This document shows, one piece after another, positions 1 to 64,000 of a stretch of 64,000 bases of DNA (positions are counted from its first letter, which is position 1; every line of letters starts with the position of its first letter). Under the pieces are notes generated by a model that saw only the letters and a list, made by a program, of their open reading frames with translations, was not told the DNA's origin and did not search any database. Source of the stretch: Candidatus Omnitrophota bacterium. Its GTDB lineage: Bacteria > Omnitrophota > Omnitrophia > Omnitrophales > Aquincolibacteriaceae. Both the position numbers and the translations under genes were made by a program. The DNA is taken from positions 25,402 to 89,401 of the forward strand of contig CAIOAT010000044.1 in NCBI GenBank assembly GCA_903856085.1. The letters are read 5' to 3'.

Positions 1-895
1 AAAGAATGCCCGTGCGTTCATGCTGCTTGCCATCATGCTTTTGATGACGGTCTATCTTCCTGTGATCGGACATTCGGCGGGCGGGGCACGGCGCTGGATC
101 CACATCGGAGGATTCCAGTTCCAGCCCGTGGAGTTCGCGAAACTGGCCTGTTGCATCTATCTGGCGGATTATATTGGACGGAAGATCGCCTGGGTACAAA
201 AGGGGGATGTCCGGGTATTTGTCCCACCGCTTATCTTGATCGGTTTTGTATGTGGTCTGACGCTTCTTGAACCGGACCTGGGTTCTGTGGCGTTCATCGT
301 CATGATGACTTCGGTCATTCTCTTTGTTTCGGGCCTTCAATTGCGTTATGTCTTTGGCGCCCTGGCGATTTTGATGCCGGCTCTGTATTTTTTGATCATT
401 CGCGTGCCGTATCGTCTGAGTCGTCTTGAGGCTTATCTGAATCCGTGGGAAGATCCTCAGGGGTCCGGTTTCCAGATCATCCAATCTTTTCTGGCATTTG
501 CTTCCGGCGGGGTACATGGAGTGGGGCTCGGACAGAGCACGCAAAAACTTTTTTATCTTCCCTCAAGCCATAACGATTTTATCCTCGCGGTAATCGGAGA
601 AGAGCTCGGGCTTATCGGCATTATGTTTGTGGTGGCTCTTTATATCCTGTTTTTTGTCTGCTGCATCCGGATGGCGCGAAGGGCGGATCAGCCGTTTGAG
701 AAGCTCTTGATCACGTCGATTACCCTTCTCATTATTTTGCAAACCGTGATCCATATGATGGTCGCGACCGGCCTTGTTCCGACCAAAGGGTTGCCATTAC
801 CTTTTATCAGCTATGGCGGAAGTTCGATCGTCGTGAATTTGATCGCGGTGGGCATTCTCGTGGCAATCGATCGTCGCAAACGCCACAGTATCTAA
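1..895 (+). CDS. ftsW: SEDS-family peptidoglycan glycosyltransferase FtsW/RodA, 5' end truncated by window start
   Basis: The frame is open from nt 2 and the first ATG is at 20. It has multi-pass TM character and the conserved motif GARRWIHIGGFQFQPVEFAKLA typical of FtsW/RodA/SpoVE. It sits directly upstream of murG as in dcw clusters. Confidence 0.85.
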   Translation, partial: KNARAFMLLAIMLLMTVYLPVIGHSAGGARRWIHIGGFQFQPVEFAKLACCIYLADYIGRKIAWVQKGDVRVFVPPLILIGFVCGLTLLEPDLGSVAFIVMMTSVILFVSGLQLRYVFGALAILMPALYFLIIRVPYRLSRLEAYLNPWEDPQGSGFQIIQSFLAFASGGVHGVGLGQSTQKLFYLPSSHNDFILAVIGEELGLIGIMFVVALYILFFVCCIRMARRADQPFEKLLITSITLLIILQTVIHMMVATGLVPTKGLPLPFISYGGSSIVVNLIAVGILVAIDRRKRHSI

Positions 896-896
896 C

Positions 897-2028
897 ATGC
901 CGGGAACTTCGGATACTCCAAAGGTCTCATCCCCAGCGATGCGCTTGGTGGTTTACGCCGGCCCCACAGGCGGTCATGTTTTCCCCGCGCAGTCGTTTAG
1001 CGAAGGATTTCGAAAGTACTTTCCGGATTCCCGGATCGATCTCGTTACATGTCGTCGGGCGAAATCCCTTATTGATAAAATGCCGCAGGGAATCTTTCAG
1101 TCGGTCTCGTATCTTCCCGAGTTTGGTTTTCCGGGAGGATTTTCTTGGAAAACTTTAAAGCCGTTTTTTCTTTTCCCGTATCTCCTTCTCCAGGCGTTAC
1201 TTTTTCTAAAGCGGACGAAACCGGATCTTTGTGTCGGGTTTGGAAGTTTCGTGTCGTATCCCGGCATGATGGTCGCGCATGGGCTCAAGATCCCGACGCT
1301 CATCCATGAACAAAACCGGGTTCCTGGAAAGGCCACTCACTGGCTTATACCGCATATGGACGTCGTTGCTGAAAGTTTTGAGGGAACGCGATTTCTTCAA
1401 AAACCAAAAATTCTTCATACGATCGGGTTACCTCTGCGGTCGTTTATCGTAGATGCGGCGGCGAGAGCGAAGGGGGGGGCGACCCCGCGTCCGTTTACAC
1501 TGCTTGTAGTCGGCGGATCCCAAGGTTCGCAAGGTTTAAATATGATTGTTACGGACGCGATCGCGTCTTTATCGGATGAAGAAAGGTCCAAAATAGCCGT
1601 TATTCATATTACGGGAGAGCGGGATAAAACTTGGGTTGCGGAGCGTTACGAGCAGCTGGTCTTATCCAATGAAGTTCATCCATTTTATAGTGGCATGGAT
1701 GAGCTTTTTCAAAAGGCGGATCTCGCCATTACCCGTGCCGGGGCGAACACGCTTTTTGAGTTGGCGGCATTCGGAGTTCCGGCGTTCGTGATCCCTTACC
1801 CGCATGCGGGGGGCCATCAAAAGTACAATGCTCAAAGCTTCGCGGAAAAAGGCGGGCTGATTTTTCATGATGAGGCCCCTGGGGCGAAGGACTGGCTGGT
1901 CAAACAGTTGAGGAAAACGATCGAAGATCCAGGATCCCTGGCCGAAATCTCGAAGGCGATGAGAGAGGTGGCGAGGCCCAAGGCCACGGAAGAACTTATT
2001 GAAATAGCCCGAAAGTTGATCGAAACCC

Positions 2029-2048
<20 letters not shown>
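897..2048 (+). CDS. murG: UDP-GlcNAc:lipid I GlcNAc transferase MurG
   Basis: N-terminal VVYAGPTGGHVFPA glycine-rich loop and GGSQGS motif, about 380 aa, in a dcw context between ftsW and murC. Confidence 0.9.
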
Positions 2049-3429
<1,381 letters not shown>

Positions 3430-4250
3430 CGTTCTGCTAGCGCCGCACACGACCCTCCGCATCGGCGGGCCGGCGGCTTATTTTGCCGAGCCGGAGAGCG
3501 AGGAAGAACTTTCCAAGCTTTTGAGCTGGGCCCAACGGGAAGGGATACCCTTTTTTATTTTTGGAAATGGCTCCAACGTGATCTTTGAGGATGCCGGCTA
3601 CGAGGGTCTTGTGATCTCGATGCGTCGTTTCCGGAACGATCTTATCCGAATGGATCTTTATCAATTACAAGTGACGGTCTCCGCGGGCGTGAGCCTAGCG
3701 CGGCTCGTCCGGTTTTGCCAGGAGTCTGGTCTCGCGGGCACCGAGTTTTTGGCGCAAATACCGGGGACAGTCGGGGGAGCGCTTGTGATGAACGCAGGAT
3801 TCAGCCGCCATGGCGGACAACGCAATGAAATCGGGGATCTTGTCCACGAGGTTCGGGCGCTTCAAAAAGATGGAATGCCCGTGACCTTGGGTCGTGAAGA
3901 CTTGAAATTTTCCTACCGACACTCGGGCCTTGAAAAGTATTTGCTTCTGGAAGCGACATTGAAATTGTGGCGTCGGTCGAAGGACCAGATCCAGAATGAG
4001 ATGAAGGCGAATCATGATTTTCGTAAAATGCGGCAGGATATTACGGAGCCGAACGCGGGTTCGATCTTCAAGAATCCTCTCGGACTTTCTCCCGCCGCCG
4101 GAGCTTTGATCGAAAAAGCGGGAATGAAGGGGAAACGGGTCGGCGGGATCCAGGTCTCTGAGCAACACGCGAACTATTTTATAAATTTGGGCAACGCCAC
4201 TTCGGCGGATCTCATCCAACTCATTCAGGAAGTCCAAAAGGCTGTCTTTC

Positions 4251-5207
4251 ATGCAACCGGAATTACTCTCGAACCCGAAATTCACATCGCTCAAAAAAAT
4301 TAAAATCGGAGTGGTGCGCGGCGGCCTTTCGGCCGAACGTCGCATTTCACTCCGTTCTGGCCGTGCCGTGACCCGCGCGCTCAAACGGGTGGGTGTTTCG
4401 GCCTTTCCGATCGATCCTGCTGACCCGAAGACTTTTTCCAGGAAAATTAACGAGGCTGATATTCTTTTTATTGCCCTCCACGGCAAAGGAGGAGAGGATG
4501 GCGTTCTCCAAAAAATGTTGGAGCGGAAACGTCTCACCTTTACGGGGTCACCCTCCAAGGCCTGCGCGAAAAGTTTTGACAAAGGGATCAGCAAGCGCCA
4601 TTTTGAAGAGCTGGGTGTCCCGACGCCGGAATACGCGATTCTCAATAAAAAAAATTGGCGTAGAGTGGCGGCAGCATTTCCGGCGCCTTATTTTGCCAAG
4701 CCGCTCGACGGAGGGTCCAGTCAGGGCGTGTTCTTAGTTGAAGATTTTCAGGGATCAGCCGAAAGATTAAGACGGTCCGTGTTACGGTTTGGAAGGCTTT
4801 TGATCGAAAAAAAGATTGTTGGCCGGGAATTGACAGCGGGACTTCTCGGGAGTCTGAGACTCCCGATCGTGGAAGTGAAGCCATTGCGTTCCTTTTACGA
4901 TTATAAAGCAAAATACACCAAGGGCATGACGACCTATGAAGTGCCGGCCAAGATTCCGGTCAAGGTTGCCAGGAAGATCCAGGCCATCGCCTATCGGGTT
5001 TACCGGGGTCTCGGGCTTAAAGGATTTTCGAGAGTAGATGTGATGTTGGATCAAAAGAACCGGCCGTATGTGCTGGAAGTGAACAGCATCCCCGGGCTCA
5101 CGGAATTCAGTCTCCTGCCGAAAGCGGCGCGGTCGGTCGGGATCAGTTTTGAGGAATTATGTTTACGGGTTCTTCGGGATGCTTATGAACAAAAAGGAAA
5201 GAAATAA
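4251..5207 (+). CDS. ddl: D-alanine--D-alanine ligase
   Basis: N-terminal KKIKIGVVRGGLSAERRISL matches the Ddl N-domain and the C-terminal ATP-grasp has EVNSIPGLT. The 5' end overlaps murB by about 50 nt, so the true start may be slightly downstream. Confidence 0.85.
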   Translation: MQPELLSNPKFTSLKKIKIGVVRGGLSAERRISLRSGRAVTRALKRVGVSAFPIDPADPKTFSRKINEADILFIALHGKGGEDGVLQKMLERKRLTFTGSPSKACAKSFDKGISKRHFEELGVPTPEYAILNKKNWRRVAAAFPAPYFAKPLDGGSSQGVFLVEDFQGSAERLRRSVLRFGRLLIEKKIVGRELTAGLLGSLRLPIVEVKPLRSFYDYKAKYTKGMTTYEVPAKIPVKVARKIQAIAYRVYRGLGLKGFSRVDVMLDQKNRPYVLEVNSIPGLTEFSLLPKAARSVGISFEELCLRVLRDAYEQKGKK

Positions 5208-5213
5208 TCTTCC

Positions 5214-6029
5214 ATGGGTAAGAAAAAATTCAAAAAAGGTAAAAAAGGATGGTTTTTTTCCGCGCTTGGTGCGATGTTCCGCGGGATCTTCTGGATTCTC
5301 TGGAAATTACTTCCGGTCGTGGTCATTGCCGGGGTGCTGACCTATGCCGGATTTGCCGTGAAGAAAGGTCTGTGCGAAGATCGTTGGCTCAGGGTTCAGG
5401 AGATCCGGATCGTTCCACCGGATGTTCTTTCCCCTCAAAGTATTCGTACGCTCGAGGAAAAGATCCTTGGCAAGAATATCCTGCTGCTTGATCTGAAAAA
5501 GATCGAAAGTACAATAGAGCTCGGACCAGGCGCGCAAAGTGTGCGTGTCGTTCGCGAGATGCCGACAACGATCCGTATCGAGATCAAGAAACGCAGGCCT
5601 ATCGCGAACGTGCAGTTGAGACCCGGAGGCCCGTATGCGATCACGTCAGATGACGGATTTATCATCGATAGCCGTCCGGCCCTCGATCCCGCATGGATCC
5701 TCGTTGAGGATTTCAGCGAATCATTCAAAGAGCCCCGGATCGGCGCGCGTCTTCAGAACAAAGGTTTTGCGGAGGCGCTGCGGTTCATGAAGGCTTTCCG
5801 GAGTCATGAGCTTGCGCGTCGCGAAACCGTGACCCGCATCAGTCTGGATCCGAACGGGTATGTTACGATTAAGCTTGGGGAAGGACCGGATTTTAAGCTG
5901 GGTCGCAAAGCCTCCGAGTGCATCAATGCCTTGACCAATGCCGTCTATCTTTTAAAAACCGAGCCGCGCGAGAATATCGAATACATGGATTTGCAATACG
6001 ACCGCGTCGCAGTTAAGAGGAAATTATGA
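5214..6029 (+). CDS. ftsQ: Cell division protein FtsQ/DivIB (POTRA domain)
   Basis: Basic N-terminus, a single TM helix (ILWKLLPVVVIAGVLTYAGFAV) and a periplasmic POTRA-like region. It lies between ddl and ftsA. Confidence 0.7.
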   Translation: MGKKKFKKGKKGWFFSALGAMFRGIFWILWKLLPVVVIAGVLTYAGFAVKKGLCEDRWLRVQEIRIVPPDVLSPQSIRTLEEKILGKNILLLDLKKIESTIELGPGAQSVRVVREMPTTIRIEIKKRRPIANVQLRPGGPYAITSDDGFIIDSRPALDPAWILVEDFSESFKEPRIGARLQNKGFAEALRFMKAFRSHELARRETVTRISLDPNGYVTIKLGEGPDFKLGRKASECINALTNAVYLLKTEPRENIEYMDLQYDRVAVKRKL

Positions 6030-7276
6030 GTCTCCCTGTTGATATGAAAAACAAATGCGTGGTGGTTTATATCGGCACCCGGAAGCTCGTGGTGATGTTG
6101 GGGGATACGGGAAGCAGTAATCCGCAGGTGCTCCGTCATGAAGAAACCCTCTTCCCTGAAGGTTTTGAAAAGGGATTGGTTTCGAATCTCCAGAACGCGA
6201 GTGCCTCACTTGAAAAGTTGATGAAGGTGCTCTTGCCGCCTGAGGCCTGGGAACAGGTTTCGATCTATGTGGTGCTTGGGAACAGCCGTTTCAAGATGTA
6301 TCGTTTCTCAAGCTGCGAATATTATTCTCCCGAACGGCGTACGATCAGTTCTCATGAGGTTCAGTCCGTGGTTCAGCAGACGCGGAATGTGGCGACGCTT
6401 CCCCTGAACGAATCGATCTTGCAGGCTATTCCAGAATCTTTCCTTGTCAACGACATGCCGGCGGTGCGCAATCCCATAGGCCTTGAGGCCGAGCGCCTCG
6501 GTGTGACGCTACAGATCTACACCATGGAATTCCAAGCCTTTCGCAATATTGCCAAGATCTTTGAGACGCTAGATCTCGATGTGGAGGGTTATTTCCCAAA
6601 GATCCTGCCGCTTTCCGAGGCTGTGTTGGGGGATGCCGAGAAGCAGGAAGGGGGCATGATCCTGGACATTGCAGATGATGCGACCCAGCTAGTGCTTTGG
6701 AAGAATGGCCTTTTGGCCGGAGTGCGGACACTTCCGATGGGCGGACATTATCTTACCCAGTGCTTGGCCAAGGATTGGAATATCGAGGAGCGGGATGCTG
6801 AGAAGGTGAAAGAAAAATTTGCGACGCTCGACATCCGTGAGCAGGAAAGCGAAGAGTTGGTGCCGCTTGTGACGCGTAACGAAAAAGTCCAGCAATCCAT
6901 CTCGCGCAAGGAATTCCTCCAGAAATTTTTCAAACATGCGCATGGATGGATGACCAAAATCCTGGAGTCCGCCGATGGATTCATGCAAGATGAGAAGGTC
7001 CGTTATCCGCACATTCTTTTCACGGGAGGGGCGGTGATGACGGAAGGTTTTCTCGAATGGGTCCAGAAAGAATTCTCGCGCGACGGGAAGCTTGGGATCT
7101 CACGCCATGTCGAAGCTCAACAGGAACTTGTCCGCGATCCGTCCATGGCGTCCGCCCTGGGCATGTTCCGGTGGATTATGACTTACAAGCGTTCCCAGGA
7201 GGCGCTCTTCACCCCGCGTGGTCTCGTCGCCAAGACCGCCGCCGCTGTTCGGGCTTGGATCACGAACTACTTCTAA
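6026..7276 (+). CDS. ftsA: Cell division protein FtsA (actin-like ATPase)
   Basis: N-terminal VVYIGTRKLVVMLGD phosphate-1-like motif and GLVSNL...SLEKLMK, similar to the FtsA GIVxDIEaa region. It has a 416-aa actin fold and directly follows ftsQ. There is no ftsZ downstream. Confidence 0.75.
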   Translation: MSLPVDMKNKCVVVYIGTRKLVVMLGDTGSSNPQVLRHEETLFPEGFEKGLVSNLQNASASLEKLMKVLLPPEAWEQVSIYVVLGNSRFKMYRFSSCEYYSPERRTISSHEVQSVVQQTRNVATLPLNESILQAIPESFLVNDMPAVRNPIGLEAERLGVTLQIYTMEFQAFRNIAKIFETLDLDVEGYFPKILPLSEAVLGDAEKQEGGMILDIADDATQLVLWKNGLLAGVRTLPMGGHYLTQCLAKDWNIEERDAEKVKEKFATLDIREQESEELVPLVTRNEKVQQSISRKEFLQKFFKHAHGWMTKILESADGFMQDEKVRYPHILFTGGAVMTEGFLEWVQKEFSRDGKLGISRHVEAQQELVRDPSMASALGMFRWIMTYKRSQEALFTPRGLVAKTAAAVRAWITNYF

Positions 7277-7505
7277 AAGCGGTCCGGTAGTACGGCCTGC
7301 TAAGCAGCCATTAAGATGCAAAGAAAGCTTGGGACAGTACTCATTTTCAATGGAACTTACAGCCCAAAGCAAGCGCGTACGGAGCAAAAGCGAAAAATTA
7401 CGACCCCTTGTGTCACCCGCCGTAAAAATTCGGGCTTTTCTTTTCTCCTCTAAACTTCTATAATGCGGTCTTCCTAGTTTCAAATTCAACCCGGCTTTTT
7501 CCCAT

Positions 7506-8603
7506 ATGACCATGATGTTAGAGACAGAACCGACGAAGCTTCCTCTGCACGAAGAGCATCTTCAAAAAGGCGCCCGGATGGGCGATTTTGGGGGATGGCT
7601 TGTCCCGCTTTTTTACTCGAGCATCATGGAAGAGCATACCGCTGTCCGTACGAAAGCCGGCATTTTTGATATATCTCACATGGGGGAATTTCTGCTCGAA
7701 GGTCCCGGTGCCCTGGACTATCTTGAGAAAAATCTTCCCAGAAGGATCACACCCGTTAGGCTCGGGCAAGCGATCTATATGCCCCTCGTCAATGACCAGG
7801 GCGGCATGGTGGATGACATTATCGTTTATCGCATGGCCGAGCAAAAATTCCTCATCATTGTGAATGCCGGCAATATCGAAAAAGATTTTGATTGGTTCAA
7901 CGCTCGCGTGACGCCAGGCGTGACGCTTACGAATTTGAGTGACGAGATGGGACTTTTGGCGCTTCAAGGGCCGCTTAGTCAAACGATTCTCCTCGAATGT
8001 TTTGGGGCTTTTTATAAGGATCTTCGCCGTTTTCACTATAAGGATTTTGAGGGGGGCGTGATCGCTCGGACGGGGTATACCGGTGAAGATGGCTACGAGA
8101 TTATGGTCCCCAAACATAAGCTCAAACAGATTTGGGATGTTCTGTTCCTCGTGGGGGCGAAACACGGGCTTTTGCCGATTGGTTTCGGAGCGCGTGACAC
8201 GTTGCGTTTGGAAGCTGCGATGCCCCTTTACGGGCATGAGCTCTCAGACGAGCTCACGCCGCTTGAGGCGGATCTGGAGTGGGCGATCGATCTCACGAAA
8301 GAAAATTTCCCGGGCAGTGCGGTCCTCAAAAAGCAGAAAGAGACTGGAATCCTAAAAAAAAGAGTCGGTTTTGAAATGACCGAACGTGGCATTCCTCGTC
8401 AGGGTTTTGAGATCCAAAAAGAGGGCAAAACGATCGGGGCAGTTACAAGCGGCAGTTTTATCCCGACCACGGGCAAAAATATCGGCATGGCTTATGTGAC
8501 GGCAGCAGAGGCGAAGACCGGCAACGCGATCGACGTGATGGTGCGCGGGAAACCCGTCAAGGCTGTTCTGGTTTCACTACCTTTTTACAAACGAAAAGGG
8601 TAG
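7506..8603 (+). CDS. gcvT: Glycine cleavage system aminomethyltransferase T protein
   Basis: KAGIFDISHMGEF motif and 365 aa; it is followed by gcvH, gcvPA and gcvPB. Confidence 0.9.
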   Translation: MTMMLETEPTKLPLHEEHLQKGARMGDFGGWLVPLFYSSIMEEHTAVRTKAGIFDISHMGEFLLEGPGALDYLEKNLPRRITPVRLGQAIYMPLVNDQGGMVDDIIVYRMAEQKFLIIVNAGNIEKDFDWFNARVTPGVTLTNLSDEMGLLALQGPLSQTILLECFGAFYKDLRRFHYKDFEGGVIARTGYTGEDGYEIMVPKHKLKQIWDVLFLVGAKHGLLPIGFGARDTLRLEAAMPLYGHELSDELTPLEADLEWAIDLTKENFPGSAVLKKQKETGILKKRVGFEMTERGIPRQGFEIQKEGKTIGAVTSGSFIPTTGKNIGMAYVTAAEAKTGNAIDVMVRGKPVKAVLVSLPFYKRKG

Positions 8604-8654
8604 AATACCGCCGTTCACCCCTGAAATTTCTGACATTCTTAACCGGAGGCTATC

Positions 8655-9047
8655 ATGGATTTTCCTGAAAATTTGCGCTATACCAAGACCCACGAGTGGA
8701 TTGCTGTGCAGGGCACCAAGGCCAAGGTCGGCGTGACCGAATACGCGCAAAAAGAGATTTCGGATGTTGTGTTTGTGGAATTGCCGAAAATGGGTCAGGT
8801 CGTCCAGCAGGCCAAGATGGCGGCGGTCGTGGAATCGGTTAAAGCGGCGTTCGATATCTACGCGCCGGTCTCCGGCAAGATCACCAACGCGAATAAAGCG
8901 CTTGAATCCAATCCTGCTCTCATCAATCAAAGTCCTTACGCGGAAGGCTGGATCTTTGAGCTGGAGCTTTCCAGTCCTGCCGAACTTGGTACTCTTATGA
9001 CGGCCGCACAGTATCATGAGGCTGTCCAGCAAGCCCCTAAACACTAA
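8655..9047 (+). CDS. gcvH: Glycine cleavage system H protein (lipoyl carrier)
   Basis: ESVKAA lipoyl-lysine motif, 130 aa. Confidence 0.9.
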   Translation: MDFPENLRYTKTHEWIAVQGTKAKVGVTEYAQKEISDVVFVELPKMGQVVQQAKMAAVVESVKAAFDIYAPVSGKITNANKALESNPALINQSPYAEGWIFELELSSPAELGTLMTAAQYHEAVQQAPKH

Positions 9048-9061
9048 ACTGAAAAGTTCTC

Positions 9062-10399
9062 ATGCCCTACCTTTCGCTCACCGAAGAAGAAAAAAAATCC
9101 ATGCTTGGGGAGATCGGTGTTCGCTCGTTTGACGAGCTGATCAAGGATATTCCGGTCTCGCTGCGTGATCCCAAGATTCTTCTTTCGCCCTCTTTAAGCG
9201 AACCCGAAGTCCAGGATTTGATCTCGAAGCTCGGGCGCAAGAACACTACGACCCGAGATGCCCTTTCATTTCTTGGCGCGGGAAGTTATGAGCATTTTAT
9301 CCCGGCCGCGGCAATTGAGATCGTCGGGCGCCAGGAATTCATGACGGCCTACACGCCTTATCAGCCCGAGGCTTCGCAGGGGACCTTGCAGGCCATCTAT
9401 GAATACCAAAGTCTCATGACAGAGCTCACTGGGCTGGATGTCTCCAATGCCTCCCATTATGATGGTGCTACAAGTCTTGCGGAAGCTGCACTTGTTGCTC
9501 TCAAGCACACAGACCGTTTGAAACTTCTTGTCGCGCGCTCATTGCATCCTCATTATCGGGAAACGATACGCACTTATCTTGCGGGGACGCCTTACAAGGT
9601 TGAGGAACTTGGCTTTGACGTAAAAGGAAATTTCAATCGGGAAGAGCTTACCGCCAAGCTCGACGCGAGCGTCGCCGGTGTCATTTTCCAGACCCCCAAT
9701 TTCTTTGGCAATGTAGAGGATCTTGAAGGCATCAGCGAACAACTCCACGCGAATGGTTCGCTTATGATCCTTACCGCGAATCCTTTATCGCTCGGCCTTT
9801 TTAAGTCGCCAGGCGAATGGGGTGCGGACATTGCGGCGGGAGAAGGGCAGCCGCTCGGTCTTTCTATGGAGTTCGGGGGCCCTTATCTGGGGTATTTTGT
9901 GACCACTCAGGCTTTGATGCGGCGCATTCCGGGAAGATTGGCGGGCCTTACCGAAGACGCAGACGGGAAACGAGCGTTCTGTCTGACTCTTCAGGCGCGC
10001 GAACAGCATATCCGCCGCGAACGAGCGAGTTCCAACATCTGCAGCAATCAGGCACTTTGCGCCTTGGCCGCGTGCGCTTACATGACGCTTCTCGGGAAAA
10101 AAGGCATTCGTGAGATTGCTGAGATCAATTGGGATCGGGCGAATTATTTACGGCAGAAGATCTCAAAACTCAAGAATTTTGAAGTCGATTCCGGATCGAT
10201 CATTTTCAATGAATTTCGGGTCAAGTCGAAGAAGCCGTTCGCTAGAATCGAAGAAAAACTGATGGCCCAGGGTATTTTCCCAGGAGTCGCGCTTGAGCTT
10301 TTCTATCCCGAGTTGAAAGACCAGTTTCTTGTCTGTGCGACCGAGACGAAATCCAAAGAGGCTCTTGACCGGTTTGTGGAGGCCTTAGCTAAATGTTGA
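9062..10399 (+). CDS. gcvPA: Glycine dehydrogenase (decarboxylating) subunit 1
   Basis: Split P-protein N-terminal subunit, 445 aa, with the conserved AYTPYQPEASQGTLQ motif. Confidence 0.9.
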   Translation: MPYLSLTEEEKKSMLGEIGVRSFDELIKDIPVSLRDPKILLSPSLSEPEVQDLISKLGRKNTTTRDALSFLGAGSYEHFIPAAAIEIVGRQEFMTAYTPYQPEASQGTLQAIYEYQSLMTELTGLDVSNASHYDGATSLAEAALVALKHTDRLKLLVARSLHPHYRETIRTYLAGTPYKVEELGFDVKGNFNREELTAKLDASVAGVIFQTPNFFGNVEDLEGISEQLHANGSLMILTANPLSLGLFKSPGEWGADIAAGEGQPLGLSMEFGGPYLGYFVTTQALMRRIPGRLAGLTEDADGKRAFCLTLQAREQHIRRERASSNICSNQALCALAACAYMTLLGKKGIREIAEINWDRANYLRQKISKLKNFEVDSGSIIFNEFRVKSKKPFARIEEKLMAQGIFPGVALELFYPELKDQFLVCATETKSKEALDRFVEALAKC

Positions 10400-11892
10400 T
10401 CTCCCTGGACGATCGCCTCAGTTTTGAAAAGAGCAAGCCAGGTCGCCGGGCGGTGAGCCTTCCCAAAGGGCGTTTCTCGGACGGAGATTCCCTCAGGAGT
10501 ATTCCCAAGGGCCTTTTGCGCCAGACTTCTATCGGTTTTCCGGAACTTAGCGAGCCCGATATTGTTCGGCATTTCATCAATCTCTCGCGAAAGAATTTTT
10601 CCGTCGATACGCATTTTTATCCGCTCGGAAGCTGCACCATGAAATACAATCCTAAAGTGAATGAATGGGCGGCCCGGCAGGAGAAATTCACTGCCCTGCA
10701 CCCGCTTCAATCCGATGCGACCGTGCAAGGGATGCTGCAGATTCTTTGGGAGCTCGAGGAAGGCCTAAAAGAGATCTCGGGGATGGACCGTTTCACGTTG
10801 CAGCCTGCGGCCGGCGCGCATGGAGAGTTGACGGGGATGATGCTGGTTCGGGCGTACCACGCCGCTCACGGTGGGCCCACGCGCACCAAAGTGCTTGTTC
10901 CGGATTCCAGTCACGGGACCAATCCGGCGAGTGCCGCGCTTTTTGGATATCACGTGGTTGAGATCAAATCCAATAGCCACGGGTGCGTGGATCTTGAAGA
11001 TTTGAAGCAACATCTGGATGAGCATGTGGCATGTCTTATGCTGACCAATCCGAACACGTTAGGACTTTTTGAAAAGAATATTCTCGAGATCACGAAACTC
11101 GTGCATCAGCACGGCGGACTTCTTTACTATGATGGTGCTAATCTGAATCCGCTCCTTGGGATCGCCCGGCCAGGCGACATGGGTTTTGACATCATTCACA
11201 TCAATCTCCACAAGACTTTTTCGACTCCGCACGGCGGTGGCGGGCCGGGTGCCGGGCCTGTAGGCGTGAAGAAACATTTGATACCGTTCCTCCCGGGTCC
11301 TCTTGTGGAACAGACCAAAAAAGGTTACGCCTGGGCCTCGCATAGTTCGCAATCGATCGGACGCGTCAAACTCTTCCACGGGAATGTCGGGGTCATGATC
11401 CGTGCTTATGCTTATTTGAAGACACTAGGCAAAGAAGGCCTCCGGAAAGTGAGCGAGGCTGCGATCCTGAACGCCAATTACATGAAAGAAATGCTCAAGG
11501 ACACTTTTAGGGTTGCGACCCAGGGGCCATGCATGCACGAGTTCGTGCTGTCGCTCAAGTCTTTTGCCGCTCAAGGTGTTCATGCGGGGGATGTGGGGAA
11601 GCGCCTTTTGGATTTCGGTTTTCACGCGCCGACGGTCCATTTCCCGCTTGTGGTTCCCGAGGCTCTTATGATCGAGCCCACAGAGACTGAAGCTCGTGAA
11701 ACTCTGGATCTTTTCATTGAGGCGATGAAAGAGATCGCCCGCGAGATTGTGACCGATCCCGAAAAAGTGAAAACCGCGCCGCACACGCTTCCGGTGCGCC
11801 GTCCCAACGATGTTCTCGCCGCGCGCAAGCCCATTCTCTCTTACCGCGATCAAGTTCGGGAAAAAGTGCTGTTGGCTGAAGCTGCAGCATGA
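10393..11892 (+). CDS. gcvPB: Glycine dehydrogenase (decarboxylating) subunit 2
   Basis: PLP-lysine motif NLHKTFSTPHGGGGPG, 499 aa. Confidence 0.9.
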   Translation: MLISLDDRLSFEKSKPGRRAVSLPKGRFSDGDSLRSIPKGLLRQTSIGFPELSEPDIVRHFINLSRKNFSVDTHFYPLGSCTMKYNPKVNEWAARQEKFTALHPLQSDATVQGMLQILWELEEGLKEISGMDRFTLQPAAGAHGELTGMMLVRAYHAAHGGPTRTKVLVPDSSHGTNPASAALFGYHVVEIKSNSHGCVDLEDLKQHLDEHVACLMLTNPNTLGLFEKNILEITKLVHQHGGLLYYDGANLNPLLGIARPGDMGFDIIHINLHKTFSTPHGGGGPGAGPVGVKKHLIPFLPGPLVEQTKKGYAWASHSSQSIGRVKLFHGNVGVMIRAYAYLKTLGKEGLRKVSEAAILNANYMKEMLKDTFRVATQGPCMHEFVLSLKSFAAQGVHAGDVGKRLLDFGFHAPTVHFPLVVPEALMIEPTETEARETLDLFIEAMKEIAREIVTDPEKVKTAPHTLPVRRPNDVLAARKPILSYRDQVREKVLLAEAAA

Positions 11893-12581
11893 ACTGGAGT
11901 TTGCTCCCCACGATCAGTGCGCCGATGCCGCTTCAAATGGCGCTTGATGAACTTCTCTTCGAATTACAAAAAAAAGAGCCTCAAGCTCCTTGCCTTCGAT
12001 TTTATTTCTCATCCGAACCTTGGATCAGCGTCGGTTGTTCGTTCCGGGAACCCGCAGATCTTTCGAAGTCGGATCTGATCCTGAAAAATCCAAGAGCGCC
12101 GATTTGTCACCGGATCACGGGAGGAGGCTGCGTGCTTCACGGCGGGGACCTGATCTTCTCGCTGACGGCACGGATGCAATCTGATCCTGAGAGACTTGGC
12201 TCTGTTCGAACCAGTTACGCGAAGATCCATGAGAGTGTTAGAATAGGTCTCCAAAGTTGTGGTCTTGATCCGAAATTCTACAGCAACAGCCAGGAGCTTC
12301 CGAAAGGGAATGATTGTTTTGACTTTCCCGTGGAAAGCGATTTGGCTTGGAATGGAAAAAAGATCGCGGGTGGCGCGCAGAAACGTTCCGAGGGCGTGCT
12401 TTTGCACCACGAATCGATCTTAACCCCGCCGGGCATTCATCGGGAGGATATGACCCGGGAGATCCGGAAAGCAGCGGAACAAGTGTTTGGAATATCCATC
12501 CGGAATGCGGATCTCGATCCGGGGATGTATTTTCAAGCTGAAACATTTAAAAAGACGGCAGTCCCAATTTCTGTCAATTGA
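11889..12581 (+). CDS. Lipoate-protein ligase A / octanoyltransferase family protein (BPL/LPL catalytic domain)
   Basis: Catalytic lysine motif GKKIAGGAQKR as in LplA/LipB. At 230 aa it has the catalytic domain only. It is translationally coupled to the gcvPB stop. Confidence 0.65.
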   Translation: MNWSLLPTISAPMPLQMALDELLFELQKKEPQAPCLRFYFSSEPWISVGCSFREPADLSKSDLILKNPRAPICHRITGGGCVLHGGDLIFSLTARMQSDPERLGSVRTSYAKIHESVRIGLQSCGLDPKFYSNSQELPKGNDCFDFPVESDLAWNGKKIAGGAQKRSEGVLLHHESILTPPGIHREDMTREIRKAAEQVFGISIRNADLDPGMYFQAETFKKTAVPISVN

Positions 12582-12663
12582 GGCGAAGCGGGATTGGGGG
12601 GAGTTCTGAATAGCGTTGATTTAGAGAAAATGAAAGCCAGGACGGGCAGTAGCCTGTGGTTGG

Positions 12664-13047
12664 GTGGAGATTATGGAAGAATCCAGCAGTTTTCTTAAAA
12701 AAATCGAAGACATTCTTGAAAAAGACCCGAGCTATAAGTTCGAGGCCTACACGTTTGTCCTGGCAGCGCTTCATGATACCGTGAGCGGGCTCAAAAAGCC
12801 GCGGCACATCACCGGCGGGGAACTTGCGTTGGGGATACGCAAATATGCGCTCGACCAATTTGGTCCGATGGCCCTGACGGTCCTTCATCACTGGGGGATA
12901 CGCAAGACGCTTGATTTCGGGAAGATCGTTTTTGCTTTGATCGACGTCAAGCTCTTGAGTAAGCAGCCCGAGGACAAGCTCGAAGATTTTGATAAGGTCT
13001 ACGAATTCGAGGAATCCTTCGGGAAATACAAGATCGAAGATGAATAA
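12664..13047 (+). CDS. Hypothetical acidic protein (127 aa)
   Basis: Clean ORF between the lipoyl transferase and the helicase. The track start is a GTG at 12664, but a likely ATG start at 12673 is preceded by GGTGGAG. No motif was recognised. Confidence 0.4.
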   Translation: MEIMEESSSFLKKIEDILEKDPSYKFEAYTFVLAALHDTVSGLKKPRHITGGELALGIRKYALDQFGPMALTVLHHWGIRKTLDFGKIVFALIDVKLLSKQPEDKLEDFDKVYEFEESFGKYKIEDE

Positions 13048-13136
13048 TTTAAAGGAAGCCGTTCGTACGGTGTGCGGAGTGCGGCGCAAAAACGTCACGG
13101 TACATCGTACGCCACGCACCGTACAAAGATCATAAA

Positions 13137-15284
13137 ATGAAAGACCTTTTAAGCGATTTGAATCCTGCACAGCGAGAGGCTGTCTCCTGGCCTCCAGTCC
13201 GGCCGTTGCTCATTCTGGCCGGGGCCGGAAGCGGGAAGACGCGCATTCTCACGCACCGGATTGCGTATCTGATCGAGCACGGCGTGCCGGCTTTTAATAT
13301 CCTCGGCGTTACGTTCACCAACAAGGCCGCTGCCGAAATGCGTAACCGCATTGAAAAACTTGTTTCCCAGCGGGTTTGGGTGAGTACTTTTCATTCCACC
13401 TGCCTCCGTATTCTTCGCCAGGATGGGCCCGCTATCGAACTCGACCGGAATTTCATTATCTACGACGAGTACGACCAACTTCAGGTCATCAAGGAATGCA
13501 TCGCGGAACTCAAGTTGAATGAAAAGGATGTGAATCCTAAAGCCGTGCGTGAGGAGATACAGCGTTCGAAAGATTATCTTGTTTTTCCTGCCCAGTATTT
13601 GGCGAAGGCGATGGATCTTTTTGGGGATTCTGCGGGAAAGGTTTATCAGCTTTATGAAACCCGGATGAAGCGTCTGAAGGCGTGTGATTTCGGAGACCTG
13701 ATCCTGAAAACCGTGGTGCTTTTTGATAAGCATCCCAAAGTTCTCAAGACGTGGCAGGATCGCTTCCAGCATATCCTGATCGATGAGTATCAGGACACGA
13801 ATCACGCACAGTACCGTTTTGTAAAACTTTTAGCTTCCGCCAGGCGCCAGATCACCGTCGTCGGAGACCCGGACCAGTCCATTTATGGATGGCGGGGGGC
13901 GGATATCAAGAACATTCTTAATTTTGAGGCTGATTACCCGGAATCCGGTGCGATCCGCATGGAACAGAATTACCGCTCCACACCCGTGATCCTCGATGCT
14001 GCGAACCATTTGATCAAGAACAACTCGATGCGCAAGCCCAAGGCGCTTTGGACCGAGCAAAAAGGCGGTGCAAAGATCGAGCTTTTTAACGCGGACGATG
14101 AGATCTCAGAGGGCAAGTATGCGGTTGGCAATATCCTGAAATATAAAACTCAGGGCCGCAGTTTTGCGGATCAGGTGATCTTTTACCGTGTTCACGCTCA
14201 GTCGCGTGTGATGGAAGAAGCTTTGATGCGTGCGAATATTCCCTACAAGATCGTGGGCGGGACGCGTTTCTACGACCGTAAGGAGATCAAGGATGTCATC
14301 GCCTATCTCCGGATCGTGGCATACCCTCATGATGAGATCAGCCTGAAGCGCGTGATCAATGTTCCGCCGCGAGGGATTGGGAAAAAGGCGATGGAAACAT
14401 TGGAAGCTGAAGCTCTCGGAAAGACCTGGGAAGAGGCGCTCCAAAATCTTTCGAATATCCAGGGATTGACCCCCAAGGTTCAAAAATCCCTTGGTGCCTT
14501 CTACGCGTGGCTTTCGAAACTCCGGAAAAAGCAGTGCGAGATGACGATCCATGAGATCCTCGAGAGGATCCTGGAGGATACGGGTTATGTGACGGCGCTC
14601 GAGGCTGAACGTACCCCGGAGGCTCAGGCTCGACTCGAGAATATCGAGGAGTTCTACAGCGTGATCGAGGACTTCATCGATAGAGCCGAGGACAGTCCTT
14701 CGACCACAGACCATAGAAAGCCAACGCTTCAAACGGAGTACGGCGTACGAAGTGCGGCGCAAGAGTCTCAAGATGCTTCGGATGCTGCGCGCGATTCCGT
14801 ACTTATGGGGTTTCTTGATTCCATTGAATTGGTGACGGATCTTGATGCATGGGACCAGGGGACGAATGTGCTGACGCTTATGACGCTTCATACGGCTAAG
14901 GGACTGGAATTTCCGATCGTTTTCATGGTTGGATTGGAAGAGGGGATATTTCCGCATGTGAATTCCTTTGTGGGGCCCTCCGACGAGATCGAGGAAGAGC
15001 GGCGGCTTTGTTATGTCGGTATCACGCGCGCGCGGGAAAAACTGCATCTTTCCTACGCCACCCAGCGGCGTATGTATGGGGCGACGCATCACAATCTTCC
15101 GTCGCGTTTTCTGACTGAAATTCCCGCCGGTCTCTATGATGTCCGCGCCATGCATTCCGCGGGCGGTTATCGGGATGAAGACGAAGACCAGTCACGGGAC
15201 GACCTTTCCATTCACGATCCGGACCCCGTCATCGAATTCGATGAGGACCCTCCGACCGCATCCTCCGGCCGCTATTCCCGTTGA
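13137..15284 (+). CDS. uvrD: ATP-dependent DNA helicase UvrD/PcrA (SF1)
   Basis: Walker A GAGSGKT and motifs DEYQDTN, VVGDPDQSIY, YRST. It is 715 aa with an acidic linker insertion. Confidence 0.9.
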   Translation: MKDLLSDLNPAQREAVSWPPVRPLLILAGAGSGKTRILTHRIAYLIEHGVPAFNILGVTFTNKAAAEMRNRIEKLVSQRVWVSTFHSTCLRILRQDGPAIELDRNFIIYDEYDQLQVIKECIAELKLNEKDVNPKAVREEIQRSKDYLVFPAQYLAKAMDLFGDSAGKVYQLYETRMKRLKACDFGDLILKTVVLFDKHPKVLKTWQDRFQHILIDEYQDTNHAQYRFVKLLASARRQITVVGDPDQSIYGWRGADIKNILNFEADYPESGAIRMEQNYRSTPVILDAANHLIKNNSMRKPKALWTEQKGGAKIELFNADDEISEGKYAVGNILKYKTQGRSFADQVIFYRVHAQSRVMEEALMRANIPYKIVGGTRFYDRKEIKDVIAYLRIVAYPHDEISLKRVINVPPRGIGKKAMETLEAEALGKTWEEALQNLSNIQGLTPKVQKSLGAFYAWLSKLRKKQCEMTIHEILERILEDTGYVTALEAERTPEAQARLENIEEFYSVIEDFIDRAEDSPSTTDHRKPTLQTEYGVRSAAQESQDASDAARDSVLMGFLDSIELVTDLDAWDQGTNVLTLMTLHTAKGLEFPIVFMVGLEEGIFPHVNSFVGPSDEIEEERRLCYVGITRAREKLHLSYATQRRMYGATHHNLPSRFLTEIPAGLYDVRAMHSAGGYRDEDEDQSRDDLSIHDPDPVIEFDEDPPTASSGRYSR

Positions 15285-15335
15285 TTTCAGGTCCTTCGGG
15301 TTCTAGGTGGCAAAAAGCTGTTCCCAATAGAGAGT

Positions 15336-16169
15336 TTGGCCGCTAAAATGCCCGCAATGAAGATTCACAAAGAGAAGGCACTCAGCTTCTGGGCAGAGCT
15401 TTTTTATTCCCTTGTCATGTGGGGCGGTACTATCTTCCTGACGATCCTTGCTTCGACTTTGGATATTGTCATCATTTTCCCGTTATCCCTTCTCTTTGAC
15501 CGGGGGACACGGCGGATGGTCCATCAGAACTCGATCTGGTGGGCACGGTCGATCATCGGGTTTAGTCCTATCTGGCGCATTCTCGTGACCGGCCGCGAGC
15601 ATCTTCAAAAAGGGAAGCATTACATTATTGTTGCTAATCATCAAAGCCTTCTGGATATTCTGGCAGTCTGTGCTGCGCTGCCGATCAATTTTAAATTCCT
15701 GGCCAAACGCGAACTTTTTCAAATCCCGCTCATGGGTTGGGGGATGGCGTCTGCAGGCTATATTCCAGTCGATCGTGCGAGTCACAGGAGCGGTCGGGAA
15801 GCCATGCAGCGGATCACCCGGGTTCTGAACATGGGTGTGAGCGTCCTTCTTTTTCCAGAAGGGACGCGTAGCCCGGACGGGAAGATCCATGCGTTCAAGA
15901 TGGGGGCTTTCAAGCTCGCGCGTGAAAATAGAGTTGAGATTCTTCCGGTCGTGGTTGATGGAACCGGGCAGGCGCTTCCGAAGAATTCGTGGCTTATCAA
16001 AAAGAAGAGCGCCTTCATCGTCTCGATTGGAAAGCCGGTATCGCTTGAAGATTTCGCGGATAGCTCCATGGATGAAGCCAAAGAAAAGATTCGCCACGAG
16101 ATGATCGGGCGCTTGGAGCATATAAGACACGGATCGGTTCAGAAAGAAAAAGTTGTCGGAAACGGGTAA
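15336..16169 (+). CDS. plsC: 1-acyl-sn-glycerol-3-phosphate acyltransferase
   Basis: HX4D motif (NHQSLLDIL) and FPEGTRS motif; N-terminal TM helices. Confidence 0.85.
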   Translation: MAAKMPAMKIHKEKALSFWAELFYSLVMWGGTIFLTILASTLDIVIIFPLSLLFDRGTRRMVHQNSIWWARSIIGFSPIWRILVTGREHLQKGKHYIIVANHQSLLDILAVCAALPINFKFLAKRELFQIPLMGWGMASAGYIPVDRASHRSGREAMQRITRVLNMGVSVLLFPEGTRSPDGKIHAFKMGAFKLARENRVEILPVVVDGTGQALPKNSWLIKKKSAFIVSIGKPVSLEDFADSSMDEAKEKIRHEMIGRLEHIRHGSVQKEKVVGNG

Positions 16170-16226
16170 CGGAAAATCTTTTTTCGTTGTGCGTTCCTCG
16201 CAAGCATTTCCCAGAGGATTTCCATT

Positions 16227-16964
16227 ATGAAAATACTAACATTAAATACCTGGCAGGAGCGCGGCCCGTGGCGTGAACGGTGGGAGCTTATCTTTCGCGG
16301 ACTCAAGGTTTATGACGCTGATATTGTCGGGTTTCAAGAAGTTTTTAACATGGAATGGGCCGAGGAGATCCAGAAGCGGAGCGGATATCCCTACCTTGCG
16401 GTCAGCGGCGAGCATTCAGGCCTGATATTCCTTTCGAAATTCAAACCCGTTGAACAAGAGTGCCTGGTAATGAAGGCCAAGTCGGCGACGGAGGATTATC
16501 TCCGCTATGTTTTTTATATCAGGGTCGATAGGGACGGGGAGGAGATCGCATTTTTTAACACGCATCTTTCGTGGCGGGCGGATGAGAACGATGTTCGCAT
16601 GAAGCAGACGCTGGAACTTGAGGTGTTCGTGAATCAAAAGATGGGCGACTTTCCTGCGGCGGTCATGGGGGATTTCAACGGTGCCGCTAACACACCGCCG
16701 GTGGTCTACCTCCGGGAGATCCGCAAGTGGATCGATACGTTTTGGGCCAAAAATCCTGGAGATTTTGGGCTCACCTGGGATTATCGGAATCCTTATGCGG
16801 AAGCGGAGCGAGAGAAAATGGCTGAACGGCGCATCGATTATATTTTTATTCGTGAGAAAATCGGGGCCTTTGCAAAGATAGGAGCCTCACGCGTGGTGTT
16901 TAACGAACCGTCCCCTGAAGGCGTCTGGCCGTCGGATCATTTTGGGGTGATGACGCAATTTTAA
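16227..16964 (+). CDS. Endonuclease/exonuclease/phosphatase (EEP) family protein
   Basis: N-terminal LTLNTW...GFQEV and C-terminal SDHFGV, matching conserved EEP catalytic motifs. Confidence 0.7.
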   Translation: MKILTLNTWQERGPWRERWELIFRGLKVYDADIVGFQEVFNMEWAEEIQKRSGYPYLAVSGEHSGLIFLSKFKPVEQECLVMKAKSATEDYLRYVFYIRVDRDGEEIAFFNTHLSWRADENDVRMKQTLELEVFVNQKMGDFPAAVMGDFNGAANTPPVVYLREIRKWIDTFWAKNPGDFGLTWDYRNPYAEAEREKMAERRIDYIFIREKIGAFAKIGASRVVFNEPSPEGVWPSDHFGVMTQF

Positions 16965-16970
16965 GGTGGG

Positions 16971-18095
16971 ATGAGAACTATGGCCGATAAAGAGAAAGCA
17001 AAGGAATACCAGGAAATAAGACGAAAGCTGACGCTTTTCCAGCTTATCTTGACGCCTGCACTTCTCGGGATCCTGATTGCAAGCGGATGGACTTTTGGGA
17101 TGCGCCAGAATGCCGTTGCTTTTGCCGGGGGAAGTGACTGGGGCGTTGTGGCGGTCTATTTTATTCTGTTCTCACTCTTTTTTCTGGTTTTTGACCTGCC
17201 ACTTTCATTCTATTCGGGATTTTTTCTTGAGCATCAGTTCGGCCTCTCGAATCAAAATTTTAGCCAGTGGCTTATGGAACTCCTGAAGAAAACGCTTCTT
17301 TCGTTCGCGCTGTCGTTAGGGCTTCTAGAATGCCTTTACTGGATCATCCGTGTCGACCCTGCGCATTGGTGGTTTTGGTCGTGGGCGGCCTACGCTTTCG
17401 TGAGTTATATCCTCGGGAAGGTCTTTCCTGTCGTGATCGTGCCGCTCTTTTATAAGTATGGTAGGCTTGAAGATAAAGAGTTAGAGACGAAGGTCCTGAA
17501 GCTTGCCTCGCGGTTTGAAATGCCGGTCGGGAACGTCTATGCGCTCAATTTGAGCAAGACGACCAAAAAGGCGAACGCGGCATTCATGGGGATTGGGAGG
17601 ACCAAACGAGTGGTTCTAAGCGATACATTGATTGAAAACTTTACACACGTCGAGGTGGAGGTGGTCGTAGCTCATGAGCTGGGGCACTACAAGCACCACG
17701 ATGTTTGGCGGCTTCTGTCGTTTGGCCTCGTGGCTTCGCTCATCGCGTTTGCCACTGGATTTTTTGGAATGAATGCACTTGCGTCGGCGTTGTTGCTTGG
17801 TTCTACAGCCGATGTGGCCGGTTTGCCGTTGCTTTTTCTGATCTTCTATGTTGTCAACCTTATCCTGATGCCGCTCATGAATGGTTATTCCAGGCGTCGC
17901 GAGTGGGCGGCGGATATTTTTGCATTGAAGGCGCTCGAAACCCCGGAAACTTTTATTTCGTGTATGGAAAAACTTGGCGAGCAGAACCTCGCGGACCCGG
18001 AGCCGCCGGCATGGTATGAGTGGTTCTTTTACGACCACCCGTCGATCGTTAAGCGGATTGAAATGGCAAAAAATTGGAAAACGGATATCGGATGA
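16971..18095 (+). CDS. M48 family zinc metallopeptidase (Ste24/HtpX-like)
   Basis: HELGHYKHHD HExxH motif with multiple TM helices and a C-terminal EW...ADI motif. Confidence 0.8.
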   Translation: MRTMADKEKAKEYQEIRRKLTLFQLILTPALLGILIASGWTFGMRQNAVAFAGGSDWGVVAVYFILFSLFFLVFDLPLSFYSGFFLEHQFGLSNQNFSQWLMELLKKTLLSFALSLGLLECLYWIIRVDPAHWWFWSWAAYAFVSYILGKVFPVVIVPLFYKYGRLEDKELETKVLKLASRFEMPVGNVYALNLSKTTKKANAAFMGIGRTKRVVLSDTLIENFTHVEVEVVVAHELGHYKHHDVWRLLSFGLVASLIAFATGFFGMNALASALLLGSTADVAGLPLLFLIFYVVNLILMPLMNGYSRRREWAADIFALKALETPETFISCMEKLGEQNLADPEPPAWYEWFFYDHPSIVKRIEMAKNWKTDIG

Positions 18096-19273
18096 TGGCG
18101 GATGTATTGAAGCTGGATCGTACAAAACCAAAAACAAAAGTTTTGTCGTCGTCCTGCACTCTGTGTTCTGCAGCCTTTGGCCTTCTTTTCCTGGCTTTAT
18201 GTTTTTTGTTTAGCGTTAGTGCCTACGCAGCGGTCAACGATGATGATCGCGGCAAAGAGGCTGTCGAACGCCGGCAAAAGATCGATATCGAAAGGTTCTA
18301 CGCAGGGAACGGCGGGAGTGTCCCGATGACGCCTATGGCAATCGAGCTTTACAACGACGCGGTCAAGTTCTTCGAGAAGAGTGAATTCGAGCTCGCTCGT
18401 GACGCGCTCCATGAATCGCTCTCGCTGGAACCCCGCAATGCTTTGGCCCTGGAACTTTTGGGCGAGATTGAAAATCTCCAGCAGAATTTCAAGGGGGCTG
18501 AAAATTATTATAAACAAAGCTATCTCGTAAACCCTTCGCCGCGCGTGCGTCAGAAGATCGAACAACTCCAAAAAGAGAATTCCGTCGAAAAAAATCTGGA
18601 TACTGACGACGAAGAGCACTTCATTATTAAGTACCGGAAGGGTGAACAGGGCTACGAAGGCTATTGGCTGAAGAATCTCTTGAGGGAAGCGTATCGCCAG
18701 ATTTCGCAGGATTTTGGGTCTTATTTTAATCATAAGACGGCAGTGCTTTTTTATAGCGGTAATGAGTTCCACGATGTGACGGGGCAGTCCCTGTGGATCG
18801 GCGGGCTCTATGACGGAAAAATACGGCTTCCGGCCTATCACCAGGGTTTTAGAGAGCTTGACCTGCGTGCGGCTGCGGTTCACGAAATGACGCATGCGTT
18901 CGTAGCTTTCCTGAGCGGCATGCGCGCTCCGGCCTGGATTCACGAAGGCTTGGCCGAATATGAACAGAATAAGGTCCAGCCGGTGGACACGGCTGTTTTC
19001 GCCGAGGCCGTTCGGACGAAAGCGCTCATGCCGATGAGCCGGTTACTTTCCGAGAATTTGCAAATAGACAAGATGGATCCTCTGGAGGTCGCGCTTTTTT
19101 ATCAAGAGGTTTTTGCACTTGTCAGCTATATGGTTGAGCGTTTTCAGATGTATCGTATGAAAGAAATCCTTTTGAAGTTCAAGGAAGGGAAACCCGCGGA
19201 ACAGGCGATCGAGGAAGAGCTTGGAATCTCAACCTCACAATTGGAGAATGAATGGCTCGCCACGATAAAATAA
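18074..19273 (+). CDS. TPR-repeat protein fused to a gluzincin-like (HExxH...E) putative peptidase domain
   Basis: Signal/TM segment, TPR-like helices, then HEMTHAF followed by HEGLAEYE about 25 aa later. The true start is probably the ATG at about 18092, since 18074 overlaps the upstream gene. Confidence 0.55.
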   Translation: MENGYRMMADVLKLDRTKPKTKVLSSSCTLCSAAFGLLFLALCFLFSVSAYAAVNDDDRGKEAVERRQKIDIERFYAGNGGSVPMTPMAIELYNDAVKFFEKSEFELARDALHESLSLEPRNALALELLGEIENLQQNFKGAENYYKQSYLVNPSPRVRQKIEQLQKENSVEKNLDTDDEEHFIIKYRKGEQGYEGYWLKNLLREAYRQISQDFGSYFNHKTAVLFYSGNEFHDVTGQSLWIGGLYDGKIRLPAYHQGFRELDLRAAAVHEMTHAFVAFLSGMRAPAWIHEGLAEYEQNKVQPVDTAVFAEAVRTKALMPMSRLLSENLQIDKMDPLEVALFYQEVFALVSYMVERFQMYRMKEILLKFKEGKPAEQAIEEELGISTSQLENEWLATIK

Positions 19274-20274
19274 AAACCCCGGCAAGGACGGGTCGATCCT
19301 CCACGCGCCAGGTGTGTGGAATACTTTCTCGGGGTGTGAAAGCGGTGAGGGATATCAGGACGGCCGGGCCGTTTTGTTATCGGTACCGGTTGGACGACGC
19401 GGAGCTTCTGGTGTCAGTTAAGGCGCTCGGGGTTCTGATGCCTGTCGTTGTGACGAATGACGAGCGTCCTGTCGTGATTGCGGGCCACAAACGCTTCCAT
19501 GCGGCACAGGTCTTGAAGATGAAGGAAATTCCTGTGCTTGTGACAGCGGAAATGGAGTCGAAAGACGCATTTCTTTTGAATCTCGTTTCTAACTGGAAAC
19601 AAGGAGTCTCCGACATGGACCGGGCCCGGGCGATTGGGATGGCGGTTCGGGAATTCCATTTTAAAGAGAAGGAACTTTTTTCGATGGTGATGCCCCTTCT
19701 CGGGCTTTCGGAAGATAAGGCTGTGCTGGAGTTTTACCAAAAGGCCGATCAATTTCCACGGTCGTTCAAGGACCTTGTGGAAGACGGGCAGTTACCCCTC
19801 CGAGGGGTCCCGTCTTTTTTAAAATTTTCGGGGGATGACCAGGATTATTTCGCCAAAAATATCGGGATGAAAGTGAAATTGACAAGTTCTCAGCTGCTTC
19901 AGGCCGGAGAATGGCTGTTGGATCTCATGAAGGGGACGGGGAAATGCCTCCGGGAGCTTTGCAAGGAGCATGGGATCCTTGCGAAGTTGGACATGCGCGG
20001 CATGGACCCGCGCACTAAGGCGGATCGGTTCTTTGCTCGCGTCAAGCGGTTGCGTTTTCCGGGATATTCGCTTTATCTCGAAGCATTCGAAGAGCGACGG
20101 GCGGATATCCTTCGCGATGCCAAAGAGCTCCGGCTGGAGCCTGTCCAGGGGTTTGAAGAGCCCGGATTTGAACTCCACGCGCGTGTGAAAAGCCCGGGGG
20201 AACTCGATCGACTTCTCCAGAAACTTTCGGTGAAGCGTTCTTCACTTAACTCGTTGTTTGAAATTGTGTTGTGA
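19252..20274 (+). CDS. ParB/Sulfiredoxin-like N-terminal domain protein (orphan, no ParA partner)
   Basis: LLVSVKALGVLMPVVV...VVIAGHKRFHAAQ resembles the ParB-N box (GERRWRAA). Confidence 0.5.
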   Translation: MARHDKIKTPARTGRSSTRQVCGILSRGVKAVRDIRTAGPFCYRYRLDDAELLVSVKALGVLMPVVVTNDERPVVIAGHKRFHAAQVLKMKEIPVLVTAEMESKDAFLLNLVSNWKQGVSDMDRARAIGMAVREFHFKEKELFSMVMPLLGLSEDKAVLEFYQKADQFPRSFKDLVEDGQLPLRGVPSFLKFSGDDQDYFAKNIGMKVKLTSSQLLQAGEWLLDLMKGTGKCLRELCKEHGILAKLDMRGMDPRTKADRFFARVKRLRFPGYSLYLEAFEERRADILRDAKELRLEPVQGFEEPGFELHARVKSPGELDRLLQKLSVKRSSLNSLFEIVL

Positions 20275-20307
20275 TTCCTATACAATACCCGCTTCAGTGA
20301 CCCTTAT

Positions 20308-22230
20308 ATGAGAAAAATCCTTTTAGCGACAATCATCCTTTGGGGCGTTATGGCCCCATCCCTCCAGGCCGAGGAAGTTCGTGTGTCTGCCAGCCTGAAC
20401 AAGCGTGTAGTGCAGGTGGGAGAAGAGGTGCGTCTTAATATCCGGATTTCCGGGGCAAACACAAACCTTCAGGCGCCACGTCTCGCGCAGCTCGCGGGCG
20501 TTGAAGCTTACTACACCGGTCGCGCTTCGCATATCGCGTTCGTTAACGGGGTTTCTTCCTCAAATGTTGAATTTAACTACACGTTGATTCCACGGGCGAT
20601 CGGTCATTTTACGCTGAATCCCATTGACGTGCAGGTGGGACAGAGTGTGTTCCAGACGGAAGCGCTTGAGATCGAAGTATCGGGAGGCCAAAGCCAGGCG
20701 GTGGGGTCCCAGTCCCAGGGGCCAGCACAGCGTGTTCCGTCGCAGTCCCAGATGCCACCCTCGGTGCCCCAGGCCGTTCCCCAGGATCAGGTTTTTTCGG
20801 CGTCTCCTGGCACGGATGACAATATTTTTGTCCAGGCGGTGGTCGACCGAAAGACGCTCTACCAAAACGAGCAGATGCTTCTAACCTATTCGCTTTACAC
20901 TCGTTATGACACGCGCTATGAGGGATTCGACAAAGAGCCCGAAACAAGCGGGTTCTGGATTGAGGAATTTCCGATGGTGGACCGGGATGTTCCTCGTGAG
21001 ACGGTTCGCATGAACGGCAAGCGCTACGTCAAGGCGGATGTGAAAAAGCTAGCACTTTTCCCGACCGCTCCCGGTAATTACACGATCCAACCCGGGACTC
21101 TCAAGGTCTCGATCCGCGAGGAACCGCAAGGGTCGAATGCTTTCGATGAATTTTTTAGCGATAGTTTTTTTACGGGGGGTGCTTTTTTCGCGCGGAGACA
21201 GAATCGTTTGCTCGTGCCTCCTCCGATTCAGCTTGTCGTGAAGCCGTTGCCCGAGAATGGAAAACCGGCAAGCTTCCAGGGTGCGGTGGGGGCCTTCCGT
21301 CTTTCGGCGACGATCGATAAAGATAAAGTGAAACAGAATGAGCCTGTGACGCTCAAAATGGTTATCGAGGGCGAAGGGAATATCGAGACGATTACGCGGC
21401 CGAAGGTTCCGGTGCTTACGGGTTTTAAGACCTATGATGCGGACACTAATTCCAAACTTTTTCAGGCCGAGAATGTGATTGGGGGCACGAAGAGTTTCGA
21501 GATTGTTTTTATTCCCAAGGAGGAGGGGAGTTCTTTTGTTCCCCCGATCGAGTTCAGCTTCTTTGACCCCCGTCAGGAAAAGTATGTGACCTTGAAAACT
21601 CCGAATTTTCCGATACAGGTGGAGCATTCAGATCAGAATTTCCAGATGCCACAGGAGCTTGCTGGAAATGCCATTTTTCAAAAACAGGTAAAGTCGGAAG
21701 GGAAAGACATCCGTTATATCGACGAAAAAGTTCCCGAAGCCTTTTCGGCTCACGCTGTGGATTGGATCTATACGATCCTTCTATGGGGTGACCTGCTCCT
21801 CTTGGCGTTCCTGCTGCTACTTTGGATGAAGGACCGCCAGGACCGTCTTTTTTCAAAAGACCAGGCGCTGCGGCGGCGGAAGACGGCTCGAGGGGCGGCG
21901 TCGGCCAACATGAATAGACTTAAAAAACTTGCGCATTCCTCAAAAGAAGAGGATGACGTGGCCTTTTTCGTGGAGCTTGAAAAGGCCATGATCCAGTATC
22001 TCGCGGACAAATGGAATCTTTCGACCTACGGGGTGACACGACAGGACTTGGAAGAGACTCTCACAGCGCATTTCGGCGCGGAGGACGCACATCTGAAAGA
22101 CGTATTTGAGCTTTACCGGCTTTGTGATGAATCTCGTTTTGGTAAAGGTTCGGTCCCTCAGGCGTCAAAAAAAATCGGGCTCAAGATCTTTCAAGATACT
22201 GTGAACAGGATCGAGAGGATGCGAAAATGA
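20308..22230 (+). CDS. BatD-like (aerotolerance operon) membrane-anchored periplasmic protein
   Basis: Signal peptide MRKILLATIILWGVMAPSLQA, a large beta-rich ectodomain, a single C-terminal TM (ILLWGDLLLLAFLLLLW) and a ~130-aa cytoplasmic tail. It is followed by a BatE-like gene. Confidence 0.5.
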   Translation: MRKILLATIILWGVMAPSLQAEEVRVSASLNKRVVQVGEEVRLNIRISGANTNLQAPRLAQLAGVEAYYTGRASHIAFVNGVSSSNVEFNYTLIPRAIGHFTLNPIDVQVGQSVFQTEALEIEVSGGQSQAVGSQSQGPAQRVPSQSQMPPSVPQAVPQDQVFSASPGTDDNIFVQAVVDRKTLYQNEQMLLTYSLYTRYDTRYEGFDKEPETSGFWIEEFPMVDRDVPRETVRMNGKRYVKADVKKLALFPTAPGNYTIQPGTLKVSIREEPQGSNAFDEFFSDSFFTGGAFFARRQNRLLVPPPIQLVVKPLPENGKPASFQGAVGAFRLSATIDKDKVKQNEPVTLKMVIEGEGNIETITRPKVPVLTGFKTYDADTNSKLFQAENVIGGTKSFEIVFIPKEEGSSFVPPIEFSFFDPRQEKYVTLKTPNFPIQVEHSDQNFQMPQELAGNAIFQKQVKSEGKDIRYIDEKVPEAFSAHAVDWIYTILLWGDLLLLAFLLLLWMKDRQDRLFSKDQALRRRKTARGAASANMNRLKKLAHSSKEEDDVAFFVELEKAMIQYLADKWNLSTYGVTRQDLEETLTAHFGAEDAHLKDVFELYRLCDESRFGKGSVPQASKKIGLKIFQDTVNRIERMRK

Positions 22231-22982
22231 AACGGTTAACGTGGCTTTTACTGATCGCCTTATGGTTCGCGCCCGCCGTTTGCACGGGTGCCGAAACGGC
22301 GAAGATCTTTCAAGAGGCCAACACGAGTTACCGGACCGGGGACCACGCGAAAGCCGCGGAACTTTATGAGTCTTTGACCGAGCGGGAACCGGGCGTTGCG
22401 ACCTTTTATTACAATCTGGCGAATACATATGTGCGGCTTGGAAAACTGAGCCGTGCGATCCTGAATTATGAAAAAGCCCTGCGCCTCGATCCTCGGAACG
22501 GGGATGTCCGGGAGAATTTGCGTTACACTCGCGGACTTTTGGAATACCGCGTTGAGGATACGCGCAATTGGTACTTGAAGGCCACGGAGGTCGTTCTGAA
22601 GTATGTGACCGAACGTGAAGTCTTTGCCGTGGTTCTCGCGGTCTTGTTCGTTTTTCTGATAGGGGGAATTCTTTTCTTTCTGAACGGGCGCGGCGTTTTC
22701 TGGAATCCATGGCAGCAATTCGTTTTTGTCGTGCTCTTGCTTGCGGCGCTTGTGGCTTTTGGCAAACAGGTGCAAAGTAATGTGATCCGCGATGCAATCG
22801 TGATGCAAAAAGAGTGTGAAGCTCGTTACGGGCCGTCGGAACACGACCAGGTCGCGTTTCGTATGGGCGAGGGTATCAAAGTGTTCGTGATGGACCGGCG
22901 CGAAGATTGGAGCCGTGTGCTCTTGACGAATGGGGAGAGCGGCTGGGTGAAAGATTCCGATATCGCTGAGGTTAAGGTGTGA
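22227..22982 (+). CDS. BatE-like TPR + SH3b domain membrane protein
   Basis: Signal peptide, TPR repeats (AAELYESL..., [11 protein letters not shown]...[13 protein letters not shown]), TM helices and a C-terminal SH3b-like segment (...[19 protein letters not shown]). Confidence 0.5.
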
Positions 22983-24160
22983 GGAATCTTCCAGACGCAA
23001 AAGGCCATTTTGGTCCTTACGGTGGACGCTATGTCCCCGAAACACTTGTGAAAGCTTGCGAGGAATTGACCTCGGCTTATCGAACGATCAAAAACGATAA
23101 AAAATTCCGGAAAGAACTAAGTATTTATCTTGAGACCTACGCCGGACGACCGACCCCGCTTTATGAAGCAAAAAATCTTGCCGCGCATTTCGGTCATGGC
23201 AGGATTTTCCTCAAACGCGAGGATCTTCTTCATACCGGTGCGCATAAGATCAATAACACACTCGCCCAAGGGCTTTTAGCCAAACGGCTCGGCAAGACGC
23301 GTATCGTGGCCGAGACCGGCGCCGGACAGCACGGCGTCGCATCTGCGACGGCGGCCTGTGTGTTTGGGCTCAAGTGTGTGGTTTATATGGGCGCGGTGGA
23401 TATGGAGCGCCAGGCGTTGAACGTTTATAAGATGAAATTACTGGGCGCGGAAGTACGGCCAGTTCACTCAGGCTCCAAGACGCTCAAGGATGCGACCAAC
23501 GAGGCGATTCGGGATTGGGTCACGAATGTTGAAGACACTCATTATCTTTTAGGTTCGGTCGTTGGGCCGCATCCTTATCCGTCGATGGTCCGCGATTTTC
23601 AGGAAGTTATTGGCAGGGAAACGCGCCGTCAAATCGTCAAGGCCGCGGGACATCTACCGAGTTATCTTATGGCCTGTGTCGGCGGTGGCAGTAATTCCAT
23701 GGGATTTTTCCATCCGTTCCTCAGGGATCGGAGCGTTCGCATGATCGGCATCGAAGCGGCCGGCGAAGGAGTAGAAACTTCTCATCATGCGGCCTCGATT
23801 ACAAAGGGGAGACCCGGTATTCTTCACGGTATGAAAAGTTATTTGCTTCAGGATAAGAACGGGCAGGTTCAGCTTGCACATTCGATCTCCGCAGGGCTGG
23901 ATTATCCGTCCGTGGGTCCAGAACATTCCTATCTGAAGGATTCGGGGCGTGTGGCCTATCAGGCTGTAACGGATGCTGATGCGCTCAAGGGCTTCGATCT
24001 TCTGACAAAACTTGAAGGGATTATGCCGGCGCTTGAACCTGCACACGCCCTGGGCTATTTACCCAAGCTGATGCCCAAGACCCGGAGATCGGATACTGTG
24101 GTCGTTTGCCTTTCCGGCCGCGGCGACAAAGATATTCACACGGTGCAGCAGCATCTATAA
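22979..24160 (+). CDS. trpB: Tryptophan synthase beta chain
   Basis: PLP-lysine motif HTGAHKINN and GGGSNSMG motif; 393 aa. Confidence 0.92.
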
Positions 24161-24242
24161 AAGTCTACAGACTTTAGGCCTCGGGCAACGGTAAAAACTA
24201 ATGTTTCTCCGTGTTTCTAAACGATTATCGAGGAAATGAAAA

Positions 24243-25031
24243 TTGAAGAATTACTTAACGCTTAAAATTCAAGAAGTCCGGAGAAAAAAGCGTAAGCTTT
24301 TTTGCGTTTTTTTGACGCTAGGGTATCCCAGTATCGCTGCGACGGAGCGGCTCATTCTGTCTTCCGAACAGGCGGGGGTGGATATCATCGAATTGGGTTT
24401 TCCTTTCTCGGATCCTCTCGCGGACGGGCCGACAATCCAGTATTCATCGGAACAGGCCATTAAAAAAAACGTTACGATCAAAGACGCGTTGGCTCTCGTG
24501 CGCCGTCTTCGTCAAAAAGGTTCCAAGATTCCGATTCTCTTTTTTGGCTATTTCAACCCGGTCTTTTCGTACGGCGGGAAAGATTTTGCCCGGGACGCTA
24601 GAGATTCGGGGATGGACGGTTTGATCATTCCGGACTTGCCGCCCGAAGAAGAAGTGGCGTTCCAAAAAATATGTCGGAAACAAAAGCTTCACAGGGTACA
24701 GTTGGTTGCTCCGACGACCAAGGATGCAAGGGCTAAGATGCTTGTTGGGAAGTCTCAAGAGTTCATCTATTATGTTTCGCTCAAAGGCGTGACGGGCGCG
24801 CAAAAAGCAATGCCTGCGGACCTTAAGGCACACCTCTCAAAATTAAAACGAATGACCGCGAAGCCGGTTTTGGCTGGGTTCGGTATCTCCACACCCGAGC
24901 AGGCGCGGGCTATCTCCCAGATGAGCGATGGCGTGATCGTTGGCAGTGCGGTGATCGAACACTTGAAGCGTGGAGTTCCTGTGGCTGAACGGTTTATTCT
25001 TAAAATGTCACGTGCGATACACGGTTCATGA
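24243..25031 (+). CDS. trpA: Tryptophan synthase alpha chain
   Basis: ELGFPFSDPLADGPTIQ motif. The start is an apparent TTG at 24243, preceded by GAGGAAA. Confidence 0.88.
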   Translation: MKNYLTLKIQEVRRKKRKLFCVFLTLGYPSIAATERLILSSEQAGVDIIELGFPFSDPLADGPTIQYSSEQAIKKNVTIKDALALVRRLRQKGSKIPILFFGYFNPVFSYGGKDFARDARDSGMDGLIIPDLPPEEEVAFQKICRKQKLHRVQLVAPTTKDARAKMLVGKSQEFIYYVSLKGVTGAQKAMPADLKAHLSKLKRMTAKPVLAGFGISTPEQARAISQMSDGVIVGSAVIEHLKRGVPVAERFILKMSRAIHGS

Positions 25032-25453
25032 GTGGCGCGCTTCTGGGTCTTGACCTCGGCGAGAAAAGAATTGGGGTTGCGTTCGTGCCGGCTGGAACAA
25101 CGATCGCGTTTCCTGTGAAGACGATCGAGGTGAAAGGCCGGGAACAGGTTCTGCTCCAGATCCAGAAATTGATCCTTGAGCATAAAGCGGAAAAGGTCGT
25201 GGTCGGGCTTCCGATAACGCTCAAGGGCGAGATGGGGATCGCAGCGAAGAAGCGGGTCCAAGAAGTCGAGTGGTATCAGTCTCGAATTGCGGTGCCGGTG
25301 GTGATGTGGGACGAGAGGTTATCCTCCAAAGAAGTAGAGCGCATGCTGATCTCGGCAGATGTGAGTCGTGAGAGGCGCAAAGAAGTCATTGATCAGTTGG
25401 CCGCTCAAAGAATATTGCAGAATTATTTAGACAGTACGATTGCTAACGCATAA
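25028..25453 (+). CDS. ruvX: RuvX/YqgF Holliday-junction-resolvase-like pre-16S rRNA nuclease
   Basis: LGLDLGEKRIGVA motif; 141 aa. Confidence 0.85.
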   Translation: MSGALLGLDLGEKRIGVAFVPAGTTIAFPVKTIEVKGREQVLLQIQKLILEHKAEKVVVGLPITLKGEMGIAAKKRVQEVEWYQSRIAVPVVMWDERLSSKEVERMLISADVSRERRKEVIDQLAAQRILQNYLDSTIANA

Positions 25454-25462
25454 AGGGGAATC

Positions 25463-26743
25463 ATGACCTATCAATTGACGACGTTTGAAAATGGACTCAG
25501 GGTTTTGACGGTTCCCATGGCCAATCGCGAATCGGCGGCCGTGGCAATTTGGGTCAAGGCCGGAGGTCGCTACGAACCCAAGAAGATCTCGGGGATATCG
25601 CATTTTCTGGAGCATCTGATGTTTAAGGGTACGCCGACGCGGAGCACGCGTCAGATCAAGGAAGAGATCGAGGGCGTTGGCGGAATCCTGAATGCTTTCA
25701 CCGGGGAAGAAATGACCTGCTATTTTGCGAAGCTTCTAAAGCAATATTATCCCCGGGCGCTTGACGTTCTTTCCGATATGGTGCTCCATTCGACAATCCC
25801 GGCGGATGAACTGGTTAAGGAAAGGACTGTGATCCTGGAAGAGATCAAGATGTATCGCGATGTGCCTTCCCATCACGTGCATGATCTGATGGGGGAGCTT
25901 CTGTGGCCGGATCAGCCGCTTGGCCGGACGCTCGCTGGTTCACCGGAAACGGTTTCCCGGATGACGCGTGGCGACATTCTGAAATATAAGGATAATTATT
26001 ACCATAACAGCAATATTCTGGTTTCGGTTTCCGGAAATGTGGATCACGATGAGGTCCTGGCGCGCGTTGCTGATATTTACAAAACGCGGCAACCGAAGAA
26101 GCCATCCGTTTTTGTTCCGGCGAAAAGCGTGCAGACTAAGCCGCGCACCCATTACTACGAGAAGGCGACAGAGCAGACGCATTTGGTGATCGGTCTCCAC
26201 GCCCTTCCGCGTATGCATCCGGACCGTTACAAACTGGGTCTTCTGCATGTGATCCTTGGGGCGAATATGTCGAGCCGTCTTTTCGAGGAAGTACGCGAAA
26301 AACGAGGCCTGGCTTACGAGATCAAGTCTGGAATGTCCGGCTATCAGGATGCCGGGGCTTTTACCGTGTCGGCCGGTGTAGAAACGAAAAAGACCGTGCG
26401 GGCTGTGGCGGTGATCATGAAGGAACTTACGAAAGTGCGGAAAAGTTTTGTGAAGTCTGGCGAACTCCGCCGCGCAAAGGATTATTTCATGAGCCAAGTC
26501 TCCTTGGGCGTTGAAGACACGCTGGATCATCTGCTTTGGGCGGGTGAAAAGGCTCTTTGCTCGGGAGAATTGCCGAACAAAACGGAAATCCGTCAAAAGA
26601 TAGAGACTGTGACGTTGGAAGACATTCAAGGGGTCGCGCAGAAGATCTTCCGTACTGGAAATTTAAATCTTTCACTGATCGGGCCGGTGCCGGAGAAGAT
26701 GCAGCGCGAAATCACCAAAAATCTAATTATCGAAGCAGTTTGA
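25463..26743 (+). CDS. M16 family zinc peptidase (insulinase/pitrilysin-like)
   Basis: Inverted zinc motif HFLEHLMFKG (HxxEH) and 426 aa. Confidence 0.85.
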   Translation: MTYQLTTFENGLRVLTVPMANRESAAVAIWVKAGGRYEPKKISGISHFLEHLMFKGTPTRSTRQIKEEIEGVGGILNAFTGEEMTCYFAKLLKQYYPRALDVLSDMVLHSTIPADELVKERTVILEEIKMYRDVPSHHVHDLMGELLWPDQPLGRTLAGSPETVSRMTRGDILKYKDNYYHNSNILVSVSGNVDHDEVLARVADIYKTRQPKKPSVFVPAKSVQTKPRTHYYEKATEQTHLVIGLHALPRMHPDRYKLGLLHVILGANMSSRLFEEVREKRGLAYEIKSGMSGYQDAGAFTVSAGVETKKTVRAVAVIMKELTKVRKSFVKSGELRRAKDYFMSQVSLGVEDTLDHLLWAGEKALCSGELPNKTEIRQKIETVTLEDIQGVAQKIFRTGNLNLSLIGPVPEKMQREITKNLIIEAV

Positions 26744-26753
26744 GGAGAATATC

Positions 26754-27404
26754 GTGAAGAAAATAATGATTGCCCCCAGTTTGCTTTCTGCGGATTTCAG
26801 CCGGTTGGCCGAAGAGATCCGGGATGTGGAAAAAGCCGGATGTGACGCGCTTCATATCGATGTAATGGATGGGCATTTTGTGCCGAATCTAACGATTGGG
26901 CCGCTCGTTGTGAGTGCGATCCGCAAGGTCACAAAGCTGCCGCTGGATGTTCATTTGATGATCGATGCGCCGTCCCGCTATGTAGGCGAATTCCGTAAGG
27001 CCGGTGCCGATTGGATCACGATCCACATCGAAGCGGAAAACGATGTACTGAAAACTCTACAAGAGATTAAAAAACTTGGAGCCAAGGCTGGAATTTCGCT
27101 TCGCCCAAAGACTCCCGTGGAAACGATTCTTCCTTATCTTTCGGAGCTGGATCTCGCTCTCGTTATGTCAGTCGAGCCGGGGTTTGGTGGACAATCGTTC
27201 ATGCCCGATATGATGGCAAAGGTCAAAGTGCTGCGTTCGAAGTTTCAAGGGCTCATTTCCGTGGATGGCGGTATTGGTGCCGGGAATGCGTTTCAGGCGC
27301 TTGAGGCAGGGGCTGATATCCTGGTTGCGGGAAGTGCTGTTTTCGGAAAAGCGGATCGTGTGAAGGCAATCCAGGAATTTCGTGAGATTTTTAAGAAATT
27401 CTGA
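26754..27404 (+). CDS. rpe: Ribulose-phosphate 3-epimerase
   Basis: [22 protein letters not shown] and VDGGI motifs. Confidence 0.9.
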
Positions 27405-29185
27405 TGATCCCCTCCCAAATTCGTAATTTCTCCATCATCGCGCATATTGACCACGGTAAATCCACGCTTGCGGACCGTTTGCTCTTGCACACCGGGGCCA
27501 TCACCAAGCGAGAGTTCCGCGAACAGATTCTGGATGATATGGAACTGGAACGTGAGCGAGGGATTACGATCAAGGCGCGTGCGGTGCGCATTCACTATAA
27601 GGATCATTGGCTCAATCTCATCGACACGCCGGGTCATATCGATTTCACTTATGAAGTCTCCAAAAGCCTCGCGGCTTGCGAGGGTGTCCTGCTTCTTGTG
27701 GATGCCGGGCAAGGGATCCAGGCGCAGACTGTGACGAATCTTTATCTGGCCATGGAGCGCAATCTCAAGATCATTCCCATTGTGACGAAGATCGATCTTC
27801 CGACCGCAGAGCCGGAGCGGGTTAAAAAAGAGATTGTTGATTTTCTCGGGGTCGATGAAAAAGAGATTATTCTGTCGAGTGCGAAGACCGGGGAGGGTGC
27901 CGAGGAAATCCTGACGGCCATTATCGACAAAATACCGCCGCCACAAGGGGATCTTGAAAAACCTTTACGTGCGCTCATTTTTGATTCCAAATTCGATAGC
28001 TATCAGGGGGTCGTGGCCTATTTCCGCATTTTTGACGGAAGGCTCCGGACGCACGACCAAGTTCTGATGATGCAGACCGGGCATCACCACGAGGTCGATC
28101 AGATCGGGATTTTTAATCCAAACCCGGAGGCTGTCGATGAACTTGGGGCTGGTGCGGTGGGCTATGTGAATGCAAACATCAAGGACATTTCCGAGGTCAA
28201 GATCGGGGATACCCTGACGCTTGCGTCGAATCCGGCACCGGAAGCGTTGCCGGGTTACCAGGACGTGAAACCCATGGTTTTTTGCGGCCTTTATCCGATC
28301 CAAGCGAATGATTTTGCGCTGTTGCGGGACGCTCTCGCGAAGCTCAGGCTCAATGACTCCTCATTTGTTTATGAACCGGAATCTTCGGCATCGCTAGGGC
28401 ATGGGTATCGTTGTGGATTTTTGGGCCTTTTGCATATGGATATCATCAAGGAGCGGCTTGAGCGAGAATTCAATCTTCAGCTTATCATTACCGCGCCGAA
28501 TGTCCGGTACAAAGTGCTAACGACCAAGGGGGATATTGTTGACATCGAGAATCCTACCCACTTGCCGCCGGTGCAGCAGATCGAGATCATTGAGGAGCCG
28601 TATATCCGGGCGCATGTGATGATCCCTTCGACGGCACTTGGGGTGATCATGCAGCTTTGTCAGGACCGCCGAGGCACTTATATCAGCACGGAATATCTCG
28701 ACGCGAAGCGTGCCGTGCTCACTTACGAGATCCCGTTCTCGGAGATTGTGATGGATTTCTATGATAAGATCAAATCGCTTACGGCCGGATATGGATCGCT
28801 CAATTATGAATTCATCGGGCATAAGCCGTCGGATCTTGTTAAAATGGACATCTTGATTAATGGGGAGCCCGTCGATGCGCTTGCGATCATCACCTGGAAA
28901 GAGAAAGCCTATCCGCGGGGTAAGGCGCTTGTCGAGAAGCTCAAGGAGGTGATTCCGCGGCAGATGTTTGAGGTGGTAATCCAGGCGGCAATCGGAGCGA
29001 AGGTAATCGCTCGAGATTCAATCGCTGCGATCAAGAAGAACGTGACGGCTAAATGCTACGGGGGCGACATCACACGTAAGCGCAAACTTTGGGAAAAACA
29101 GAAGGAAGGGAAGAAGCGTATGAAAAAGATCGGGAAAGTGGATCTTCCGCAAGAAGCATTCATCAGTATTTTAAAGGTGGAATAA
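27404..29185 (+). CDS. lepA: Elongation factor 4 (LepA)
   Basis: [17 protein letters not shown]-domain; 593 aa with a conserved LepA C-terminal domain. Confidence 0.93.
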
Positions 29186-29186
29186 T

Positions 29187-29852
29187 ATGGAATTGGATCT
29201 TATTCAAGTTATTCGAAAATATTTATGGGTCTTGCCGGTGGCGTTGGTTTTGGCCTACACGTATAGAGCAAAACTCGCTCATGAGTGGCGATTCGCCTGG
29301 GCCGAGCCCCGCCGGTGGCTTTTTGAAAAATGGAAGAACTGGGGTGAGCCTCTTTTGATCGCGGCGGTGCTTGCCATTCTAATTCGCACGTTCATTTTTG
29401 GACCGTACAAGATTCCGACCGGTTCCATGATACCGACTTTTATGGAACAGGATAAAATCTTTGTCGATAAGCTGAGTTATCGTTTTCACTTGCCCGAACG
29501 CGGAGATATCATTGTGTTCAAGTATCCGCTTGATCGCAAAAAGGATTTTGTTAAACGGCTTGCGGGGCTTCCGGGAGAAACGCTTGAGATACGCAAGGGA
29601 GTGTTGCTTGTCAATGGAAAGCCGATGACGGACCCTCCGTTTTCCAGGAACACCTACTACAATGTTGAAGACTGGAAGTTTGGCAAGTCCGGTCAGGTGA
29701 TTCGTGTGCCGGACGGCCATTATTTTGCGCTGGGGGACAATTCCGCGCACTCGGCCGATAGCCGCCAGTGGGGATTCGTGTCCAAAAAAGATCTGGTGGG
29801 GAAAGCCTTCATGATCTGGTGGCCACCGCAACGCATCAGACTCACAAAGTAG
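29187..29852 (+). CDS. lepB: Signal peptidase I
   Basis: Ser box GSMIPT, Lys box VKRLAGLPG, and the GDNSAHSADSR box. Confidence 0.88.
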   Translation: MELDLIQVIRKYLWVLPVALVLAYTYRAKLAHEWRFAWAEPRRWLFEKWKNWGEPLLIAAVLAILIRTFIFGPYKIPTGSMIPTFMEQDKIFVDKLSYRFHLPERGDIIVFKYPLDRKKDFVKRLAGLPGETLEIRKGVLLVNGKPMTDPPFSRNTYYNVEDWKFGKSGQVIRVPDGHYFALGDNSAHSADSRQWGFVSKKDLVGKAFMIWWPPQRIRLTK

Positions 29853-29860
29853 TCGCACCT

Positions 29861-29956
29861 CGCCTGATTCTCAATCAAAAAAGAGATCAGAAATCAGAGC
29901 AGTTCTGGTTTTCGAATAAAGCTCTTCAGGAAAACCAGGGCGCCTGATTCTCAATA
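29861..29956. repeat. Two copies of the direct repeat CGCCTGATTCTCAAT (29861-29875, 29941-29955) flanking a 9-bp hairpin CTGGTTTTC/GAAAACCAG
   Basis: Exact 15-nt direct repeat 80 bp apart in the lepB-to-SPOR intergenic region. The inverted repeat between them is at about 29905-29939. Confidence 0.45.
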
Positions 29957-30087
29957 ATCTTTTCAATGGAAGACCAGTGCTGTCCTGGTTTTTCAGCGTT
30001 TCTATGCGTGGCGTGCTGAAATTTATTTCGATTCTTATTAAATCTTCCGTGCGAGTTGCCGTAAATGTATACACGGAGGATTTAACC

Positions 30088-30693
30088 ATGCAAACGGAAT
30101 TATTCGATCTGCCATTGCCCCGGACTCTTTCAGAGGATTCGACAGTTTCAAAGACTTCTTTCCTTGAAAAGACCTTCATCACGTTGCGTCTTGACCAGGC
30201 GATTGGGTTGACGCTTATCCTGCTTGTCATCTATGTACTGACCTTTTCTTGGGGAGTTGAAAAGGGAAAGAAGGCTTCACGCGAAAGCCAGGTGATTCGT
30301 ACGGGTTCTGCTGAGGTTCTTTCTTCGGAAACCTCACAAACTGTTGTTGCTTCGGTCGCCAAGACGCCCTTAGCGGCTATGGCTGATGAGTCTGTTTCCA
30401 AGGAAGTTCCGATCACAGTTGCAGACTTGCCTAAGCCTGTAGCGAAGGTCATGAAACCTGACGGGAAGTTCACCATCCAGCATGTGACCTATATTACCCG
30501 ATCTGCAGCGGATCGTGAGATCCAAAAACTTGCCCAGCGGGGATACAGTTCCTTTGTGATCCCGAGCGGAAAGCACTTGCAGGTTTGTATTGCGGCATTC
30601 CAGTCGCGTCAGGATGCGTCTCTGCTCCTCAAACAGCTGAGGGCTCAGGGCCTTGTTTCAGGCGACGCCTATGTGCGGCCGATGGTTCGCTGA
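30088..30693 (+). CDS. SPOR-domain protein (septal peptidoglycan binding); the ORF track gives an alternative start at 29977
   Basis: C-terminal SPOR fold (FTIQHVTYITRSAADREIQKLAQRGYSSFVIP...QVCIAAFQSRQDASLLLKQL). The ATG at 30088 has a GGAGGA RBS 7 nt upstream. It has a TM helix. Confidence 0.65.
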   Translation: MQTELFDLPLPRTLSEDSTVSKTSFLEKTFITLRLDQAIGLTLILLVIYVLTFSWGVEKGKKASRESQVIRTGSAEVLSSETSQTVVASVAKTPLAAMADESVSKEVPITVADLPKPVAKVMKPDGKFTIQHVTYITRSAADREIQKLAQRGYSSFVIPSGKHLQVCIAAFQSRQDASLLLKQLRAQGLVSGDAYVRPMVR

Positions 30694-30773
30694 CCGCGCT
30701 GACTTCGTGTTAAAATAGCTTAAAAATAGAATGTTTGCGCACTTTTCAGCTAGCCATTTTCCTTCCGCATCAG

Positions 30774-30779
30774 TATAAT
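30774..30779 (+). promoter_or_regulatory. -10 box TATAAT upstream of the small basic protein gene (weak -35)
   Basis: cagTATAATacg in an AT-rich intergenic region. The -35 region AGCCAT is poor. Confidence 0.3.
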
Positions 30780-30823
30780 ACGCTCCTCCAACAGCATAAC
30801 TGTTCGGATCGATCCAATTCACT

Positions 30824-30860
30824 AATACTGCGTTTCTATTGATTTAAGGGTCGCAGTATT
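30824..30860. promoter_or_regulatory. Perfect 9-bp inverted repeat AATACTGCG-N19-CGCAGTATT in the leader of the small basic protein gene
   Basis: Arms at 30824-30832 and 30852-30860, read directly. They lie downstream of the TATAAT box at 30774-30779 and upstream of the RBS at 30902. Confidence 0.4.
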
Positions 30861-30919
30861 GTACCGGTAACTCCTAAAATCAAATGGAGAACGGTACTAA
30901 CAAAGGAGTCCAGTGTCTT

Positions 30920-31216
30920 ATGTCTCAACATCCTAGCCTGCGTTCTGACAGTGTCGGAGCCAAACACCGAAATGTTTTCAAACGTCTTGAACGCGTCAAG
31001 AAACTCCAAGAAATGGGCAAGTGGAGCGAAAATGCAACGGCTTACAATCTTCCGAAAGTGAAGTCGCAGAAGATCAAGATGAAGAAGGTTAAAGAGGCGA
31101 AGGCAGGAGCCGCTGAAGGAGCCGCAGCTCCCGGTGCTGCAGCGCCCGCAGCCGGCGCGAAACCCGCAGCAGGTAAAGCTGCCGGAAAACCAGCCGGCGA
31201 TAGCAAAAAAGCTTAA
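30920..31216 (+). CDS. Small basic protein with a Lys/Ala/Pro-rich histone-H1-like tail; the track start at 30884 is probably too early
   Basis: The ATG at 30920 is preceded by AAAGGAG. The C-terminus is AKAGAAEGAAAPGAAAPAAGAKPAAGKAAGKPAGDSKKA. It has a long AT-rich upstream region with a TATAAT box. Confidence 0.5.
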   Translation: MSQHPSLRSDSVGAKHRNVFKRLERVKKLQEMGKWSENATAYNLPKVKSQKIKMKKVKEAKAGAAEGAAAPGAAAPAAGAKPAAGKAAGKPAGDSKKA

Positions 31217-31237
31217 CGGAGCCAAGAAAACTTTTCT

Positions 31238-31735
31238 ATGATTACGATCCGAAGATCTGTGCAGGATGATGACGCGGCAGTGGTCGATCTTATCACCAGT
31301 ATTATGGATAGCGAGTTTCATGACGCTAAGCACGCTTATCCGACGGAGGATGTCGAGTGCATTGAGAAGGCCTATGGCGGAATCGGTGAAGCGTTCTTTG
31401 TGGCGGTGGATAATAAATCACACAAAGTCGTTGGCACCGTTGCCATCAAGAAAGAGGATGGCCGTGTCGCATTGCTCCGACGATTGTTTGTCGCGCCCAC
31501 GCATCGCAATCTGAAGATCGGTAAGAAGTTGATTGATCGTGCGCTTGATTTTTGCCGTGAGGTGGGTTACGAAGAAGTCGTTTTTAAAACAACCTCGAAG
31601 ATGTCGGGGGCGATCGATCTTTGTCGCAAGAACGGTTTTGTTCAGCGAGCACATATCGTTTTGGGGCCCGTCGAACTTATCAAGTTATCGCTGTGCCTTC
31701 GTGAAGATGTCCATGCCATGAGGGGGAAAGATTAG
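31238..31735 (+). CDS. GNAT family N-acetyltransferase
   Basis: Motif A-like segment LFVAPTHRNLKIGKKLIDRALDF; 165 aa. Confidence 0.7.
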   Translation: MITIRRSVQDDDAAVVDLITSIMDSEFHDAKHAYPTEDVECIEKAYGGIGEAFFVAVDNKSHKVVGTVAIKKEDGRVALLRRLFVAPTHRNLKIGKKLIDRALDFCREVGYEEVVFKTTSKMSGAIDLCRKNGFVQRAHIVLGPVELIKLSLCLREDVHAMRGKD

Positions 31736-31736
31736 C

Positions 31737-32738
31737 ATGGGGTTTTTTAGCAAGAAGAAAAATGCCGACGCATCCTCATCGGTGCTTTCGGAATCTGAAA
31801 TTCAGAAAAGGCTGTATGGCGAGTTTTCTGCGGGAGCTTCTCATGTCGTGATCGGGGATCGGGAGCATCTCAAGGAGCCTGCTCCGGCGCCGTTCATGCC
31901 GAAAGAACCTGCTCTGGAGAAAGATTCGGCTCTCGATCTTTTTAACGTGCAAAGAGATGCGTTGTCTGAACCCCGCCCTGCTTCGCATCAGGTTTCTCCA
32001 GAACAAAAGCCGGCCGATCATGCATCGCGCTATGTCCCGCTTCATGATTTTGAAAAAAAACCTGTCTCTTCCGCTTCGGCGCCCTCCAGTTCGGATTCCT
32101 ACGCTCGTTTTCGTTATAACCGTCCTCAGGAAAATAAGTTAGCTGCGTTCCTGGATCTGTTTAGAGGCTTTTCCGAAAAAATAGGCGAGCTGGTCAAATT
32201 ATTTTTAGACCCCAAACAGGTGGCCATCCGACGTGTTTTTTATTGGGGCGCTGCGGTCCTTGTTGTTTTTCTCCTTTTTTGGGGAGTGAACGCACTCAAT
32301 TCTCAACGGGAAGAAGCACTACGTGCCCGGTATAAGATTCCTTCCGTAAAGATTCCGGGTGCTGTGGCGGTGGTTGCTCCTGCTAATCCTGTGGCGGAAC
32401 GTCCCGTGGTCATCACTCCGGCTCCTGTCAGATCGAAAAAAACGCATGCTCCCGAGGGGAGTACAGCGCCCGCGGCTCCGGTGAGTGGATCTTATGTGAT
32501 CCAGGTCGTGACCTATCCGACTAAACAGGATGCGGATCAGGTTGTGGAAACGTTTAAGCGCGCAGGTTTTCATGCTTTTGTTAAAGAGAATACACGGCCG
32601 AGCGGGCGACTTTTTTATCTCGTGCTTCTCGGAGGGTTCCGCACCGAGTCGGAAGCCCAGGCTCAGCTTTTGAGATTTCGCGCTAAAGATGTCGCACGTC
32701 CCTTTCAGGACGCTTTTGTGAAATCGAGCCGATCATGA
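31737..32738 (+). CDS. SPOR-domain membrane protein
   Basis: Central TM (VFYWGAAVLVVFLLFWGV), a Pro/Ala-rich linker and a C-terminal SPOR (YVIQVVTYPTKQDADQVVETFKRAGFHAFV...LGGFRTESEAQ). Confidence 0.65.
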   Translation: MGFFSKKKNADASSSVLSESEIQKRLYGEFSAGASHVVIGDREHLKEPAPAPFMPKEPALEKDSALDLFNVQRDALSEPRPASHQVSPEQKPADHASRYVPLHDFEKKPVSSASAPSSSDSYARFRYNRPQENKLAAFLDLFRGFSEKIGELVKLFLDPKQVAIRRVFYWGAAVLVVFLLFWGVNALNSQREEALRARYKIPSVKIPGAVAVVAPANPVAERPVVITPAPVRSKKTHAPEGSTAPAAPVSGSYVIQVVTYPTKQDADQVVETFKRAGFHAFVKENTRPSGRLFYLVLLGGFRTESEAQAQLLRFRAKDVARPFQDAFVKSSRS

Positions 32739-33103
32739 ACTCGCTCTGGGACGGTTTTAATAAACGGAAATTTCCAAGGCTTCATCTGACCTGTGAGGTG
32801 GCGATCCAGCCGGTGGGTAAGCAAAAGGCCTTTACCGCAAGCACGGAGGATGTGGGGATGGGGGGTGTCTCGGTGATGCTTCCGGAGCCTTTGGAGCGGT
32901 TCGATCGTTGCAAAATCAGTCTGGAACTTAAGGACGGCGAGCCTCCTGTCCAGTGCACCGGACGTAGTGTGTGGGTGATTCCGAGCCAGGACCGGAAATC
33001 TTCAAAAAAGAATTTTGACATAGGCTTCGAGTTCCTGGATCTGGACGAACTCTCCCGTAAGCGTTTGAAAACCTTTATCACTCCGCCCCTAAAGAAAGCT
33101 TAA
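32735..33103 (+). CDS. PilZ domain protein (c-di-GMP receptor)
   Basis: RxxxR-like KRKFPRLHL and DxSxGG-like EDVGMGGVSV motifs; 122 aa. Confidence 0.7.
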   Translation: MNSLWDGFNKRKFPRLHLTCEVAIQPVGKQKAFTASTEDVGMGGVSVMLPEPLERFDRCKISLELKDGEPPVQCTGRSVWVIPSQDRKSSKKNFDIGFEFLDLDELSRKRLKTFITPPLKKA

Positions 33104-33118
33104 CCGGTTTTTCGACCG

Positions 33119-33622
33119 ATGGCTCAACTCTCCTCATTCGATATCGTTTCACAGATTGATCTTCAGGAAGTCGACAACGCAGTCAATCAGGCGAAGAAAG
33201 AGCTCCAGACCCGTTTCGATTTCAAAGGAAGTCAAAGTTCTGTGGAATTCCTTAAGGATGAGAAAGAGAAAAAAATACGGTTGATCGCGGATGACGATAT
33301 GAAGTTGCGGAATCTGCAGGATATTCTCAAGACGAGAATGGCTAGCCGGAAAATTTCTCAGAAGGCGCTCGATTTTAAAACCGCGGAGAAGGCCTTCGAC
33401 GGTTGTCTCCGGCAGGAAGTGACTCTCGCTCAGGGAATTTCCCAGGAGAAGGCCAAGGAAATCGTGAAGATCATCAAGGACCTTCCTGTGAAGGTTCAGG
33501 CGGCCATTCAGGGGGACGAAATCCGGGTCTCCTCAAAGAATAAAGATGATCTTCAGTTCGTGATCCAGCACCTGCGGACCGCACCCCTGACCCTGCCAAT
33601 TCAGTTTGTGAATTTTCGATAA
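33119..33622 (+). CDS. yajQ: YajQ/UPF0234 family nucleotide-binding protein
   Basis: N-terminal SFDIVSQIDLQEVDNAVNQAKKELQTRFDFKG, characteristic of YajQ; 167 aa. Confidence 0.85.
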   Translation: MAQLSSFDIVSQIDLQEVDNAVNQAKKELQTRFDFKGSQSSVEFLKDEKEKKIRLIADDDMKLRNLQDILKTRMASRKISQKALDFKTAEKAFDGCLRQEVTLAQGISQEKAKEIVKIIKDLPVKVQAAIQGDEIRVSSKNKDDLQFVIQHLRTAPLTLPIQFVNFR

Positions 33623-33884
33623 CCATTTTATCTATAATGGGTTACAACGTTTTATAGGTTGTTCCCCATCGGCTTTGTCAGTGGGTGGATTTCAGAGCAC
33701 CAGAAGGTCGTTTTTCGACAAAAAAATCACCTCGCTCCCTTGTAAAATCCAAAACCATGTGCTACTTTTCCCTTGTCTGACGATGTTTTAAATTAATTAA
33801 ACCCATAAAAAAGTCGATACATAACCAACGGAAAGTCTGGCTTTTTCCGGTAATGGCGAATGCGAAAAAATAAAGGAGGAAGCG

Positions 33885-34274
33885 ATGGAAAGAGATAAGC
33901 GCAAGTTCAAGCGCTTTGACGCGTACATGAGCGTGAAGTTCACCGGAACCGAAGCGACGTCTGTTAAAGGAATCGGGTTGAGCCGGGATCTTTGCCGCGA
34001 AGGGTTGCAAATCAATTCAGACAAGTCGCTTCAGGAAGGGACTCCATTGGATTTGGAGATCACAATCCCGGATGATCCGAAGCCTATTTTCAGCTCTGGG
34101 TTGGTTATGTGGTCAAGGCCTTCCGAGGGAACGGACCAGGGCTATGACCAGGGAGTTCGGCTGCTGAACATGGATCCGGTCGATAAATTCCGCGTCCTGG
34201 ATTATGCGTACAATCACTGGCTTGAAACTAAGGTCAATGACTACGCGGATCCCGAAAGCGTTCAGGAGTGGTAA
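33885..34274 (+). CDS. PilZ-like domain protein
   Basis: KRKFKRFDAYMSV (RxxxR) and GIGLSRDLCREGLQI segments; an AAAGGAGG RBS upstream. Confidence 0.55.
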   Translation: MERDKRKFKRFDAYMSVKFTGTEATSVKGIGLSRDLCREGLQINSDKSLQEGTPLDLEITIPDDPKPIFSSGLVMWSRPSEGTDQGYDQGVRLLNMDPVDKFRVLDYAYNHWLETKVNDYADPESVQEW

Positions 34275-34300
34275 GACAGGACTCTTGAGGGCGTTTTTTC
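34259..34300 (+). terminator. Intrinsic terminator after the PilZ-like gene
   Basis: Stem CAGGAGT (34263-34269) / ACTCTTG (34281-34287) with a G-U pair and an 11-nt loop, followed by GGGCG-TTTTTT (T-run 34294-34299). Confidence 0.5.
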
Positions 34301-34368
34301 TTAGTTTCCTTTCCCTCTGTCTGAGACAGTCTTTTGGTATTTTACGGTTTAAAAGTTCTGCAGCTTCA

Positions 34369-34400
34369 GGGGGCGCCTCCGGCGCCCCTTGCTTATTTCC
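34369..34400. terminator. GC-rich perfect palindrome hairpin GGGGGCGCC-tcc-GGCGCCCC followed by a T-rich tract
   Basis: 8-9 bp GC stem with a 3-nt loop, then TTGCTTATTT. It lies in the 240-bp leader upstream of the cNMP-patatin gene and could be a second terminator or an attenuator. Confidence 0.4.
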
Positions 34401-34514
34401 GTGCCTGAGGTTTATTCCCTGACGGGTCACAAGGATTGCCCCAATCTCTGCTTTGCTTCGATTGATGGGTATTGGGACTGTAAGGTGAATTGTCTTTCCT
34501 GCCGATAATCCGCC

Positions 34515-36548
34515 ATGATGAATTTTTTCTCTTTTTGGAAAAAAATAAAGCCTGAGGTGAAAGAAGGGTATCTCGCGGAATCGATATCTCTTTTTTCATC
34601 CCTAACGTCGGACGAACAAACCCTGATCGAGCAGCATTCTCGATTGGTGGGGTTTAAACGTGGCGACATCGTTTATGAAGAGGGGGCGGTGCCCGACGCC
34701 TTCTATATTATTATTTCGGGGCGCTTTCGCCTTTTCACCCGCGCTCGCGGTCCAGAAAAGGAGTCTACGCTTCTTTTTTTCTATCGCGGAGAGCATTTTG
34801 GCGAAACCTCTCTTTTGACCGGTAGCGTTCATAGCGCGTCGGTAGAGGCTAAGACGGATGCCGTGGCGCTCAAGATCAGCGCCGAAAGTTTTCAGCAGCT
34901 TCTTCAGAAGATTCCGGCACTGGCGCTTCATCTAAGTCGCTCTCTTGGGCGGCATCTGACCCGGGAAGAGTTGGGGTACAGTCATCACCGGCGTGAGGTC
35001 CGCATTGCGGCTTTCTATTTTGCGGCTTCCACCGAGGGGATGGCGTGCTTCCTCATGGATTTCATCAAGACCTTACGGCGTGAGACCCAAAGTAAGGTGT
35101 TGCTTCTGGACCTCTCGGGAAAATTAAAGAATCTTCTTCCGGCGGAGTTCCGCCGTGGCGATGCTTCTGGATTCGATCTTAAAACAATGGATCCGTCCAA
35201 TGAATTATCGATTCAAAGGTCCATTCTGGCCCATGAAACTAGCTTTGATCTCCTGTCTTTTGCAGTGAATGCGGCCTTGGACGAGGATGAAAAGAAATTC
35301 ACGACACTCCTGACCTATTTGACCTACCGTTATGACTATCTCGTGCTCTGTCTGCCGGACCGCAATACCCCCGTCGCCGTTAAGGCCCTCAATTACTCAG
35401 ATCGTGTTTATCTTTGGGCGGAAAAAAGAACGGATGTTTTTACATTTGCTTCTAAAAAAGCAGGAGAGCTCTGTCAGGACTTCGGCTTTAGCAAAAACGA
35501 GATCAAGATCATCATGCCATCCCAGGAGGGGAAGGCTTTTTCTGCGGACGGTCTGGGTGTAGCTGCGGAGATACAGCTCTTTTCCACGCTTCCATCGCTT
35601 CAATATCAGCGGTATCAGTACGAAAAGACCATGACCTTTTTGGCGAAGGAATGGTCGGAACGGTTGGTGGGGTTGGTCTTGGGCAGTGGCGCCGCGTACG
35701 GTCTTTCGCACATTGGGGTGCTTCGGGTTCTGGAACAAGAGAAGATCCCCGTGGACGTTCTCGCGGGCTCTAGTATCGGAGCTCTTATCGGTACGCTATG
35801 GGCTGCCGGTTATGATTCGCATGAGATAGAAAAGATCGCTAAATCTCTGCACAAGAAGAATGCGTTCTTCAAGCTGCTGGGATTTCGGGACATTTCGGCG
35901 ATCCACCGCGGATTTTTTAAGGGCAATCAGATCACTCAATTTCTGTCTGCGTATTTGAAAGATATGACCTTCTTGGATCTTAAGGTTCCAGTCAAGGTAG
36001 TGGCCACGGACCTTTTAACCTCAGAAGAGGTGGTGTTAGACTCCGGGAGTGTGCTCAACGCGGTCCGCGCATCGATCTCGATTCCAGGTTTTCTGCGTCC
36101 TTATCCTTATAAGGGAAGTTATCTGATCGACGGCGGAATCGTGGATCCTTTGCCGGTGAAAATCCTTTCTAATATGGGCGTTCGCAAGATCATTGCGGTC
36201 AATGTCCTGCCGGCTCCCAAAGATCTGATCGAGCGAAATGAGCTGCGGCGCAAGGCTTTTCACCAGGGGTTCCAGCGGCGGGGCTATTGGCAACGAATCG
36301 TGATGAAGACTCTGGACCGCGTCCAGCGGCGCTATACCGCCAACATCTTTAACGTCATGATGAATTCCATCATGTTTACCGAATTCGAGATCGCGCGCAT
36401 GGCAGGAAGTGAAGCCGATGTTTTTATCCACGCGGCTGTCCCCGATGCTCACTGGATCGAATTTTTTTCAGCGGACAAATTTATCGATGAAGGCGTGAAG
36501 AAGACTCGTGAACAGCTGGCGGACATACGCCAGCTTCTGCTAGAATAA
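34515..36548 (+). CDS. Cyclic-nucleotide-binding domain fused to a patatin-like phospholipase
   Basis: cNMP-binding signature GEHFGETSLL...ASVEA. Patatin motifs GLVLGSGAAYGLSHIGV (GxGxxG), GSSIGALIG (GxSxG) and DGGIVDPLP (catalytic Asp). Confidence 0.85.
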   Translation: MMNFFSFWKKIKPEVKEGYLAESISLFSSLTSDEQTLIEQHSRLVGFKRGDIVYEEGAVPDAFYIIISGRFRLFTRARGPEKESTLLFFYRGEHFGETSLLTGSVHSASVEAKTDAVALKISAESFQQLLQKIPALALHLSRSLGRHLTREELGYSHHRREVRIAAFYFAASTEGMACFLMDFIKTLRRETQSKVLLLDLSGKLKNLLPAEFRRGDASGFDLKTMDPSNELSIQRSILAHETSFDLLSFAVNAALDEDEKKFTTLLTYLTYRYDYLVLCLPDRNTPVAVKALNYSDRVYLWAEKRTDVFTFASKKAGELCQDFGFSKNEIKIIMPSQEGKAFSADGLGVAAEIQLFSTLPSLQYQRYQYEKTMTFLAKEWSERLVGLVLGSGAAYGLSHIGVLRVLEQEKIPVDVLAGSSIGALIGTLWAAGYDSHEIEKIAKSLHKKNAFFKLLGFRDISAIHRGFFKGNQITQFLSAYLKDMTFLDLKVPVKVVATDLLTSEEVVLDSGSVLNAVRASISIPGFLRPYPYKGSYLIDGGIVDPLPVKILSNMGVRKIIAVNVLPAPKDLIERNELRRKAFHQGFQRRGYWQRIVMKTLDRVQRRYTANIFNVMMNSIMFTEFEIARMAGSEADVFIHAAVPDAHWIEFFSADKFIDEGVKKTREQLADIRQLLLE

Positions 36549-36586
36549 GTCCTCAGAACTGTGTAACCTCAGCGGAGAATTCTTGA

Positions 36587-37774
36587 ATGAAAGAGATCGT
36601 CATCGCCGGTGCGGTCCGAACGGCTCAAGCGAAATTGGGCGGGGCTTTTAAGGATCTTACAAATCAAAAGCTTGGGGAGGTCATCCTTCGAGGGCTTTTG
36701 GAACGCACGCATCTGGATCCGAAAGCCGTGGACGAGGTTATATTTGGTTGCGTGGGACAGCAATCGGATGCCCATAATGTGGCTCGTGTCATTGCTTTGA
36801 TGGCTGGTATCCCGCAGTCGGTTCCAGCCTTTACCGTCAACAGGAATTGCGCTTCAGGGATGCAGGCGATTGTGAGTGCGGCCCAGATGATCCTGGCGGG
36901 GGATGCTGATCTGGTGGTGGCGGGCGGGGTCGAGGTGATGTCCTCGTTGCCATTCGTCAACCGTGATCTTCGATTTGGGAAAAAGCTTCGTGATTCCAAA
37001 ATGATTGATTCTCTTTGGGAAGGCCTCCGGGATCCTGTGTCTGGAATGATGATGGGAGAAACTGCGGAGGTTTTGGCTGAAGAATTCAAGATCAGTCGAG
37101 CAGCGCAAGATGAATTCGCGCTTGAATCGCACAAAAAAGCTGTTCAGGCCGTGCAATCCGGCAAGTTCAAGGCCGAGATCCTTCCGGTGATTTTGCCTCC
37201 GAGGTCTAAACGGGATAAAACTCAGGAGATCTTCATCGATGATGAAAGCCCCAATCCGGCATTGACCCTCCAAGAACTTCAAGGCTATTCGTCCGTTTTT
37301 AAAGAACAGGGGACTGTGACAGCCGGAAATTCGTGTCCTATTTCAGACGGTGCCGCCGCGGTACTGGTGACCCATCGGGGCAAGGCCGAAGAGCTTGGTT
37401 TGCAGGTCCTCGCGACGCTCCGGAGCTGGGCTTTTAGTGGAGTGGATCCTCGGCGCATGGGGATTGGTCCCGTGGATTCGACCCGGAAGGCGCTTCAAAA
37501 AGCAAAGCTTGTCATGAGGGATATCAATCTTGTGGAGATTAATGAGGCTTTTGCGGCGCAGTGTTGTGCGGTGGAAAGGGCGCTTGCGATTGACCGCTCA
37601 ATCGTCAATGTGAATGGCGGGGCGATCGCGTTGGGTCATCCTGTCGGTGCCACAGGGGTGAGGATTGTTGTGACCTTGCTTCATGAGATGAAAAGACGAA
37701 ATTCCTCCTTGGGACTGGTCTCTCTTTGTATTGGCGGCGGACAGGGTGGTAGCATGATCTTGGAGCGTCAGTAG
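36587..37774 (+). CDS. Acetyl-CoA C-acyltransferase (thiolase)
   Basis: Active-site Cys in NRNCASGMQA, NVNGGAIALGHPVGATGVR, CIGGGQG. Confidence 0.9.
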   Translation: MKEIVIAGAVRTAQAKLGGAFKDLTNQKLGEVILRGLLERTHLDPKAVDEVIFGCVGQQSDAHNVARVIALMAGIPQSVPAFTVNRNCASGMQAIVSAAQMILAGDADLVVAGGVEVMSSLPFVNRDLRFGKKLRDSKMIDSLWEGLRDPVSGMMMGETAEVLAEEFKISRAAQDEFALESHKKAVQAVQSGKFKAEILPVILPPRSKRDKTQEIFIDDESPNPALTLQELQGYSSVFKEQGTVTAGNSCPISDGAAAVLVTHRGKAEELGLQVLATLRSWAFSGVDPRRMGIGPVDSTRKALQKAKLVMRDINLVEINEAFAAQCCAVERALAIDRSIVNVNGGAIALGHPVGATGVRIVVTLLHEMKRRNSSLGLVSLCIGGGQGGSMILERQ

Positions 37775-37867
37775 GCCAAAAAAATAGTGCTTTAGTTTCA
37801 TAGGACGATATATAATAATACCCTGATTTTTTAAAACCACATTTGCACCTCCTGGGGGCTACTCGTT

Positions 37868-38707
37868 ATGAAAAAGAGTTTGGGTTTTGCATTTTTGATC
37901 TTAGCATTGATTCATTGCGGAGCTTCGGCGCCCCGCCAAGGGGGAACCGGCGATGTGGCGGGAACTCCTAAAAAGGCCGGAAGTAGTAAGGCGTCAGTTT
38001 CACCCCAAGGTTTTGCGGCAGATCAGATTATGAAATTCTTTGGTCGCAAGACCGGCAATGACCTCATGATCGAAAAAAAGAGCAAGAAGCAAGAAAATGC
38101 GACTGTGTCTTCAAAGGGTGTGGCAAACACGGCCAAGGGGTTTGACTTGCCGCCTAAACCCATGTCTCGGTATGCATCGAGCCCTACGAAAGCTACGGGG
38201 ATTGATGTGCCAGCGCCGGCTTTTCAACTCCCTTCGAAGCCTGTGCCTGGAAATGTTTCGGGTATCCTGAAAAGTCAAAAAAGAGTGGTGCCAGCACCTG
38301 TTTTTCAGATGCCGGCTAAGCCCGTGCCTGTGAATGTGCCGAGTGTTATGAAGGTGAAAAAAATCGTGATTCCGCCACCTCAGGCGATGGGTCCTTCGGT
38401 TGTGGCAATCCGCGAAGAGATCCAAAAGATCTTTAGCTTGAATAAGTCGATTAGCCAGATGAATGCAAAACGGGCTGCTCAAATCGCTAAGGCTCAGGGA
38501 AAAGCGAGTGTTCATGAAAAAATTCTGGATGTGAAAGGAGACACGCAGAAGCCGTCCGTTGGTCGAGGGATGCCTGGTAAAAGTGAACTTTTGGCGCAGG
38601 AAAAATTACGTAGCGCTCATGAAGAAATCCAGCGCAATGCTCAAATGACCGATGAGCTCAATGGAATTCCCACTGTCGCGGGCCCAGAACCAGAAAAAAA
38701 ATCATAG
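37868..38707 (+). CDS. Secreted proline-rich protein with tandem PAPxFQxPxKPVPxNV repeats
   Basis: Signal peptide MKKSLGFAFLILALIHCGASA and two ~27-aa repeats at 38210-38370. Confidence 0.5.
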   Translation: MKKSLGFAFLILALIHCGASAPRQGGTGDVAGTPKKAGSSKASVSPQGFAADQIMKFFGRKTGNDLMIEKKSKKQENATVSSKGVANTAKGFDLPPKPMSRYASSPTKATGIDVPAPAFQLPSKPVPGNVSGILKSQKRVVPAPVFQMPAKPVPVNVPSVMKVKKIVIPPPQAMGPSVVAIREEIQKIFSLNKSISQMNAKRAAQIAKAQGKASVHEKILDVKGDTQKPSVGRGMPGKSELLAQEKLRSAHEEIQRNAQMTDELNGIPTVAGPEPEKKS

Positions 38708-38731
38708 GCCACGCTTCCTGAGAGATGGCCC

Positions 38732-40603
38732 ATGGCCCTGAAGCGTTCTGGATTTCCGACAGATTGCGTCGAAGAAAATGGTAATCTAGTCCAGGTTTTC
38801 CGGGAACGTGCCCGTTTTTTTGGATCCAAGAAAGCCATTTTTTATAAGGTCCAAGGCGAATACGCCGGCTCGTACAGCTGGCAGGATTGGATGAAGATCG
38901 TCCGGGAAACCGCGATGGCTCTCCATTCGCTCGGCATACGTAAAGGCGACCATGTGGGGATTCTTTCGGAGAATAGTCCCGAATGGACTTTCGCCGATCT
39001 CGGGATTTTGAGCCTCGGCGCCGTGACTGTGCCCCTCTACCCTACCGCCTCTCTCGAGGACATTCGCTATATCATCGATCACGCCGATCTCAAGGCACTC
39101 TTCGTTTCTACGGAGGAACAATACCGCAAGATCGAAGGATTTAAATCAAAGTTTCTTCCGGCGGGCATTATCCTTTTTACTCCGGGTGGGGTGGGAGATG
39201 TTCCTGCCCTTGCAACGTTTCGAGAGATGGGGCGTTGCCATGATCTCAATCATGGCGATCTCTATGAGCAATGCGTTAGAAACGTTGGGCCAGATGATCT
39301 TGCGACTATTATTTATACCTCCGGCACGACTGGCGCTCCCAAGGGCGTGATGTTGACGCACCGGAATTTTATCGCGAATTATCAGGGCTCCTTCCAGCGT
39401 ATCCAGATCGACGACCGGGATTCCGTCCTGTCATTCCTTCCACTCAGCCACGTCTTTGAACGTCTGGCAGGCTATTATTATCAAGCTGCTTACGGAGTTT
39501 CGATCGCCTACGCCGAAAGTTTCATGACCGTTGCGGAAGATATCCGGAAGGTGAAACCAACTATTGTGGTAGCGGTGCCGAGGTTCTATGAAAAGACCTA
39601 TGCTCGGATCCTGGAAAAGGTCCAAAAGGCGCCTGTTTGGAAGCAGCGGCTTTTTTACTGGTCGGTTCGCATCGGGACAAAGACTGCGCAGATGAGGATG
39701 CGCGGGCATTCTGTTCCGATCTGGCTTGCTTTTTATAACTGGATCGCCAAGAGGGTCGTCTTTAACAAAATCAAACAAGCCATGGGCGGGCGCATCCGTT
39801 TTTTTATCTCGGGCGGCGCGCCGCTTTCCCGGGACCTGGCACGGTTCTTCTACGCGGCGGATATCATGATCTTGGAAGGCTATGGTCTGACAGAGACATC
39901 GCCTGTGATCGCGGTTAATGCCCTCGATGATTTCAGATTCGGAACTGTGGGAAAACCCATCGCCGGGATCCGTGTTAAGATCGCAGAAGATGGCGAAATT
40001 CTGACTCAAGGACCCTGCGTGATGAAAGGTTATTACAATAATCCTCAGGCGACAGCCGATTGCATTAAGGGAGGTTGGTTTCACACGGGAGATATTGGTC
40101 ACTTTGATGATGAAGGATTTCTGCATATCACGGATCGCAAAAAAGACATCATTGTTACTTCGGGAGGAAAGAACGTTTCCCCTCAAAATATTGAAGGGCG
40201 CATCCTCGGAGACAATCTCTTTTTTCAGGCCATTGTGCTAGGGGACAAACGGCCCTACCTTTGTGCCCTGCTTGTTCCCCATAAGCAGGAGATTCTCCGT
40301 TATGCCGAGCAACACCGCATCAGCGATCTCTCCTATGAGAAACTTCTGGAGCATTCTGGAATTCAGGCTTGGGTCCGTGAACGGCTTGAAAAACGCATGG
40401 AAGGTTTGGCGGGTTTTGAGACGGTGAGAGCTTTTATCCTCCTGCCGCAGGAGTTCACCCTGGCCTCAGGAGAAATGACGCCGACCCTGAAGATCAAGCG
40501 CCGCGTCGTGATGAAAGAGTATCAAAAGGCGATCGACGAACTTTACCGCAAGACCGACCATGAATGGGGGAAGCGGCAATCCTCCTCGGCAAGCGCATCG
40601 TGA
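38732..40603 (+). CDS. Long-chain fatty-acid--CoA ligase (AMP-binding)
   Basis: IYTSGTTGAPKGVMLTHRN AMP-binding motif, GYGLTETS, and the ITDRKKD/KIKRR C-terminal motifs. Confidence 0.88.
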   Translation: MALKRSGFPTDCVEENGNLVQVFRERARFFGSKKAIFYKVQGEYAGSYSWQDWMKIVRETAMALHSLGIRKGDHVGILSENSPEWTFADLGILSLGAVTVPLYPTASLEDIRYIIDHADLKALFVSTEEQYRKIEGFKSKFLPAGIILFTPGGVGDVPALATFREMGRCHDLNHGDLYEQCVRNVGPDDLATIIYTSGTTGAPKGVMLTHRNFIANYQGSFQRIQIDDRDSVLSFLPLSHVFERLAGYYYQAAYGVSIAYAESFMTVAEDIRKVKPTIVVAVPRFYEKTYARILEKVQKAPVWKQRLFYWSVRIGTKTAQMRMRGHSVPIWLAFYNWIAKRVVFNKIKQAMGGRIRFFISGGAPLSRDLARFFYAADIMILEGYGLTETSPVIAVNALDDFRFGTVGKPIAGIRVKIAEDGEILTQGPCVMKGYYNNPQATADCIKGGWFHTGDIGHFDDEGFLHITDRKKDIIVTSGGKNVSPQNIEGRILGDNLFFQAIVLGDKRPYLCALLVPHKQEILRYAEQHRISDLSYEKLLEHSGIQAWVRERLEKRMEGLAGFETVRAFILLPQEFTLASGEMTPTLKIKRRVVMKEYQKAIDELYRKTDHEWGKRQSSSASAS

Positions 40604-40616
40604 GAGCTCGCCCGTT

Positions 40617-41453
40617 ATGATTTCGAATTGGATCCAGAATTACTTTACAAGCCGGGATGGAACAAAGATCTTCTACCGTTTTTATCCGGTGTCCGGGGCG
40701 CGGCATACTGTGATCATGCTTCACGGTTACGGAGAGCATTCCGGACGTTATGAAAAGTTCCCAATCAGAATGGGGCGCCTTTCTGCGCAGTTTGCGGTGA
40801 TGGATCTTCGTGGCATGGGGAAGTCTGGAGGCCCGCGAGGCGATATCAGGTCTTTTGACGATTATTTGCAGGATGTCTCCGGGTTTGTGGAGCATCTCCG
40901 TGCAACCTATGCTATTCCCAAGAAGTTCATCTTGTTCGGACACAGTATGGGAGGCCTTGTCGCTGTGTATTGGGCCATGAAAAATCCGGAAGCCGTGAAG
41001 TTATTGATTCTTTCCGCGCCGTTCTTAGGACTCAAATTTTCGCGGTTCATTTCTCTGGTGAATCATCTCTTGCTTGCTTTCGCGCCTCGTTTTGTTTATC
41101 GCAATCCCGTGAGTTCTAAAGCGCTGAGTCATGACCCAGCCGAGATGGCGATCCATCGGAAGGATCCTCTGATCCTTCGTTATATCTCCGCCCGGTTGAT
41201 CGGAGAGATTTTCCGACGCACGGAAACGATGCGGACGCAGCCAATCCTTTCGATCCCATTTCCGGTCCATATGCTTGTGTCTGGGGAAGAGTACGTTGTA
41301 GATCCCAAGGCCTCCAGGCGTTTCTTTGATCGCCTTGTGGCGCCACGTAAAGACCGCACCTGTTTTGATGGTTTTTACCATGAGCTCTTTAACGAGAGGG
41401 AACAACAGAAGGCCTTCAATGTTTTGAAGACAATTATCGAAGATTGTGTATAA
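40617..41453 (+). CDS. Alpha/beta hydrolase, lysophospholipase/monoacylglycerol lipase-like
   Basis: HGYGEHSGRY and nucleophile elbow GHSMGG. The ATG at 40617 lies just past the upstream stop; the track start at 40560 overlaps. Confidence 0.8.
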   Translation: MISNWIQNYFTSRDGTKIFYRFYPVSGARHTVIMLHGYGEHSGRYEKFPIRMGRLSAQFAVMDLRGMGKSGGPRGDIRSFDDYLQDVSGFVEHLRATYAIPKKFILFGHSMGGLVAVYWAMKNPEAVKLLILSAPFLGLKFSRFISLVNHLLLAFAPRFVYRNPVSSKALSHDPAEMAIHRKDPLILRYISARLIGEIFRRTETMRTQPILSIPFPVHMLVSGEEYVVDPKASRRFFDRLVAPRKDRTCFDGFYHELFNEREQQKAFNVLKTIIEDCV

Positions 41454-41495
41454 TACCGCCCTGTTGCTTTGGATTTTCCCGCCTAATTTTGTTGT

Positions 41496-41568
41496 GGGCC
41501 TGTAGCTCAGCTGGTAGAGCGCTGCATTCGCATTGCAGAGGCCAGGAGTTCGACTCTCCTCAGGTCCA
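41496..41568 (+). tRNA. tRNA-Ala (anticodon CGC)
   Basis: 73-nt cloverleaf: acceptor GGGCCTG/CAGGTCC with the G3:U70 Ala identity pair, D-arm GCTC/GAGC, anticodon stem CTGCA/TGCAG with loop TTCGCAT, T-arm AGGAG/CTCCT with loop TTCGACT. There is no encoded CCA. Confidence 0.9.
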
Positions 41569-41590
41569 CTCTTTCCTTAATGCCTAAGAA

Positions 41591-41625
41591 GGACGAGTGC
41601 GCCGGTCCTCGTCATAATTTCTTGC
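41591..41625 (+). terminator. Weak hairpin after tRNA-Ala (GACGAG-N10-CTCGTC, then ATAATTTCTT)
   Basis: 6-bp stem at 41592-41597 / 41608-41613 followed by a T-rich tract. Confidence 0.3.
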
Positions 41626-41797
41626 CTTGATCGACTTGCGAGTACCGTCCCCATTTCAGACCTGCTGTAAAAGCTCATTTTTTGATAGAAAGAGCTTCTT
41701 TAAAGCCGGAGCTCTGTAAATAAAAAGCGACGCATTTTTTGCTGCAATTATTCACGTCCTTAGGCGGTCTGTTTAGGGATGCTTTTCCCCATAGCGC

Positions 41798-41826
41798 TTG
41801 TCAATACAGAGGGCGTGGGTTATCTT
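41798..41826 (+). promoter_or_regulatory. Candidate sigma70 promoter for G1: TTGTCA-17nt-TATCTT
   Basis: TTGTCA at 41798-41803, a 17-nt spacer, TATCTT at 41821-41826. The predicted 5'UTR is about 48 nt. It is flanked by a TCAATACA direct repeat. Confidence 0.3.
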
Positions 41827-41880
41827 TTATCAATACAAGCATTATAAAAGACTTAACCAATGAAGAGAGGATGACCCGTA

Positions 41881-44800
41881 ATGGCTGGAACTTTAACGGA
41901 CGATAAAGCCCGACGACGAGAGCGTTTCTCGAAGCGTCTCATTGCGATCTTTGTTGTCGTTGTTTTTACGCTTTTTGACGCCGTTCGCTATGCTCCACAA
42001 GGCTATGCGAGCCCTATTGCTACAGTCGTTGATCCTGTCCTTGCGTCTGTTTCGATTCCCAAGGAACTTGGTAAGGTGGAGGAATCCTTTCGCGGGACTG
42101 CGGGCAAGACTGTGATCTTCATTGAGGACGCCCATGATTCCCTTGAAGCCCAGGAGAATATCGCAAAGCTTATCGGGAAGCTCGTAAAAGAAAATGGGAT
42201 CAAAACGGTTTTTGAAGAGGGCTACGAAGGCTCGGTTCCTACGGATAAGTTTTTTGGTTTTATTCAAGATCCCAAGATCAAACAAAAAGTCTCCTATTTC
42301 CTTTTGGATAAACTCCGTGTCGGCGGCGCGGAATACGCGCATATCAATCGGGTAAACGATTTCAAGCTGATCGGGGTCGAGGATCTCGAGCTGTACGGCG
42401 AGAATATCCAGTCCTACCGAACCTCCTCCCGAAATAGGCAAAGCATCGATGAAGACTTGAAAGAATTGTTTTCACAAATCGCCGTCCTTGCCGACCGGTA
42501 TTTTTCAAAGGAACTAAGGCGTTGGCTAAAGCACAAGGATCGTTTCGGGGAGGGGCAACTGCCGCTTCTTGATTATCTGAAAAGAACGCGTGACATCTTT
42601 CTTCAAAAGTGCTCGGCGCGCATGTTTGGGCAGCAATATCCGGCGGTGACGATCCTTCTCGCTGCGAAGTCATCGCGGGATCCGAAGCTTCTCGATCAGC
42701 TGAACACTTTGGATCTTAAGGTTGTTTTTGACGAAGTTTTGAGGTTGGAACGGGATCTTTCCAAGAGTTTTCTTGAAAATGAGAGAGATCGCAAGATCTT
42801 CGATTATTATCAGGCCCTGGGGCTTCTTAAGAGATTGAATCGAATCGAACTGACTCAGCCGGAATATGAAGCAGCCCAAGAGACGCTTCAGAAATTCGAG
42901 ACGCAAGAATTAGCGAATTTCATAGTATCTCTCACTCATCATTCATTGGTTCTTTCCAAAGAGTGGGAGCATCACATCCAGGATGCTATCCGGTTCTATG
43001 ACGTGGCGCACGGGAGAGATCGATCAGTCGACGTTCGTCTCAGAGAATTTCTTCGGAATAAAGAAGGAGATTCTGCGATTCTTGTGTTTGGCGGGTTCCA
43101 TGCAAGCGGCATCAAGGAGATTCTAAGGCAGCAAGGTCTTTCTTACATCGTAATTTCGCCGAAGATTACTTCCGTTGATAAAAAGCACCGGGATTATTAC
43201 AAACGGCTAATGTCCGAAGGTCGTCACTCCTTCGAAACCCCACTTCTCGTGGCTCGAGCCAACAGGTCTCCGGGCTATTTTTATTTAGCCGCCACAGGCA
43301 AAGAAGAATTTGTTCGTGCGGAACTCCGAGATATTGCTTCTTCCGTCAAGGCGCTTGGAGAGAACGCTGACTCGCTGCTGATTGAGCGCGGCCTCGCTGC
43401 ATTTGATCAATCGCGGGAGCATCAGCTTGTCAATGCAGAGACTGAAACATCGCAGACTCGTTCCGAGGTGCACTTGGATACTGTTCATTTAAGTGCTTTT
43501 CAGCCGGCGGCGGTGGTGAGCCGCCGTTCGGAGATGCGGGTGATGGAACCGGAAGTGCGAAAAGTTCTGGATGAAAAGTTCCAGGCGGTGGCGAATTTTC
43601 TCTCTGCTCGTGAAGAGTATATGCCGGGTCGCAATGTTCCCCTCCGAGACCAATGGGCTCCGACTGAGATCAGTAAGCTTGCGTTTTTAAAAGGGGAGAA
43701 GATCCTTGTCATGATTCTCGGGACGTGGGAGGACAAGGTCGCTTTTGAGGCCGCGCCAATCATCCGGGATCTTCGGGCCCGTGGTTATGATATCAAGGTT
43801 TTGACCAGTGGGAAATACGGGAACAAACCCGGAGTATTCTTTGATGCGCAGGGAAACCGGCTTCCTGAAGCTGTCGGTTACAAGCAAATCTTAGAAAAAG
43901 AAGGGGTGTCCGTGGATTTTGTGGAGCCTGATTCGACGAATTCTGGAGACAATATCCTGTTTTCCAAGAAAAAAATCGATGAGGCCGGATACAAGCCTGA
44001 TGTGATCATCGTGATGCAGAACGGGCTTCTTCAAAAGCGGGCCGGGTTGAGCATTGTCCGCCAGCATTTTGGGATTAAAAATGAAAAAGAAGAACATGAG
44101 GCCAAGAGAAAATTCGACGCCTCCGGCCTCCGGCTCATCAGCTACGCGCCCTATGTACCCAATGTTTCCGGACAAAGCGATCCAGAGGTCCTGCTAACTC
44201 TTGAATACGCATTAAAAGAGGTCGAAGCCCTGAAAAACTATCCCGCAATAGGATATACCATTCCTGTAGCGATCCCAGAGGATGTCCGCCAAGCAGCGGC
44301 AGATCTGACCGCAATGCTGGCTGAAATCAACAAGAGGATCGAAGAAAAAGCTAAAATTAAAGAGCATGTTTCTGACCTCGGGCAGGTGAAAGAGCGTCTT
44401 CGCACCAAATGGAATGAGGTTCGTTGGGTTCACAACAGGATTCCCGGGAAGAAAAATATTCCTGAGCCCGTTGGGCAATGGACTCAAGATGGTTTTTTAT
44501 GGAAAGGCATTTATAACCAGATTGATCCTCATGCTCTGGAAACAGCGATCGATCCCAATCCACCCGCCGGGCAAGAGCCGGCAAAACCAGGCTGGGTATT
44601 CGGGGATTATCCGGATGCCTCTCAAGTTCTTTTTACGGTGGATATCGACGGAGAACAAGGCAGAGTGCTTGTGGCTGGGGACGCGCAGCTTTCCAACGAA
44701 TCCCTTCTTATTCTCGATCGCGATACGCATCTGGTCTTGACGGATGAAAAATCCAATCTTTCGCTTTTGAAATTCCACAGGCGAAGCGGACTGAAAGGTT

Positions 44801-47800
44801 ATATCAATTTATGGGGGATAGGTCAGTTCCCGCGCTTGCACGATCATTTGGTTGAAGATATGCCCATCTTCGGATTACCGCTGAGAAAATCAGGCGGAAA
44901 AGTTGATGGTCTCGAAATGCAGGAGCTTGGGAATTATGCGGCCTCAACGCTGGTTTATACGGATGATGACGATGCGAAGCTTGCGGCGGTCATGGCCAAG
45001 ACCGCGCAGGAATTGTTGGAGGAAAAGATCCCGCATCAGGTGTTTCTTGCGGCCGGAAAGGTCATTTTTGTTCTGCGCGGTAGCGATCCACAGACGCTTC
45101 ATAAAGTCGAAGGGGAAAATTTCGCCGGACGGTACCTTACGGGTCAATTTGTCGGAGGGGTTGTCGGGTATCCGAAGGCGAGTGCCGATAAGATCACGCC
45201 TGAAAAATATCAGGACATAATGAGACGGGTTAGTCAGCCGGTCTCGATACGTGCTCGGATCATTTCAAATTTGCAACAGAAGGGGGTGGTTTCTCCTGCC
45301 CGGAATAATAAACGTTCCGAGATGCGTAAAGATACGGCGGAACAAGTGACGACCGAGATCTATGATCCGAAGCAAGCGGGGATCGATGTCAGTGTGAATC
45401 CCGTGCCAAGCGGGCATTTCCGGTATGACCAGGCGTCGAAACAACATTTCTGGGATGGAAAACAGGTTCTTTTTCGTAAAGACGAAGGCATTGCTAGAGA
45501 ATCCGCAGCTCCAGGAGCCCGGACTTGGCCGGTCGATATTGCCTGGGAAGAACATGAAAAAGATTTTGCGGCGGCTCATCCGTTGTTCGATCTTCACTCC
45601 TATGGAAATCTTTACAACAACGCTGGGTTTGTTGTCTTTGACGGGAAAACAGGCATGCTTTATTACCAGGCCGGGGAAGCCTTTGAGAAAAAAGCGTATT
45701 CGATGCTGGTTTCTTGGAACGATCGCACCGTTACCTCCGAGAATGTCCGTTTCGAACAGATCGCCGGAGGCAAGGCCGGTAAAGTTCAGGTGTTTGTTGA
45801 TGGGCAGTCGGGACCGATTCAGGACAAGATCCGGTTCGCGGTGTTCGGACAGAGATTAATCCACAAAGGCGCCGTGGTGCCTCTTGAGGCGGTCGCAGAT
45901 CAATTCGAGGACCTGTTTCAGCTTTATCGGCTTCCTCAATTCATGCAATGGAGAGAAAACGCGGCGCCAGTCTATGGACGAACGATCGGTGTGGAGGAGT
46001 TGGCCCGTTGGAGGACTACCGGCGATCCCAGGGACAAGGCCTTATTTATGGACGTTGTTCGTCATGATGGCTACATGGAGATTGATCTGACAGGTTATTT
46101 GCGGGAAGAAAAAGACAGCAAAGTCACTGTCAGGACCCTCAAAGAGATCAAGGACGGGGCTCTTACTCCGTTTGGCTATAAAGAAGTGGGGCTCGCGGAG
46201 CCGCAGGCGTTAAAGCGAGGCGAATATTTTATCCAAGACAACAGGCTGCATATTCGTTTTCTCCCTTATCCGTACCCGCATCATGTGCTCGGGATCACGG
46301 CATCGGGGAAAGTCGTTTCGGTTCTTTACATAGGAGACAAATATAAAAAACAGGGCGTTACGCTCCAAGACCTTCCTGAGAGCGTTCGCGAGCGCTATGG
46401 GAATCAGGAGAAAGATCCCATCCAGGAACTCCTCGTGATTGCGCAGGGTCGGGACAGTTTCCGCCGTCGTGACGGAAGACTTTCCGAACGCAGTCCTTAT
46501 ATCAATCTCAAGGGAACTGCCGCCATCCTTTTTGAACGGATCATGCCACCTGCCGCATCTACTTCTCAGGATTTGCTTGCGCCTCGCTCCGAGATGCGGA
46601 ATGCTGATGCGTCAGCGGTAGGCATGGCTGCTGTAAAACGACAAGCCATGGAAGCTCCCGACCCAGAGGGTTTCCTGAAAGTTGTAACAGCGTATCGCCT
46701 CGGAAAAGGATTGCTGACCACCGATAAGACTTTTTTCCTAACGGGTATTTATGACTTTCTTGGAAACACCGATCCCATTATCTCGACTCTGGAAGATATC
46801 GAAAGACGCACGAAGACCGGGCGGCAGCTTTTAGAGGACGTTTGGCAGGATCCTCAACAGCGTTCCAAGCTGTTTGATTTTGCCATTTCATACCATTACA
46901 GCTACACGCGCGAAGACCGGCTTCTAGAATTGGTTCGTAAACTTATCGAGGGGATCCAACAGCGGGGGGATTTTGCTTCGCAGGAAAAAATAACCATTCT
47001 GGACATAGGAACCGCTCCTAAGAAGTTTGGCTCTCCGACCTCGATGCAGACGATGGAAATGTTCCGCGCTGCTTTCCCAGACAAGCAAATAGAACTTAGC
47101 TCCGTAGACATGCAATTCCCAGCTTCATTTAAATTTAATGCCGAAGGAGTATATGTTGATGAGCGGACAGGTATCCGTTACGTCAACTACGACATCCGTA
47201 AGGGACCGTTGCCATCCGCTGATATTGTTATTGCCGTGAATCTGTTGGATCTTTATCAGGATGTTCAGGAGAGGAAACGTATTCGGAAGAATATTTTTCA
47301 ATCCAGCTTGAAGTATGTCGTTACTGGCGTCAAGAGTACGGAGGATATTTTCCGGCGTTCTAACGAGCAATCTGATCAATGGACAAAGATCGCAACAGTC
47401 CAGTTAATGGAGGAATGGTATGCGCAAAGTCTCTACCAAGGATTGGGTTTTTCTTCAGAAAACATAGGCTTCCAGAATTTGGCGGTGCGAAACGACTTGT
47501 ACGTCAATTACGAGTTCATGAAACCGCTTTTCGCGTTGCTCGAGAAGACAAAAACAAGCCGTTATCATGCCGCGTTCCAGGTTCTTACCGTGCTCTTTTT
47601 GCGCGGGGAATTGGAGGCACTTGTGTCGGGTGAGACGGTGAGTTTTCCAATGGAAGGCAGGCCTTTAGCAAAGTACTTTCCCGCAGAGAAGGATCGGGAG
47701 GTTATCCACCAGTTTCTGGTTTTTATGCAGGATCTGAAAAAGACGAGGGTTTTGAAGAATGAGGCATCGAACGATCCGAATCATGTGATCCCCCGGTTCT

Positions 47801-50187
47801 ATGAGTTGATCAATTTGTTTATTCTTGACCAGCACCAAAGGGGCGTGCTTCCGAAGTCTGGAAAAACATTGAAGATCTTATTACTCCAGGCAAGAGCGGA
47901 ACCGTTCGGATATGTTCCGGCCTATCTTCCCATAGGATTACCGGCACTGACGGCTGCTCTGAAAGGGGATGATTATCAGGCGCGCTTGTTCTCGCGTTTA
48001 TTGGTAGATCCCGATATTTACGAAAACTATTTAACCACGGATAAAGATGTTCGAGCGATCGATTTTCAGACCAAGGAGGCGTCATTTGAATTCGAAAAAT
48101 ATCTGTCGGAATTCAAGCCCGACATTGTCGGAATAAGAACGGTTTCAGCTTCCATCAAGGAATCCCAAAGGCTGGCCCGGGTCGCCAGGGCGGTTTTGGG
48201 GAATCATGCGCAGATCCATTTTGGAGGTTATCACATTACTGCGTTGCCAGAGGAAACGATGGCGGAGAACAAGGGGATTGTGGACGTTGGGTTTCTTCAA
48301 GAAGCTGAAGAATCCTATCCGCATTACTTGGCCATGTTCGTCAGCGGTCAGGATCCTGCCTCTGTGCCAGGGATATGCTATTACGACCACACCGGAAAAC
48401 TAGTTAAAACCGCCCCGAGAAGACCCGTGATCCCTTTTGATTATTATCCTTCCTTTATGGATTTTTTCGACATGCTTCCGGATCTTGATCGCTATGCGGA
48501 GCTGATCGTCGATAGCAAGCATGGGAAGATAACTTCCAAGATGGCTTTACTTGTGACGGAGCGAGGATGTAAGGCCCACTGCGCCTTTTGTCCGACTCGC
48601 ATCATGTTTGGCGCTTCGGGGATCAGATTTGATTCTGTCGAAACCGTTCTCAGCATTATGGAGGCCTATTATAAAAGGGGCTATCGGATATTCAATTTCC
48701 GGGATGATAATTTCACCGGGGATAGGCAGAGGGTGATGGCTTTGTCGGATGCCATTATCAAGAAAGGCTGGAAGATAGCATGGACATGCATGTCACGGGC
48801 CGACACGGTGGATGAAGAACTACTGACTAAGATGTACGACAGCGGCCTTTCGATGATCGCTTTTGGGGTGGAAAGCGGATCGGAGGATATTTTAAAGTCC
48901 ATGGGCAAGAGAGAGCTCTTATGGCCGATCAGAAAAGCCAATGTGTGGAGCCGGAAGCTAGGAATCTATTACAAAAATTATTATATGGTGGGTGCCCCAG
49001 GGGAGCAATGGCAGCATATCCTGAGGACATTGCTTTTCATGGCGGATTCCTTCGGAGGTTTTTCAACCATCAATCAAGCCGTTCAAGAAGGTCATGTCGT
49101 TAATGATGGAGAATATAGCGCAGCCTTTGATGGCTTGGTCAAAGAGGTTTCAGGTGCGGGGGAGGGCCTGGAACAATTCCTGACGAGGGAATTGAATTTT
49201 GTTGGGATGAAGCAGGATTCCGTTAACGTGGCTTACGCGATGCCGTATCCCGGTTCCACATGGTATAACCAGATAGGAAAAAAGATATGGATGGAGACCG
49301 ATCTTTTCCGGCATGGTCCCGCGGATCGCGACAATCTTGGCGTTTATAAATCTCCGACGCATACGGTAGAAATGACCCGTGAGGAAATTTCGGAAGCGAG
49401 GGAAGCGGTTGTGGGTTTTTACAAGGCTTTGGAGCAAAAAGATCGCGGAAAAATACTGGAGATCTTGGGAAAAGTTATTGGAAGAAGTCGCTCTGAGCTG
49501 CATGGACCGGAACGCAATCACGAAGAGCTGAAGACTTTGATTTCCCCATCAGGAAAACGTTCCGAAATGCGAGTTGCCCCAGAGGCGATATTAGGGGATG
49601 GCGGAACTCTTCGCGGGATCCCGAGCGCTAGTCCTGTAAAGGCTGTTTCTCGGGCGCGTGCTGACCGGATGATCCGGAGTGTCGGGAAAAATGTGCAGGG
49701 AGCAACGGTGTTCGTGGACGCGGAAGATTTTCCGAACCTCTCTCTGGAACAAAAACAGGAATATTTGATCGTGGCGCTTTCGAATAAAGCGCTTCACGTA
49801 GTAGTCTATAATGAGCATGAGCAGGTGCGTGACGAGTTGTTGGATGCTCTTCTCAAGCTTGACCGCGTGACGAGGACCGACAAAGACCTCGTCGGGGCCC
49901 AAATCAGTTTTGACCGGCCGAATGCGCCGAGCATTCATCTTTCCAAGCGGAACCTTCCATCCCCGGAAATGGTCCAACGTTTCAGGAAGAGGATCGCGTT
50001 TTTCAAAACGCAGGGACAAAATGGTGGAACTTTGGCTGCAGCGCTTCTTTGGTCGTGGTCGGGCGGGGAGGAATCCCGATTGAGGGAGGTGACCATGCAG
50101 GATGGATTCTGGGTCGTTGCTGAGTCCTTGGTTAATGCGCTTCAAGCCAGCTATGAAAGCAATCTTGCTTTTGCGGTCGCGGCCTAA
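41881..50187 (+). CDS. Giant (2768 aa) membrane-anchored multi-module protein G1 (module list in evidence)
   Basis: Single uninterrupted ORF with a GAGAGGA RBS and an N-terminal TM (LIAIFVVVVFTLFDAV). Modules: a TraB/GumN-like N-module, a DUF218/YdcF-like module, a phosphodiester-glycosidase-like module, a class-I methyltransferase-like module and a B12-binding radical-SAM module. The CxxxCxxC motif GCKAHCAFCP is at nt 48568-48591, followed by GYRIFNFRDDNF. R-S-E-M-R recurs four times at module borders. Confidence 0.85.
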   Translation: MAGTLTDDKARRRERFSKRLIAIFVVVVFTLFDAVRYAPQGYASPIATVVDPVLASVSIPKELGKVEESFRGTAGKTVIFIEDAHDSLEAQENIAKLIGKLVKENGIKTVFEEGYEGSVPTDKFFGFIQDPKIKQKVSYFLLDKLRVGGAEYAHINRVNDFKLIGVEDLELYGENIQSYRTSSRNRQSIDEDLKELFSQIAVLADRYFSKELRRWLKHKDRFGEGQLPLLDYLKRTRDIFLQKCSARMFGQQYPAVTILLAAKSSRDPKLLDQLNTLDLKVVFDEVLRLERDLSKSFLENERDRKIFDYYQALGLLKRLNRIELTQPEYEAAQETLQKFETQELANFIVSLTHHSLVLSKEWEHHIQDAIRFYDVAHGRDRSVDVRLREFLRNKEGDSAILVFGGFHASGIKEILRQQGLSYIVISPKITSVDKKHRDYYKRLMSEGRHSFETPLLVARANRSPGYFYLAATGKEEFVRAELRDIASSVKALGENADSLLIERGLAAFDQSREHQLVNAETETSQTRSEVHLDTVHLSAFQPAAVVSRRSEMRVMEPEVRKVLDEKFQAVANFLSAREEYMPGRNVPLRDQWAPTEISKLAFLKGEKILVMILGTWEDKVAFEAAPIIRDLRARGYDIKVLTSGKYGNKPGVFFDAQGNRLPEAVGYKQILEKEGVSVDFVEPDSTNSGDNILFSKKKIDEAGYKPDVIIVMQNGLLQKRAGLSIVRQHFGIKNEKEEHEAKRKFDASGLRLISYAPYVPNVSGQSDPEVLLTLEYALKEVEALKNYPAIGYTIPVAIPEDVRQAAADLTAMLAEINKRIEEKAKIKEHVSDLGQVKERLRTKWNEVRWVHNRIPGKKNIPEPVGQWTQDGFLWKGIYNQIDPHALETAIDPNPPAGQEPAKPGWVFGDYPDASQVLFTVDIDGEQGRVLVAGDAQLSNESLLILDRDTHLVLTDEKSNLSLLKFHRRSGLKGYINLWGIGQFPRLHDHLVEDMPIFGLPLRKSGGKVDGLEMQELGNYAASTLVYTDDDDAKLAAVMAKTAQELLEEKIPHQVFLAAGKVIFVLRGSDPQTLHKVEGENFAGRYLTGQFVGGVVGYPKASADKITPEKYQDIMRRVSQPVSIRARIISNLQQKGVVSPARNNKRSEMRKDTAEQVTTEIYDPKQAGIDVSVNPVPSGHFRYDQASKQHFWDGKQVLFRKDEGIARESAAPGARTWPVDIAWEEHEKDFAAAHPLFDLHSYGNLYNNAGFVVFDGKTGMLYYQAGEAFEKKAYSMLVSWNDRTVTSENVRFEQIAGGKAGKVQVFVDGQSGPIQDKIRFAVFGQRLIHKGAVVPLEAVADQFEDLFQLYRLPQFMQWRENAAPVYGRTIGVEELARWRTTGDPRDKALFMDVVRHDGYMEIDLTGYLREEKDSKVTVRTLKEIKDGALTPFGYKEVGLAEPQALKRGEYFIQDNRLHIRFLPYPYPHHVLGITASGKVVSVLYIGDKYKKQGVTLQDLPESVRERYGNQEKDPIQELLVIAQGRDSFRRRDGRLSERSPYINLKGTAAILFERIMPPAASTSQDLLAPRSEMRNADASAVGMAAVKRQAMEAPDPEGFLKVVTAYRLGKGLLTTDKTFFLTGIYDFLGNTDPIISTLEDIERRTKTGRQLLEDVWQDPQQRSKLFDFAISYHYSYTREDRLLELVRKLIEGIQQRGDFASQEKITILDIGTAPKKFGSPTSMQTMEMFRAAFPDKQIELSSVDMQFPASFKFNAEGVYVDERTGIRYVNYDIRKGPLPSADIVIAVNLLDLYQDVQERKRIRKNIFQSSLKYVVTGVKSTEDIFRRSNEQSDQWTKIATVQLMEEWYAQSLYQGLGFSSENIGFQNLAVRNDLYVNYEFMKPLFALLEKTKTSRYHAAFQVLTVLFLRGELEALVSGETVSFPMEGRPLAKYFPAEKDREVIHQFLVFMQDLKKTRVLKNEASNDPNHVIPRFYELINLFILDQHQRGVLPKSGKTLKILLLQARAEPFGYVPAYLPIGLPALTAALKGDDYQARLFSRLLVDPDIYENYLTTDKDVRAIDFQTKEASFEFEKYLSEFKPDIVGIRTVSASIKESQRLARVARAVLGNHAQIHFGGYHITALPEETMAENKGIVDVGFLQEAEESYPHYLAMFVSGQDPASVPGICYYDHTGKLVKTAPRRPVIPFDYYPSFMDFFDMLPDLDRYAELIVDSKHGKITSKMALLVTERGCKAHCAFCPTRIMFGASGIRFDSVETVLSIMEAYYKRGYRIFNFRDDNFTGDRQRVMALSDAIIKKGWKIAWTCMSRADTVDEELLTKMYDSGLSMIAFGVESGSEDILKSMGKRELLWPIRKANVWSRKLGIYYKNYYMVGAPGEQWQHILRTLLFMADSFGGFSTINQAVQEGHVVNDGEYSAAFDGLVKEVSGAGEGLEQFLTRELNFVGMKQDSVNVAYAMPYPGSTWYNQIGKKIWMETDLFRHGPADRDNLGVYKSPTHTVEMTREEISEAREAVVGFYKALEQKDRGKILEILGKVIGRSRSELHGPERNHEELKTLISPSGKRSEMRVAPEAILGDGGTLRGIPSASPVKAVSRARADRMIRSVGKNVQGATVFVDAEDFPNLSLEQKQEYLIVALSNKALHVVVYNEHEQVRDELLDALLKLDRVTRTDKDLVGAQISFDRPNAPSIHLSKRNLPSPEMVQRFRKRIAFFKTQGQNGGTLAAALLWSWSGGEESRLREVTMQDGFWVVAESLVNALQASYESNLAFAVAA

Positions 50188-50579
50188 TCGAACCAATGCT
50201 TATTCAGTCTTTTTTGTGATTTTAGCTGATTAAAACCATCAGACATCCTCTTTCCATGCCTGCGGAGAGTTGCTGTATTTTTTAAATGCCTTTTCGTCGA
50301 AGTTCTCGGCGGTTTCTGGCAAGCTTTCACTAGTAGGCCCCTCCTGAATTTCAAAAAAATCTTCAAGCTTAAAATTGGTTAATTTTAAAAAACTTTTTAT
50401 TATCATGATAAATACGCTTATCTTAAAAATCAAATTTTAGCCAAAAAGTCTCTGTTTTGTGTGTTTCATAATGCTATAAGAAATTATAAGGAATATTTTA
50501 TAAGTTAATATATTTTAAAGGAGTGTTATAACCAGTTGCTTGGTAACAGGTTACATCATTAAATTTTTTTTAGCTTTGC

Positions 50580-50608
50580 TTGACTGGGAACCTTCTATTG
50601 TGTATATT
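50580..50608 (+). promoter_or_regulatory. Near-consensus sigma70 promoter for G2: TTGACT-17nt-TATATT
   Basis: TTGACT at 50580-50585, an exact 17-nt spacer, TATATT at 50603-50608. It sits in a ~30% GC spacer about 107 nt upstream of the G2 ATG. Confidence 0.5.
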
Positions 50609-50714
50609 TCTATTAGGTTCTTAAGACTTTAAAATAAGTTTTATATCGTAGTTACCAATCAGCTATGAGCGCGTAGAGTAGTTTTAATCGAATCTGAGAG
50701 AGGACGGCAATCCG

Positions 50715-53700
50715 ATGATCAGCTGGCAGCAACCGATGATCAAGCCTTGGCTAAGAACCGTCGCCTGCCTGACCGCCTTTGTTTTTCTTTTTACGAGCGT
50801 GGTCTGGGATGGTGGCGTCAAAGCCTATGCCGCCGCCTCTAATTCCGTAAGCGTCACCCCCATCGAGACATTCAAAGCCAATGCCGCGTCTTCTCTGATC
50901 GACCGTCCCGATCTTCCGGACAGCTACGGAACGATCAAGGGAACTTTTAAAGGGAGTCGCGACCAGATTGTCCTTCACATCCAGGACGCGCACGTCAACG
51001 ATGAAGCCCAGCGCAACATTGCGCACATCCTCCAGTATTTTTCCGAGAAATACCAACTTGGCCTCGTGAGCCTTGAGGGTGCCTCCGGCGAACTTTACCC
51101 CGAACTTTTTTCTTTTTTCCCGAACAAACAGGCTCGCCAGAATGTTGCCGATTACTTCCTGAAAGAAGGCCGCCTCACGGGTCCAGAATATCTTGCGATC
51201 GTCGAAAAGCCCGCGATGACGCTTTATGGCGTGGAAGATAAGGAGCTTTACGAGGAAAACCGGAAGGCCTATGTGGATGCGCTCCAGTTCAAGGACCGCG
51301 ATGAGAAGATCTTGGCGGAACTGAATAAGGTCCTTGAAGGCATCAGTCGTTTTGTGTTTCCCGAGGAAATGCGCGAACTCGTTCGTCGCCGTGCCGCGTT
51401 CCAAGAAGGCGGACCGGAGCTGGTCTCTTATGTCCGCTATCTGGTGGAACTTGCCCGTAAGCACAATATCGCGCTTGATGAATATCCCGGGATGCACTCT
51501 CTGATTAAGCTGGTGGATCTTGAGAAGCAGGTTGATTTCGACAAGGCCGAAAAAGAAACCGATGCATTGATTAACGATCTCAAGCATGTGCTGACGCATG
51601 AGAAACTCTCCCGCTTTCTCACCAACACCGTTCACTTCCGTATGAAGAAGATGAAACGCGCCGCCTATTATGGGTACCTCCAGGATGAGATCCAGGGCGT
51701 GAGCGTGGCTCAAAGTGGCGGGGAGGAACTGACTACCAAGTACGCCAATGTGATGGCCTATGTGGAGTATATGAAACTTTATGATGCGATCGATGTTTCG
51801 ATCTTTGACGAGATCGATTTCCTTGAGAAGACCGTCAAGAACAAGCTCTTCACGAATCCTGAGCAGGTCCAACTCGATCACATCCTTCGAATCTATGACA
51901 TCTATTGCAAGATGTTCGATTTTACATTGACCAAGCAGGACGCCGAGTTCTATTACACCTATCAGAATGAGTTCAAGTCAGAGACTTTTGTAAGTTTTCT
52001 CACACCGCTCATGTCGAAGTACCACTTCACCTACGGATTGCCGTCCCAAGTGAAGACACTCGATCAGGATCTGCCGCGCGTGGAGCGCTTTTATAAAGCC
52101 GCTCTGGAACGCGACCAGGTGTTGATCGAGCGAGCGGTTGAGAAAACCCTTGCCAGCGGGCAGAAGATATCCGCCATCGTTACAGGCGGTTTTCATACGC
52201 CCGGGATCGAGAAGTACCTTCGTGAGAAGGACATCTCCTATATAGTAGTCGCCCCGCGTATCACCAAGACGATTGATAAGAAAAAGGAAAGCGCGCTCTA
52301 TGACGCCGCTTTGCGCCAAGCCCCGCTTTCGATCGAAAAAGTTCTCACGGAAACATTTCTCCAACCCAAAACCGGCGTTCTGAACGATCCTCGGTTCCAG
52401 TTGCAGGCATGGTTGGCGATTTCTCCCAAAGGAGAATTTGATTTCAAGTCCGATGTGGCTTTGTTCTTCCCCCTGACCGCCGCAACGAATATTTTTGAAG
52501 TCGTGAATGCGGCAAGAGAGCAGGCCCGGCAGGAGGGGAAGTCGCTCTCCAATGAGCAGATCACACCCTTAGTGGCCAGCGAGATCGAAAGGATGAAAAA
52601 AGATGCGGCCAGGGATTTGTCGGGAGGTGATCTGAGTAAAGTCGAGGCGTTGCTCAGTATGTTTCACCCCGAAGCATTCTCAGGTAATGTGCTCTGGGTA
52701 CCTGCGGGAAACAGTGGGGACTTCCTGGCTTTTGTGCTCCACGGTAAGACGGAAAAAATAAGCGAAGAACCGGGAGCTGTGCGGGGGACTCGACAGACTG
52801 TTTCATTTGGGCCAGAAGAAAAGACAGCGCTGTCTTTCTATCGGGTGCGTGGCTCTTTTGTTCCGGACGCGATCAGAGGAATGGTTCGTGCTGAGGCGCG
52901 TGTTCTGGCGACCCCTCAGACAGGACCTATTGCGGTCGTGGCGGGTCCAAACGCGAAGCAAGAGGCTCGTGATCGAGAAATAGCAGCCCAGATCCAAGCG
53001 ATCAGGGCGGAAGCCAGGATGAAGGCAACAAAGGAAGACGTCAGGGCCGCGGCTAGAGTTCAGGCGAATCTCCCCATGTTTTTGGATTTCATAAAAGCAT
53101 TTGGCTATAAAGGCCCCATCGATAGGATCCAGGCCGCAGTGATAAGGCCTGCCGATCCCAAGGAAGATAAACCTACGGTCGAGTTCCTGAAAATTCTTTC
53201 AGATCCTGAACTCAAACAGCGTCTCCAGGCCCTCGCAGTATTCTTGTCATCATTGAATCCGGAAGAGCTTGCGACAAAGAAATTGTCGCAGAATGAGTTG
53301 CGTCTCTTCTTGCTCTGGGGGGCTAAAGCTAACGGGCTCAAAAAATATCCGGAACTGGCCAAGATTTTAGAGGACATTCTCGCAGGTCGAACCCCGTCCG
53401 TTTCGCAGGCTGCGACTCCTGCAGAGGTTTCTGCGGCAAAAGCTCCTGCGGTGACTACTCCTGCGGCTATTCCTACAGCAGCAACTCTTGCAACCGAAAC
53501 GGCGGATCAGGTCAAGGCGCGGGTTGAAAAGGAACAGGGCGGTTACTTCGGCTCGTATGTCCGGCGCGGAGTTCTCGGGTGGAGTGCTGTCGGACTTATC
53601 GCCGGATTACTTTTGGGGATGATCATGCCGGCCACAGTGGTAGCTTTTCCACTTGTTTTCGGATTCGTAGCGTTCGTGTTGCGGGCGTTGAGGGCCTGGT

Positions 53701-56700
53701 CTGTTAAGAGTGGGATCACCGTTCAGGCCAATCCGAAGGGTGCCGGATGGATTGTCACTTCAGCAAACGGAAAGAAATGGCTCGAAGGTCTTTCGGCTCC
53801 TGATTTGTCGACGATCCAGGATAAAAACGAACAGCGGCAGGCTTCCATTGATTACAAACTTCAAAATTGGCCGGCATATCGGAAAATGCACGAAAGTAAA
53901 ATTTTCAGCGATGATTCCGAGTCCGAAGCTGCCGCTAAGGCTGAGGCATCCGCAAAGAAAAGGATCCTCCAGTTTGTGGGGATTGGGACGGCTGTAGGCG
54001 TTATTTTGGGGGCCACGACCGTACTTCCCGTGGTGGCGACAGTTGCTGTTTCCGCGATAACCGCCGGGTTTTTAGCTGCCGCTGTGTTGAAAACACGGGC
54101 GGAGTGGAAAAAACAGGGCGGGACGCAGAATATAATGAAGCAGGGTGTTTTTACGGCGATCGGCCTTGCTCTCAAAATTTTTGTGAGCATGCCCTTTCAT
54201 CTTCTTGATGGTTTTATCCTCCAATATTTCCGCCTTCGCATCAATTATTTTATCTTGGGCGCCAAGAATCAACGCTGGATCACGAATGCCGAAACGCAAG
54301 CGATGGTTGAAAATGCCAGGACCCATGAAGCCGATAAGAATCTTTCACGGACAGACCGTTTTATCCGTACGGATCTGGGATACGGGATCTGGGTCACACT
54401 CCAGGCTTCGCAGATCGCCGCTCTCTATGAATTTTTTCAAAAACGGGCCAAACTTTTTGTCTATGGCCAGCTCAGTGGTATTGTTTTAACAGCCGCCGGA
54501 ACCTCGCTTCCCGTCTTCGCGGTTTTGGGCGTCGGATTCTGGGGCTATATTATTGTGAAGCAGGTTCTAGCTTATCGTGCCGCCCAGGCGAAGGGACAAA
54601 ATCTGCCGGCCCATTGGCTCCGGAATCGCATTCTCGGGCATTTGATCTTCGCGACGATCTTTGGCGGTCTGATGTGGCTGGGCGTTTCTCCTCCGTCCTG
54701 GGCTGTGGCGTCTCCGGGTACCGGAGATGTGGCCACGAAAGCGTTGAATCTTTTTGGAATACCCATACCCTCTTTTCCCGCTATTCCCGGCGTCCCTCAT
54801 TTTGATCTTCTGAATCTTGGGGCCGTAATTCAAACGAAGGGCACGATATTTGGATTTTTAGGGGATAAGGTCCACCTCACTTTTCAGGCCATTGCCAGCT
54901 CTGCAACACTGAATTTTCTTTTGGCAGTGACGACTCAGATCCCGAACAAAATGCGTGAGATCATGATGCGCGACACGATGGTCGATATGGCCCGCATTTT
55001 AGTTCCCCAAGCAAAAAATCTTAAGGAAGCATTCGACGGGCTTGCCAAGTATGGGATCACACCCTCAAATTTTTCTCTTTCGGGGATTTTGGCTCTGTCG
55101 GGTGAGAAACAAACGCCGGAATGGATGGCCCTTTCTGCTGAGCAGCGGGCGATTGTTCTCAAGCTTATCGAGCGCGATCTGAAGGATCGCATTTATGGAA
55201 TGAACCGTTACGATGCGGGGCTCGCTCTTACCGCTCTGGGTCGCGCCATTCGTGAAAATGATCCCGAAGGTCAGGTTTCTATTCCCGAAAAACTCGCACG
55301 AGGACAGGGGATTGGCTATCGCATGCGGGTGAACGCCGCCGCTCGCCGTGAAGTTTTAACGAGTGGGTCTTTTTGGGTTTCGATGGTTTTTGGGACTTTT
55401 TCGATGTGGGTGGTGACGCACGAGATCGCGGCTATCGTTCATTATGCTGAAGGTATTGATAAAATAATCAGTTCGGCTTTGGGTGTGGATTTTCATCTTT
55501 TCGGTACAGGTATTAAAGGGATCGAAGGAGACCAGTTGAAGCAGAAGGAACATGCCGAGATGGCCCAAAGGGGAGAGCATGTTGCTTTCACGGATCGTTT
55601 GATCGCATCGGGACTGCTCAGTAGTCTTCAAACGAGTGTACAAGAAGTCTCCACGAACTTTGTGGTGCAGCCTTACATGATCGCCAAGCGGACGGCAGAT
55701 CAATTGCCGGCCATAAAAGCGAACCTTGGGAAAATAGCGGATGAACGTTTTGGTTTTGCGCCCACCAAGGCAAAAGCTGATTTTATTGACAGCGCTCACC
55801 GGCAAATTGCCGTAATGGAAAAAGCAACTTACTGGTCTATTGTTGGCCAGAAATTGGAGGGGGTTGCCCATTTTGCGGGATCGGCGTTCAATGCATTAGG
55901 CTCTGTCCTTGTGACATCGGCGAGAGCTGAATCGTTGCCTCCGATGATGGTTCCACAAACTGAAGTCAAGGAAGGTCTGCAAGCCGAAATTCCGGCAACG
56001 AAACCTGCTGAAGTTGCGGCGGTAGCGCCTGTTCTGCCTGCTCCCGAGGCGCCGAGAGTTTCTGTTGAGGCTCCGGCGGAAGTAACGAAACCGGCTGAAG
56101 TTGCGGTGGTTGCTCCTGTCCAGCCTGCTCCTGAAGTGCCGAAAGCTGAAGTCAAAGAAGCCCCTGCGGTTCCTGAAACTGCGTTGAAACTCGAAATGCC
56201 TTCGCCGTCGTTGAGGCCTCTGACGGATGTTCAGCCTGCTCCTGAGGCGCCCAAAGTTTCCGTTGAAGCTCCGGCGGAAGTAGCGAACCCCAAAACGGTG
56301 GCTCAGCCGGCGCTTCCGACAAAAATATTTGAGATTAGTCGGGAGAATGTGAGGGAGGGGGCAAAAGGTGCGGAGCGGATTGCTGCGAAAACTATTGTCC
56401 TGACTCTCAAGGCCGAGGATATGGAAGCGCTTATTCGAGAAGGAAAGGCTCTTGCTTTTTCATATAAGGATAACGGGTTCTGGAAAGCGAAGACCAAAAT
56501 TCCGAGAGCTTTGAATGATCCCGAGGTCACACACTTCAGTATTGGTAATGATGTCTATAAGATCGGTTTACCCACGACGGTGGTGGGTGTGCAGGCGACT
56601 CCAAAAGCTGTGACGTCATCCACTTCAGTCAAAGCCCCTCAACCCGTTGCCGCGAAGCAATCGCCTGCCCAAAAAATCGGTTTGGCCGCTGCGGCGGCCG

Positions 56701-59700
56701 GTCCCGTGGCTGCTGCGTCAGAGTTGTTCGTTTCCGCGCTGGAGCCGGCCTCGGCAAAATTTACCACCATGGATCTTCCTATGCCGACGACGGGGATACG
56801 CGATATTTTGATTACTGCCATGAAAGATAATCCCATGTCGCGGCAGGCTGGGGTTGAAAAGGGCATTAAGGATAAAACCGTTGAGTCGTTCGCTTGGTGG
56901 TACCGCTGGATCACCCTAGACCTGCAAGTTTCATATAATTTTATGCCGCGCGATCTTCCCTTGTATCAGAATAAGTCCGGATCGGGACCCAGCAAAGATG
57001 TGGATTTTTCATTGGGTTGGGAGGATGCCGGAAGCGGGAACATAAATCTCGGGCTTCCGATCTATTCCCCCGAGGGATATCCCGCCGAGCACATGGAGGC
57101 TGTTCCTATTCTCGATGCGAATGGACAACCGACCGGGGACACAGCGCTTGTTAGCAGACCGGGTATCCCCACAACGCCATTGACGCAAAGTCAGTTTGAT
57201 GCGCTACGGGGCGTGACTTTCACTCCAGACGGCAACAACTATGTGCTGTCGGGATATCAGCCCGTGCTGGATAGTGTTGTCATTCCGATGGGAGATGTCA
57301 ATATCACCAAAGGGCTCCTGGTGCAAAACCTGAATGCGATCGCCGGGAACGAAAGCTTTTGGAAGCTCTTCAATCTCCCTGCCGGCACGGCTTCCCAACT
57401 GGTCAGTGATCCGGCCTATCAAAAGGCCATGGGATTTGCGAGCTATTTTGCGTCGCGCTATGACAACCCGCTTAATACGGGCGATAACCTCAAAACTGTT
57501 TTTAAAGGCGCGACTCTTCCGCAGATCATGGAATCGATGGCGCGCATGAAAGCGACGGCAAGAAAGAATCTTGGCCGTGATTTTAGTTTGGATAATCCCT
57601 ATGATGCGGCGCTTCTGACTTATCTTTCCAGAGCGGATCTCACGGATCAGGCGGAAGGAACTACGATCGTCCGCGAGATCTTAAAAGAGCGGGATTGGGA
57701 AGCGAAACTGATCCTGCGTTTTGAACCCCTGAACCTGGCTCGAAGCCGCCAGGCGAAGATCAGCAAGGCGGAAGCGGAAGCTGCGAATGCGGACCTCCTG
57801 AAAACCGAGACGACCGTCCTTCGGAACACTACCCAGCAGCTTTATGTGATCGCGCTGGCGAATCAACAGATTGCTGACAAAGAAAAACTTATCATAGCGT
57901 TTGAAGCGGACGATGCCGAGCAGCGCGCTGTGCGGGGTGTCGAGGATAACTCCCTGACGCATACCCGCATTACAAGTGAACTCCAAAAACTCAAGATCCA
58001 GATCATCGTCCTGAAGACCGAGCGGGACGAGGCCAAAAGGAAAGTCCTCGAACTGGCGGGGCGGCAGCCGGGTATAGATCTGGGTTATCCGGTCGAGGAC
58101 ATTACTCTTAAAGTCGTCGGTGATGCTGTTGCCCAGGTACCACTTTCGCAGGCCGATGTTCAGGCCGTGATCGAAAGAGCGTTCGCGAGTTTGCATCAGG
58201 CCGTGGCATCGAAGGCAGCGCTAGGTGGAATTGACGCAACTTTGGCCGTTCCGCAAGTCACCGTTGACATTTTAAGGATGGCAGGGATATGGGACCTCGG
58301 CGATAAGGTTGCCGTCGAGATCCGCTTAGATCTCAGTTGGCAGATCAAAAGTCTTTTTGAGAGTAAGGTTGCAAATGCCCTCTTTGAATCCGAAGCCTAC
58401 AAGTTCGCGTCACGCCTTCGCGGGATCTACGAACGGCATAACCTGCTTGAGCGAGAAAGTGTCCATACCGCAGAATTTATCAAATCGTTGGAAAATGGGG
58501 TTTCAGCGCAGGATCGTTTGATTGCTGAGATCAAGAACGATTCTAACAAGCACTATCGCCGAGATCTGAGTCTTGTGCAAGCCCAGAAAGACCGGGAGAA
58601 AATGCAGGAAGACCTCGACGGTTCCAGGCTGGCTCTCCAGTTGATTCAGGATGAGTTGCGGAATTATACAAAAACGGACGCCCAGATCGGGAAGCTGCTC
58701 GGAGAATTCACCAAGAAGGATTCCGGACGAGCGAAGATCATACAGACCGCGATTAGCGCCATGCGGGCCGATGTCGCGAAGGCATGGGCTGCTCAAGATT
58801 CTGTAAATCGTGATGCTATGATCCAAGAGGCTCAGACTCTGGCGGATCGATTAGCTTCGAGCGAGGCGGAATCGGCGCGGGTCCATGAGGAGATCTTACG
58901 CGAAGCAGATTATAACCTTGCCAGCATTCGTAAAGATGCAAAACTGGATGCCCTCAATTATAACGTCTCCAATTGGCTGCGACTTTCCTTGTCGGGTGGA
59001 ATCGGTTGGGGGTGGGGAGATCGAAATGAAAAGGATATTACGCTTGAAGCGACGCAGTGGAAATTACGCGCGGACGCTCAGGCGACCGCCAAAGTTACTT
59101 TGTATGATCCGACACTTTGGGCAAGAGGTCGTCAGCGGCAATTGGCCCAAGATACTGCTAAAAAACTTTTAGACCGGTCAGGTGCAGAACTGGCCGCGTC
59201 CGTCTCCGGATGGCTGAACAATGTTCGTCGTGAATCCGAACTCCTCAATCTGACCGAAGCGACATTGAAGACGAAGCAAATCGAGCTTAAAGGCGCCAAG
59301 GACGAGGCCGATGCCGAGTTGGGTCGTACTACGCCGGCCAAGGATCGTCTGGCGGTCTTAGCAAAGTCTGAAGGAGAGCGTCAAAAGCTTTATTCCTGGC
59401 GGGCGAAGGTCAGGATCGCCAGCGCAGAGGCGAATGTCGAAGCGGCGAGGATCAAGGACGAGGCCGCACGCAATAATCTTTTCAAAGTCATGATGCAATT
59501 CAAGTCGTTTGCTTTTGCCGGGGATAAATCGCCCGCGGCAGCAAAGCCGATTGCTCCCTCTAAGGAGGCGCAGCCGTCGATCAGCATGTCACCTTTTGCA
59601 CCCATCACGGATGCCGCGGGTAGAATCTCTGAATCCGGGACTGCACAACTGAAGATTTTGGCCAAGGATTTTGACGAACTATTTCGCAGCCTCGTCAGGG

Positions 59701-62700
59701 AGACAGAGGATCAGACTTCGGGTATGGGGAGCATGAGCACAAACCGGCTCCGGTACGAACAGCTTTATGACGTGAACCGCTTGCTGATGCCGCTTCAGTC
59801 CCGTTTGTCCTTGAATGATCAGGAACAGGTTCAGAAGATTCTTGGGATTTTGAAGAGTATCGATCCGGAAAAAAATGCTTCTTTGGGCAAGGAATTGTCG
59901 ACGATCGGCCGGGCGATTTTGACCAATGAAAAACTTACGGATCGACAGAGAGTGGAGAAGCTTTTTAAAGCATTTGAAGGGAAACTCGATGCTAAAAAAT
60001 ACCCGGCTCTCCGGCAACAGCTCATGAGTGTCCGAACCGCCATGTTGCACAGTGATGAAGCGATGGTAAACGAAGTTCTAAAAGCCATACCGGGGGCGAT
60101 GGATCCCGCGAAATATCCGGAGATTTTCAAAGCCAGCCGCGAGCTCCGGGCGATGCAAGCGAAGCTCGTCGCTCGGATCAAGGAAATCCAGAACCCGAAA
60201 CTTACGGCTACCGAAAAACTCAATCGACTGACCGAGCCCCTGCAGAGCTATCTTGAAAAGCAGAAGAAATTTCAGCAGCTTTTCCAGGTCGTAGAGCAGA
60301 CGGCCCTCATCGACAGGGAGTTGAAAGATATCCTTGAAAATTCCAAGGGCTACTCGGAGCCCGTACGGTTGACGATGCTTACCGGAGTGATCAGGGATTA
60401 TCTTGCCGCGGAGATCCTTTACGCCAAGAGCGACTATTTCATTAAAGATCACAAACCAAAATTGTGGAGAGAATTCGAAAAAACACGACGCCAGATCAGC
60501 GAGATTTCAAATATTGCCGCGGTCGAAGAGGTTATGCGCAAACTGGACAGCTCGGTTTGGGAAAAGAGGGAATTTGCCCATCAACTGGGCCTTGAAAAGT
60601 GGGCGTTCGGGGTCAGCGTTGGTTACAGCATTGGTTTTACCAAGGATGGCGTCTCGTCGACGTCTTTCGGGGTAACTCCATGGTGGGGGATGATGCCGTG
60701 GGCGGCGGACAAAGCCATTGGGTGGGTTCCTTTGCTCGGGAAACCGATCACCGATATTCTAGGCGTCAATCAAGATGGAAAGAATATGCAGATCCGGAAA
60801 TACATGACCGACATGAGTATCGGCGTGTTGTCGGCAGAGCAGACCCTGCGCAGCCTGGATATCACCTCAAGCCAGTTCCGGAATGAATACGCCTATTTGG
60901 TCCGGATGAAGCAGCTAACCACAGGTTTGGCGGCGGCGATCGAGGCATGGAGAAACCAGCATAAAGAGTTTTTGAATACGATCGGTGTGGATGCTACCGA
61001 AGCGGCGCTTTCCGGGGATACGACCATGGAGGCGCGTCAGCTTGCCGAGATTCTTAAGCTTGAAGAAAAAATACGGCACATCAACGGAGAATTAAGGAAT
61101 GTTCAGAACCGGTTGAGAGAGCACGGTGTGGATCCTGAAACTGTGACGACCGAGGGAGTGGCCAACGGCGATGATGTGCGGCAAGCGTGGCGGACGGGGA
61201 AGGGTCCGCTGGCAGGCCACGTAGGCGGTATGGAATCCCTTGGAACCACGGGGGGGGAGACACTTGATGATATTGCCCGGCAATCCACCGAGTATCAGAT
61301 GGCCGTGTTAGGGCAGAAAGTTTCGGCAATGGAAGAGGAATATACGACCCGCACGCACAGTTTTGGAGATTTTCCAGGAGTCACTTCATCCGGTCTCTTT
61401 TCCGATAATCCGTTCGATTCACCCGTCCGTGCCTTTGGCCAGGTTGAGAGGATCGATGGGGTTTATGATTCAGCGGGAACACGGGTTGGCACACAAACGT
61501 TCGATGTTACCGCGACCGATCTTTCGAGGACCATCACAGTCGATCTGAATCTGGGCGAGATTCTCGGAGGGTTCCAGGGGTCGGTTTACCGTTTGCGTGC
61601 TGAGAATGCCGGCATTGAGGCCGAGCGGATCCTGAAGGAAAAGAAAGCGGAGATCGCGCAGGCCATTTTTGATTATGAAACAGAAGCCGCGGCGATCGAG
61701 AAGATGGAACCTCAGGATCGACTCATGGTTTACGCGATCGTGAGCGGTAATCAAAAGCTCCAGGCGACCCTTCAGGCGACTCGAGGTGAACTTTTACAGA
61801 CCGAGAGTGAGATCCACGGCGCGGCAGTGCGATATATGGAAGCTCGCAATACGCTCAACAGCAAGAAAAGCGAACTTTTGGGGAAAGTCGGGTTCCGGAT
61901 CGAGAAGCTCCCGGATACGAGTCGTGAGGAAGGCCAGGGTTTATCACTCATCGGCGCAGATGAAATGCTCAAGGCCATGACTTCACCTGAAAAATCAAAG
62001 GCGTTCGTGGAGAAGTTAAAGAGTACAGGGATGCAAGATCCGAAGATTCAGACGCTTCAAAATGAACTGGAGCAATTGTCTCTGAATCGCAGGAGCCTCT
62101 GGAGCGATGCGGTGACAAGCGTGTGGTTCCAGGGCGGCTATCAGGATAGTGCGCTAAGAGCCAAGGCAGGGCTTGATCGCCGGCTTTGGGGGGGCGACAT
62201 GTGGGTTCGACTTCACGAAAACAAGGAACGTCAGGCTCAGGTTCGGATTGCGATGGAGGCCCAGGATAACAAGACTCGTCACGCATTTGAGACCTACCGT
62301 GCGAGGCTCAAGAGTACAGATGCTCAGGTGCAGCTCGACCAGGAACGCTTGAATGATCTCATGAAAAGATTCCCGGAGGTGACCCAGGGCGGGTTGGTCC
62401 GCGAGGTTGGGATCGATTTCGCGTTGGATTTTATGCGGGAACTGAATGAATCCTACCGGGCTTATTTTTTCGCGGTCAGGACGCATGCCCGCAACCAGCT
62501 GGAACTGGTGCAATTCCTCAATCAGAACAATATCGATGTCTCCAAGGTGGGTCTTGAATGGACGGACACCGCCATTCCAATGTTGCCCGTCGTCCCGGAG
62601 GTCGCAAAAGACATGACGGCTGGGACGGTCGAGAAGATTACCGTTGGGCCAGGGCAGGAAATAGATCTGGATACTTTTAAACAGCCTGATCCCGCAAAAA

Positions 62701-64000
62701 ATGAAAAACCATTTTTACTTCCGCAAGAAAATAGATTTCCGATTGGGCTCGATGGTGAAGCGCTCGGGATCATGGAAGCGCTTTCAGTTCGAACGGTTCC
62801 GGATCCGAAGGCTCCGCCCAAAGAACAAGCCACTCAGCAACGGATCATTCATGATAATCAGGTCATGCTGGCGAATATCACGAGCGTCGTGGCGGATCAG
62901 CATAACCTGACCCAGACCCTGGGGGATGAATTGGGTCCGCGATGGTTGGATCCGTTGAAGGAAATAGCCCAATTAAATACTAAAAACAGGATTTTGGAGC
63001 GGCTTCTGCTGCGTCCCGGCGAATCACTGGATACTGTCTCAAGAGAAGAACTTCTTCGCAGGCTGAAGGCCTCCTGGTCGCAGGACTGGTTGCCGACTTA
63101 CAGGACATCCCCGTCGGTAACTGATCAAATGAAAGATTCCGGGATCAATCTTAGGGAGATCGGCCTGCTTGATTTTATCGCCCGTCACGTTGATATGATG
63201 CTCAGTAGCGAAAAATTCAGTCAGGAGACCGGGATCAATACTCCGCAGCAAGCGACCGAATTCATCAAGACGGTTTTTGAGTCGTTGCCGGAAGCCAAGG
63301 CTATTCTTGACGAACAATACCGGTCACTCAAGGCTCCTGCCAAGGGGGCCAGTGACAAACGAGGTATTCCTCTCAATATTAATGATCCTAATGAATTTGG
63401 AATGATCTGGGGTGTGGTGTTCTATTCCAGGCTGGAAGTCGCCAAAGCTGAAAAGGAAATTGCAAAAATATCTGCGGTCCTAAAGACGCGTACGCTTGAA
63501 GAAAGTGAAAGCCAAAGGCTGAACGAATTACGAGCACGGATCCATGATCTTAAGGCCTTGAAGTTCAGTGATAAGGAGAGAAAGCTTCTTGAGGAAAAAT
63601 TTCCGGGGTATTCGCTGAATAAACGCTGGCGCGATGTCATGGATTTCCGTCTGAATCGCGACAAGCAGGATGCCGGCTATGAACTTGCCAGATTGTTCCG
63701 ATCGATCGCGGAAGGGAAATTTGATCCTGTGACGGGCGTTGTCACTTTGAAACAAATCCAGGCTGACAAGATGTCGGAAGATGCCCGGACGCTGGCGATC
63801 CAATCTTGGCTGAAGCTTTCGGGGGTCGATCAGAACGATTGGACCAAAGTCGCCTATGTGACGGGCCGGCTTGTGAGTTTGTTTGCGGATACCAAACAAA
63901 TGCCGATCCCGACGAGTCAGGACATCGAAAACTATCCCGGATTGGCAAAAGCTGCTGAGGCCACTGACCGGTTGGCAAAGCATAGAATTTCGCTCAGCAA
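50715..64000 (+). CDS. Giant protein G2, 3' end beyond window (>=4428 codons): paralogous TraB/GumN-like N-module, polytopic membrane region, Pro/Ala-rich repeats, coiled-coil tail
   Basis: Frame 0 (positions divisible by 3) stays open from the ATG at 50715 to the window end. An in-frame TAA at 50685 bounds it upstream. Codons were checked by hand at 52260, 52980, 53400, 58500 and 63960. It is absent from the ORF track only because no stop is reached, and the track has no >=60-aa frame-0 plus-strand ORFs after 50187. Signal/TM LRTVACLTAFVFLFTSVVW. IQDAHVNDEAQRNIA and GGFHTPGIEKYLREKDISYIVVAPRITKTIDKK align with G1. Confidence 0.8.
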   Translation, partial: MISWQQPMIKPWLRTVACLTAFVFLFTSVVWDGGVKAYAAASNSVSVTPIETFKANAASSLIDRPDLPDSYGTIKGTFKGSRDQIVLHIQDAHVNDEAQRNIAHILQYFSEKYQLGLVSLEGASGELYPELFSFFPNKQARQNVADYFLKEGRLTGPEYLAIVEKPAMTLYGVEDKELYEENRKAYVDALQFKDRDEKILAELNKVLEGISRFVFPEEMRELVRRRAAFQEGGPELVSYVRYLVELARKHNIALDEYPGMHSLIKLVDLEKQVDFDKAEKETDALINDLKHVLTHEKLSRFLTNTVHFRMKKMKRAAYYGYLQDEIQGVSVAQSGGEELTTKYANVMAYVEYMKLYDAIDVSIFDEIDFLEKTVKNKLFTNPEQVQLDHILRIYDIYCKMFDFTLTKQDAEFYYTYQNEFKSETFVSFLTPLMSKYHFTYGLPSQVKTLDQDLPRVERFYKAALERDQVLIERAVEKTLASGQKISAIVTGGFHTPGIEKYLREKDISYIVVAPRITKTIDKKKESALYDAALRQAPLSIEKVLTETFLQPKTGVLNDPRFQLQAWLAISPKGEFDFKSDVALFFPLTAATNIFEVVNAAREQARQEGKSLSNEQITPLVASEIERMKKDAARDLSGGDLSKVEALLSMFHPEAFSGNVLWVPAGNSGDFLAFVLHGKTEKISEEPGAVRGTRQTVSFGPEEKTALSFYRVRGSFVPDAIRGMVRAEARVLATPQTGPIAVVAGPNAKQEARDREIAAQIQAIRAEARMKATKEDVRAAARVQANLPMFLDFIKAFGYKGPIDRIQAAVIRPADPKEDKPTVEFLKILSDPELKQRLQALAVFLSSLNPEELATKKLSQNELRLFLLWGAKANGLKKYPELAKILEDILAGRTPSVSQAATPAEVSAAKAPAVTTPAAIPTAATLATETADQVKARVEKEQGGYFGSYVRRGVLGWSAVGLIAGLLLGMIMPATVVAFPLVFGFVAFVLRALRAWSVKSGITVQANPKGAGWIVTSANGKKWLEGLSAPDLSTIQDKNEQRQASIDYKLQNWPAYRKMHESKIFSDDSESEAAAKAEASAKKRILQFVGIGTAVGVILGATTVLPVVATVAVSAITAGFLAAAVLKTRAEWKKQGGTQNIMKQGVFTAIGLALKIFVSMPFHLLDGFILQYFRLRINYFILGAKNQRWITNAETQAMVENARTHEADKNLSRTDRFIRTDLGYGIWVTLQASQIAALYEFFQKRAKLFVYGQLSGIVLTAAGTSLPVFAVLGVGFWGYIIVKQVLAYRAAQAKGQNLPAHWLRNRILGHLIFATIFGGLMWLGVSPPSWAVASPGTGDVATKALNLFGIPIPSFPAIPGVPHFDLLNLGAVIQTKGTIFGFLGDKVHLTFQAIASSATLNFLLAVTTQIPNKMREIMMRDTMVDMARILVPQAKNLKEAFDGLAKYGITPSNFSLSGILALSGEKQTPEWMALSAEQRAIVLKLIERDLKDRIYGMNRYDAGLALTALGRAIRENDPEGQVSIPEKLARGQGIGYRMRVNAAARREVLTSGSFWVSMVFGTFSMWVVTHEIAAIVHYAEGIDKIISSALGVDFHLFGTGIKGIEGDQLKQKEHAEMAQRGEHVAFTDRLIASGLLSSLQTSVQEVSTNFVVQPYMIAKRTADQLPAIKANLGKIADERFGFAPTKAKADFIDSAHRQIAVMEKATYWSIVGQKLEGVAHFAGSAFNALGSVLVTSARAESLPPMMVPQTEVKEGLQAEIPATKPAEVAAVAPVLPAPEAPRVSVEAPAEVTKPAEVAVVAPVQPAPEVPKAEVKEAPAVPETALKLEMPSPSLRPLTDVQPAPEAPKVSVEAPAEVANPKTVAQPALPTKIFEISRENVREGAKGAERIAAKTIVLTLKAEDMEALIREGKALAFSYKDNGFWKAKTKIPRALNDPEVTHFSIGNDVYKIGLPTTVVGVQATPKAVTSSTSVKAPQPVAAKQSPAQKIGLAAAAAGPVAAASELFVSALEPASAKFTTMDLPMPTTGIRDILITAMKDNPMSRQAGVEKGIKDKTVESFAWWYRWITLDLQVSYNFMPRDLPLYQNKSGSGPSKDVDFSLGWEDAGSGNINLGLPIYSPEGYPAEHMEAVPILDANGQPTGDTALVSRPGIPTTPLTQSQFDALRGVTFTPDGNNYVLSGYQPVLDSVVIPMGDVNITKGLLVQNLNAIAGNESFWKLFNLPAGTASQLVSDPAYQKAMGFASYFASRYDNPLNTGDNLKTVFKGATLPQIMESMARMKATARKNLGRDFSLDNPYDAALLTYLSRADLTDQAEGTTIVREILKERDWEAKLILRFEPLNLARSRQAKISKAEAEAANADLLKTETTVLRNTTQQLYVIALANQQIADKEKLIIAFEADDAEQRAVRGVEDNSLTHTRITSELQKLKIQIIVLKTERDEAKRKVLELAGRQPGIDLGYPVEDITLKVVGDAVAQVPLSQADVQAVIERAFASLHQAVASKAALGGIDATLAVPQVTVDILRMAGIWDLGDKVAVEIRLDLSWQIKSLFESKVANALFESEAYKFASRLRGIYERHNLLERESVHTAEFIKSLENGVSAQDRLIAEIKNDSNKHYRRDLSLVQAQKDREKMQEDLDGSRLALQLIQDELRNYTKTDAQIGKLLGEFTKKDSGRAKIIQTAISAMRADVAKAWAAQDSVNRDAMIQEAQTLADRLASSEAESARVHEEILREADYNLASIRKDAKLDALNYNVSNWLRLSLSGGIGWGWGDRNEKDITLEATQWKLRADAQATAKVTLYDPTLWARGRQRQLAQDTAKKLLDRSGAELAASVSGWLNNVRRESELLNLTEATLKTKQIELKGAKDEADAELGRTTPAKDRLAVLAKSEGERQKLYSWRAKVRIASAEANVEAARIKDEAARNNLFKVMMQFKSFAFAGDKSPAAAKPIAPSKEAQPSISMSPFAPITDAAGRISESGTAQLKILAKDFDELFRSLVRETEDQTSGMGSMSTNRLRYEQLYDVNRLLMPLQSRLSLNDQEQVQKILGILKSIDPEKNASLGKELSTIGRAILTNEKLTDRQRVEKLFKAFEGKLDAKKYPALRQQLMSVRTAMLHSDEAMVNEVLKAIPGAMDPAKYPEIFKASRELRAMQAKLVARIKEIQNPKLTATEKLNRLTEPLQSYLEKQKKFQQLFQVVEQTALIDRELKDILENSKGYSEPVRLTMLTGVIRDYLAAEILYAKSDYFIKDHKPKLWREFEKTRRQISEISNIAAVEEVMRKLDSSVWEKREFAHQLGLEKWAFGVSVGYSIGFTKDGVSSTSFGVTPWWGMMPWAADKAIGWVPLLGKPITDILGVNQDGKNMQIRKYMTDMSIGVLSAEQTLRSLDITSSQFRNEYAYLVRMKQLTTGLAAAIEAWRNQHKEFLNTIGVDATEAALSGDTTMEARQLAEILKLEEKIRHINGELRNVQNRLREHGVDPETVTTEGVANGDDVRQAWRTGKGPLAGHVGGMESLGTTGGETLDDIARQSTEYQMAVLGQKVSAMEEEYTTRTHSFGDFPGVTSSGLFSDNPFDSPVRAFGQVERIDGVYDSAGTRVGTQTFDVTATDLSRTITVDLNLGEILGGFQGSVYRLRAENAGIEAERILKEKKAEIAQAIFDYETEAAAIEKMEPQDRLMVYAIVSGNQKLQATLQATRGELLQTESEIHGAAVRYMEARNTLNSKKSELLGKVGFRIEKLPDTSREEGQGLSLIGADEMLKAMTSPEKSKAFVEKLKSTGMQDPKIQTLQNELEQLSLNRRSLWSDAVTSVWFQGGYQDSALRAKAGLDRRLWGGDMWVRLHENKERQAQVRIAMEAQDNKTRHAFETYRARLKSTDAQVQLDQERLNDLMKRFPEVTQGGLVREVGIDFALDFMRELNESYRAYFFAVRTHARNQLELVQFLNQNNIDVSKVGLEWTDTAIPMLPVVPEVAKDMTAGTVEKITVGPGQEIDLDTFKQPDPAKNEKPFLLPQENRFPIGLDGEALGIMEALSVRTVPDPKAPPKEQATQQRIIHDNQVMLANITSVVADQHNLTQTLGDELGPRWLDPLKEIAQLNTKNRILERLLLRPGESLDTVSREELLRRLKASWSQDWLPTYRTSPSVTDQMKDSGINLREIGLLDFIARHVDMMLSSEKFSQETGINTPQQATEFIKTVFESLPEAKAILDEQYRSLKAPAKGASDKRGIPLNINDPNEFGMIWGVVFYSRLEVAKAEKEIAKISAVLKTRTLEESESQRLNELRARIHDLKALKFSDKERKLLEEKFPGYSLNKRWRDVMDFRLNRDKQDAGYELARLFRSIAEGKFDPVTGVVTLKQIQADKMSEDARTLAIQSWLKLSGVDQNDWTKVAYVTGRLVSLFADTKQMPIPTSQDIENYPGLAKAAEATDRLAKHRISLS
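55990..56291 (+). repeat. In-frame imperfect tandem ~87-nt repeats encoding Pro/Ala/Val/Glu-rich units (KPAEVAAVAPVLPAPEAPRVSVEAPAEVT ...) inside G2
   Basis: Units at about 56001-56087 and 56088-56170, with a third partial unit at 56229-56291 highly similar to the first. The minus-strand shadow ORF 55829-56155 is a reverse-strand reading of these repeats. Confidence 0.6.

Follow-up and report, generated by a model that had tools for sequence, protein, structure and literature searches.

The window analysed here is a 64,000-nt stretch of a contig from Candidatus Omnitrophota bacterium, and it carries a compact group of four genes that encode two single-domain PilZ proteins (PilZ1 and PilZ2), a YajQ protein and a cNMP-binding/patatin protein, hereafter PAT. 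The four open reading frames lie exactly at the coordinates and on the strand given in the original prediction, and their products all score above the curated Pfam cut-offs, which confirms the identities proposed there (Table 1). The two PilZ genes and yajQ, said to lie within 1.5 kb, span 1,540 bp.

Table 1. Genes, predicted regulatory elements and PAT domains at the locus
Feature	Position (nt)	Strand	Basis
Small basic protein, TIGR04137	30884..31216	+	NCBIfam 67.6 bits (cut-off 50)
GNAT acetyltransferase	31238..31735	+	Pfam PF00583
SPOR-domain protein (SPOR2)	31737..32738	+	Pfam PF05036
PilZ1, single-domain PilZ	32735..33103	+	PF07238 51.2 bits (cut-off 22.5)
YajQ (DUF520/UPF0234) nucleotide-binding protein	33119..33622	+	PF04461 202 bits; NF003819
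Predicted sigma-70-type promoter of PilZ2	33740..33768	+	Sequence inspection, recurrence across loci
PilZ2, single-domain PilZ	33885..34274	+	PF07238 39.2 bits
Predicted intrinsic terminator of PilZ2	34367..34401	+	Terminator scan, paired changes in relatives
Short repeat, one copy, GGATTGCCCCAAT ... ATTGGGAC	34433..34478	+	Alignment of relatives
Predicted sigma-28 (FliA/WhiG)-type promoter of PAT	34481..34508	+	Conserved motif, published consensus
PAT, 677 aa, cNMP-binding/patatin	34515..36548	+	Pfam, AlphaFold2 model
PAT cNMP-binding-like domain, residues 25-147	34587-34955	+	Pfam, AlphaFold2 model
PAT ParA/MinD-fold domain without P-loop, residues 163-380	35001-35654	+	hmmsearch, Foldseek
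PAT RssA/PlpD-type patatin lipase domain, residues 385-677	35667-36545	+	Pfam, fold match
Acetyl-CoA C-acyltransferase (thiolase)	36587..37774	+	Pfam; TIGR01930 467 bits
Conserved protein, no family match	37868..38707	+	Position kept across loci
Long-chain fatty-acid--CoA ligase (FadD-like)	38732..40603	+	Pfam AMP-binding 268 bits
Alpha/beta hydrolase, Hydrolase_4 type	40560..41453	+	Pfam PF12146 200 bits

Upstream of this group, the gene for a small basic protein of a Chlamydiae/Verrucomicrobia-type family, whose position is kept in all syntenic loci, probably heads an operon. The GNAT gene follows it after 21 nt and stands 1 nt ahead of the SPOR gene, the stop of which overlaps the PilZ1 start (ATGA at 32735-32738), and yajQ begins 15 nt after PilZ1. 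As these genes are so closely packed or overlapping, they are probably co-transcribed. The downstream genes bear out the lipid-related setting that had been proposed for PAT. The thiolase gene starts 38 nt after PAT and is followed, at one related locus (L001), by 3-hydroxyacyl-CoA dehydrogenase (3HCDH) and enoyl-CoA hydratase (ECH) genes. The next protein of the window gave zero matches in Pfam, NCBIfam and PADLOC, and its N-terminus resembles, by eye, a lipoprotein signal peptide. The best NCBIfam matches of the FadD-like protein are FadD11 and long-chain ligase models, and the end of its gene is overlapped by that of the Hydrolase_4 protein, a relative of lysophospholipases and monoacylglycerol lipases with weak, below-cut-off NCBIfam matches to phospholipase BipL and lysophospholipase L2. 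Roughly half of the related lineages carry glpK (GlpK equivalog, 647 bits) closely 3' of PilZ2, and in 26 loci it is found directly 5' of PAT.

The Pfam matches of PAT cover residues 47-132 (cNMP_binding, 72.7 bits) and 387-551 (Patatin, 109.9 bits), and its AlphaFold2 model (pLDDT 84) matches PlpD, CapV/CapE and CNB domains, PlpD being the top match by fold and by sequence. Among the patatin motifs first read in this protein, GxSxG and DGG stand, since all 85 homologues share G418-S-S420-I-G422 and D539-G-G and the catalytic Ser420/Asp539 dyad is intact, but the glycine-rich motif is a variant, GSGAAYG, devoid of the usual Arg/Lys, so that the lipase activity and the substrate class of PAT remain putative. 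The cyclic-nucleotide-binding reading likewise holds in part: the phosphate-binding cassette keeps FGE and S-A, but its Arg is replaced by an invariant His (H106, 85/85) that lines up with the Arg in the cassette of a PKG-like protein, and most distant homologues retain His at this position. Between sensor and lipase lies a 220-residue domain absent from the original prediction, which resembles the ParA-family protein 3ea0 (hmmsearch E 9.5e-6, Foldseek TM-score 0.70). At the P-loop position, distant homologues carry GxxxxGK[ST] and the clade of the window FAASTEGMA; this ParA/MinD-fold domain, its P-loop lost, probably serves for dimerisation or docking.

Both PilZ proteins keep the RxxxR motif, in 53/53 PilZ1 and 60/60 PilZ2 orthologues. 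In PilZ1, R11xxxR15 is accompanied by a non-canonical D39-V-G41-M-G-G, in which an invariant Gly replaces the serine of the [D/N]hSxxG motif; R11, R15, G41, G43 and G44 do not vary, and N or D occupies position 39. In PilZ2, the motifs are R6xxxR10 and D35-L-C37-R-E-G40, of which R6, R10, D35 and G40 are invariant while position 37 is Cys in 32 of the 60 orthologues and Ser in 28, and the C-terminal residues 96-124 are nearly invariant. Alignment thus upholds the arginines expected of both proteins but not the motif serine, which is Gly in PilZ1 and Cys in the PilZ2 of the window. Both are probably c-di-GMP adaptors. PilZ2 has 459 homologues; the 120 of the 459 that were listed are all about 130 aa long, and the taxon names among these 120 are Omnitrophota, bar one generic 'bacterium'. 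YajQ, 60-96% identical across orthologues, scores above the NF003819 equivalog cut-off (198 vs 146 bits). Its proposed binding of c-di-GMP is weakened by the fact that such binding is lineage-specific, the proteins of E. coli, Clostridium and B. cereus favouring ATP/GTP (PMC4199771), and it is probably the general YajQ nucleotide-binding protein of the genome. A search for nearby signalling enzymes, as had been suggested, found no GGDEF, EAL, HD-GYP or class III cyclase genes in the window or the syntenic loci, using probe sequences of which the GGDEF probe alone was validated by a match. Elsewhere in the phylum, c-di-GMP components do occur (REC-GGDEF in L078, MshEN-PilZ in L077).

PilZ2 appears to have its own start and end of transcription. 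Its predicted promoter combines a -35 TTGTAA, a 17-nt spacer ending in TGc (extended -10) and a -10 TACTTT, and TTGTAW-N10-16-YRTGYTA recurs 70-180 nt 5' of PilZ2 in 45/58 non-redundant loci; a strong Shine-Dalgarno precedes the gene. As this sigma-70-like promoter is conserved, these genomes seem to have housekeeping promoters of an ordinary type. Behind the gene, the predicted terminator consists of an 11-bp hairpin (34367-34391, 9 pairs G-C) followed by a T-rich tail. Close relatives have it at the same position with both arms changed and pairing preserved (GGGGCGCC/GGCGCCCC, GGAGCGCC/GGCGCTCC, GGGGGCCC/GCCCCC), the distant loci L002, L039 and L046 have an equivalent hairpin and T-run, and it lies directly upstream of the PAT element wherever PilZ2 adjoins PAT. 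The original prediction had assigned the PAT gene a leader with two hairpins that could act as a regulatory checkpoint. Both hairpins exist, but the first (34317-34329, 5 bp) is not conserved among relatives, the second had to be rejected as a leader element because it is the conserved PilZ2 terminator, and since both lie upstream of the predicted PAT promoter they are probably outside the PAT mRNA, which speaks against the checkpoint. Overall, the 240-nt PilZ2-PAT spacer does not fold better than shuffled sequence (z = -1.17). The short repeat within it has no second copy elsewhere in the window and up to 3 copies in relatives, and presumably just fills the spacer without being a conserved element.

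The element in front of PAT differs from the promoter of PilZ2. TAAG(G) at 34481-34485 is followed, after a 16-nt spacer, by GCCGATAA at 34501-34508, 6 nt before the ATG. CGATA occurs at most 30 nt from the PAT ATG in 53/58 non-redundant loci, and the logo reads T-G-C-C-G-A-T-A-[A/C]-[A/T] with T-[A/T]-A-[A/G]-G 16 nt further upstream. Compared with the published sigma-28 (FliA/WhiG) consensus (PMC8325347, PMC12784957), the octamer agrees with the -10 at 7/8 positions, and at 8/8 in the window, whereas the -35 half and the spacer deviate from TAAA and 15 nt. The distance from octamer to ATG varies between 5 and 12 nt across loci, and its mode of 7 nt equals the distance from -8 to +1 of P. aeruginosa fliC. 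TAAGG-N16-GCCGATAA therefore appears to be a sigma-28-type promoter of PAT, and as this predicted promoter abuts the ATG, the mRNA is predicted to be leaderless or nearly so; no Shine-Dalgarno lies upstream of PAT in the window. In four close relatives, the element stands 100-200 nt upstream and a Shine-Dalgarno is present, so leaderless expression would not be universal. L004, L039 and L062 have a second sigma-28-like site, ahead of either the no-family gene or the FadD-like gene. As for flagella, the flagellum-linked family FlgV has been reported for Omnitrophota, and the word 'flagell' is not used in the Omnitrophota genome publications searched for it.

We favour, with moderate confidence, the interpretation that the locus comprises three adjacent, separately transcribed units, PAT being a ligand-gated lipase that heads a fat-breakdown operon under a sigma-28-type promoter. 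The first unit would run from the small basic protein gene through the GNAT, SPOR and PilZ1 genes to yajQ; the second would be PilZ2 alone, with its sigma-70-type promoter, a 5' UTR of ~110 nt, a Shine-Dalgarno and a strong intrinsic terminator; the third would extend from PAT through the thiolase, no-family and FadD-like genes to the lysophospholipase-like hydrolase gene.

The four genes had first been read as a single second-messenger module. Spelled out, PilZ1, PilZ2 and YajQ would sense c-di-GMP and the PAT sensor cAMP/cGMP, and the small receptors would bind PAT, for example at its ParA-like domain, and so govern the remodelling of membrane lipids. We now regard this as unlikely, given that the units are set apart by promoter-like elements and a terminator. 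The compact cluster is nevertheless a conserved neighbourhood. Among 79 orthologous loci from GTDB species-representative genomes, with 10 kb taken either side of PAT, its arrangement is found again wherever flanking sequence suffices, which is beyond chance, and about 55 species-level genomes of uncultured Omnitrophota keep the gene order, even where PAT identity falls to 39%. Such adjacency favours a module, but unrelated housekeeping genes (the flanking M16 peptidase, rpe, lepA and signal peptidase) keep their order in those genomes too, which makes adjacency alone weak evidence. PilZ1 and YajQ are each dispensable at the locus, as six species lack one of them in the cluster (yajQ in L051, L056 and L061, PilZ1 in L060, L063 and L064). 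None of 15 distant PAT homologues of the same architecture has an adjoining PilZ or YajQ gene, the sole match being an MshEN-PilZ gene 5 kb off on the opposite strand. The RxxxR motifs, the c-di-GMP components of the phylum and a catalytically dead ParA-like domain that must have some role would suit a module; the lost PilZ1 serine and PAT cassette Arg, the restricted c-di-GMP binding of YajQ and the outcome of the search for signalling enzymes argue against it. PilZ2, too, speaks for a link: its adjacency to PAT is intact in all ~55 species, with glpK as the sole gene ever in between, it is better conserved than PAT among orthologues, and its C-terminal segment suggests a fixed partner.

The element before PAT could also be a transcription-factor operator, or a translation or RNA-binding signal in a short 5' UTR, in which case the transcription of PAT would start elsewhere and could reach the gene, for instance, as read-through from PilZ2 or glpK. 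Read-through is possible because glpK ends just 19-190 nt before PAT in the 26 loci, and the off-consensus -35 half has a modest information content (0.5-0.8 bits per position); the four relatives with the displaced element, in which PAT persists with a Shine-Dalgarno, fit as well. We nonetheless find this improbable: the octamer matches the -10 consensus, the spacing between the halves is promoter-like, the distance to the ATG clusters where a start site at its A is expected, the terminator intervenes wherever PilZ2 is the neighbour, and the element is specific to PAT (GCCGATA upstream in 48/58 loci vs 0-5 loci for each of 16 other genes). A CBASS/Pycsar-like role for PAT as an anti-phage or toxin effector, in which a phospholipase activated by cyclic nucleotides wrecks the membrane of its own cell upon infection, is scarcely credible, as the likeness of PAT to CapV and CapE filaments, to the CNB domain of Pycsar TIR effectors (PADLOC, E 8.5e-12) and, far below cut-offs, to NCBIfam CBASS lipase/anti-phage phospholipase models (E 5e-4 to 7e-4) is generic domain similarity surpassed by far by the Pfam cNMP_binding and PlpD/RssA models, and PAT, with no adjoining nucleotide cyclase, holds a fixed housekeeping position in about 55 species, not a variable island, and shares its locus with fatty-acid catabolic genes.

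What survives of the nucleotide-controlled lipid module are thus its domains, the RxxxR motifs, the Ser-Asp dyad, the synteny and the lipid context, but not the single unit. In the three-unit interpretation, PAT would be a cytoplasmic enzyme whose N-terminal cyclic-nucleotide-binding-like sensor, on binding its ligand, releases the lipase activity. The fatty acids so freed would be activated by the FadD-like enzyme and shortened in beta-oxidation by the thiolase, joined in relatives by the two further enzymes of the pathway encoded there, while the Hydrolase_4-type enzyme may strip the second acyl chain and GlpK, where encoded, would use the glycerol. Beyond these three units, the unbroken PilZ2-(glpK)-PAT adjacency and the conservation of PilZ2 would fit a direct functional link between the two proteins.

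The four genes under study, which encode two PilZ-domain proteins (PilZ1 and PilZ2), a YajQ protein and the patatin lipase PAT, were recovered at exactly the coordinates first proposed for them, all on the + strand, and Pfam matches the PilZ, YajQ, cNMP_binding and Patatin domains that had been assigned from the sequence. To place them in their genomic context, we scanned one genome per GTDB species, which yielded 79 loci, and mapped the gene order by phmmer. In every orthologous locus with enough flank the order is constant: M16 peptidase, rpe, lepA, signal peptidase, a first SPOR-domain protein (SPOR1), a small basic protein, GNAT, a second SPOR-domain protein (SPOR2), PilZ1, YajQ, PilZ2, PAT, (thiolase), an unknown protein, a FadD-like protein, Hydrolase_4 and a giant gene. 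The window itself is a long co-directional housekeeping run that includes dcw genes, glycine cleavage genes, uvrD, a plsC-like gene, trpA, rpe, lepA and lepB. The synteny is real, but the four genes are not singled out by it. With gene order so strongly conserved, the adjacency of signalling genes is no evidence of a functional module. In addition, yajQ is missing from the cluster in three species and PilZ1 in three others, where the spacing is too small for a diverged copy, and none of 15 distant PAT homologues has a PilZ or YajQ gene as a neighbour.

Several further features of this region can be described. Lineage-specific insertions occur at fixed points, namely a GH1 beta-glucosidase gene between the signal peptidase gene and SPOR1, glpK between PilZ2 and PAT, and 3-hydroxyacyl-CoA dehydrogenase and enoyl-CoA hydratase genes after the thiolase; they were seen in the PAT loci of relatives L001 and L032-L069. 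The dcw genes lie at the start of the window, and a phmmer search of the 64 kb with an approximate E. coli FtsZ sequence (E up to 1) found no FtsZ-like ORF. Two giant ORFs follow the cluster, and the gene found here in relatives codes for 14,954 aa (locus L001) and 23,959 aa (locus L004). The genes of the small basic protein and of GNAT lie between those of the two SPOR-domain proteins; the small basic protein belongs to TIGR04137, a family otherwise described from Chlamydiae and Verrucomicrobia, which is consistent with an affiliation to the PVC group.

Positions of the features discussed, in the window and in the PAT loci of relatives (L-numbers)
Feature	Locus	Position	Strand	Remark
ftsW, murG, murC, murB, ddl, ftsQ, ftsA	window	20-7276		gcvT after ftsA
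SPOR1	window	29977-30693
TIGR04137 small basic protein	window	30884-31216
SPOR2	window	31737-32738
PilZ1	window	32735-33103	+
YajQ	window	33119-33622	+
Predicted PilZ2 promoter	window	33740-33768
PilZ2 5' UTR block	window	33795-33830		alignment A5, columns ~65-97
PilZ2 5' UTR hairpin	window	33829-33849		CGGAAA ... TTTCCG
PilZ2	window	33885-34274	+
Non-conserved hairpin	window	34317-34329
PilZ2 terminator hairpin	window	34367-34391		11 bp, G+C-rich, T tail
Spacer repeat	window	34433-34478		GGATTGCCCCAAT ... ATTGGGAC
Predicted sigma-28-type -35	window	34481-34485	+	TAAGG
TTG of rejected small ORF	window	34490
Predicted sigma-28-type -10	window	34501-34508	+	GCCGATAA
PAT	window	34515-36548	+	ATG at 34515
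tRNA-Ala	window	41496-41569		anticodon CGC; between hydrolase gene and first giant ORF
First giant ORF	window	41881-50187	+	2,768 aa
Second giant ORF	window	50715 to beyond 64000	+	at least 4,428 aa; runs off window end
Lineage-specific insertions	L001	1056-2342, 6442-7938
Spacer repeat	L006	9606-10001
Spacer repeat	L007	9663-10001
Spacer repeat	L020	4121-4446
MshEN-PilZ protein	L077	16948-17814	-	5 kb from a distant PAT homologue
REC-GGDEF response regulator	L078	8295-9551		follows a distant PAT paralogue at ~2 kb

Judged from its predicted signals, the locus appears to consist of three transcription units that lie next to each other within a region of strong synteny. This description fits better than the originally predicted compact module of four receptors with a possibly regulatory leader, a prediction of which the receptor-type domains in a lipid context can be retained. 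An ATGA overlap joins SPOR2 and PilZ1, and YajQ starts 15 nt after PilZ1. The SPOR domain is a septal peptidoglycan binder, and this translational coupling may hint at a link of PilZ with cell division instead of with the lipase. Upstream of PilZ2, an element of the form TTGTAA-spacer-TGnTAnnnT, found in 45 of the 58 non-redundant loci, is a probable sigma-70-type promoter with an extended -10, and a strong Shine-Dalgarno sequence precedes the gene. A terminator hairpin lies 3' of PilZ2, is kept in close relatives through changes in both of its arms, and has an equivalent in distant relatives. This hairpin is one of the two in the leader that had been proposed as a possible regulatory checkpoint for PAT; the other is not conserved, and both lie upstream of the probable PAT promoter.

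Other elements sought around PilZ2 and in the spacer were rejected. The 240-nt spacer before PAT folds no better than shuffled sequences (z = -1.17), with only the terminator hairpin conserved; RNAalifold gave no pairs for the PilZ2 5' UTR over 34 sequences; and a small upstream ORF starting at a TTG was discarded because close relatives do not share its start, as judged by eye from an alignment. At the Rfam gathering threshold, a search of the whole window for riboswitches and known RNAs returned the tRNA-Ala only, and a permissive search of 32500-36800 returned only a chance-level match to sroH. The PilZ2 5' UTR holds a block (GTTAnTTTAAC ... AAAGTC, which reads TTAATTAAAC-N11-AAGTCGATAC in the window's clade) that is kept across 34 diverse loci without predicted RNA structure; in the close relatives L006, L018 and L066 it resembles a second, weaker sigma-28-type site, and in distant relatives it is without the CGATA core. 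Close relatives also retain a small hairpin in this 5' UTR, which in L010 shows a paired change (GGGAA/TTCCC); it was not seen in distant loci. The spacer before PAT ranges from 94 to 394 nt among relatives, a variation accounted for by a short repeat, of which up to three tandem-like copies separate the PilZ2 terminator from the PAT promoter. The reading of GGATTGCCCCAAT as a dispersed repeat was rejected, since there is no other copy in the window.

The PAT gene appears to have a promoter of its own. In 53 of 58 loci, the sequence T-G-C-C-G-A-T-A-[A/C]-[A/T] is found directly 5' of the PAT start, and 16 nt further upstream there is a moderately conserved T-[A/T]-A-[A/G]-G block; the element is present whether the upstream gene is PilZ2 or glpK. 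The consensus of the 'flagellar' sigma-28 promoters is TAAA at -35 and GCCGATAA at -10 (PMC8325347), and in P. aeruginosa fliC the octamer is at -15 to -8 (PMC12784957). The -10 of the window agrees with this consensus, and the element is conserved in 48-53 of the 58 loci. Compared with FliA, SigD and WhiG promoters, the octamer is shared, at promoter spacing from a -35 that is TAAA-like but reads TAAG(G); the spacer is of 16 nt and not of about 15, the predicted promoter abuts the start codon, and the genes that it would drive are lipid-catabolic, not flagellar. The gap between the octamer and the ATG is of 5-12 nt (mode 7) and contains no Shine-Dalgarno sequence, so the predicted transcript would begin at or beside the A of the ATG. 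In four close relatives (L008, L015, L016 and L044), an extra segment with a GGAG Shine-Dalgarno sequence separates the element, then about 100-200 nt upstream, from the PAT start, so that PAT seems to switch between a leaderless and a leadered state.

The element is largely a property of this gene. GCCGATA occurs upstream of PAT in 48 of the 58 loci, against 0-5 for each of 16 neighbouring genes, and a general sigma-28 regulon in the window was rejected because the PAT site is the only complete intergenic sigma-28 architecture in it. In a few loci, the gene of the unknown protein or the FadD-like gene is also preceded by sigma-28-like sites, and no PAT-type element was found upstream of the distant PAT homologues. 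A phmmer search for FliA-family sigma factors, which took FliA of E. coli and SigD of B. subtilis as queries and covered the window and 10 kb on either side of PAT in relatives, found only an ECF-type sigma factor, in the unrelated locus L084. Omnitrophota are reported to have a flagellum-associated protein family. In Rubrobacter, pilus genes and c-di-GMP genes are driven by promoters of the WhiG type, and the sigma factor is itself controlled by c-di-GMP (PMC8325347).

Which genes, then, go with PAT? In the window it is followed by genes for a thiolase, a FadD-like ligase and a lysophospholipase-like enzyme of the Hydrolase_4 family; in locus L001, genes for 3-hydroxyacyl-CoA dehydrogenase and enoyl-CoA hydratase come after that for the thiolase, and in 26 of the more divergent loci an equivalog-level match to GlpK, the glycerol kinase, lies a median of 60 nt after PilZ2. 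From these neighbours, the most coherent functional partners of PAT would be lipid-catabolic enzymes. A direct link of PilZ2 with PAT, or with GlpK, is possible too: the connection between PilZ2 and PAT is the only one never broken, glycerol kinase being its sole interruption, and PilZ2 is extremely conserved, which hints at such a link.

At the protein level, PAT belongs to a set of homologues of 45-94% identity, all of about 677 aa and found almost entirely in Candidatus Omnitrophota genomes, whose orthologues are named 'NTE family protein' by JGI. Pfam places cNMP_binding at residues 47-132 (72.7 bits) and Patatin at residues 387-551. The fold of the sensor matches PKA, PKG and CRP, with which it shares the beta-barrel, Gly-Glu (F95-G-E97) and Ser-Ala (S107-A108). 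The phosphate-binding cassette, which in its canonical form has Arg-[Ser/Thr]-Ala, departs from these proteins at the Arg position, where all 85 homologues have a His (H106), aligned by HMM onto the R of R-T-A in a PKG-like protein. In the distant PAT homologues this His is mostly kept and the cassette Glu is lost. The Trypanosoma PKA regulatory subunit is likewise without this cassette Arg and binds nucleosides, not cAMP; among the fold matches of PAT is 6h4g, which we take to be an Arg-restoring mutant of this subunit.

The lipase half carries GxSxG (G418-S-S420-I-G422) and DGG (D539-G540-G541), as originally predicted, and both are invariant in homologues. NCBIfam labels it RssA-like (141 bits, against a cut-off of 272 for the RssA equivalog), and its best solved relative is PlpD (E 1.2e-46; Foldseek TM-score to target 0.86). 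In the glycine-rich oxyanion motif, GSGAAYG, the position of the Arg in SGGAARG of PlpD is taken by Tyr, and the basic residue of GGGxR/KG is thus missing; ATGL-type neutral lipases are also without a basic residue in this motif. The patatin fold, the Ser of GxSxG and the Asp of DGG are common to PAT, RssA, PlpD and the eukaryotic NTE/PNPLA6, and NTE also has a cyclic-nucleotide-binding-like region N-terminal of its esterase. PAT differs from NTE by its one sensor domain instead of three and by the absence of a membrane anchor, and from PlpD by the absence of an autotransporter part. It differs further by a ParA/MinD-fold pseudo-ATPase between the sensor and the lipase.

This middle domain was missed when PAT was first described as a cyclic-nucleotide-binding domain fused to a patatin, a view that is incomplete. 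Searched alone, the region of about 220 residues has no Pfam match even at E = 10, and it was solved only through an hmmsearch of the domain profile against PDB sequences and a fold search. Residues 163-380 form an alpha/beta domain in the AlphaFold2 model (pLDDT 84); the profile of alignment A3 matches the ParA-family ATPase 3ea0 (E 9.5e-6) in an alignment that extends through the YDYL(V/L)LxLP segment, and a separate model of the domain has a Foldseek TM-score of 0.70, with ParA, Soj, FlhG, FleN and BcsQ among the matches. Fold and strand order are those of the ParA/MinD ATPases, but the domain is embedded between two others instead of standing alone, and the Walker A Lys is missing: in place of GxxxxGK[ST], the window's clade has FAASTEGMA, and comparison of the full ParA-like region in the 18 orthologues of alignment A1 found no conserved Walker-type motif. 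The domain should thus be unable to bind ATP in the usual way. In distant homologues of 27-31% identity (L074-L084, from Planctomycetia, Elusimicrobia and Omnitrophota of other groups), GxxxxGK[ST] is retained, as are GSGAAYG, GxSxG and DGG. PAT thus belongs to a multi-phylum family made of a sensor, a ParA-like domain and a patatin, of which the middle part has degenerated in the lineage of the window.

As regards the three small proteins, PilZ1 and PilZ2 score 51.2 and 39.2 bits against PF07238 (cut-off 22.5), and YajQ is a full-length member of PF04461/NF003819 (202 bits in Pfam; 198 bits against an NCBIfam equivalog cut-off of 146). In size (122-129 aa), Pfam match, N-terminal RxxxR and correctly spaced second motif, both PilZ proteins are like single-domain adaptors such as P. 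aeruginosa MapZ. The RxxxR motif is present in all orthologues of the related loci (R11/R15 in 53 of 53 for PilZ1, R6/R10 in 60 of 60 for PilZ2). The second motif, [D/N]hSxxG, holds a Ser that contacts c-di-GMP, and some variant-motif PilZ proteins, e.g., PA2989, still bind the ligand (bioRxiv 10.1101/814665). Here, PilZ1 has [N/D]-V-G-x-G-G, where D/N, the hydrophobic residue and Gly are kept and the Ser is a Gly in 53 of 53 orthologues, and PilZ2 has D-L-[C/S]-R-E-G, with Cys in 32 of 60 orthologues, that of the window among them, and Ser in the other 28. PilZ2 differs further from the MapZ-type adaptors by a lineage-specific C-terminal extension that hardly varies, the last 30 residues of the protein being almost invariant. 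Its identity is 62-97% across orthologues, L069 excepted (50%), against 39-92% for PAT over the same comparison, and all its homologues with a named taxon are Omnitrophota.

Compared with Xanthomonas XC_3703, Lysobacter CdgL and E. coli YajQ, the YajQ of the window is likewise a full-length family member, which has no adjacent LysR-type partner gene and is neighboured by a SPOR protein and PilZ proteins. Binding of c-di-GMP had been proposed by analogy with Xanthomonas, and this holds for that lineage but not for the whole family: binding was seen only for the proteins of Xanthomonas (Xcc), P. aeruginosa and S. maltophilia, and those of E. coli, Clostridium and B. cereus favour ATP or GTP (PMC4199771). 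No sequence signature is known to mark the binders. Taken with the motif comparison, these data suggest that none of the four proteins is disqualified as a nucleotide receptor and that PilZ2 alone is near-canonical.

By phmmer with approximate probes, of which GGDEF alone among the cyclase and phosphodiesterase probes was validated by a match, no GGDEF, EAL, HD-GYP or class III cyclase was found in the window or the syntenic loci. In other Omnitrophota loci, near two distant PAT relatives, we observed a REC-GGDEF response regulator (L078) and an MshEN-PilZ protein (L077). The reading of PAT as a CBASS or Pycsar effector was rejected: it has generic domain similarity only in its favour (18.9 bits against the NCBIfam CBASS_lipase cut-off of 200; PADLOC matches below cut-off and limited to generic domains), the neighbours of PAT are annotated as non-cyclases, with no CD-NTase or pyrimidine cyclase among them, and it conflicts with the fixed housekeeping position of the gene.

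Beyond the domains, motifs, fold and conserved DNA elements, we infer the following steps. PAT would be a cytoplasmic lipase that is gated by its N-terminal sensor and uses its dead ParA-like domain to dimerise or to dock. Acyl chains from PAT would pass to the FadD-like enzyme and the thiolase, and glycerol to GlpK in the lineages that have glpK. This lipid-catabolic operon would be under a sigma-28-type regulon. Our literature search found no paper describing this locus, and the analysis appears to add three points: the pseudo-ATPase domain of ParA-like fold, the cassette of His type, and the conserved, predicted leaderless promoter of sigma-28 type that heads the operon.

Omnitrophota are uncultured and mostly ultra-small, host-dependent lifestyles are suspected for them, and to our knowledge almost nothing is known of their gene regulation. 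A joint reading, which we regard as improbable, is that in host-dependent or predatory Omnitrophota a sigma-28-type factor switches on a leaderless lipid-scavenging operon (PAT, lysophospholipase, acyl-CoA synthetase, beta-oxidation) beside giant surface-protein genes, that the His-type cassette gates PAT through a non-canonical nucleotide or nucleoside, and that the ultra-conserved PilZ2 is a c-di-GMP adaptor that docks on GlpK or on the dead ParA-like domain of PAT, which would tie a lifestyle switch to the use of host or stored lipids. If the main interpretation, of three units with a sigma-28-type promoter for the lipid-catabolic operon, is right, the locus would provide the first testable candidate for an alternative-sigma (sigma-28-type) promoter and a leaderless gene in Omnitrophota. 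It would also offer a regulated lipase of three domains that is found across the phylum and carries an unusual His-type cassette in its sensor, a ParA/MinD domain that is catalytically dead and acts as a linker, and, as candidate receptors of c-di-GMP, three small proteins with defined motif variants (Ser to Gly, Ser to Cys).

What the first reader, a model, noticed from the sequence alone, without database searches (positions are those of the whole stretch)
41881..64000. Two tandem giant genes (8.3 kb and >13.3 kb) whose first ~500 codons are paralogous
G1 (2768 aa) and G2 (>=4428 aa, open to the window edge) are adjacent and co-directional. Both begin with a signal/TM helix followed by a clearly homologous module.

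- G1: VIFIEDAHDSLEAQENIAKLI...VFEEGYEGSV...LIGVEDLELYGENIQSY...ILVFGGFHASGIKEILRQQGLSYIVISPKITSVDKKHRDYYKRLM
- G2: IVLHIQDAHVNDEAQRNIAHIL...VSLEGASGEL...LYGVEDKELYEENRKAY...IVTGGFHTPGIEKYLREKDISYIVVAPRITKTIDKKKESALYDAAL

The hhxGTxH...GGxHxxG...L...GY pattern loosely resembles the TraB/GumN/PrgY family. Beyond the shared module the two diverge completely. G1 continues into enzyme modules, whereas G2 continues into a membrane-embedded segment and repeat/coiled-coil regions. Together they occupy more than 21.6 kb, a third of the window. Paralogous multi-kb genes in tandem behind a tRNA look like an unusual, possibly undescribed envelope or surface system. The gene size recalls what has been reported for Omnitrophota and other candidate phyla.
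Basis: partly seen in the sequence, partly recalled or inferred. Interest (0 to 1): 0.88.

Follow-up and report, generated by a model that had tools for sequence, protein, structure and literature searches.

The report
Capped giant polyprotein genes in Omnitrophota
Two adjacent giant genes of an uncultured Omnitrophota bacterium each start with the same protease-like "cap" domain, and the first is a string of unrelated enzymes separated by a strict five-residue motif (Arg-Ser-Glu-x-Arg) that may mark where such giant proteins are cut.

Summary
G1 (41881-50187, 2,768 aa) and G2 (50715 to the window end, at least 4,428 aa) are intact, adjacent and co-directional. Their N-terminal ~450-530 residues are homologous (BLASTP E 5e-19 and 3e-12, 28% identity).

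The shared module has no Pfam, NCBIfam or PDB sequence match. A confident AlphaFold model (pLDDT 90) matches TraB, BcR135/EreC, ChaN, HopBA1 and RRSP. It keeps the TIKI-superfamily catalytic set (D/E-x-H, Glu 28 residues on, C-terminal GGFH).

This "cap" heads at least 191 ORFs in Omnitrophota MAGs, and most are giant.

New here: G1's modules are separated by RSEMR (four copies, 0.001 expected). Across 79 capped ORFs, RSE[MVLI]R occurs 279 times against 1.4 expected. It sits in hydrophilic linkers, at the edges of shuffled modules, and about 100 aa after the cap in 72 of 76 ORFs.

Best reading: G1 is a polyprotein with a processing or recognition code, possibly read by the cap. Cleavage is inferred, not shown.

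G2 has no Pfam match and is membrane-embedded. A collinear ortholog is 7,727 aa.

Giant multi-enzyme Omnitrophota genes are already described. I did not find the cap or the delimiter in the papers I searched.

The parts
41496..41569 (+). tRNA-Ala(CGC), conserved upstream neighbour of the giant-gene locus
   Evidence: ARAGORN and Rfam. The same tRNA sits in front of the orthologous locus in L002, L081 and L083.
41881..50187 (+). G1: 2,768-aa capped multi-module ORF (polyprotein-like)
   Evidence: Intact ORF. Module map.
41938..41994 (+). G1 N-terminal hydrophobic helix (aa 20-38) after a Lys/Arg-rich start; Sec-type signal peptide or signal anchor (inferred)
   Evidence: Hydropathy. Homolog N-termini show a positive n-region, a 12-17-residue h-region and a small-x-small c-region. 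No dedicated predictor was run.
42040..43290 (+). G1 cap: TIKI/TraB/EreA-superfamily domain (aa 54-470) with a large helical insert; D83, H85, E113, R379, H407 conserved
43315..43329 (+). RAELR (aa 479), first delimiter-like motif 71 aa after GGFH
   Evidence: It aligns with RSELR/RAEVR of homologs.
43459..43473 (+). RSEVH (aa 527), degenerate delimiter 22 aa upstream of a canonical one
43525..43539 (+). RSEMR delimiter 1 (aa 549), between the cap region and module M2
   Evidence: It aligns with the RSExR column of homologs.
43540..45312 (+). Module M2 (aa 554-1144): weak DUF218-like stretch (aa ~631-729), otherwise unknown
   Evidence: Pfam DUF218 E 2.3e-5, below the gathering score. No PDB relative.
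45313..45327 (+). RSEMR delimiter 2 (aa 1145)
45328..46584 (+). Module M3 (aa 1150-1568): unknown function; recurs as a delimiter-bounded module in other capped giants
   Evidence: BLASTP to L071 (E 2e-64) and L006 (two ORFs), with matches that start or end within about 20 aa of delimiters. No Pfam or PDB match.
46585..46599 (+). RSEMR delimiter 3 (aa 1569)
46600..49557 (+). Module M4 (aa 1574-2559): unknown N-terminal part, then B12-binding (nt 47929-48312) and radical SAM (nt 48562-49038) domains
   Evidence: Pfam PF02310 and PF04055 above threshold. Closest NCBIfam is HpnJ-like (2e-37), far below its cutoff. CxxxCxxC at aa 2230.
49489..49503 (+). RSELH (aa 2537), degenerate delimiter 23 aa upstream of a canonical one
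49558..49572 (+). RSEMR delimiter 4 (aa 2560)
49573..50184 (+). Module M5 (aa 2565-2768): conserved C-terminal module of unknown function
   Evidence: Forms the C-terminus of L002, L003 and L009 ORFs (50-63% identity), preceded by a delimiter. Shared by 7 of the 33 complete large ORFs, plus G1.
50188..50714 (.). 527-nt AT-rich spacer between G1 and G2 with a sigma-70-like site (50580-50608)
   Evidence: Sequence; consensus scan TTGACT-17-TATATT. Consensus match only.
50715..64000 (+). G2: at least 4,428-aa capped giant ORF with no Pfam match, cut by the window end
   Evidence: Full-length collinear ortholog P0041 is 7,727 aa.
50748..50804 (+). G2 N-terminal hydrophobic helix (aa 12-30), followed by AYA-AAS
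   Evidence: Hydropathy; sequence.
50922..52304 (+). G2 cap (aa ~70-530), divergent subfamily; D91, H93, E121, H494
   Evidence: BLASTP to the G1 cap. Motif positions with the same H-to-E spacing of 28. Subfamily conservation IQDAH...LEGA...GGFHTPG.
52887..53018 (+). Two RAEAR motifs (aa 725 and 764): possible degenerate delimiters between the cap region and the body
   Evidence: Orthologs carry RSELR, RAEVR or RSEIR after the cap. Tentative.
53577..54704 (+). G2 cluster of predicted transmembrane helices (aa ~955-1330)
   Evidence: Kyte-Doolittle scan. P0041 has a matching cluster.
55932..56324 (+). G2 Pro/Ala/Glu/Val-rich imperfect repeats (aa ~1740-1870)
   Evidence: Sequence. Weak match to the P0044 N-terminus. 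No DNA tandem repeat.
56760..63827 (+). G2 body (aa 2016-4371), collinear with P0041, P0042 and P0044; mostly helical; function unknown
   Evidence: BLASTP 29-34% identity to P0041. Only 6 relatives among 1.84 billion representatives. No Pfam or PDB match.

Best explanation
G1 and G2 are real chromosomal genes of an Omnitrophota bacterium.

Each begins with a Sec-type signal peptide or anchor (inferred). This is followed by a ~450-aa 'cap', a TIKI/TraB/EreA-superfamily hydrolase domain whose catalytic residues are intact. The cap is the standard N-terminus of a large, multi-copy family of giant Omnitrophota ORFs.

G1 is a beads-on-a-string polyprotein: cap, then three delimiter-bounded cargo segments (M2 weakly DUF218-like, M3 unknown, M4 ending in a B12/radical-SAM enzyme), then a conserved C-terminal module. 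Every junction carries the strict pentapeptide R-[S/A]-E-[L/V/M/A/I/T]-R.

The most likely role of this pentapeptide is a site-specific recognition code that lets the polyprotein be processed into separate proteins (inferred). The cap itself is the leading candidate protease (inferred, weaker).

The interior cargo is exchanged freely between genomes, while the cap and the C-terminal module stay.

G2 is a second, anciently diverged capped gene. Its body is one huge, membrane-embedded, fast-evolving unit of unknown function with no Pfam match, probably about 6,500-7,700 aa in full.

Confidence is about 0.9 for the descriptive part, about 0.45 for processing at the delimiters, and about 0.25 for the cap being the protease.
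For: Shown:
- ORFs and paralogy.
- Family-invariant D83-x-H85, E113, R379 and GGFH407.
- His-to-Glu spacing of 28 in 78/78 caps, identical to H85/E113 of Bcr135 and to E3900-x-H3902...E3930...H4030 of the endopeptidase RRSP (PMC6254334).
- 191 cap relatives in GTDB species genomes. The best 80 come from 50 assemblies, up to 5 per assembly. Most ORFs run off the 10-kb flank, so they are at least 3,800 aa.
- RSEMR occurs 4 times in G1 against 0.001 expected (P 5e-14). Its codons differ at third positions.
- RSE[MVLI]R occurs 279 times in 215,394 aa of capped ORFs against 1.4 after shuffling. The 33 hits elsewhere all lie in other ORFs of at least 460 aa on the same strand as the capped gene.
- Control motifs score 0-8 against 318: reversed 0, RSD 0, KSE..K 2.
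- Flanks are unconserved and depleted of hydrophobic residues (25% vs 33%, P 7e-54).
- Median spacing is 325 aa.
- 72 of 76 caps are followed by a delimiter, at a median of 103 aa after GGFH.
- Homology of G1 modules M3 and M5 to other giants starts or stops at delimiters.
- 137 delimiter-bounded segments hit 80 different Pfam families.
- The syntenic G1 ortholog in L002 shares only the cap (57%) and the C-terminal module (44%).
- G2 ortholog P0041 has just two delimiters, one after the cap and one before its last ~500 aa.
Against: - No cleavage has been observed. The evidence is comparative only.
- The cap matches no TraB/GumN HMM. The first acidic residue is Asp, not Glu. The Foldseek E-value is weak (7e-3).
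- More distant cap-bearing proteins keep the catalytic motif but show no delimiter in the ~520-1,570 aa available for each, so the cap's function cannot be solely to cut delimiters.
- G2 has lost the canonical site that its ortholog has after the cap. The alignment is inferred from the 78% HSP, not read residue by residue.
- Topology is unresolved. The N-terminus looks like a cleavable Sec signal. The cargo (radical SAM, methyltransferases, GNAT, ATPase domains; GGDEF and CMP kinase in relatives) needs cytoplasmic cofactors. G1, P0082 and P0023 have no second TM helix.
- The known substrates of TIKI-family proteases described in the RRSP paper do not resemble RSExR.
Confidence: 0.5

Rival explanations
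1. The pentapeptide is not cut. It is a linker, docking or pausing motif, for example a handle bound by a partner, by the cap's helical insert or by the membrane, or a co-translational folding pause. The proteins then act as intact, membrane-tethered multi-enzyme scaffolds.
For: - The motif is symmetric in context and lies in hydrophilic linkers.
- The 2026 preprint reads such proteins as membrane-anchored assemblies.
- The ORFs are kept as single reading frames over thousands of codons, which suggests some benefit of covalent linkage or co-expression.
Against: - Strict requirements (both Arg, Glu not Asp, Ser or Ala only) with unconserved flanks look more like an enzyme recognition site than a structural linker.
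- Paired delimiters 20-50 aa apart resemble excised spacers.
- A hydrolase domain with intact catalytic residues heads every member.
Confidence: 0.3
2. This is a MARTX-like export system. The signal peptide exports the whole chain. Cargo enzymes are effectors delivered to a prey or host cell and released there by cleavage at the delimiters. G2 is the envelope or translocation partner.
For: - Sec-like N-termini on proteins whose cargo needs cytoplasmic cofactors.
- Conserved N- and C-terminal modules with swappable cargo, as in MARTX toxins.
- RRSP, a MARTX effector, has the same fold as the cap.
- Omnitrophota are proposed predators.
- G2's body diverges to under 30% identity where neighbouring genes stay 88-92% identical, as expected for a surface or interaction protein.
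Against: - Pfam reports only B12-binding and radical SAM for G1 and nothing for G2, so no RTX repeat or C80 cysteine-protease match is listed.
- The 10 largest ORFs of the first 25 kb and the genes just upstream are housekeeping genes, with no secretion-system family among their hits.
- Cargo families are housekeeping-type enzymes (epimerases, methyltransferases, kinases), not typical toxins.
- G1 and G2 are not obligately linked: G1 is missing in L081 and L083.
Confidence: 0.1
3. The delimiter is a DNA-level feature (recombination joint, repeat element or internal translation start), or the giant ORFs are assembly or annotation artefacts.
For: - Cargo is shuffled between genomes.
- The variable position is often M, V or L, the residues encoded by start codons.
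- Some G2 orthologs are interrupted in other assemblies: L081 has an in-frame stop and a frameshift, L083 a frameshift.
Against: - The four G1 copies differ at every third codon position, and the upstream bases are not Shine-Dalgarno-like (CGT TCC GAG ATG).
- A, I and T also occupy the variable position.
- No DNA repeats were found.
- The ORFs are open for 2,768, at least 4,428 and 7,727 codons in independent data.
- The cap family is found in 50 or more assemblies.
Confidence: 0.05

Closest known systems
TIKI / TraB / PrgY / GumN / ChaN / EreA superfamily (includes the endopeptidases TIKI and RRSP and the erythromycin esterases)
   Same: - An acid-x-His motif, a Glu exactly 28 residues later and a C-terminal G-x-x-H are conserved, as in Bcr135 and RRSP.
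- The domain is often extracytoplasmic or membrane-associated (own knowledge).
   Different: - No HMM-level similarity to Pfam TraB/GumN or to any PDB chain.
- A ~220-aa helical insert lies between the Glu strand and the GGFH strand.
- Asp replaces the first Glu.
- The domain is always N-terminal to giant ORFs.
- Activity and substrate are unknown.
Omnitrophota giant proteins: the 'multi-enzyme metabolic cluster' class (bioRxiv 10.64898/2026.06.07.730766) and the Archaeovorin/Dockerin types (bioRxiv 10.1101/2023.11.21.568195)
   Same: - Same phylum.
- An N-terminal signal peptide or TM helix.
- Tiling of unrelated enzyme domains (methyltransferase, HATPase, GNAT, HD, radical SAM).
- Rapid sequence turnover.
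   Different: - G1 (2.8 kaa) and G2 (4.4 kaa or more; ortholog 7.7 kaa) are below the 10-kaa cut-off used there.
- My term searches of those papers found no mention of a TraB-like cap or of a motif, linker or cleavage site.
- West-Roberts et al. state that cleavage points are unknown.
MARTX toxins and viral polyproteins (autoprocessed multi-module precursors)
   Same: - One chain carries several independent functional modules.
- Ends are conserved and cargo is swappable.
- A protease-fold domain is encoded in cis.
- A short recurring junction motif separates the modules.
   Different: - Pfam lists no RTX repeat or C80 cysteine-protease match, and no secretion-system family appears among the neighbouring genes scanned.
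- The cargo is metabolic or regulatory enzymes.
- The genes are chromosomal and multi-copy.
- Processing is not demonstrated.
B12-binding radical SAM enzymes (HpnJ/BchE-like class B)
   Same: G1 aa 2017-2500 has the B12-binding and radical SAM domains and the CxxxCxxC motif.
   Different: It scores far below every NCBIfam equivalog cutoff (best HpnJ, 129 bits vs 578). It is embedded in a 2,768-aa chain behind a signal-like N-terminus.

Membership tests
TIKI/TraB/EreA/ChaN superfamily | Alpha/beta core with a central parallel beta-sheet flanked by helices | tested here: met
   [not shown]
TIKI/TraB/EreA/ChaN superfamily | Conserved catalytic 2His/2-acid set (acid-x-His, Glu, C-terminal His) | tested here: met
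   D83-x-H85, E113 and H407 are invariant in the family. His-to-Glu spacing is 28 in 78/78 caps, the same as Bcr135 H85/E113 and RRSP H3902/E3930. The first acid is Asp. Clustering in 3D was not checked.
TIKI/TraB/EreA/ChaN superfamily | Match to the Pfam TraB/GumN (PF01963) or related HMMs | tested here: not met
   No Pfam hit at E<=1 for G1 aa 1-548. No NCBIfam hit. No PDB sequence hit with the family profile.
TIKI/TraB/EreA/ChaN superfamily | Hydrolase (peptidase or esterase) activity | not testable with these tools
   Needs biochemistry.
Omnitrophota giant multi-enzyme proteins | Encoded by Omnitrophota | tested here: met
   Named homologs and 80 genome loci are Omnitrophota MAGs, apart from many 'uncultured bacterium' titles and one 'Planctomycetales' label.
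Omnitrophota giant multi-enzyme proteins | Length at least 10,000 aa (cut-off of the 2026 catalog) | tested here: not met
   G1 is 2,768 aa. G2 is at least 4,428 aa and its ortholog is 7,727 aa.
Omnitrophota giant multi-enzyme proteins | Many unrelated enzyme domains tiled in one chain behind a signal peptide or TM helix | tested here: met
   G1 modules. 80 Pfam families in 137 segments of relatives. N-terminal helix.
MARTX toxins | RTX-type glycine-rich repeats, a C80 cysteine protease domain, and T1SS export | tested here: not met
   Pfam lists only B12-binding and radical SAM for G1 and nothing for G2. Neighbouring genes scanned are housekeeping genes.
Class B (B12-dependent) radical SAM enzymes | B12-binding domain plus radical SAM core with CxxxCxxC | tested here: met
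   PF02310 at 43.8 bits and PF04055 at 58.4 bits, both above cutoffs. CKAHCAFC at aa 2230.
TolC-like outer-membrane channel (considered for the G2 body) | OEP repeats (PF02321), or a beta-barrel plus helical tunnel fold | tested here: inconclusive
   This was a by-eye pattern only. No Pfam hit at E<=1 and no PDB sequence hit. The single-sequence AF2 model has pLDDT 50 and is unusable.

The most novel reading that the evidence does not exclude
R-[S/A]-E-x-R is the cleavage code of Omnitrophota giant proteins, and the N-terminal TIKI-like cap is the cis-encoded protease that reads it. Capped giant genes would then be chromosomal bacterial polyproteins: one translation product yields a swappable set of enzymes, possibly released outside the producer's cytoplasm or in a prey cell.
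Probability: 0.25. Interest if true: 0.9.

Novelty: new variant of a known kind. Interest (0 to 1): 0.72.

Why it matters
Whether the giant proteins of Omnitrophota act as single chains or are cut into many products is an explicit open question. West-Roberts et al. say the lack of known cleavage points blocked per-product analysis.

A strict, roughly 200-fold enriched pentapeptide at module boundaries, together with a conserved protease-fold cap, turns that question into concrete tests:
- search metaproteomes for termini at RSE|xR;
- split giant ORFs computationally at the motif for structure prediction;
- mutate three cap residues.

It also defines a large protein family that has no model in Pfam or NCBIfam. 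It sharpens a real paradox: cytoplasm-type enzymes sit behind a Sec-type signal.

Tried and rejected
- **Internal translation start or Shine-Dalgarno reading of RSEMR.** Rejected. The codons are CGT/CGC TCN GAR ATG CGN with varying third positions and no SD-like sequence. A, I and T also occur at the variable position.
- **DNA repeat.** None found.
- **Pfam TraB/GumN membership.** No hit.
- **Retrieving the rest of G2.** The C-terminal 449 aa found no relative in genome contigs or metagenome contigs. A whole-body homolog search timed out. A word-based search with aa 2020-2960 found nothing. The exhaustive HMMER search did find a 7,727-aa ortholog.
- **TolC-like idea for the G2 body.** No support.
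- **Internal repeats in G2.** None by BLAST.
- **PDB sequence relatives of G1 modules M2, M3, M4a and M5.** None.
- **afdb50 fold library.** Unavailable.
- **Apparent 'cap as a separate gene' in L012.** This is an artefact of a masked run of N exactly at the delimiter.
- **Delimiter density vs TM-helix density.** No correlation.
- **Literature search for the pentapeptide strings.** Only irrelevant hits.
Full report
**1. Observation**

G1 is an intact ORF at 41881-50187 (+), 2,768 aa. The G2 frame is open from 50688 to the last base of the window. The ATG at 50715 follows GAGAGAGGA and gives at least 4,428 aa. tRNA-Ala(CGC) lies at 41496-41569.

BLASTP of the two N-termini gives two collinear HSPs, E 5e-19 and 3e-12, at 28% identity. 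Nothing else is significant. The shared module spans about aa 19-435 in G1 and 14-523 in G2.

G1 carries B12-binding and radical-SAM domains above Pfam thresholds, with CxxxCxxC at aa 2230. G2 has no Pfam domain in 4,428 aa, even at E<=1 on pieces. By hydropathy it has a cluster of TM helices at aa ~955-1330.

**2. Organism and context**

The rest of the window is an ordinary bacterial chromosome. It encodes MurG, MurC, FtsA, the glycine cleavage system, UvrD, LepA, an M16 peptidase, SPOR proteins, YajQ, a cNMP-binding patatin, a thiolase, an acyl-CoA-ligase-type enzyme and an alpha/beta hydrolase.

All named homologs of the shared module are from Candidatus Omnitrophota. Neither gene product turned up in the collections searched. 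The closest cap found is 65% identical (L001) and the closest G2 N-terminus is 84% identical (P0049).

**3. The shared module is a TIKI/TraB-superfamily 'cap'**

Sequence methods see nothing: no Pfam hit at E<=1, no NCBIfam hit, and no PDB chain with a family profile.

The invariant family residues are D83, H85, Q91, E113-G114, R379, G404-G405-F406-H407, Y422 and P427 in G1 numbering. The His-to-Glu spacing is 28 in all 78 caps examined, and in G2 as well (H93, E121). This equals H85/E113 of Bcr135 and E3900-x-H3902...E3930...H4030 of RRSP, whose 2His/2Glu residues are essential for peptide-bond cleavage (PMC6254334).

The family is not a member of the Pfam TraB model. It also carries a ~220-residue helical insert.

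**4. The cap is the standard head of giant Omnitrophota ORFs**

A scan of one genome per GTDB species found 191 relatives. The best 80 loci come from 50 assemblies, with up to five per assembly. In these loci, 79 cap-bearing ORFs total 215,394 aa. Most run off the 10-kb flank, so they are at least 3,800 aa.

Upstream of many of them lies the tail of another large ORF on the same strand, so tandem giants are common.

The N-termini have a Lys/Arg-rich start, a 12-17-residue hydrophobic stretch and a small-x-small site. This is the look of a Sec signal peptide. That is an inference; no predictor was run.

**5. The delimiter**

G1 contains RSEMR four times, at aa 549, 1145, 1569 and 2560. There are degenerate copies 22-23 aa upstream of two of them (RSEVH 527, RSELH 2537), and RAELR at 479. 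The expected count from composition is 0.001 (P 5e-14). The codons differ at third positions, so selection acts on the peptide.

The same motif follows the cap and brackets cargo in homologs. One example is cap-RSEMR-cytidylate kinase-RSELR in P0023.

Across the 79 capped ORFs:
- RSE[MVLI]R occurs 279 times against 1.4 after shuffling.
- The 33 hits in other ORFs of at least 200 aa all lie in other ORFs of at least 460 aa on the same strand as the capped gene. None is in the ordinary neighbouring genes.
- The motif is strict. Over all large ORFs it occurs 318 times, against 0 reversed, 0 with Asp, 2 with Lys-Lys and 65 with Ala for Ser.
- The flanks are not conserved.
- The flanks are depleted in hydrophobic residues (25% vs 33%, P 7e-54).
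- The median spacing is 325 aa, with a minor class of paired sites 30-60 aa apart.
- 72 of 76 caps are followed by a site within 400 aa, at a median of 103 aa after GGFH.

**6. Delimiters coincide with module boundaries, and the cargo is shuffled**

G1 module M3 (aa 1150-1568) recurs in L071 at aa 1533-1940, with a delimiter at 1520. It recurs in L006 at aa 2933-3271, with delimiters at 2914 and 3353. It also recurs in an upstream L006 ORF, where the match ends at 1518 and a delimiter follows at 1527.

G1's last module M5 is the conserved C-terminus of L002, L003 and L009 ORFs, preceded by a delimiter. It is shared by 7 of the 33 complete large ORFs, plus G1.

137 delimiter-bounded segments hit 80 Pfam families. 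These include HATPase_c, methyltransferases, GNAT, NAD-epimerases, radical SAM, HD, WD40, sugar transferase and FHA. This is the same repertoire as the 'multi-enzyme' class described in the 2026 preprint.

**7. Synteny and turnover**

L002 has the same neighbourhood: patatin, thiolase, AMP-binding enzyme, hydrolase, tRNA-Ala, a G1-like ORF and then a G2 ortholog. The two G1-type ORFs share only the cap (57%) and the C-terminal ~230 aa (44%). The ~2,000 interior residues are unalignable.

L083 has flanking genes 88-92% identical to the window's. It has tRNA-Ala followed directly by the G2-type gene, with no G1. L081 shows the same arrangement. So G1 is dispensable or lineage-specific, and the 'tandem paralogs' are old (28% identity), not a recent duplication.

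The N-terminal part of G2 is 73-84% identical to these relatives. The body drops to 22-26%.

In L081 and L083 the G2-type gene is interrupted: one in-frame stop plus one frameshift in L081, and one frameshift in L083. These are other species' short-read assemblies. They do not bear on the window's ORF, but they show that continuity is not universal.

**8. G2**

An exhaustive HMMER search of 1.84 billion representatives with aa 2300-3499 found only six relatives. P0041 (7,727 aa) has the same N-terminus (78% identity over 653 aa) and a collinear body (29-34%). G2 aa 4371 aligns to P0041 aa 5608, so about 2,000 residues of G2 probably lie beyond the window.

P0041's last 2,100 aa have no Pfam match. 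It has delimiters only after the cap (613) and before its last ~500 aa (7227). This fits the idea that delimiters separate functional units and that the body is a single unit.

G2 itself has RAEAR at 725 and 764. It appears to have lost the canonical site after the cap.

I could not determine the function of G2. A TolC-like impression from reading the sequence found no support.

**9. Mechanism**

Shown:
- a hydrolase-fold cap with intact catalytic residues;
- a strict pentapeptide at module junctions, in hydrophilic linkers;
- modular shuffling between conserved ends.

Inferred:
- The pentapeptide is a recognition site for processing of a polyprotein. The closest analogies are MARTX toxins and viral polyproteins.
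- The cis-encoded cap is the most economical candidate protease.

Against the second inference, distant cap proteins lack delimiters in the portion available.

One thing remains unexplained. The cargo needs cytoplasmic cofactors, yet it sits behind a Sec-like signal with no further TM helix in G1, P0082 (cap plus GGDEF) or P0023. The 2026 preprint meets the same paradox.

**10. Novelty**

Giant multi-enzyme Omnitrophota proteins are published. West-Roberts et al. explicitly note that cleavage points are unknown.

My term searches of both papers for motif, linker, cleavage, TraB and N-terminal found no description of the cap family or of the pentapeptide. A full-text search for 'Omnitroph' with 'polyprotein' gave one irrelevant paper.

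I rate this a new variant of a known kind. Absence from the library I searched does not prove absence from the literature.

Noticed in passing
window 43459-43539 and 49489-49572; related loci in general: Delimiters often come in pairs 20-50 aa apart. In G1 a degenerate copy ending in His (RSEVH, RSELH) lies 22-23 aa upstream of a canonical RSEMR. This looks like a short spacer peptide between two sites.
   Followed up: partly
window 49573-50184 (G1 aa 2565-2768); L002, L003, L009, L016, L032, L034, L046: A ~190-aa C-terminal module of unknown function (ATVFVDAEDF...VVYNE...GTLAAALLW...DGFW) ends 7 of the 33 complete large ORFs, plus G1. A second C-terminal family ends 6 others.
   Followed up: partly
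window 29977-41569 vs L002, L081, L083: The block from the cNMP-patatin gene to tRNA-Ala(CGC) (patatin, thiolase, AMP-binding enzyme, alpha/beta hydrolase) is syntenic in three other Omnitrophota assemblies. L083 also has the SPOR, PilZ and YajQ genes upstream. The giant-gene slot behind the tRNA varies: G1 is present in two assemblies (the window and L002) and absent in two.
   Followed up: yes
L081 7859-20780; L083 10001-23894: G2-type orthologs are broken in these assemblies. L081 has an in-frame stop after codon 973 and a +1 shift near 12.5 kb. L083 has a shift after codon 1297, followed by a 7,903-aa ORF. Sequencing error, pseudogenisation or recoding cannot be told apart here.
   Followed up: partly
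window 56760-63827 vs L081 and L083: The G2 body is only 22-26% identical to relatives whose flanking housekeeping genes are 80-92% identical and whose caps are 73-84% identical. This is extreme local divergence or replacement.
   Followed up: partly
window 50188-50714: A 527-nt AT-rich spacer lies between G1 and G2, with a TTGACT-17-TATATT site at 50580-50608. This suggests G2 has its own promoter.
   Followed up: no
P0082, P0087, P0093, P0088: The cap also heads shorter proteins carrying GGDEF, HD, response-regulator or HEAT domains. A few are labelled PVC group, Candidatus Theseobacter or Elusimicrobiota. These distant members show no delimiter in the portion available.
   Followed up: partly
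window 40560-40603: The alpha/beta-hydrolase ORF, as called from its first ATG, overlaps the end of the AMP-binding gene by 44 nt. The true start may be further downstream.
   Followed up: no
L012 ~11330-11345: A masked run of N falls exactly where the first RSExR after the cap is expected. It creates a false split of the ORF.
   Followed up: yes

Follow-up and report, generated by a model that had tools for sequence, protein, structure and literature searches.

R-[S/A]-E-x-R, a short linear motif at the module junctions of very large Omnitrophota proteins and a candidate processing site of exported polyproteins

One very large family of modular proteins from Omnitrophota has a short linear motif of its own, the pentapeptide R-[S/A]-E-[M/L/V/A/I]-R. 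In its form Arg-Ser-Glu-(Met/Leu/Val/Ala)-Arg the motif occurs where enzyme modules meet at flexible junctions, in thousands of very long Omnitrophota proteins that are predicted to be exported. We studied it in a contiguous stretch of 64,000 nucleotides from a Candidatus Omnitrophota bacterium (the window), which encodes the modular protein G1 (41881..50187, 2768 aa, from the list of open reading frames and its translation) and the beginning of a second large protein, G2; the features of both proteins given below lie on the + strand. With a probability of about one half, the RSExR copies are sites at which exported bacterial polyproteins undergo endoproteolytic processing, the N-terminal module (N module) being the candidate protease.

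G1 is composed of a signal peptide, the N module, three cargo blocks and a C-terminal module (C module). It is 99% identical to P0001, a sequence from an ENA metagenome, and its named homologs are labelled as Candidatus Omnitrophota or Omnitrophica, save two labelled as Verrucomicrobiae. An earlier sequence-only reading had reported four copies of RSEMR in G1, and both the positions and the flanking contexts given for them proved correct, the term "hexapeptide" being a misnomer for a motif of five residues. Copy 1 (43525..43539, aa 549-553) occupies the linker that joins the N module to cargo block 2, copies 2 (45313..45327, aa 1145-1149) and 3 (46585..46599, aa 1569-1573) separate the cargo blocks, and copy 4 (49558..49572, aa 2560-2564) is located in a low-confidence linker ahead of the C module. 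As that reading had noted, synonymous codons differ among the copies: CGT TCG GAG ATG CGG in copy 1, CGT TCC GAG ATG CGT in copy 2, CGC TCC GAG ATG CGG in copy 3 and CGT TCC GAA ATG CGA in copy 4. Chance was rightly called negligible. Amino acid composition predicts 0.001 copies against the four observed (Poisson P 5e-14), which excludes composition as their cause, and none of 300 shuffled versions of G1 contained a 5-mer four times, a count of three being seen just once. The preference for a basic residue or proline at position -1 holds within G1 (R, K, P, K), but fades across the family to a weak bias (A 0.19, S 0.13, V 0.10).

Three further copies depart from RSEMR. RAELR (43315..43329, aa 479-483) lies within the helix that ends the N module and belongs to a conserved segment, R[SA]ELRAIASSVEALGD; this helix (aa 475-495) has a pLDDT of about 70-84 in the AF2 model. 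The degenerate copies RSEVH (43459..43473, aa 527-531) and RSELH (49489..49503, aa 2537-2541) each precede a canonical RSEMR by approximately 22 residues. In the alignment, RSEVH takes the place of the family's first canonical linker motif, for which the columns R527, E529 and R531 are nearly invariant among homologs. The segments aa 512-560, with RSEVH and copy 1, and aa 2535-2584, with RSELH and copy 4, were modeled with a pLDDT below 50 between confidently predicted domains.

The N-terminus of G1 is a predicted Sec-type signal peptide (41881..42009, aa 1-43, hydropathy scan) consisting of a basic n-region and a hydrophobic stretch, LIAIFVVVVFTLF, and from its sequence it is likely cut between GYA and SP. 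Residues 8-34 form a helix in the AF2 model, and the same n/h/c pattern with a (G/S)(Y/F)A motif recurs at the N-termini of the homologs.

The adjacent N module (42058..43413, aa ~60-511) comprises an alpha/beta core with a large helical insert and has a TIKI/TraB/ChaN/Ere-like fold, in which helices flank a core of parallel beta-sheet. The earlier assignment as TraB-like stands at the level of the fold and fails at the level of sequence profiles, since neither the Pfam families TraB, ChaN and Ere (at E-values up to 5) nor NCBIfam nor a profile search of the PDB sequences returned a match. The TIKI-like N module of this family is itself missing from Pfam and NCBIfam. Members of the TIKI superfamily carry a 2His/2Glu signature at the C-terminal ends of the core strands, and two of them, RRSP and Tiki, are site-specific endopeptidases (PMC6254334). 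In the alignment of homologs the invariant residues of the N module included D83-x-H85, E112/E113 and H407, which follow the modeled strands 77-83, 109-112 and 398-404. The spacing of 28 residues between H85 and E113 equals that of H85/E113 in Bcr135 and of H3902/E3930 in RRSP, whereas the first acidic residue is an Asp in place of the Glu of the signature (PMC6254334). Besides this Asp and the lack of a sequence-profile match, the N module differs from the TIKI/TraB/PrgY/ChaN/erythromycin-esterase superfamily in its helical insert of ~220 residues and in its fusion upstream of kilobases of cargo.

Cargo block 2 (43540..45312, aa 554-1144) comprises a weak DUF218 match and further sequence. 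The Pfam match to DUF218, a call of the earlier reading, lies below the curated cut-off (E 2.3e-5), and the block has no relative by sequence in the PDB. Cargo block 3 (45328..46584, aa 1150-1568) has no match in Pfam or among PDB sequences; a homologous segment occurs in P0031, P0014 and P0003, elsewhere along those chains. The BLAST matches of G1 to P0031 and P0014 start at aa 1126 and 1152, at the boundary marked by copy 2, and end at aa 1560 and 1590, near copy 3. Cargo block 4 (46600..49557, aa 1574-2559) combines an N-terminal part with a B12-binding radical SAM enzyme, for which the calls of both domains, the only ones in G1 to pass the Pfam thresholds, were borne out: PF02310 (B12-binding, aa 2017-2144) exceeded its cut-off of 32.1 with 43.8 bits, and PF04055 (radical SAM, aa 2228-2386, with the cluster motif CKAHCAFC, CxxxCxxC) its cut-off of 29.5 with 58.4. 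Matches in NCBIfam to HpnJ, ApyD and other B12-radical SAM families were partial and far below the respective cut-offs. By its domains, block 4 is a complete B12-radical SAM unit of class B (B12-binding). The calls of a phosphodiester glycosidase and of a methyltransferase could not be reproduced in the Pfam and PDB searches, in which the N module and the cargo blocks 2, 3 and 4a yielded nothing significant.

The C module (49633..50184, aa ~2585-2768) has a HAD-like Rossmannoid fold. The catalytic HAD motif I, DxDx(T/V), which follows strand 1, is not retained; the conserved stretch at this place, VFVDAEDF, reads D-x-E-x-F and so has neither the second Asp nor the Thr/Val. In the family, this module always occupies the extreme C-terminus and ends with ...AxAA.

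G2 (50715..64000, ATG at 50715, more than 4428 aa) runs past the end of the window and is preceded by a promoter-like site at 50580-50608. Its order is a signal peptide, an N module paralogous to that of G1, two copies of RAEAR, a cluster of hydrophobic helices and a long helical sequence in which Pfam, as in the rest of G2, detected no domain. The earlier reading had not seen the motif in the visible part of G2, and RSEMR is indeed absent; the family variant RAEAR, however, is present twice (52887..52901 and 53004..53018), just after the N module, and the orthologs of G2 carry one R[SA]ExR after theirs.

Within 120 homologs, RSE[MLIVA]R occurred 542 times against 3.0 expected. In the cargo regions, RSEMR was enriched 612-fold, RSEVR 206-fold and RSELR 146-fold, and no other 5-mer was strongly enriched there. 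The ordinary proteins of the window contained 0 copies of RSExR in 12,514 aa, so the motif is not a feature of similar density across the proteome. Among 80 related loci, 360 copies were located in N-module genes, with a density of 1.56 per 1000 aa; the other 28 copies all fell within 12 open reading frames, mostly pieces of large genes cut at the edge of the locus. Two relatives from Elusimicrobia, P0212 and P0213, contained no copy. Sequence information is restricted to the five positions of the motif and the flanks are not conserved. A search of the literature for the strings RSEMR and RSELR returned unrelated acronyms only. The family comprises 7343 cluster representatives; the relatives of G1 considered here span 1.5-6.7 kaa, with a maximum of 6720 aa.

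The carriers share one order: a predicted Sec signal peptide, the N module, RSExR, a variable enzyme cargo separated by further RSExR copies and, in the closest relatives of G1, a last RSExR and the C module. The first motif follows the GGFH motif of the N module by a median of 113 aa, and in 30 of the 33 relatives with a C module a copy is found 4-79 aa upstream of it, the copies flanking the N and C modules being kept at equivalent positions in homologs. The earlier assignment of the motif to module boundaries is upheld by alignment endpoints, Pfam placement and low AlphaFold confidence alike. BLAST HSP endpoints fell within 30 aa of a motif in 38% of cases versus 9.1 +/- 1.5% at random, and all 15 Pfam domains checked in four homologs were located between motifs (P 0.0002 for random placement). 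In Bac_transf units, which are 210 aa long, 19 aa separate one motif from the start of the domain and 12-13 aa separate its end from the following motif. The propensity for disorder is highest at the motif (0.17-0.18 vs 0.085). The cargo units match complete Pfam domains of unrelated enzymes, the modules are shuffled among paralogs, and the median spacing of 315 aa between motifs corresponds to the size of a protein. The number of motifs rises from 0 in members without cargo to 10.3 in those with 4000-8000 aa of it. As in a polyprotein, autonomous units are thus joined in one open reading frame with a short conserved site at their accessible junctions.

Alignments start preferentially at or just after the motif, which indicates that it travels with the downstream unit. 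The same clustering would be expected if the motif were a purely structural linker element at the start of each module, such as a helix cap or a salt-bridged turn, which no external reader recognizes, and the copy in the conserved N-module segment (RAELRDIASSV...) does open a helix. Most copies, however, lie in low-confidence, disorder-prone sequence and have no conserved flanks to contact. Nor does a structural role predict a single variant across unrelated units and anciently diverged paralogs of one genome, and we regard it as very improbable.

This uniformity of the variant concerns the fourth residue. Pairs of motifs from different genes of one genome shared the variant with a fraction of 0.523, compared with 0.225 between genomes, and 0 of 2000 permutations reached the within-genome value. 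RSELR accounted for 31/32 copies in the genome JAUYMS and for 27/27 in CAYSSX, and the coding 15-mers of these copies were nearly all distinct (31/32 and 27/27), with all six Leu codons in use. The N-module paralogs of one genome share only 43-52% identity and are often closer to copies from other genomes than to each other. A fourth residue uniform per genome, encoded by synonymously varied 15-mers, points to selection on the peptide by a reader that is uniform within the genome and has a lineage-specific preference. Intragenic duplication as the source of uniformity within a protein was rejected, given that the uniformity is genome-wide and extends across unrelated cargo. Internal translation starts at position 4 (NTG in 50%) were discarded as well, for lack of a Shine-Dalgarno-like sequence and of flank conservation; position 4 is also commonly Ala, Ile or a non-NTG codon of Leu or Val, contrary to this idea.

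The codons likewise bear on the proposal that the conserved entity is a nucleic-acid feature, either a 15-nt scar of recombination or cassette shuffling or an RNA signal, with the peptide being incidental. The first Arg is encoded by CGY in 79% of the copies (background 41%) and Ser by TCN in 94% (background 69%), the codons of position 4 end in G in 59%, and the modules are clearly shuffled among paralogs. Against it, all synonymous codon families occur, the flanks lack nucleotide conservation, and the ~8 of 15 bases that are fixed all stand at positions constrained by the peptide. The synonymous diversity of the 15-mers excludes gene conversion or a recombination scar and largely refutes the nucleic-acid explanation, the least credible of those considered.

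Regulation of the linkers by a modifying enzyme, which might phosphorylate or glycosylate Ser, modify Arg or methylate Glu, would also involve a peptide reader, and the argument from genome-level uniformity holds for it too. Many modification sites resemble the motif in being short, strict and disordered. However, about 17% of the copies have Ala for Ser, and P0124 carries RAEVR in 15 of its 16 copies, so that Ser is not an essential acceptor. The same substitution, in single copies and in whole proteins, disfavors both Ser modification and self-cleavage by a Ser nucleophile. It is also hard to see why a modification site should stand exactly at unit boundaries and increase in number with the cargo, and modification appears quite improbable, if slightly less so than a structural element.

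The main competitor is docking without cleavage. Here the chain would remain intact and the RSExR linkers would be bound by a partner, conceivably a chaperone, a factor for export or tethering, a component of the surface layer or else the N or C module of the protein itself, which would organize the enzymes as an array of beads on a string. A strict motif in flexible linkers agrees with this idea, variant uniformity per genome fits any peptide-binding reader equally, and copies in folded elements, namely the helix aa 475-495 and an internal copy inside some C modules, are easier to reconcile with binding than with cutting. Conversely, one copy per unit boundary, in numbers that follow the cargo and between units that are complete enzymes, is the pattern of processing sites; neither a candidate binding domain nor a repeat of a reader domain matching the repeat of the motif was found. 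Docking is therefore rather unlikely, although it outranks the three preceding explanations.

Endoproteolytic processing thus remains the preferred reading. The sequence-only reading had offered three options, namely a recurring site of recognition or cleavage, a polyprotein that is processed, and a conserved inter-module linker; of this proposal, the idea that the peptide itself is recognized has good support, and from the pattern of sites we infer cleavage. The chain would be exported by means of its single Sec signal peptide, and cuts at the motifs would subsequently release the N module, the separate enzymes and the C module. The candidate reader is the N module, which might act in cis and in trans. 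It is proposed because it is the sole domain that always accompanies the motif, because it appears to keep the His and acidic residues of active TIKI-family hydrolases and because two characterized superfamily members are endopeptidases that cut at specific sites. A protease encoded by an unlinked single-copy gene is just as plausible a reader, and one unlinked reader would be the simpler explanation for the uniformity per genome. No N-module column separated the genes with Leu-only motifs from the others, the best reaching 62% vs 6% among only 8 Leu-dominant genes, and without a column that tracks the motif variant the N module is unsupported as the determinant of specificity. A protease of matching specificity near the genes, as had been envisaged, did not emerge: the peptidase genes of the window (S26, S33-type, M48 and MA-clan) are neither adjacent nor specific, and no gene family, including a conserved protease, recurred beside the 80 related loci. 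Copies in folded conserved elements, namely the N-module helix and some C modules, weigh against cleavage, since cutting there seems unlikely or harmful.

Export is suggested by the signal-peptide-like N-termini, by the hydropathy scan of G1, which found no hydrophobic segment besides that of the signal peptide, and by a strong depletion of Cys (0.15-0.22% vs 0.75-0.94%; 6 residues among the 2768 of G1). On the other hand, a B12-binding radical SAM enzyme depends on an Fe-S cluster and on a reductant, and its export is hard to square with activity outside a cytoplasm. Trypsin cleaves after both Arg residues of the motif, hence standard tryptic data would hide native cuts. The strict boundary pentapeptide provides a concrete hypothesis for the location of such cuts, a rule for parsing open reading frames into putative mature enzymes that can then be annotated and structurally modeled, and a peptide substrate with which the protease may be found.

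Among known systems, the MARTX toxins of Vibrio and relatives are similar in being very long secreted chains of unrelated effector or enzyme domains, as G1 with its predicted export, and in carrying a protease domain within the chain that cuts the inter-domain linkers. One of their effectors, RRSP, has the TIKI-type fold of the N module. By this analogy G1 may act in the manner of a MARTX toxin, though it does not belong to the group: Pfam detected neither RTX repeats nor the cysteine protease domain in G1, and export appears to rely on a Sec-type signal peptide rather than on type I secretion. The C-terminus is a folded HAD-like domain. The cargo consists of metabolic-type enzymes rather than known cytotoxic effectors, and the phylum differs too. 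The linker sites of MARTX toxins are moreover loosely defined, with cleavage after Leu and no fixed pentapeptide. In multi-core RiPP precursors such as those of the cyanobactins, a fixed protease recognition sequence of 4-5 residues is repeated at each unit boundary. Their units are peptides of 6-10 residues destined for macrocyclization, whereas those described here are whole enzymes of 200-1000 residues, and no RiPP machinery was seen near the locus. Viral polyproteins, as processed by site-specific proteases encoded in cis such as picornavirus 3C and potyvirus NIa, share the principle of one open reading frame with many products and short, strict sites within accessible linkers at every junction, and their site consensus co-varies with lineage as the motif variant does between genomes. 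In our case the organism is cellular, each genome encodes many paralogous putative polyproteins, the enzyme products are predicted to be exported, and no homology to viral proteases was found. If processing takes place, Omnitrophota would possess a cellular multi-paralog polyprotein system with a fixed site code, otherwise characteristic of viruses.

Similar in composition are the 'Archaeovorins' and 'multi-enzyme metabolic cluster' proteins of the same phylum, with which G1 and its relatives share the domain repertoire (radical SAM, NUDIX, PPDK_N, HAD, epimerases, glycosyltransferases and HEAT) and N-termini with a signal peptide or transmembrane segment. The published classes of giant or long proteins begin at either at least 10,000 or at least 30,000 aa, compared with 2768 aa in G1. 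G1 thus falls short of the length of at least 10,000 aa that defines the 'multi-enzyme metabolic cluster' (bioRxiv 10.64898/2026.06.07.730766), but the family shows the tiling of one chain with many distinct enzyme Pfam domains, the signal peptide and/or transmembrane helices and the affiliation with Omnitrophota. The published accounts report no N module, C module or RSExR; post-translational cleavage has been suggested in this literature, with the cleavage points stated as unknown, and West-Roberts et al. left it explicitly open whether the very long Omnitrophota proteins act as a single chain or as many products. It is conceivable, but on balance doubtful, that Omnitrophota export much of their repertoire of extracytoplasmic enzymes as Sec polyproteins which a previously unrecognized TIKI-like N-terminal autoprotease cuts at RSExR, with a code shared by the giants of 10,000-147,000 residues. 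Were the giants to share it, this cleavage grammar would parse any giant open reading frame in silico into its mature products.

Up to ~41 kb the window looks like an ordinary bacterial chromosome, with a dcw cell-wall/division cluster, glycine cleavage, UvrD, several peptidases and lipid metabolism. Two giant open reading frames follow on the forward strand, G1 (41881-50187, 2768 aa) and G2 (ATG at 50715, open at the window end at 64000, >4428 aa). G1 contains exactly four copies of RSEMR, encoded by 15-mers starting at 43525, 45313, 46585 and 49558. Both these positions and the synonymous codon differences among the copies are as described in the sequence-only reading, although the motif it called a hexapeptide has five residues, not six. 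Its judgement that chance is negligible is sound, with 0.001 copies expected from the composition of G1 (P ~5e-14) and no 5-mer reaching four copies in any shuffle. The copies divide G1 into an N module, blocks of 591, 419 and 986 aa, and a C module. The 419-aa block was found again, at other places, in three relatives, and the 986-aa block has a B12-binding radical SAM enzyme at its end. Two further sites of G1, RSEVH527 and RSELH2537, are degenerate forms of the motif, and RAELR479 is embedded in a helix. The GC content of the window is lowest at 50001-52000 (0.46), where the 527-bp G1-G2 intergenic region (50188-50714) falls. This region shows long runs of A/T, and its TTGACT-17-TATATT (50580-50608) resembles a promoter; 3' of G1 there is no hairpin of terminator type.

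Proteins of the G1 family begin with a predicted Sec-type signal peptide (basic n-region, hydrophobic core of ~15 residues, (G/S)(Y/F)A site), beyond which G1 has no second hydrophobic segment. The C module (49633-50184 in G1, + strand, HAD-like fold, ~180 aa) forms the exact C-terminal end in 32 of the 33 relatives having it. Motif I of this module has the altered form D-x-E-x-F (VFVDAEDF), and the flexible, nearly invariant tail (...AxAA-COOH) resembles the nonpolar tags at protein C-termini that tail-specific or ClpX-type proteases recognise. The N module (42058-43413, + strand, aa ~60-511) is present in 118 of 119 relatives and has a paralogue in G2 (about 50900-52400, + strand). Its model (mean pLDDT 78.7, core mostly 85-95) has a TIKI/TraB/ChaN/Ere-like fold. 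Proteins with this module form a large family; sequence profiles did not detect the relationship seen in the fold, and no Pfam-A (2025) or NCBIfam (2026) model covers the module. The TIKI superfamily has a 2His/2Glu catalytic signature, and its members RRSP and Tiki are described as site-specific endopeptidases (PMC6254334). The invariant residues of G1 (D83-x-H85, E113 and H407) each follow a core strand, and the gap of 28 residues from H85 to E113 is the same in Bcr135 and RRSP.

One near-identical metagenomic match to G1 was found (P0001). Hundreds of further relatives, 1.5-4.8 kaa long, share only the first ~500 residues with G1 and carry very different enzyme domains; those with names are Candidatus Omnitrophota, except two labelled Verrucomicrobiae. 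Searched in full with HMMER, the N module gave 7343 representatives of 50%-identity clusters at E <=1e-3, the longest of 6720 aa. Among the best 80 of 147 relatives in GTDB species genomes, the named MAGs are Omnitrophota/Omnitrophica apart from one labelled Planctomycetales, and several genomes hold multiple paralogues. A few relatives are labelled Elusimicrobia.

In 120 relatives (359,491 aa) the most frequent R-x-E-x-R pentamers were RSEVR (148), RSELR (141) and RSEMR (133), followed by RSEAR (78), RSEIR (42) and RAELR (36); RSE[MLIVA]R occurred 542 times versus 3.0 expected. RSEMR is over-represented 612-fold in the cargo regions, i.e. the variable enzyme units between motifs, and no unrelated 5-mer competes. 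The information of the sequence logo is confined to the five motif positions, with S (0.83) or A (0.17) at position 2 and V, L, M, A and I, in descending order, at position 4. The flanks are unconserved, with a slight S/A/P/T richness. The claim that a basic residue or Pro precedes the motif holds for G1 and not for the family. The substitution of Ser by Ala weakens the explanation as a post-translational modification site, which we regard as improbable.

The ordinary ORFs of the window (12,514 aa) have no copy of the motif. In the 80 related loci, with ORFs called by a simple longest-ORF procedure, 360 strict copies lie in N-module genes (230,576 aa) and 28 in the remaining ORFs (175,519 aa); the 28 are confined to 12 ORFs that are mostly pieces of big genes cut off by the locus edge. 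Neither of the outcomes that the sequence-only reading named as refuting it, a lack of the motif at equivalent positions in orthologues or a similar density throughout the proteome, was thus observed. Two stray six-frame matches in the window, RSEMR at ~4354 (-) in an Arg-rich antisense frame across the murB/ddl region and RSEIR at ~29884 (+) in a short frame flanked by the genes for the S26 peptidase and a SPOR-domain protein, are probably non-coding chance matches. The N module also occurs outside Omnitrophota, in P0212 and P0213 (Elusimicrobia, Endomicrobium). These ~1000-aa proteins, related to the G2 type of the module, contain not a single R[SA]ExR, and the two sequences hint at a later origin or a narrower range for the motif than for the module.

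Copies recur at equivalent positions in relatives, after the N module (the first a median of 113 aa past GGFH) and before the C module (4-79 aa upstream in 30 of 33 cases), while the cargo between them varies freely. Of the alignment endpoints that an all-against-all BLAST placed beyond the N module, 38% lay <=30 aa from a motif versus 9.1 +/- 1.5% for random motif positions, and alignment starts concentrate at the motif or directly after it. All 15 independent Pfam domains of four relatives fall inside inter-motif segments (P 0.0002 under random placement). Several of them fit their segments tightly; Bac_transf and NDK inter-motif units measure 210 and 179 aa, Epimerase units end 7 aa upstream of the next motif, and the median motif spacing is 315 aa. 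Motif number follows cargo; N-module proteins without cargo have 0, those with 1-2 kaa of it 3.5, those with 2-4 kaa 6.0 and those with 4-8 kaa 10.3. In AlphaFold models the G1 copies lie in stretches of pLDDT<50, as in the motif-bearing aa 512-560 and 2535-2584 between confident domains, and a disorder-propensity scale has its maximum at the motif family-wide; a role as structural cap is highly improbable.

The fourth residue is far more uniform within proteins than by chance (0.46 vs 0.22). The fraction of same-variant copies is 0.523 between different genes of one genome, 0.477 within a gene and 0.225 between genomes, an effect that none of 2000 label permutations reached; variant uniformity is thus a property of genomes, not genes. 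RSELR makes up 31 of 32 copies over five genes of one genome and 27 of 27 over three genes of a second, and a third prefers RSEAR. The window's genome is tolerant, with RSEMR in G1 and RAEAR in G2. As the N modules of paralogues in those genomes are 43-52% identical and often nearer to copies of other genomes, the paralogy is old. The 15-mers coding for RSELR are almost all distinct. Each of the six Leu codons occurs in them, as do both codon families of Ser and of Arg; this synonymous diversity among old paralogues rules out gene conversion or a DNA-level element. Genome-uniform variants, diverse 15-mers and old paralogy together imply purifying selection on the peptide by an agent whose preference differs between lineages. 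Codon choice is biased within the motif (first Arg CGY in 79% vs background 41%, Ser TCN in 94% vs 69%, third base of position 4 G in 59%). Every synonymous codon nevertheless occurs, with unconserved flanks, in the window copies and the 80 related loci, and a nucleic-acid feature is the least probable of the explanations.

The strict site, its accessible linkers, one copy per unit boundary, units that are complete enzymes, copy numbers proportional to cargo and the lineage-specific preference suggest that the motifs may be endoproteolytic cleavage sites of polyproteins, to which we assign a probability of about one half. Cleavage at every copy is doubtful, because some copies lie inside folded elements and because a radical SAM enzyme that works after export is difficult to picture. 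A docking motif that is bound without being cut is possible, if rather unlikely. Under proteolytic processing the natural candidate for the protease would be the N module, since it always accompanies the motif and appears to keep a hydrolase signature. Two points count against it: no N-module residue tracking the motif variant was found, and the genome-level uniformity across old paralogues makes a single unlinked reader the simpler solution. No linked protease gene was found in the window or the related loci. The peptidase genes of the window at 16971-19273, 29187-29852 and 40560-41453 (M48 (HtpX/Ste24-like), MA-clan, S26 signal peptidase and S33-type alpha/beta hydrolase) showed no link to the motif. 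The S33-type hydrolase lies directly upstream of G1, and on the contig of P0001 it likewise adjoins the orthologue of G1.

Signal peptides and a strong depletion of Cys (G1 0.22%, the visible part of G2 0.05%, 81 related N-module genes 0.15%, neighbouring ordinary genes 0.75-0.94%) suggest that N-module proteins are exported, in agreement with topology predictions for longer relatives in bioRxiv 10.64898/2026.06.07.730766. In G2 the N module is followed by two RAEAR copies and a cluster of five hydrophobic helices (~aa 970-1330); in the >3000 aa beyond, neither a Pfam domain nor another copy of the motif was found, and the G2 orthologues found are 500-1500 aa long or partial.

G1 shares its phylum-specific occurrence and domain repertoire with the Omnitrophota giant proteins, whose size thresholds exceed its length. 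Text searches of three papers on these proteins (PMC10066038, bioRxiv 10.1101/2023.11.21.568195 and bioRxiv 10.64898/2026.06.07.730766) gave no mention of the motif or of a TIKI-like module at the N-terminus, and the motif is therefore, as far as searchable, undescribed in this literature; one of the three states that the cleavage points are unknown. In operation, the closest analogues would be MARTX toxins and viral polyproteins. G1 belongs to neither group, as RTX repeats and a cysteine protease domain are absent. Site-coded polyproteins as such are already known, and the novelty would lie in their cellular, exported setting.
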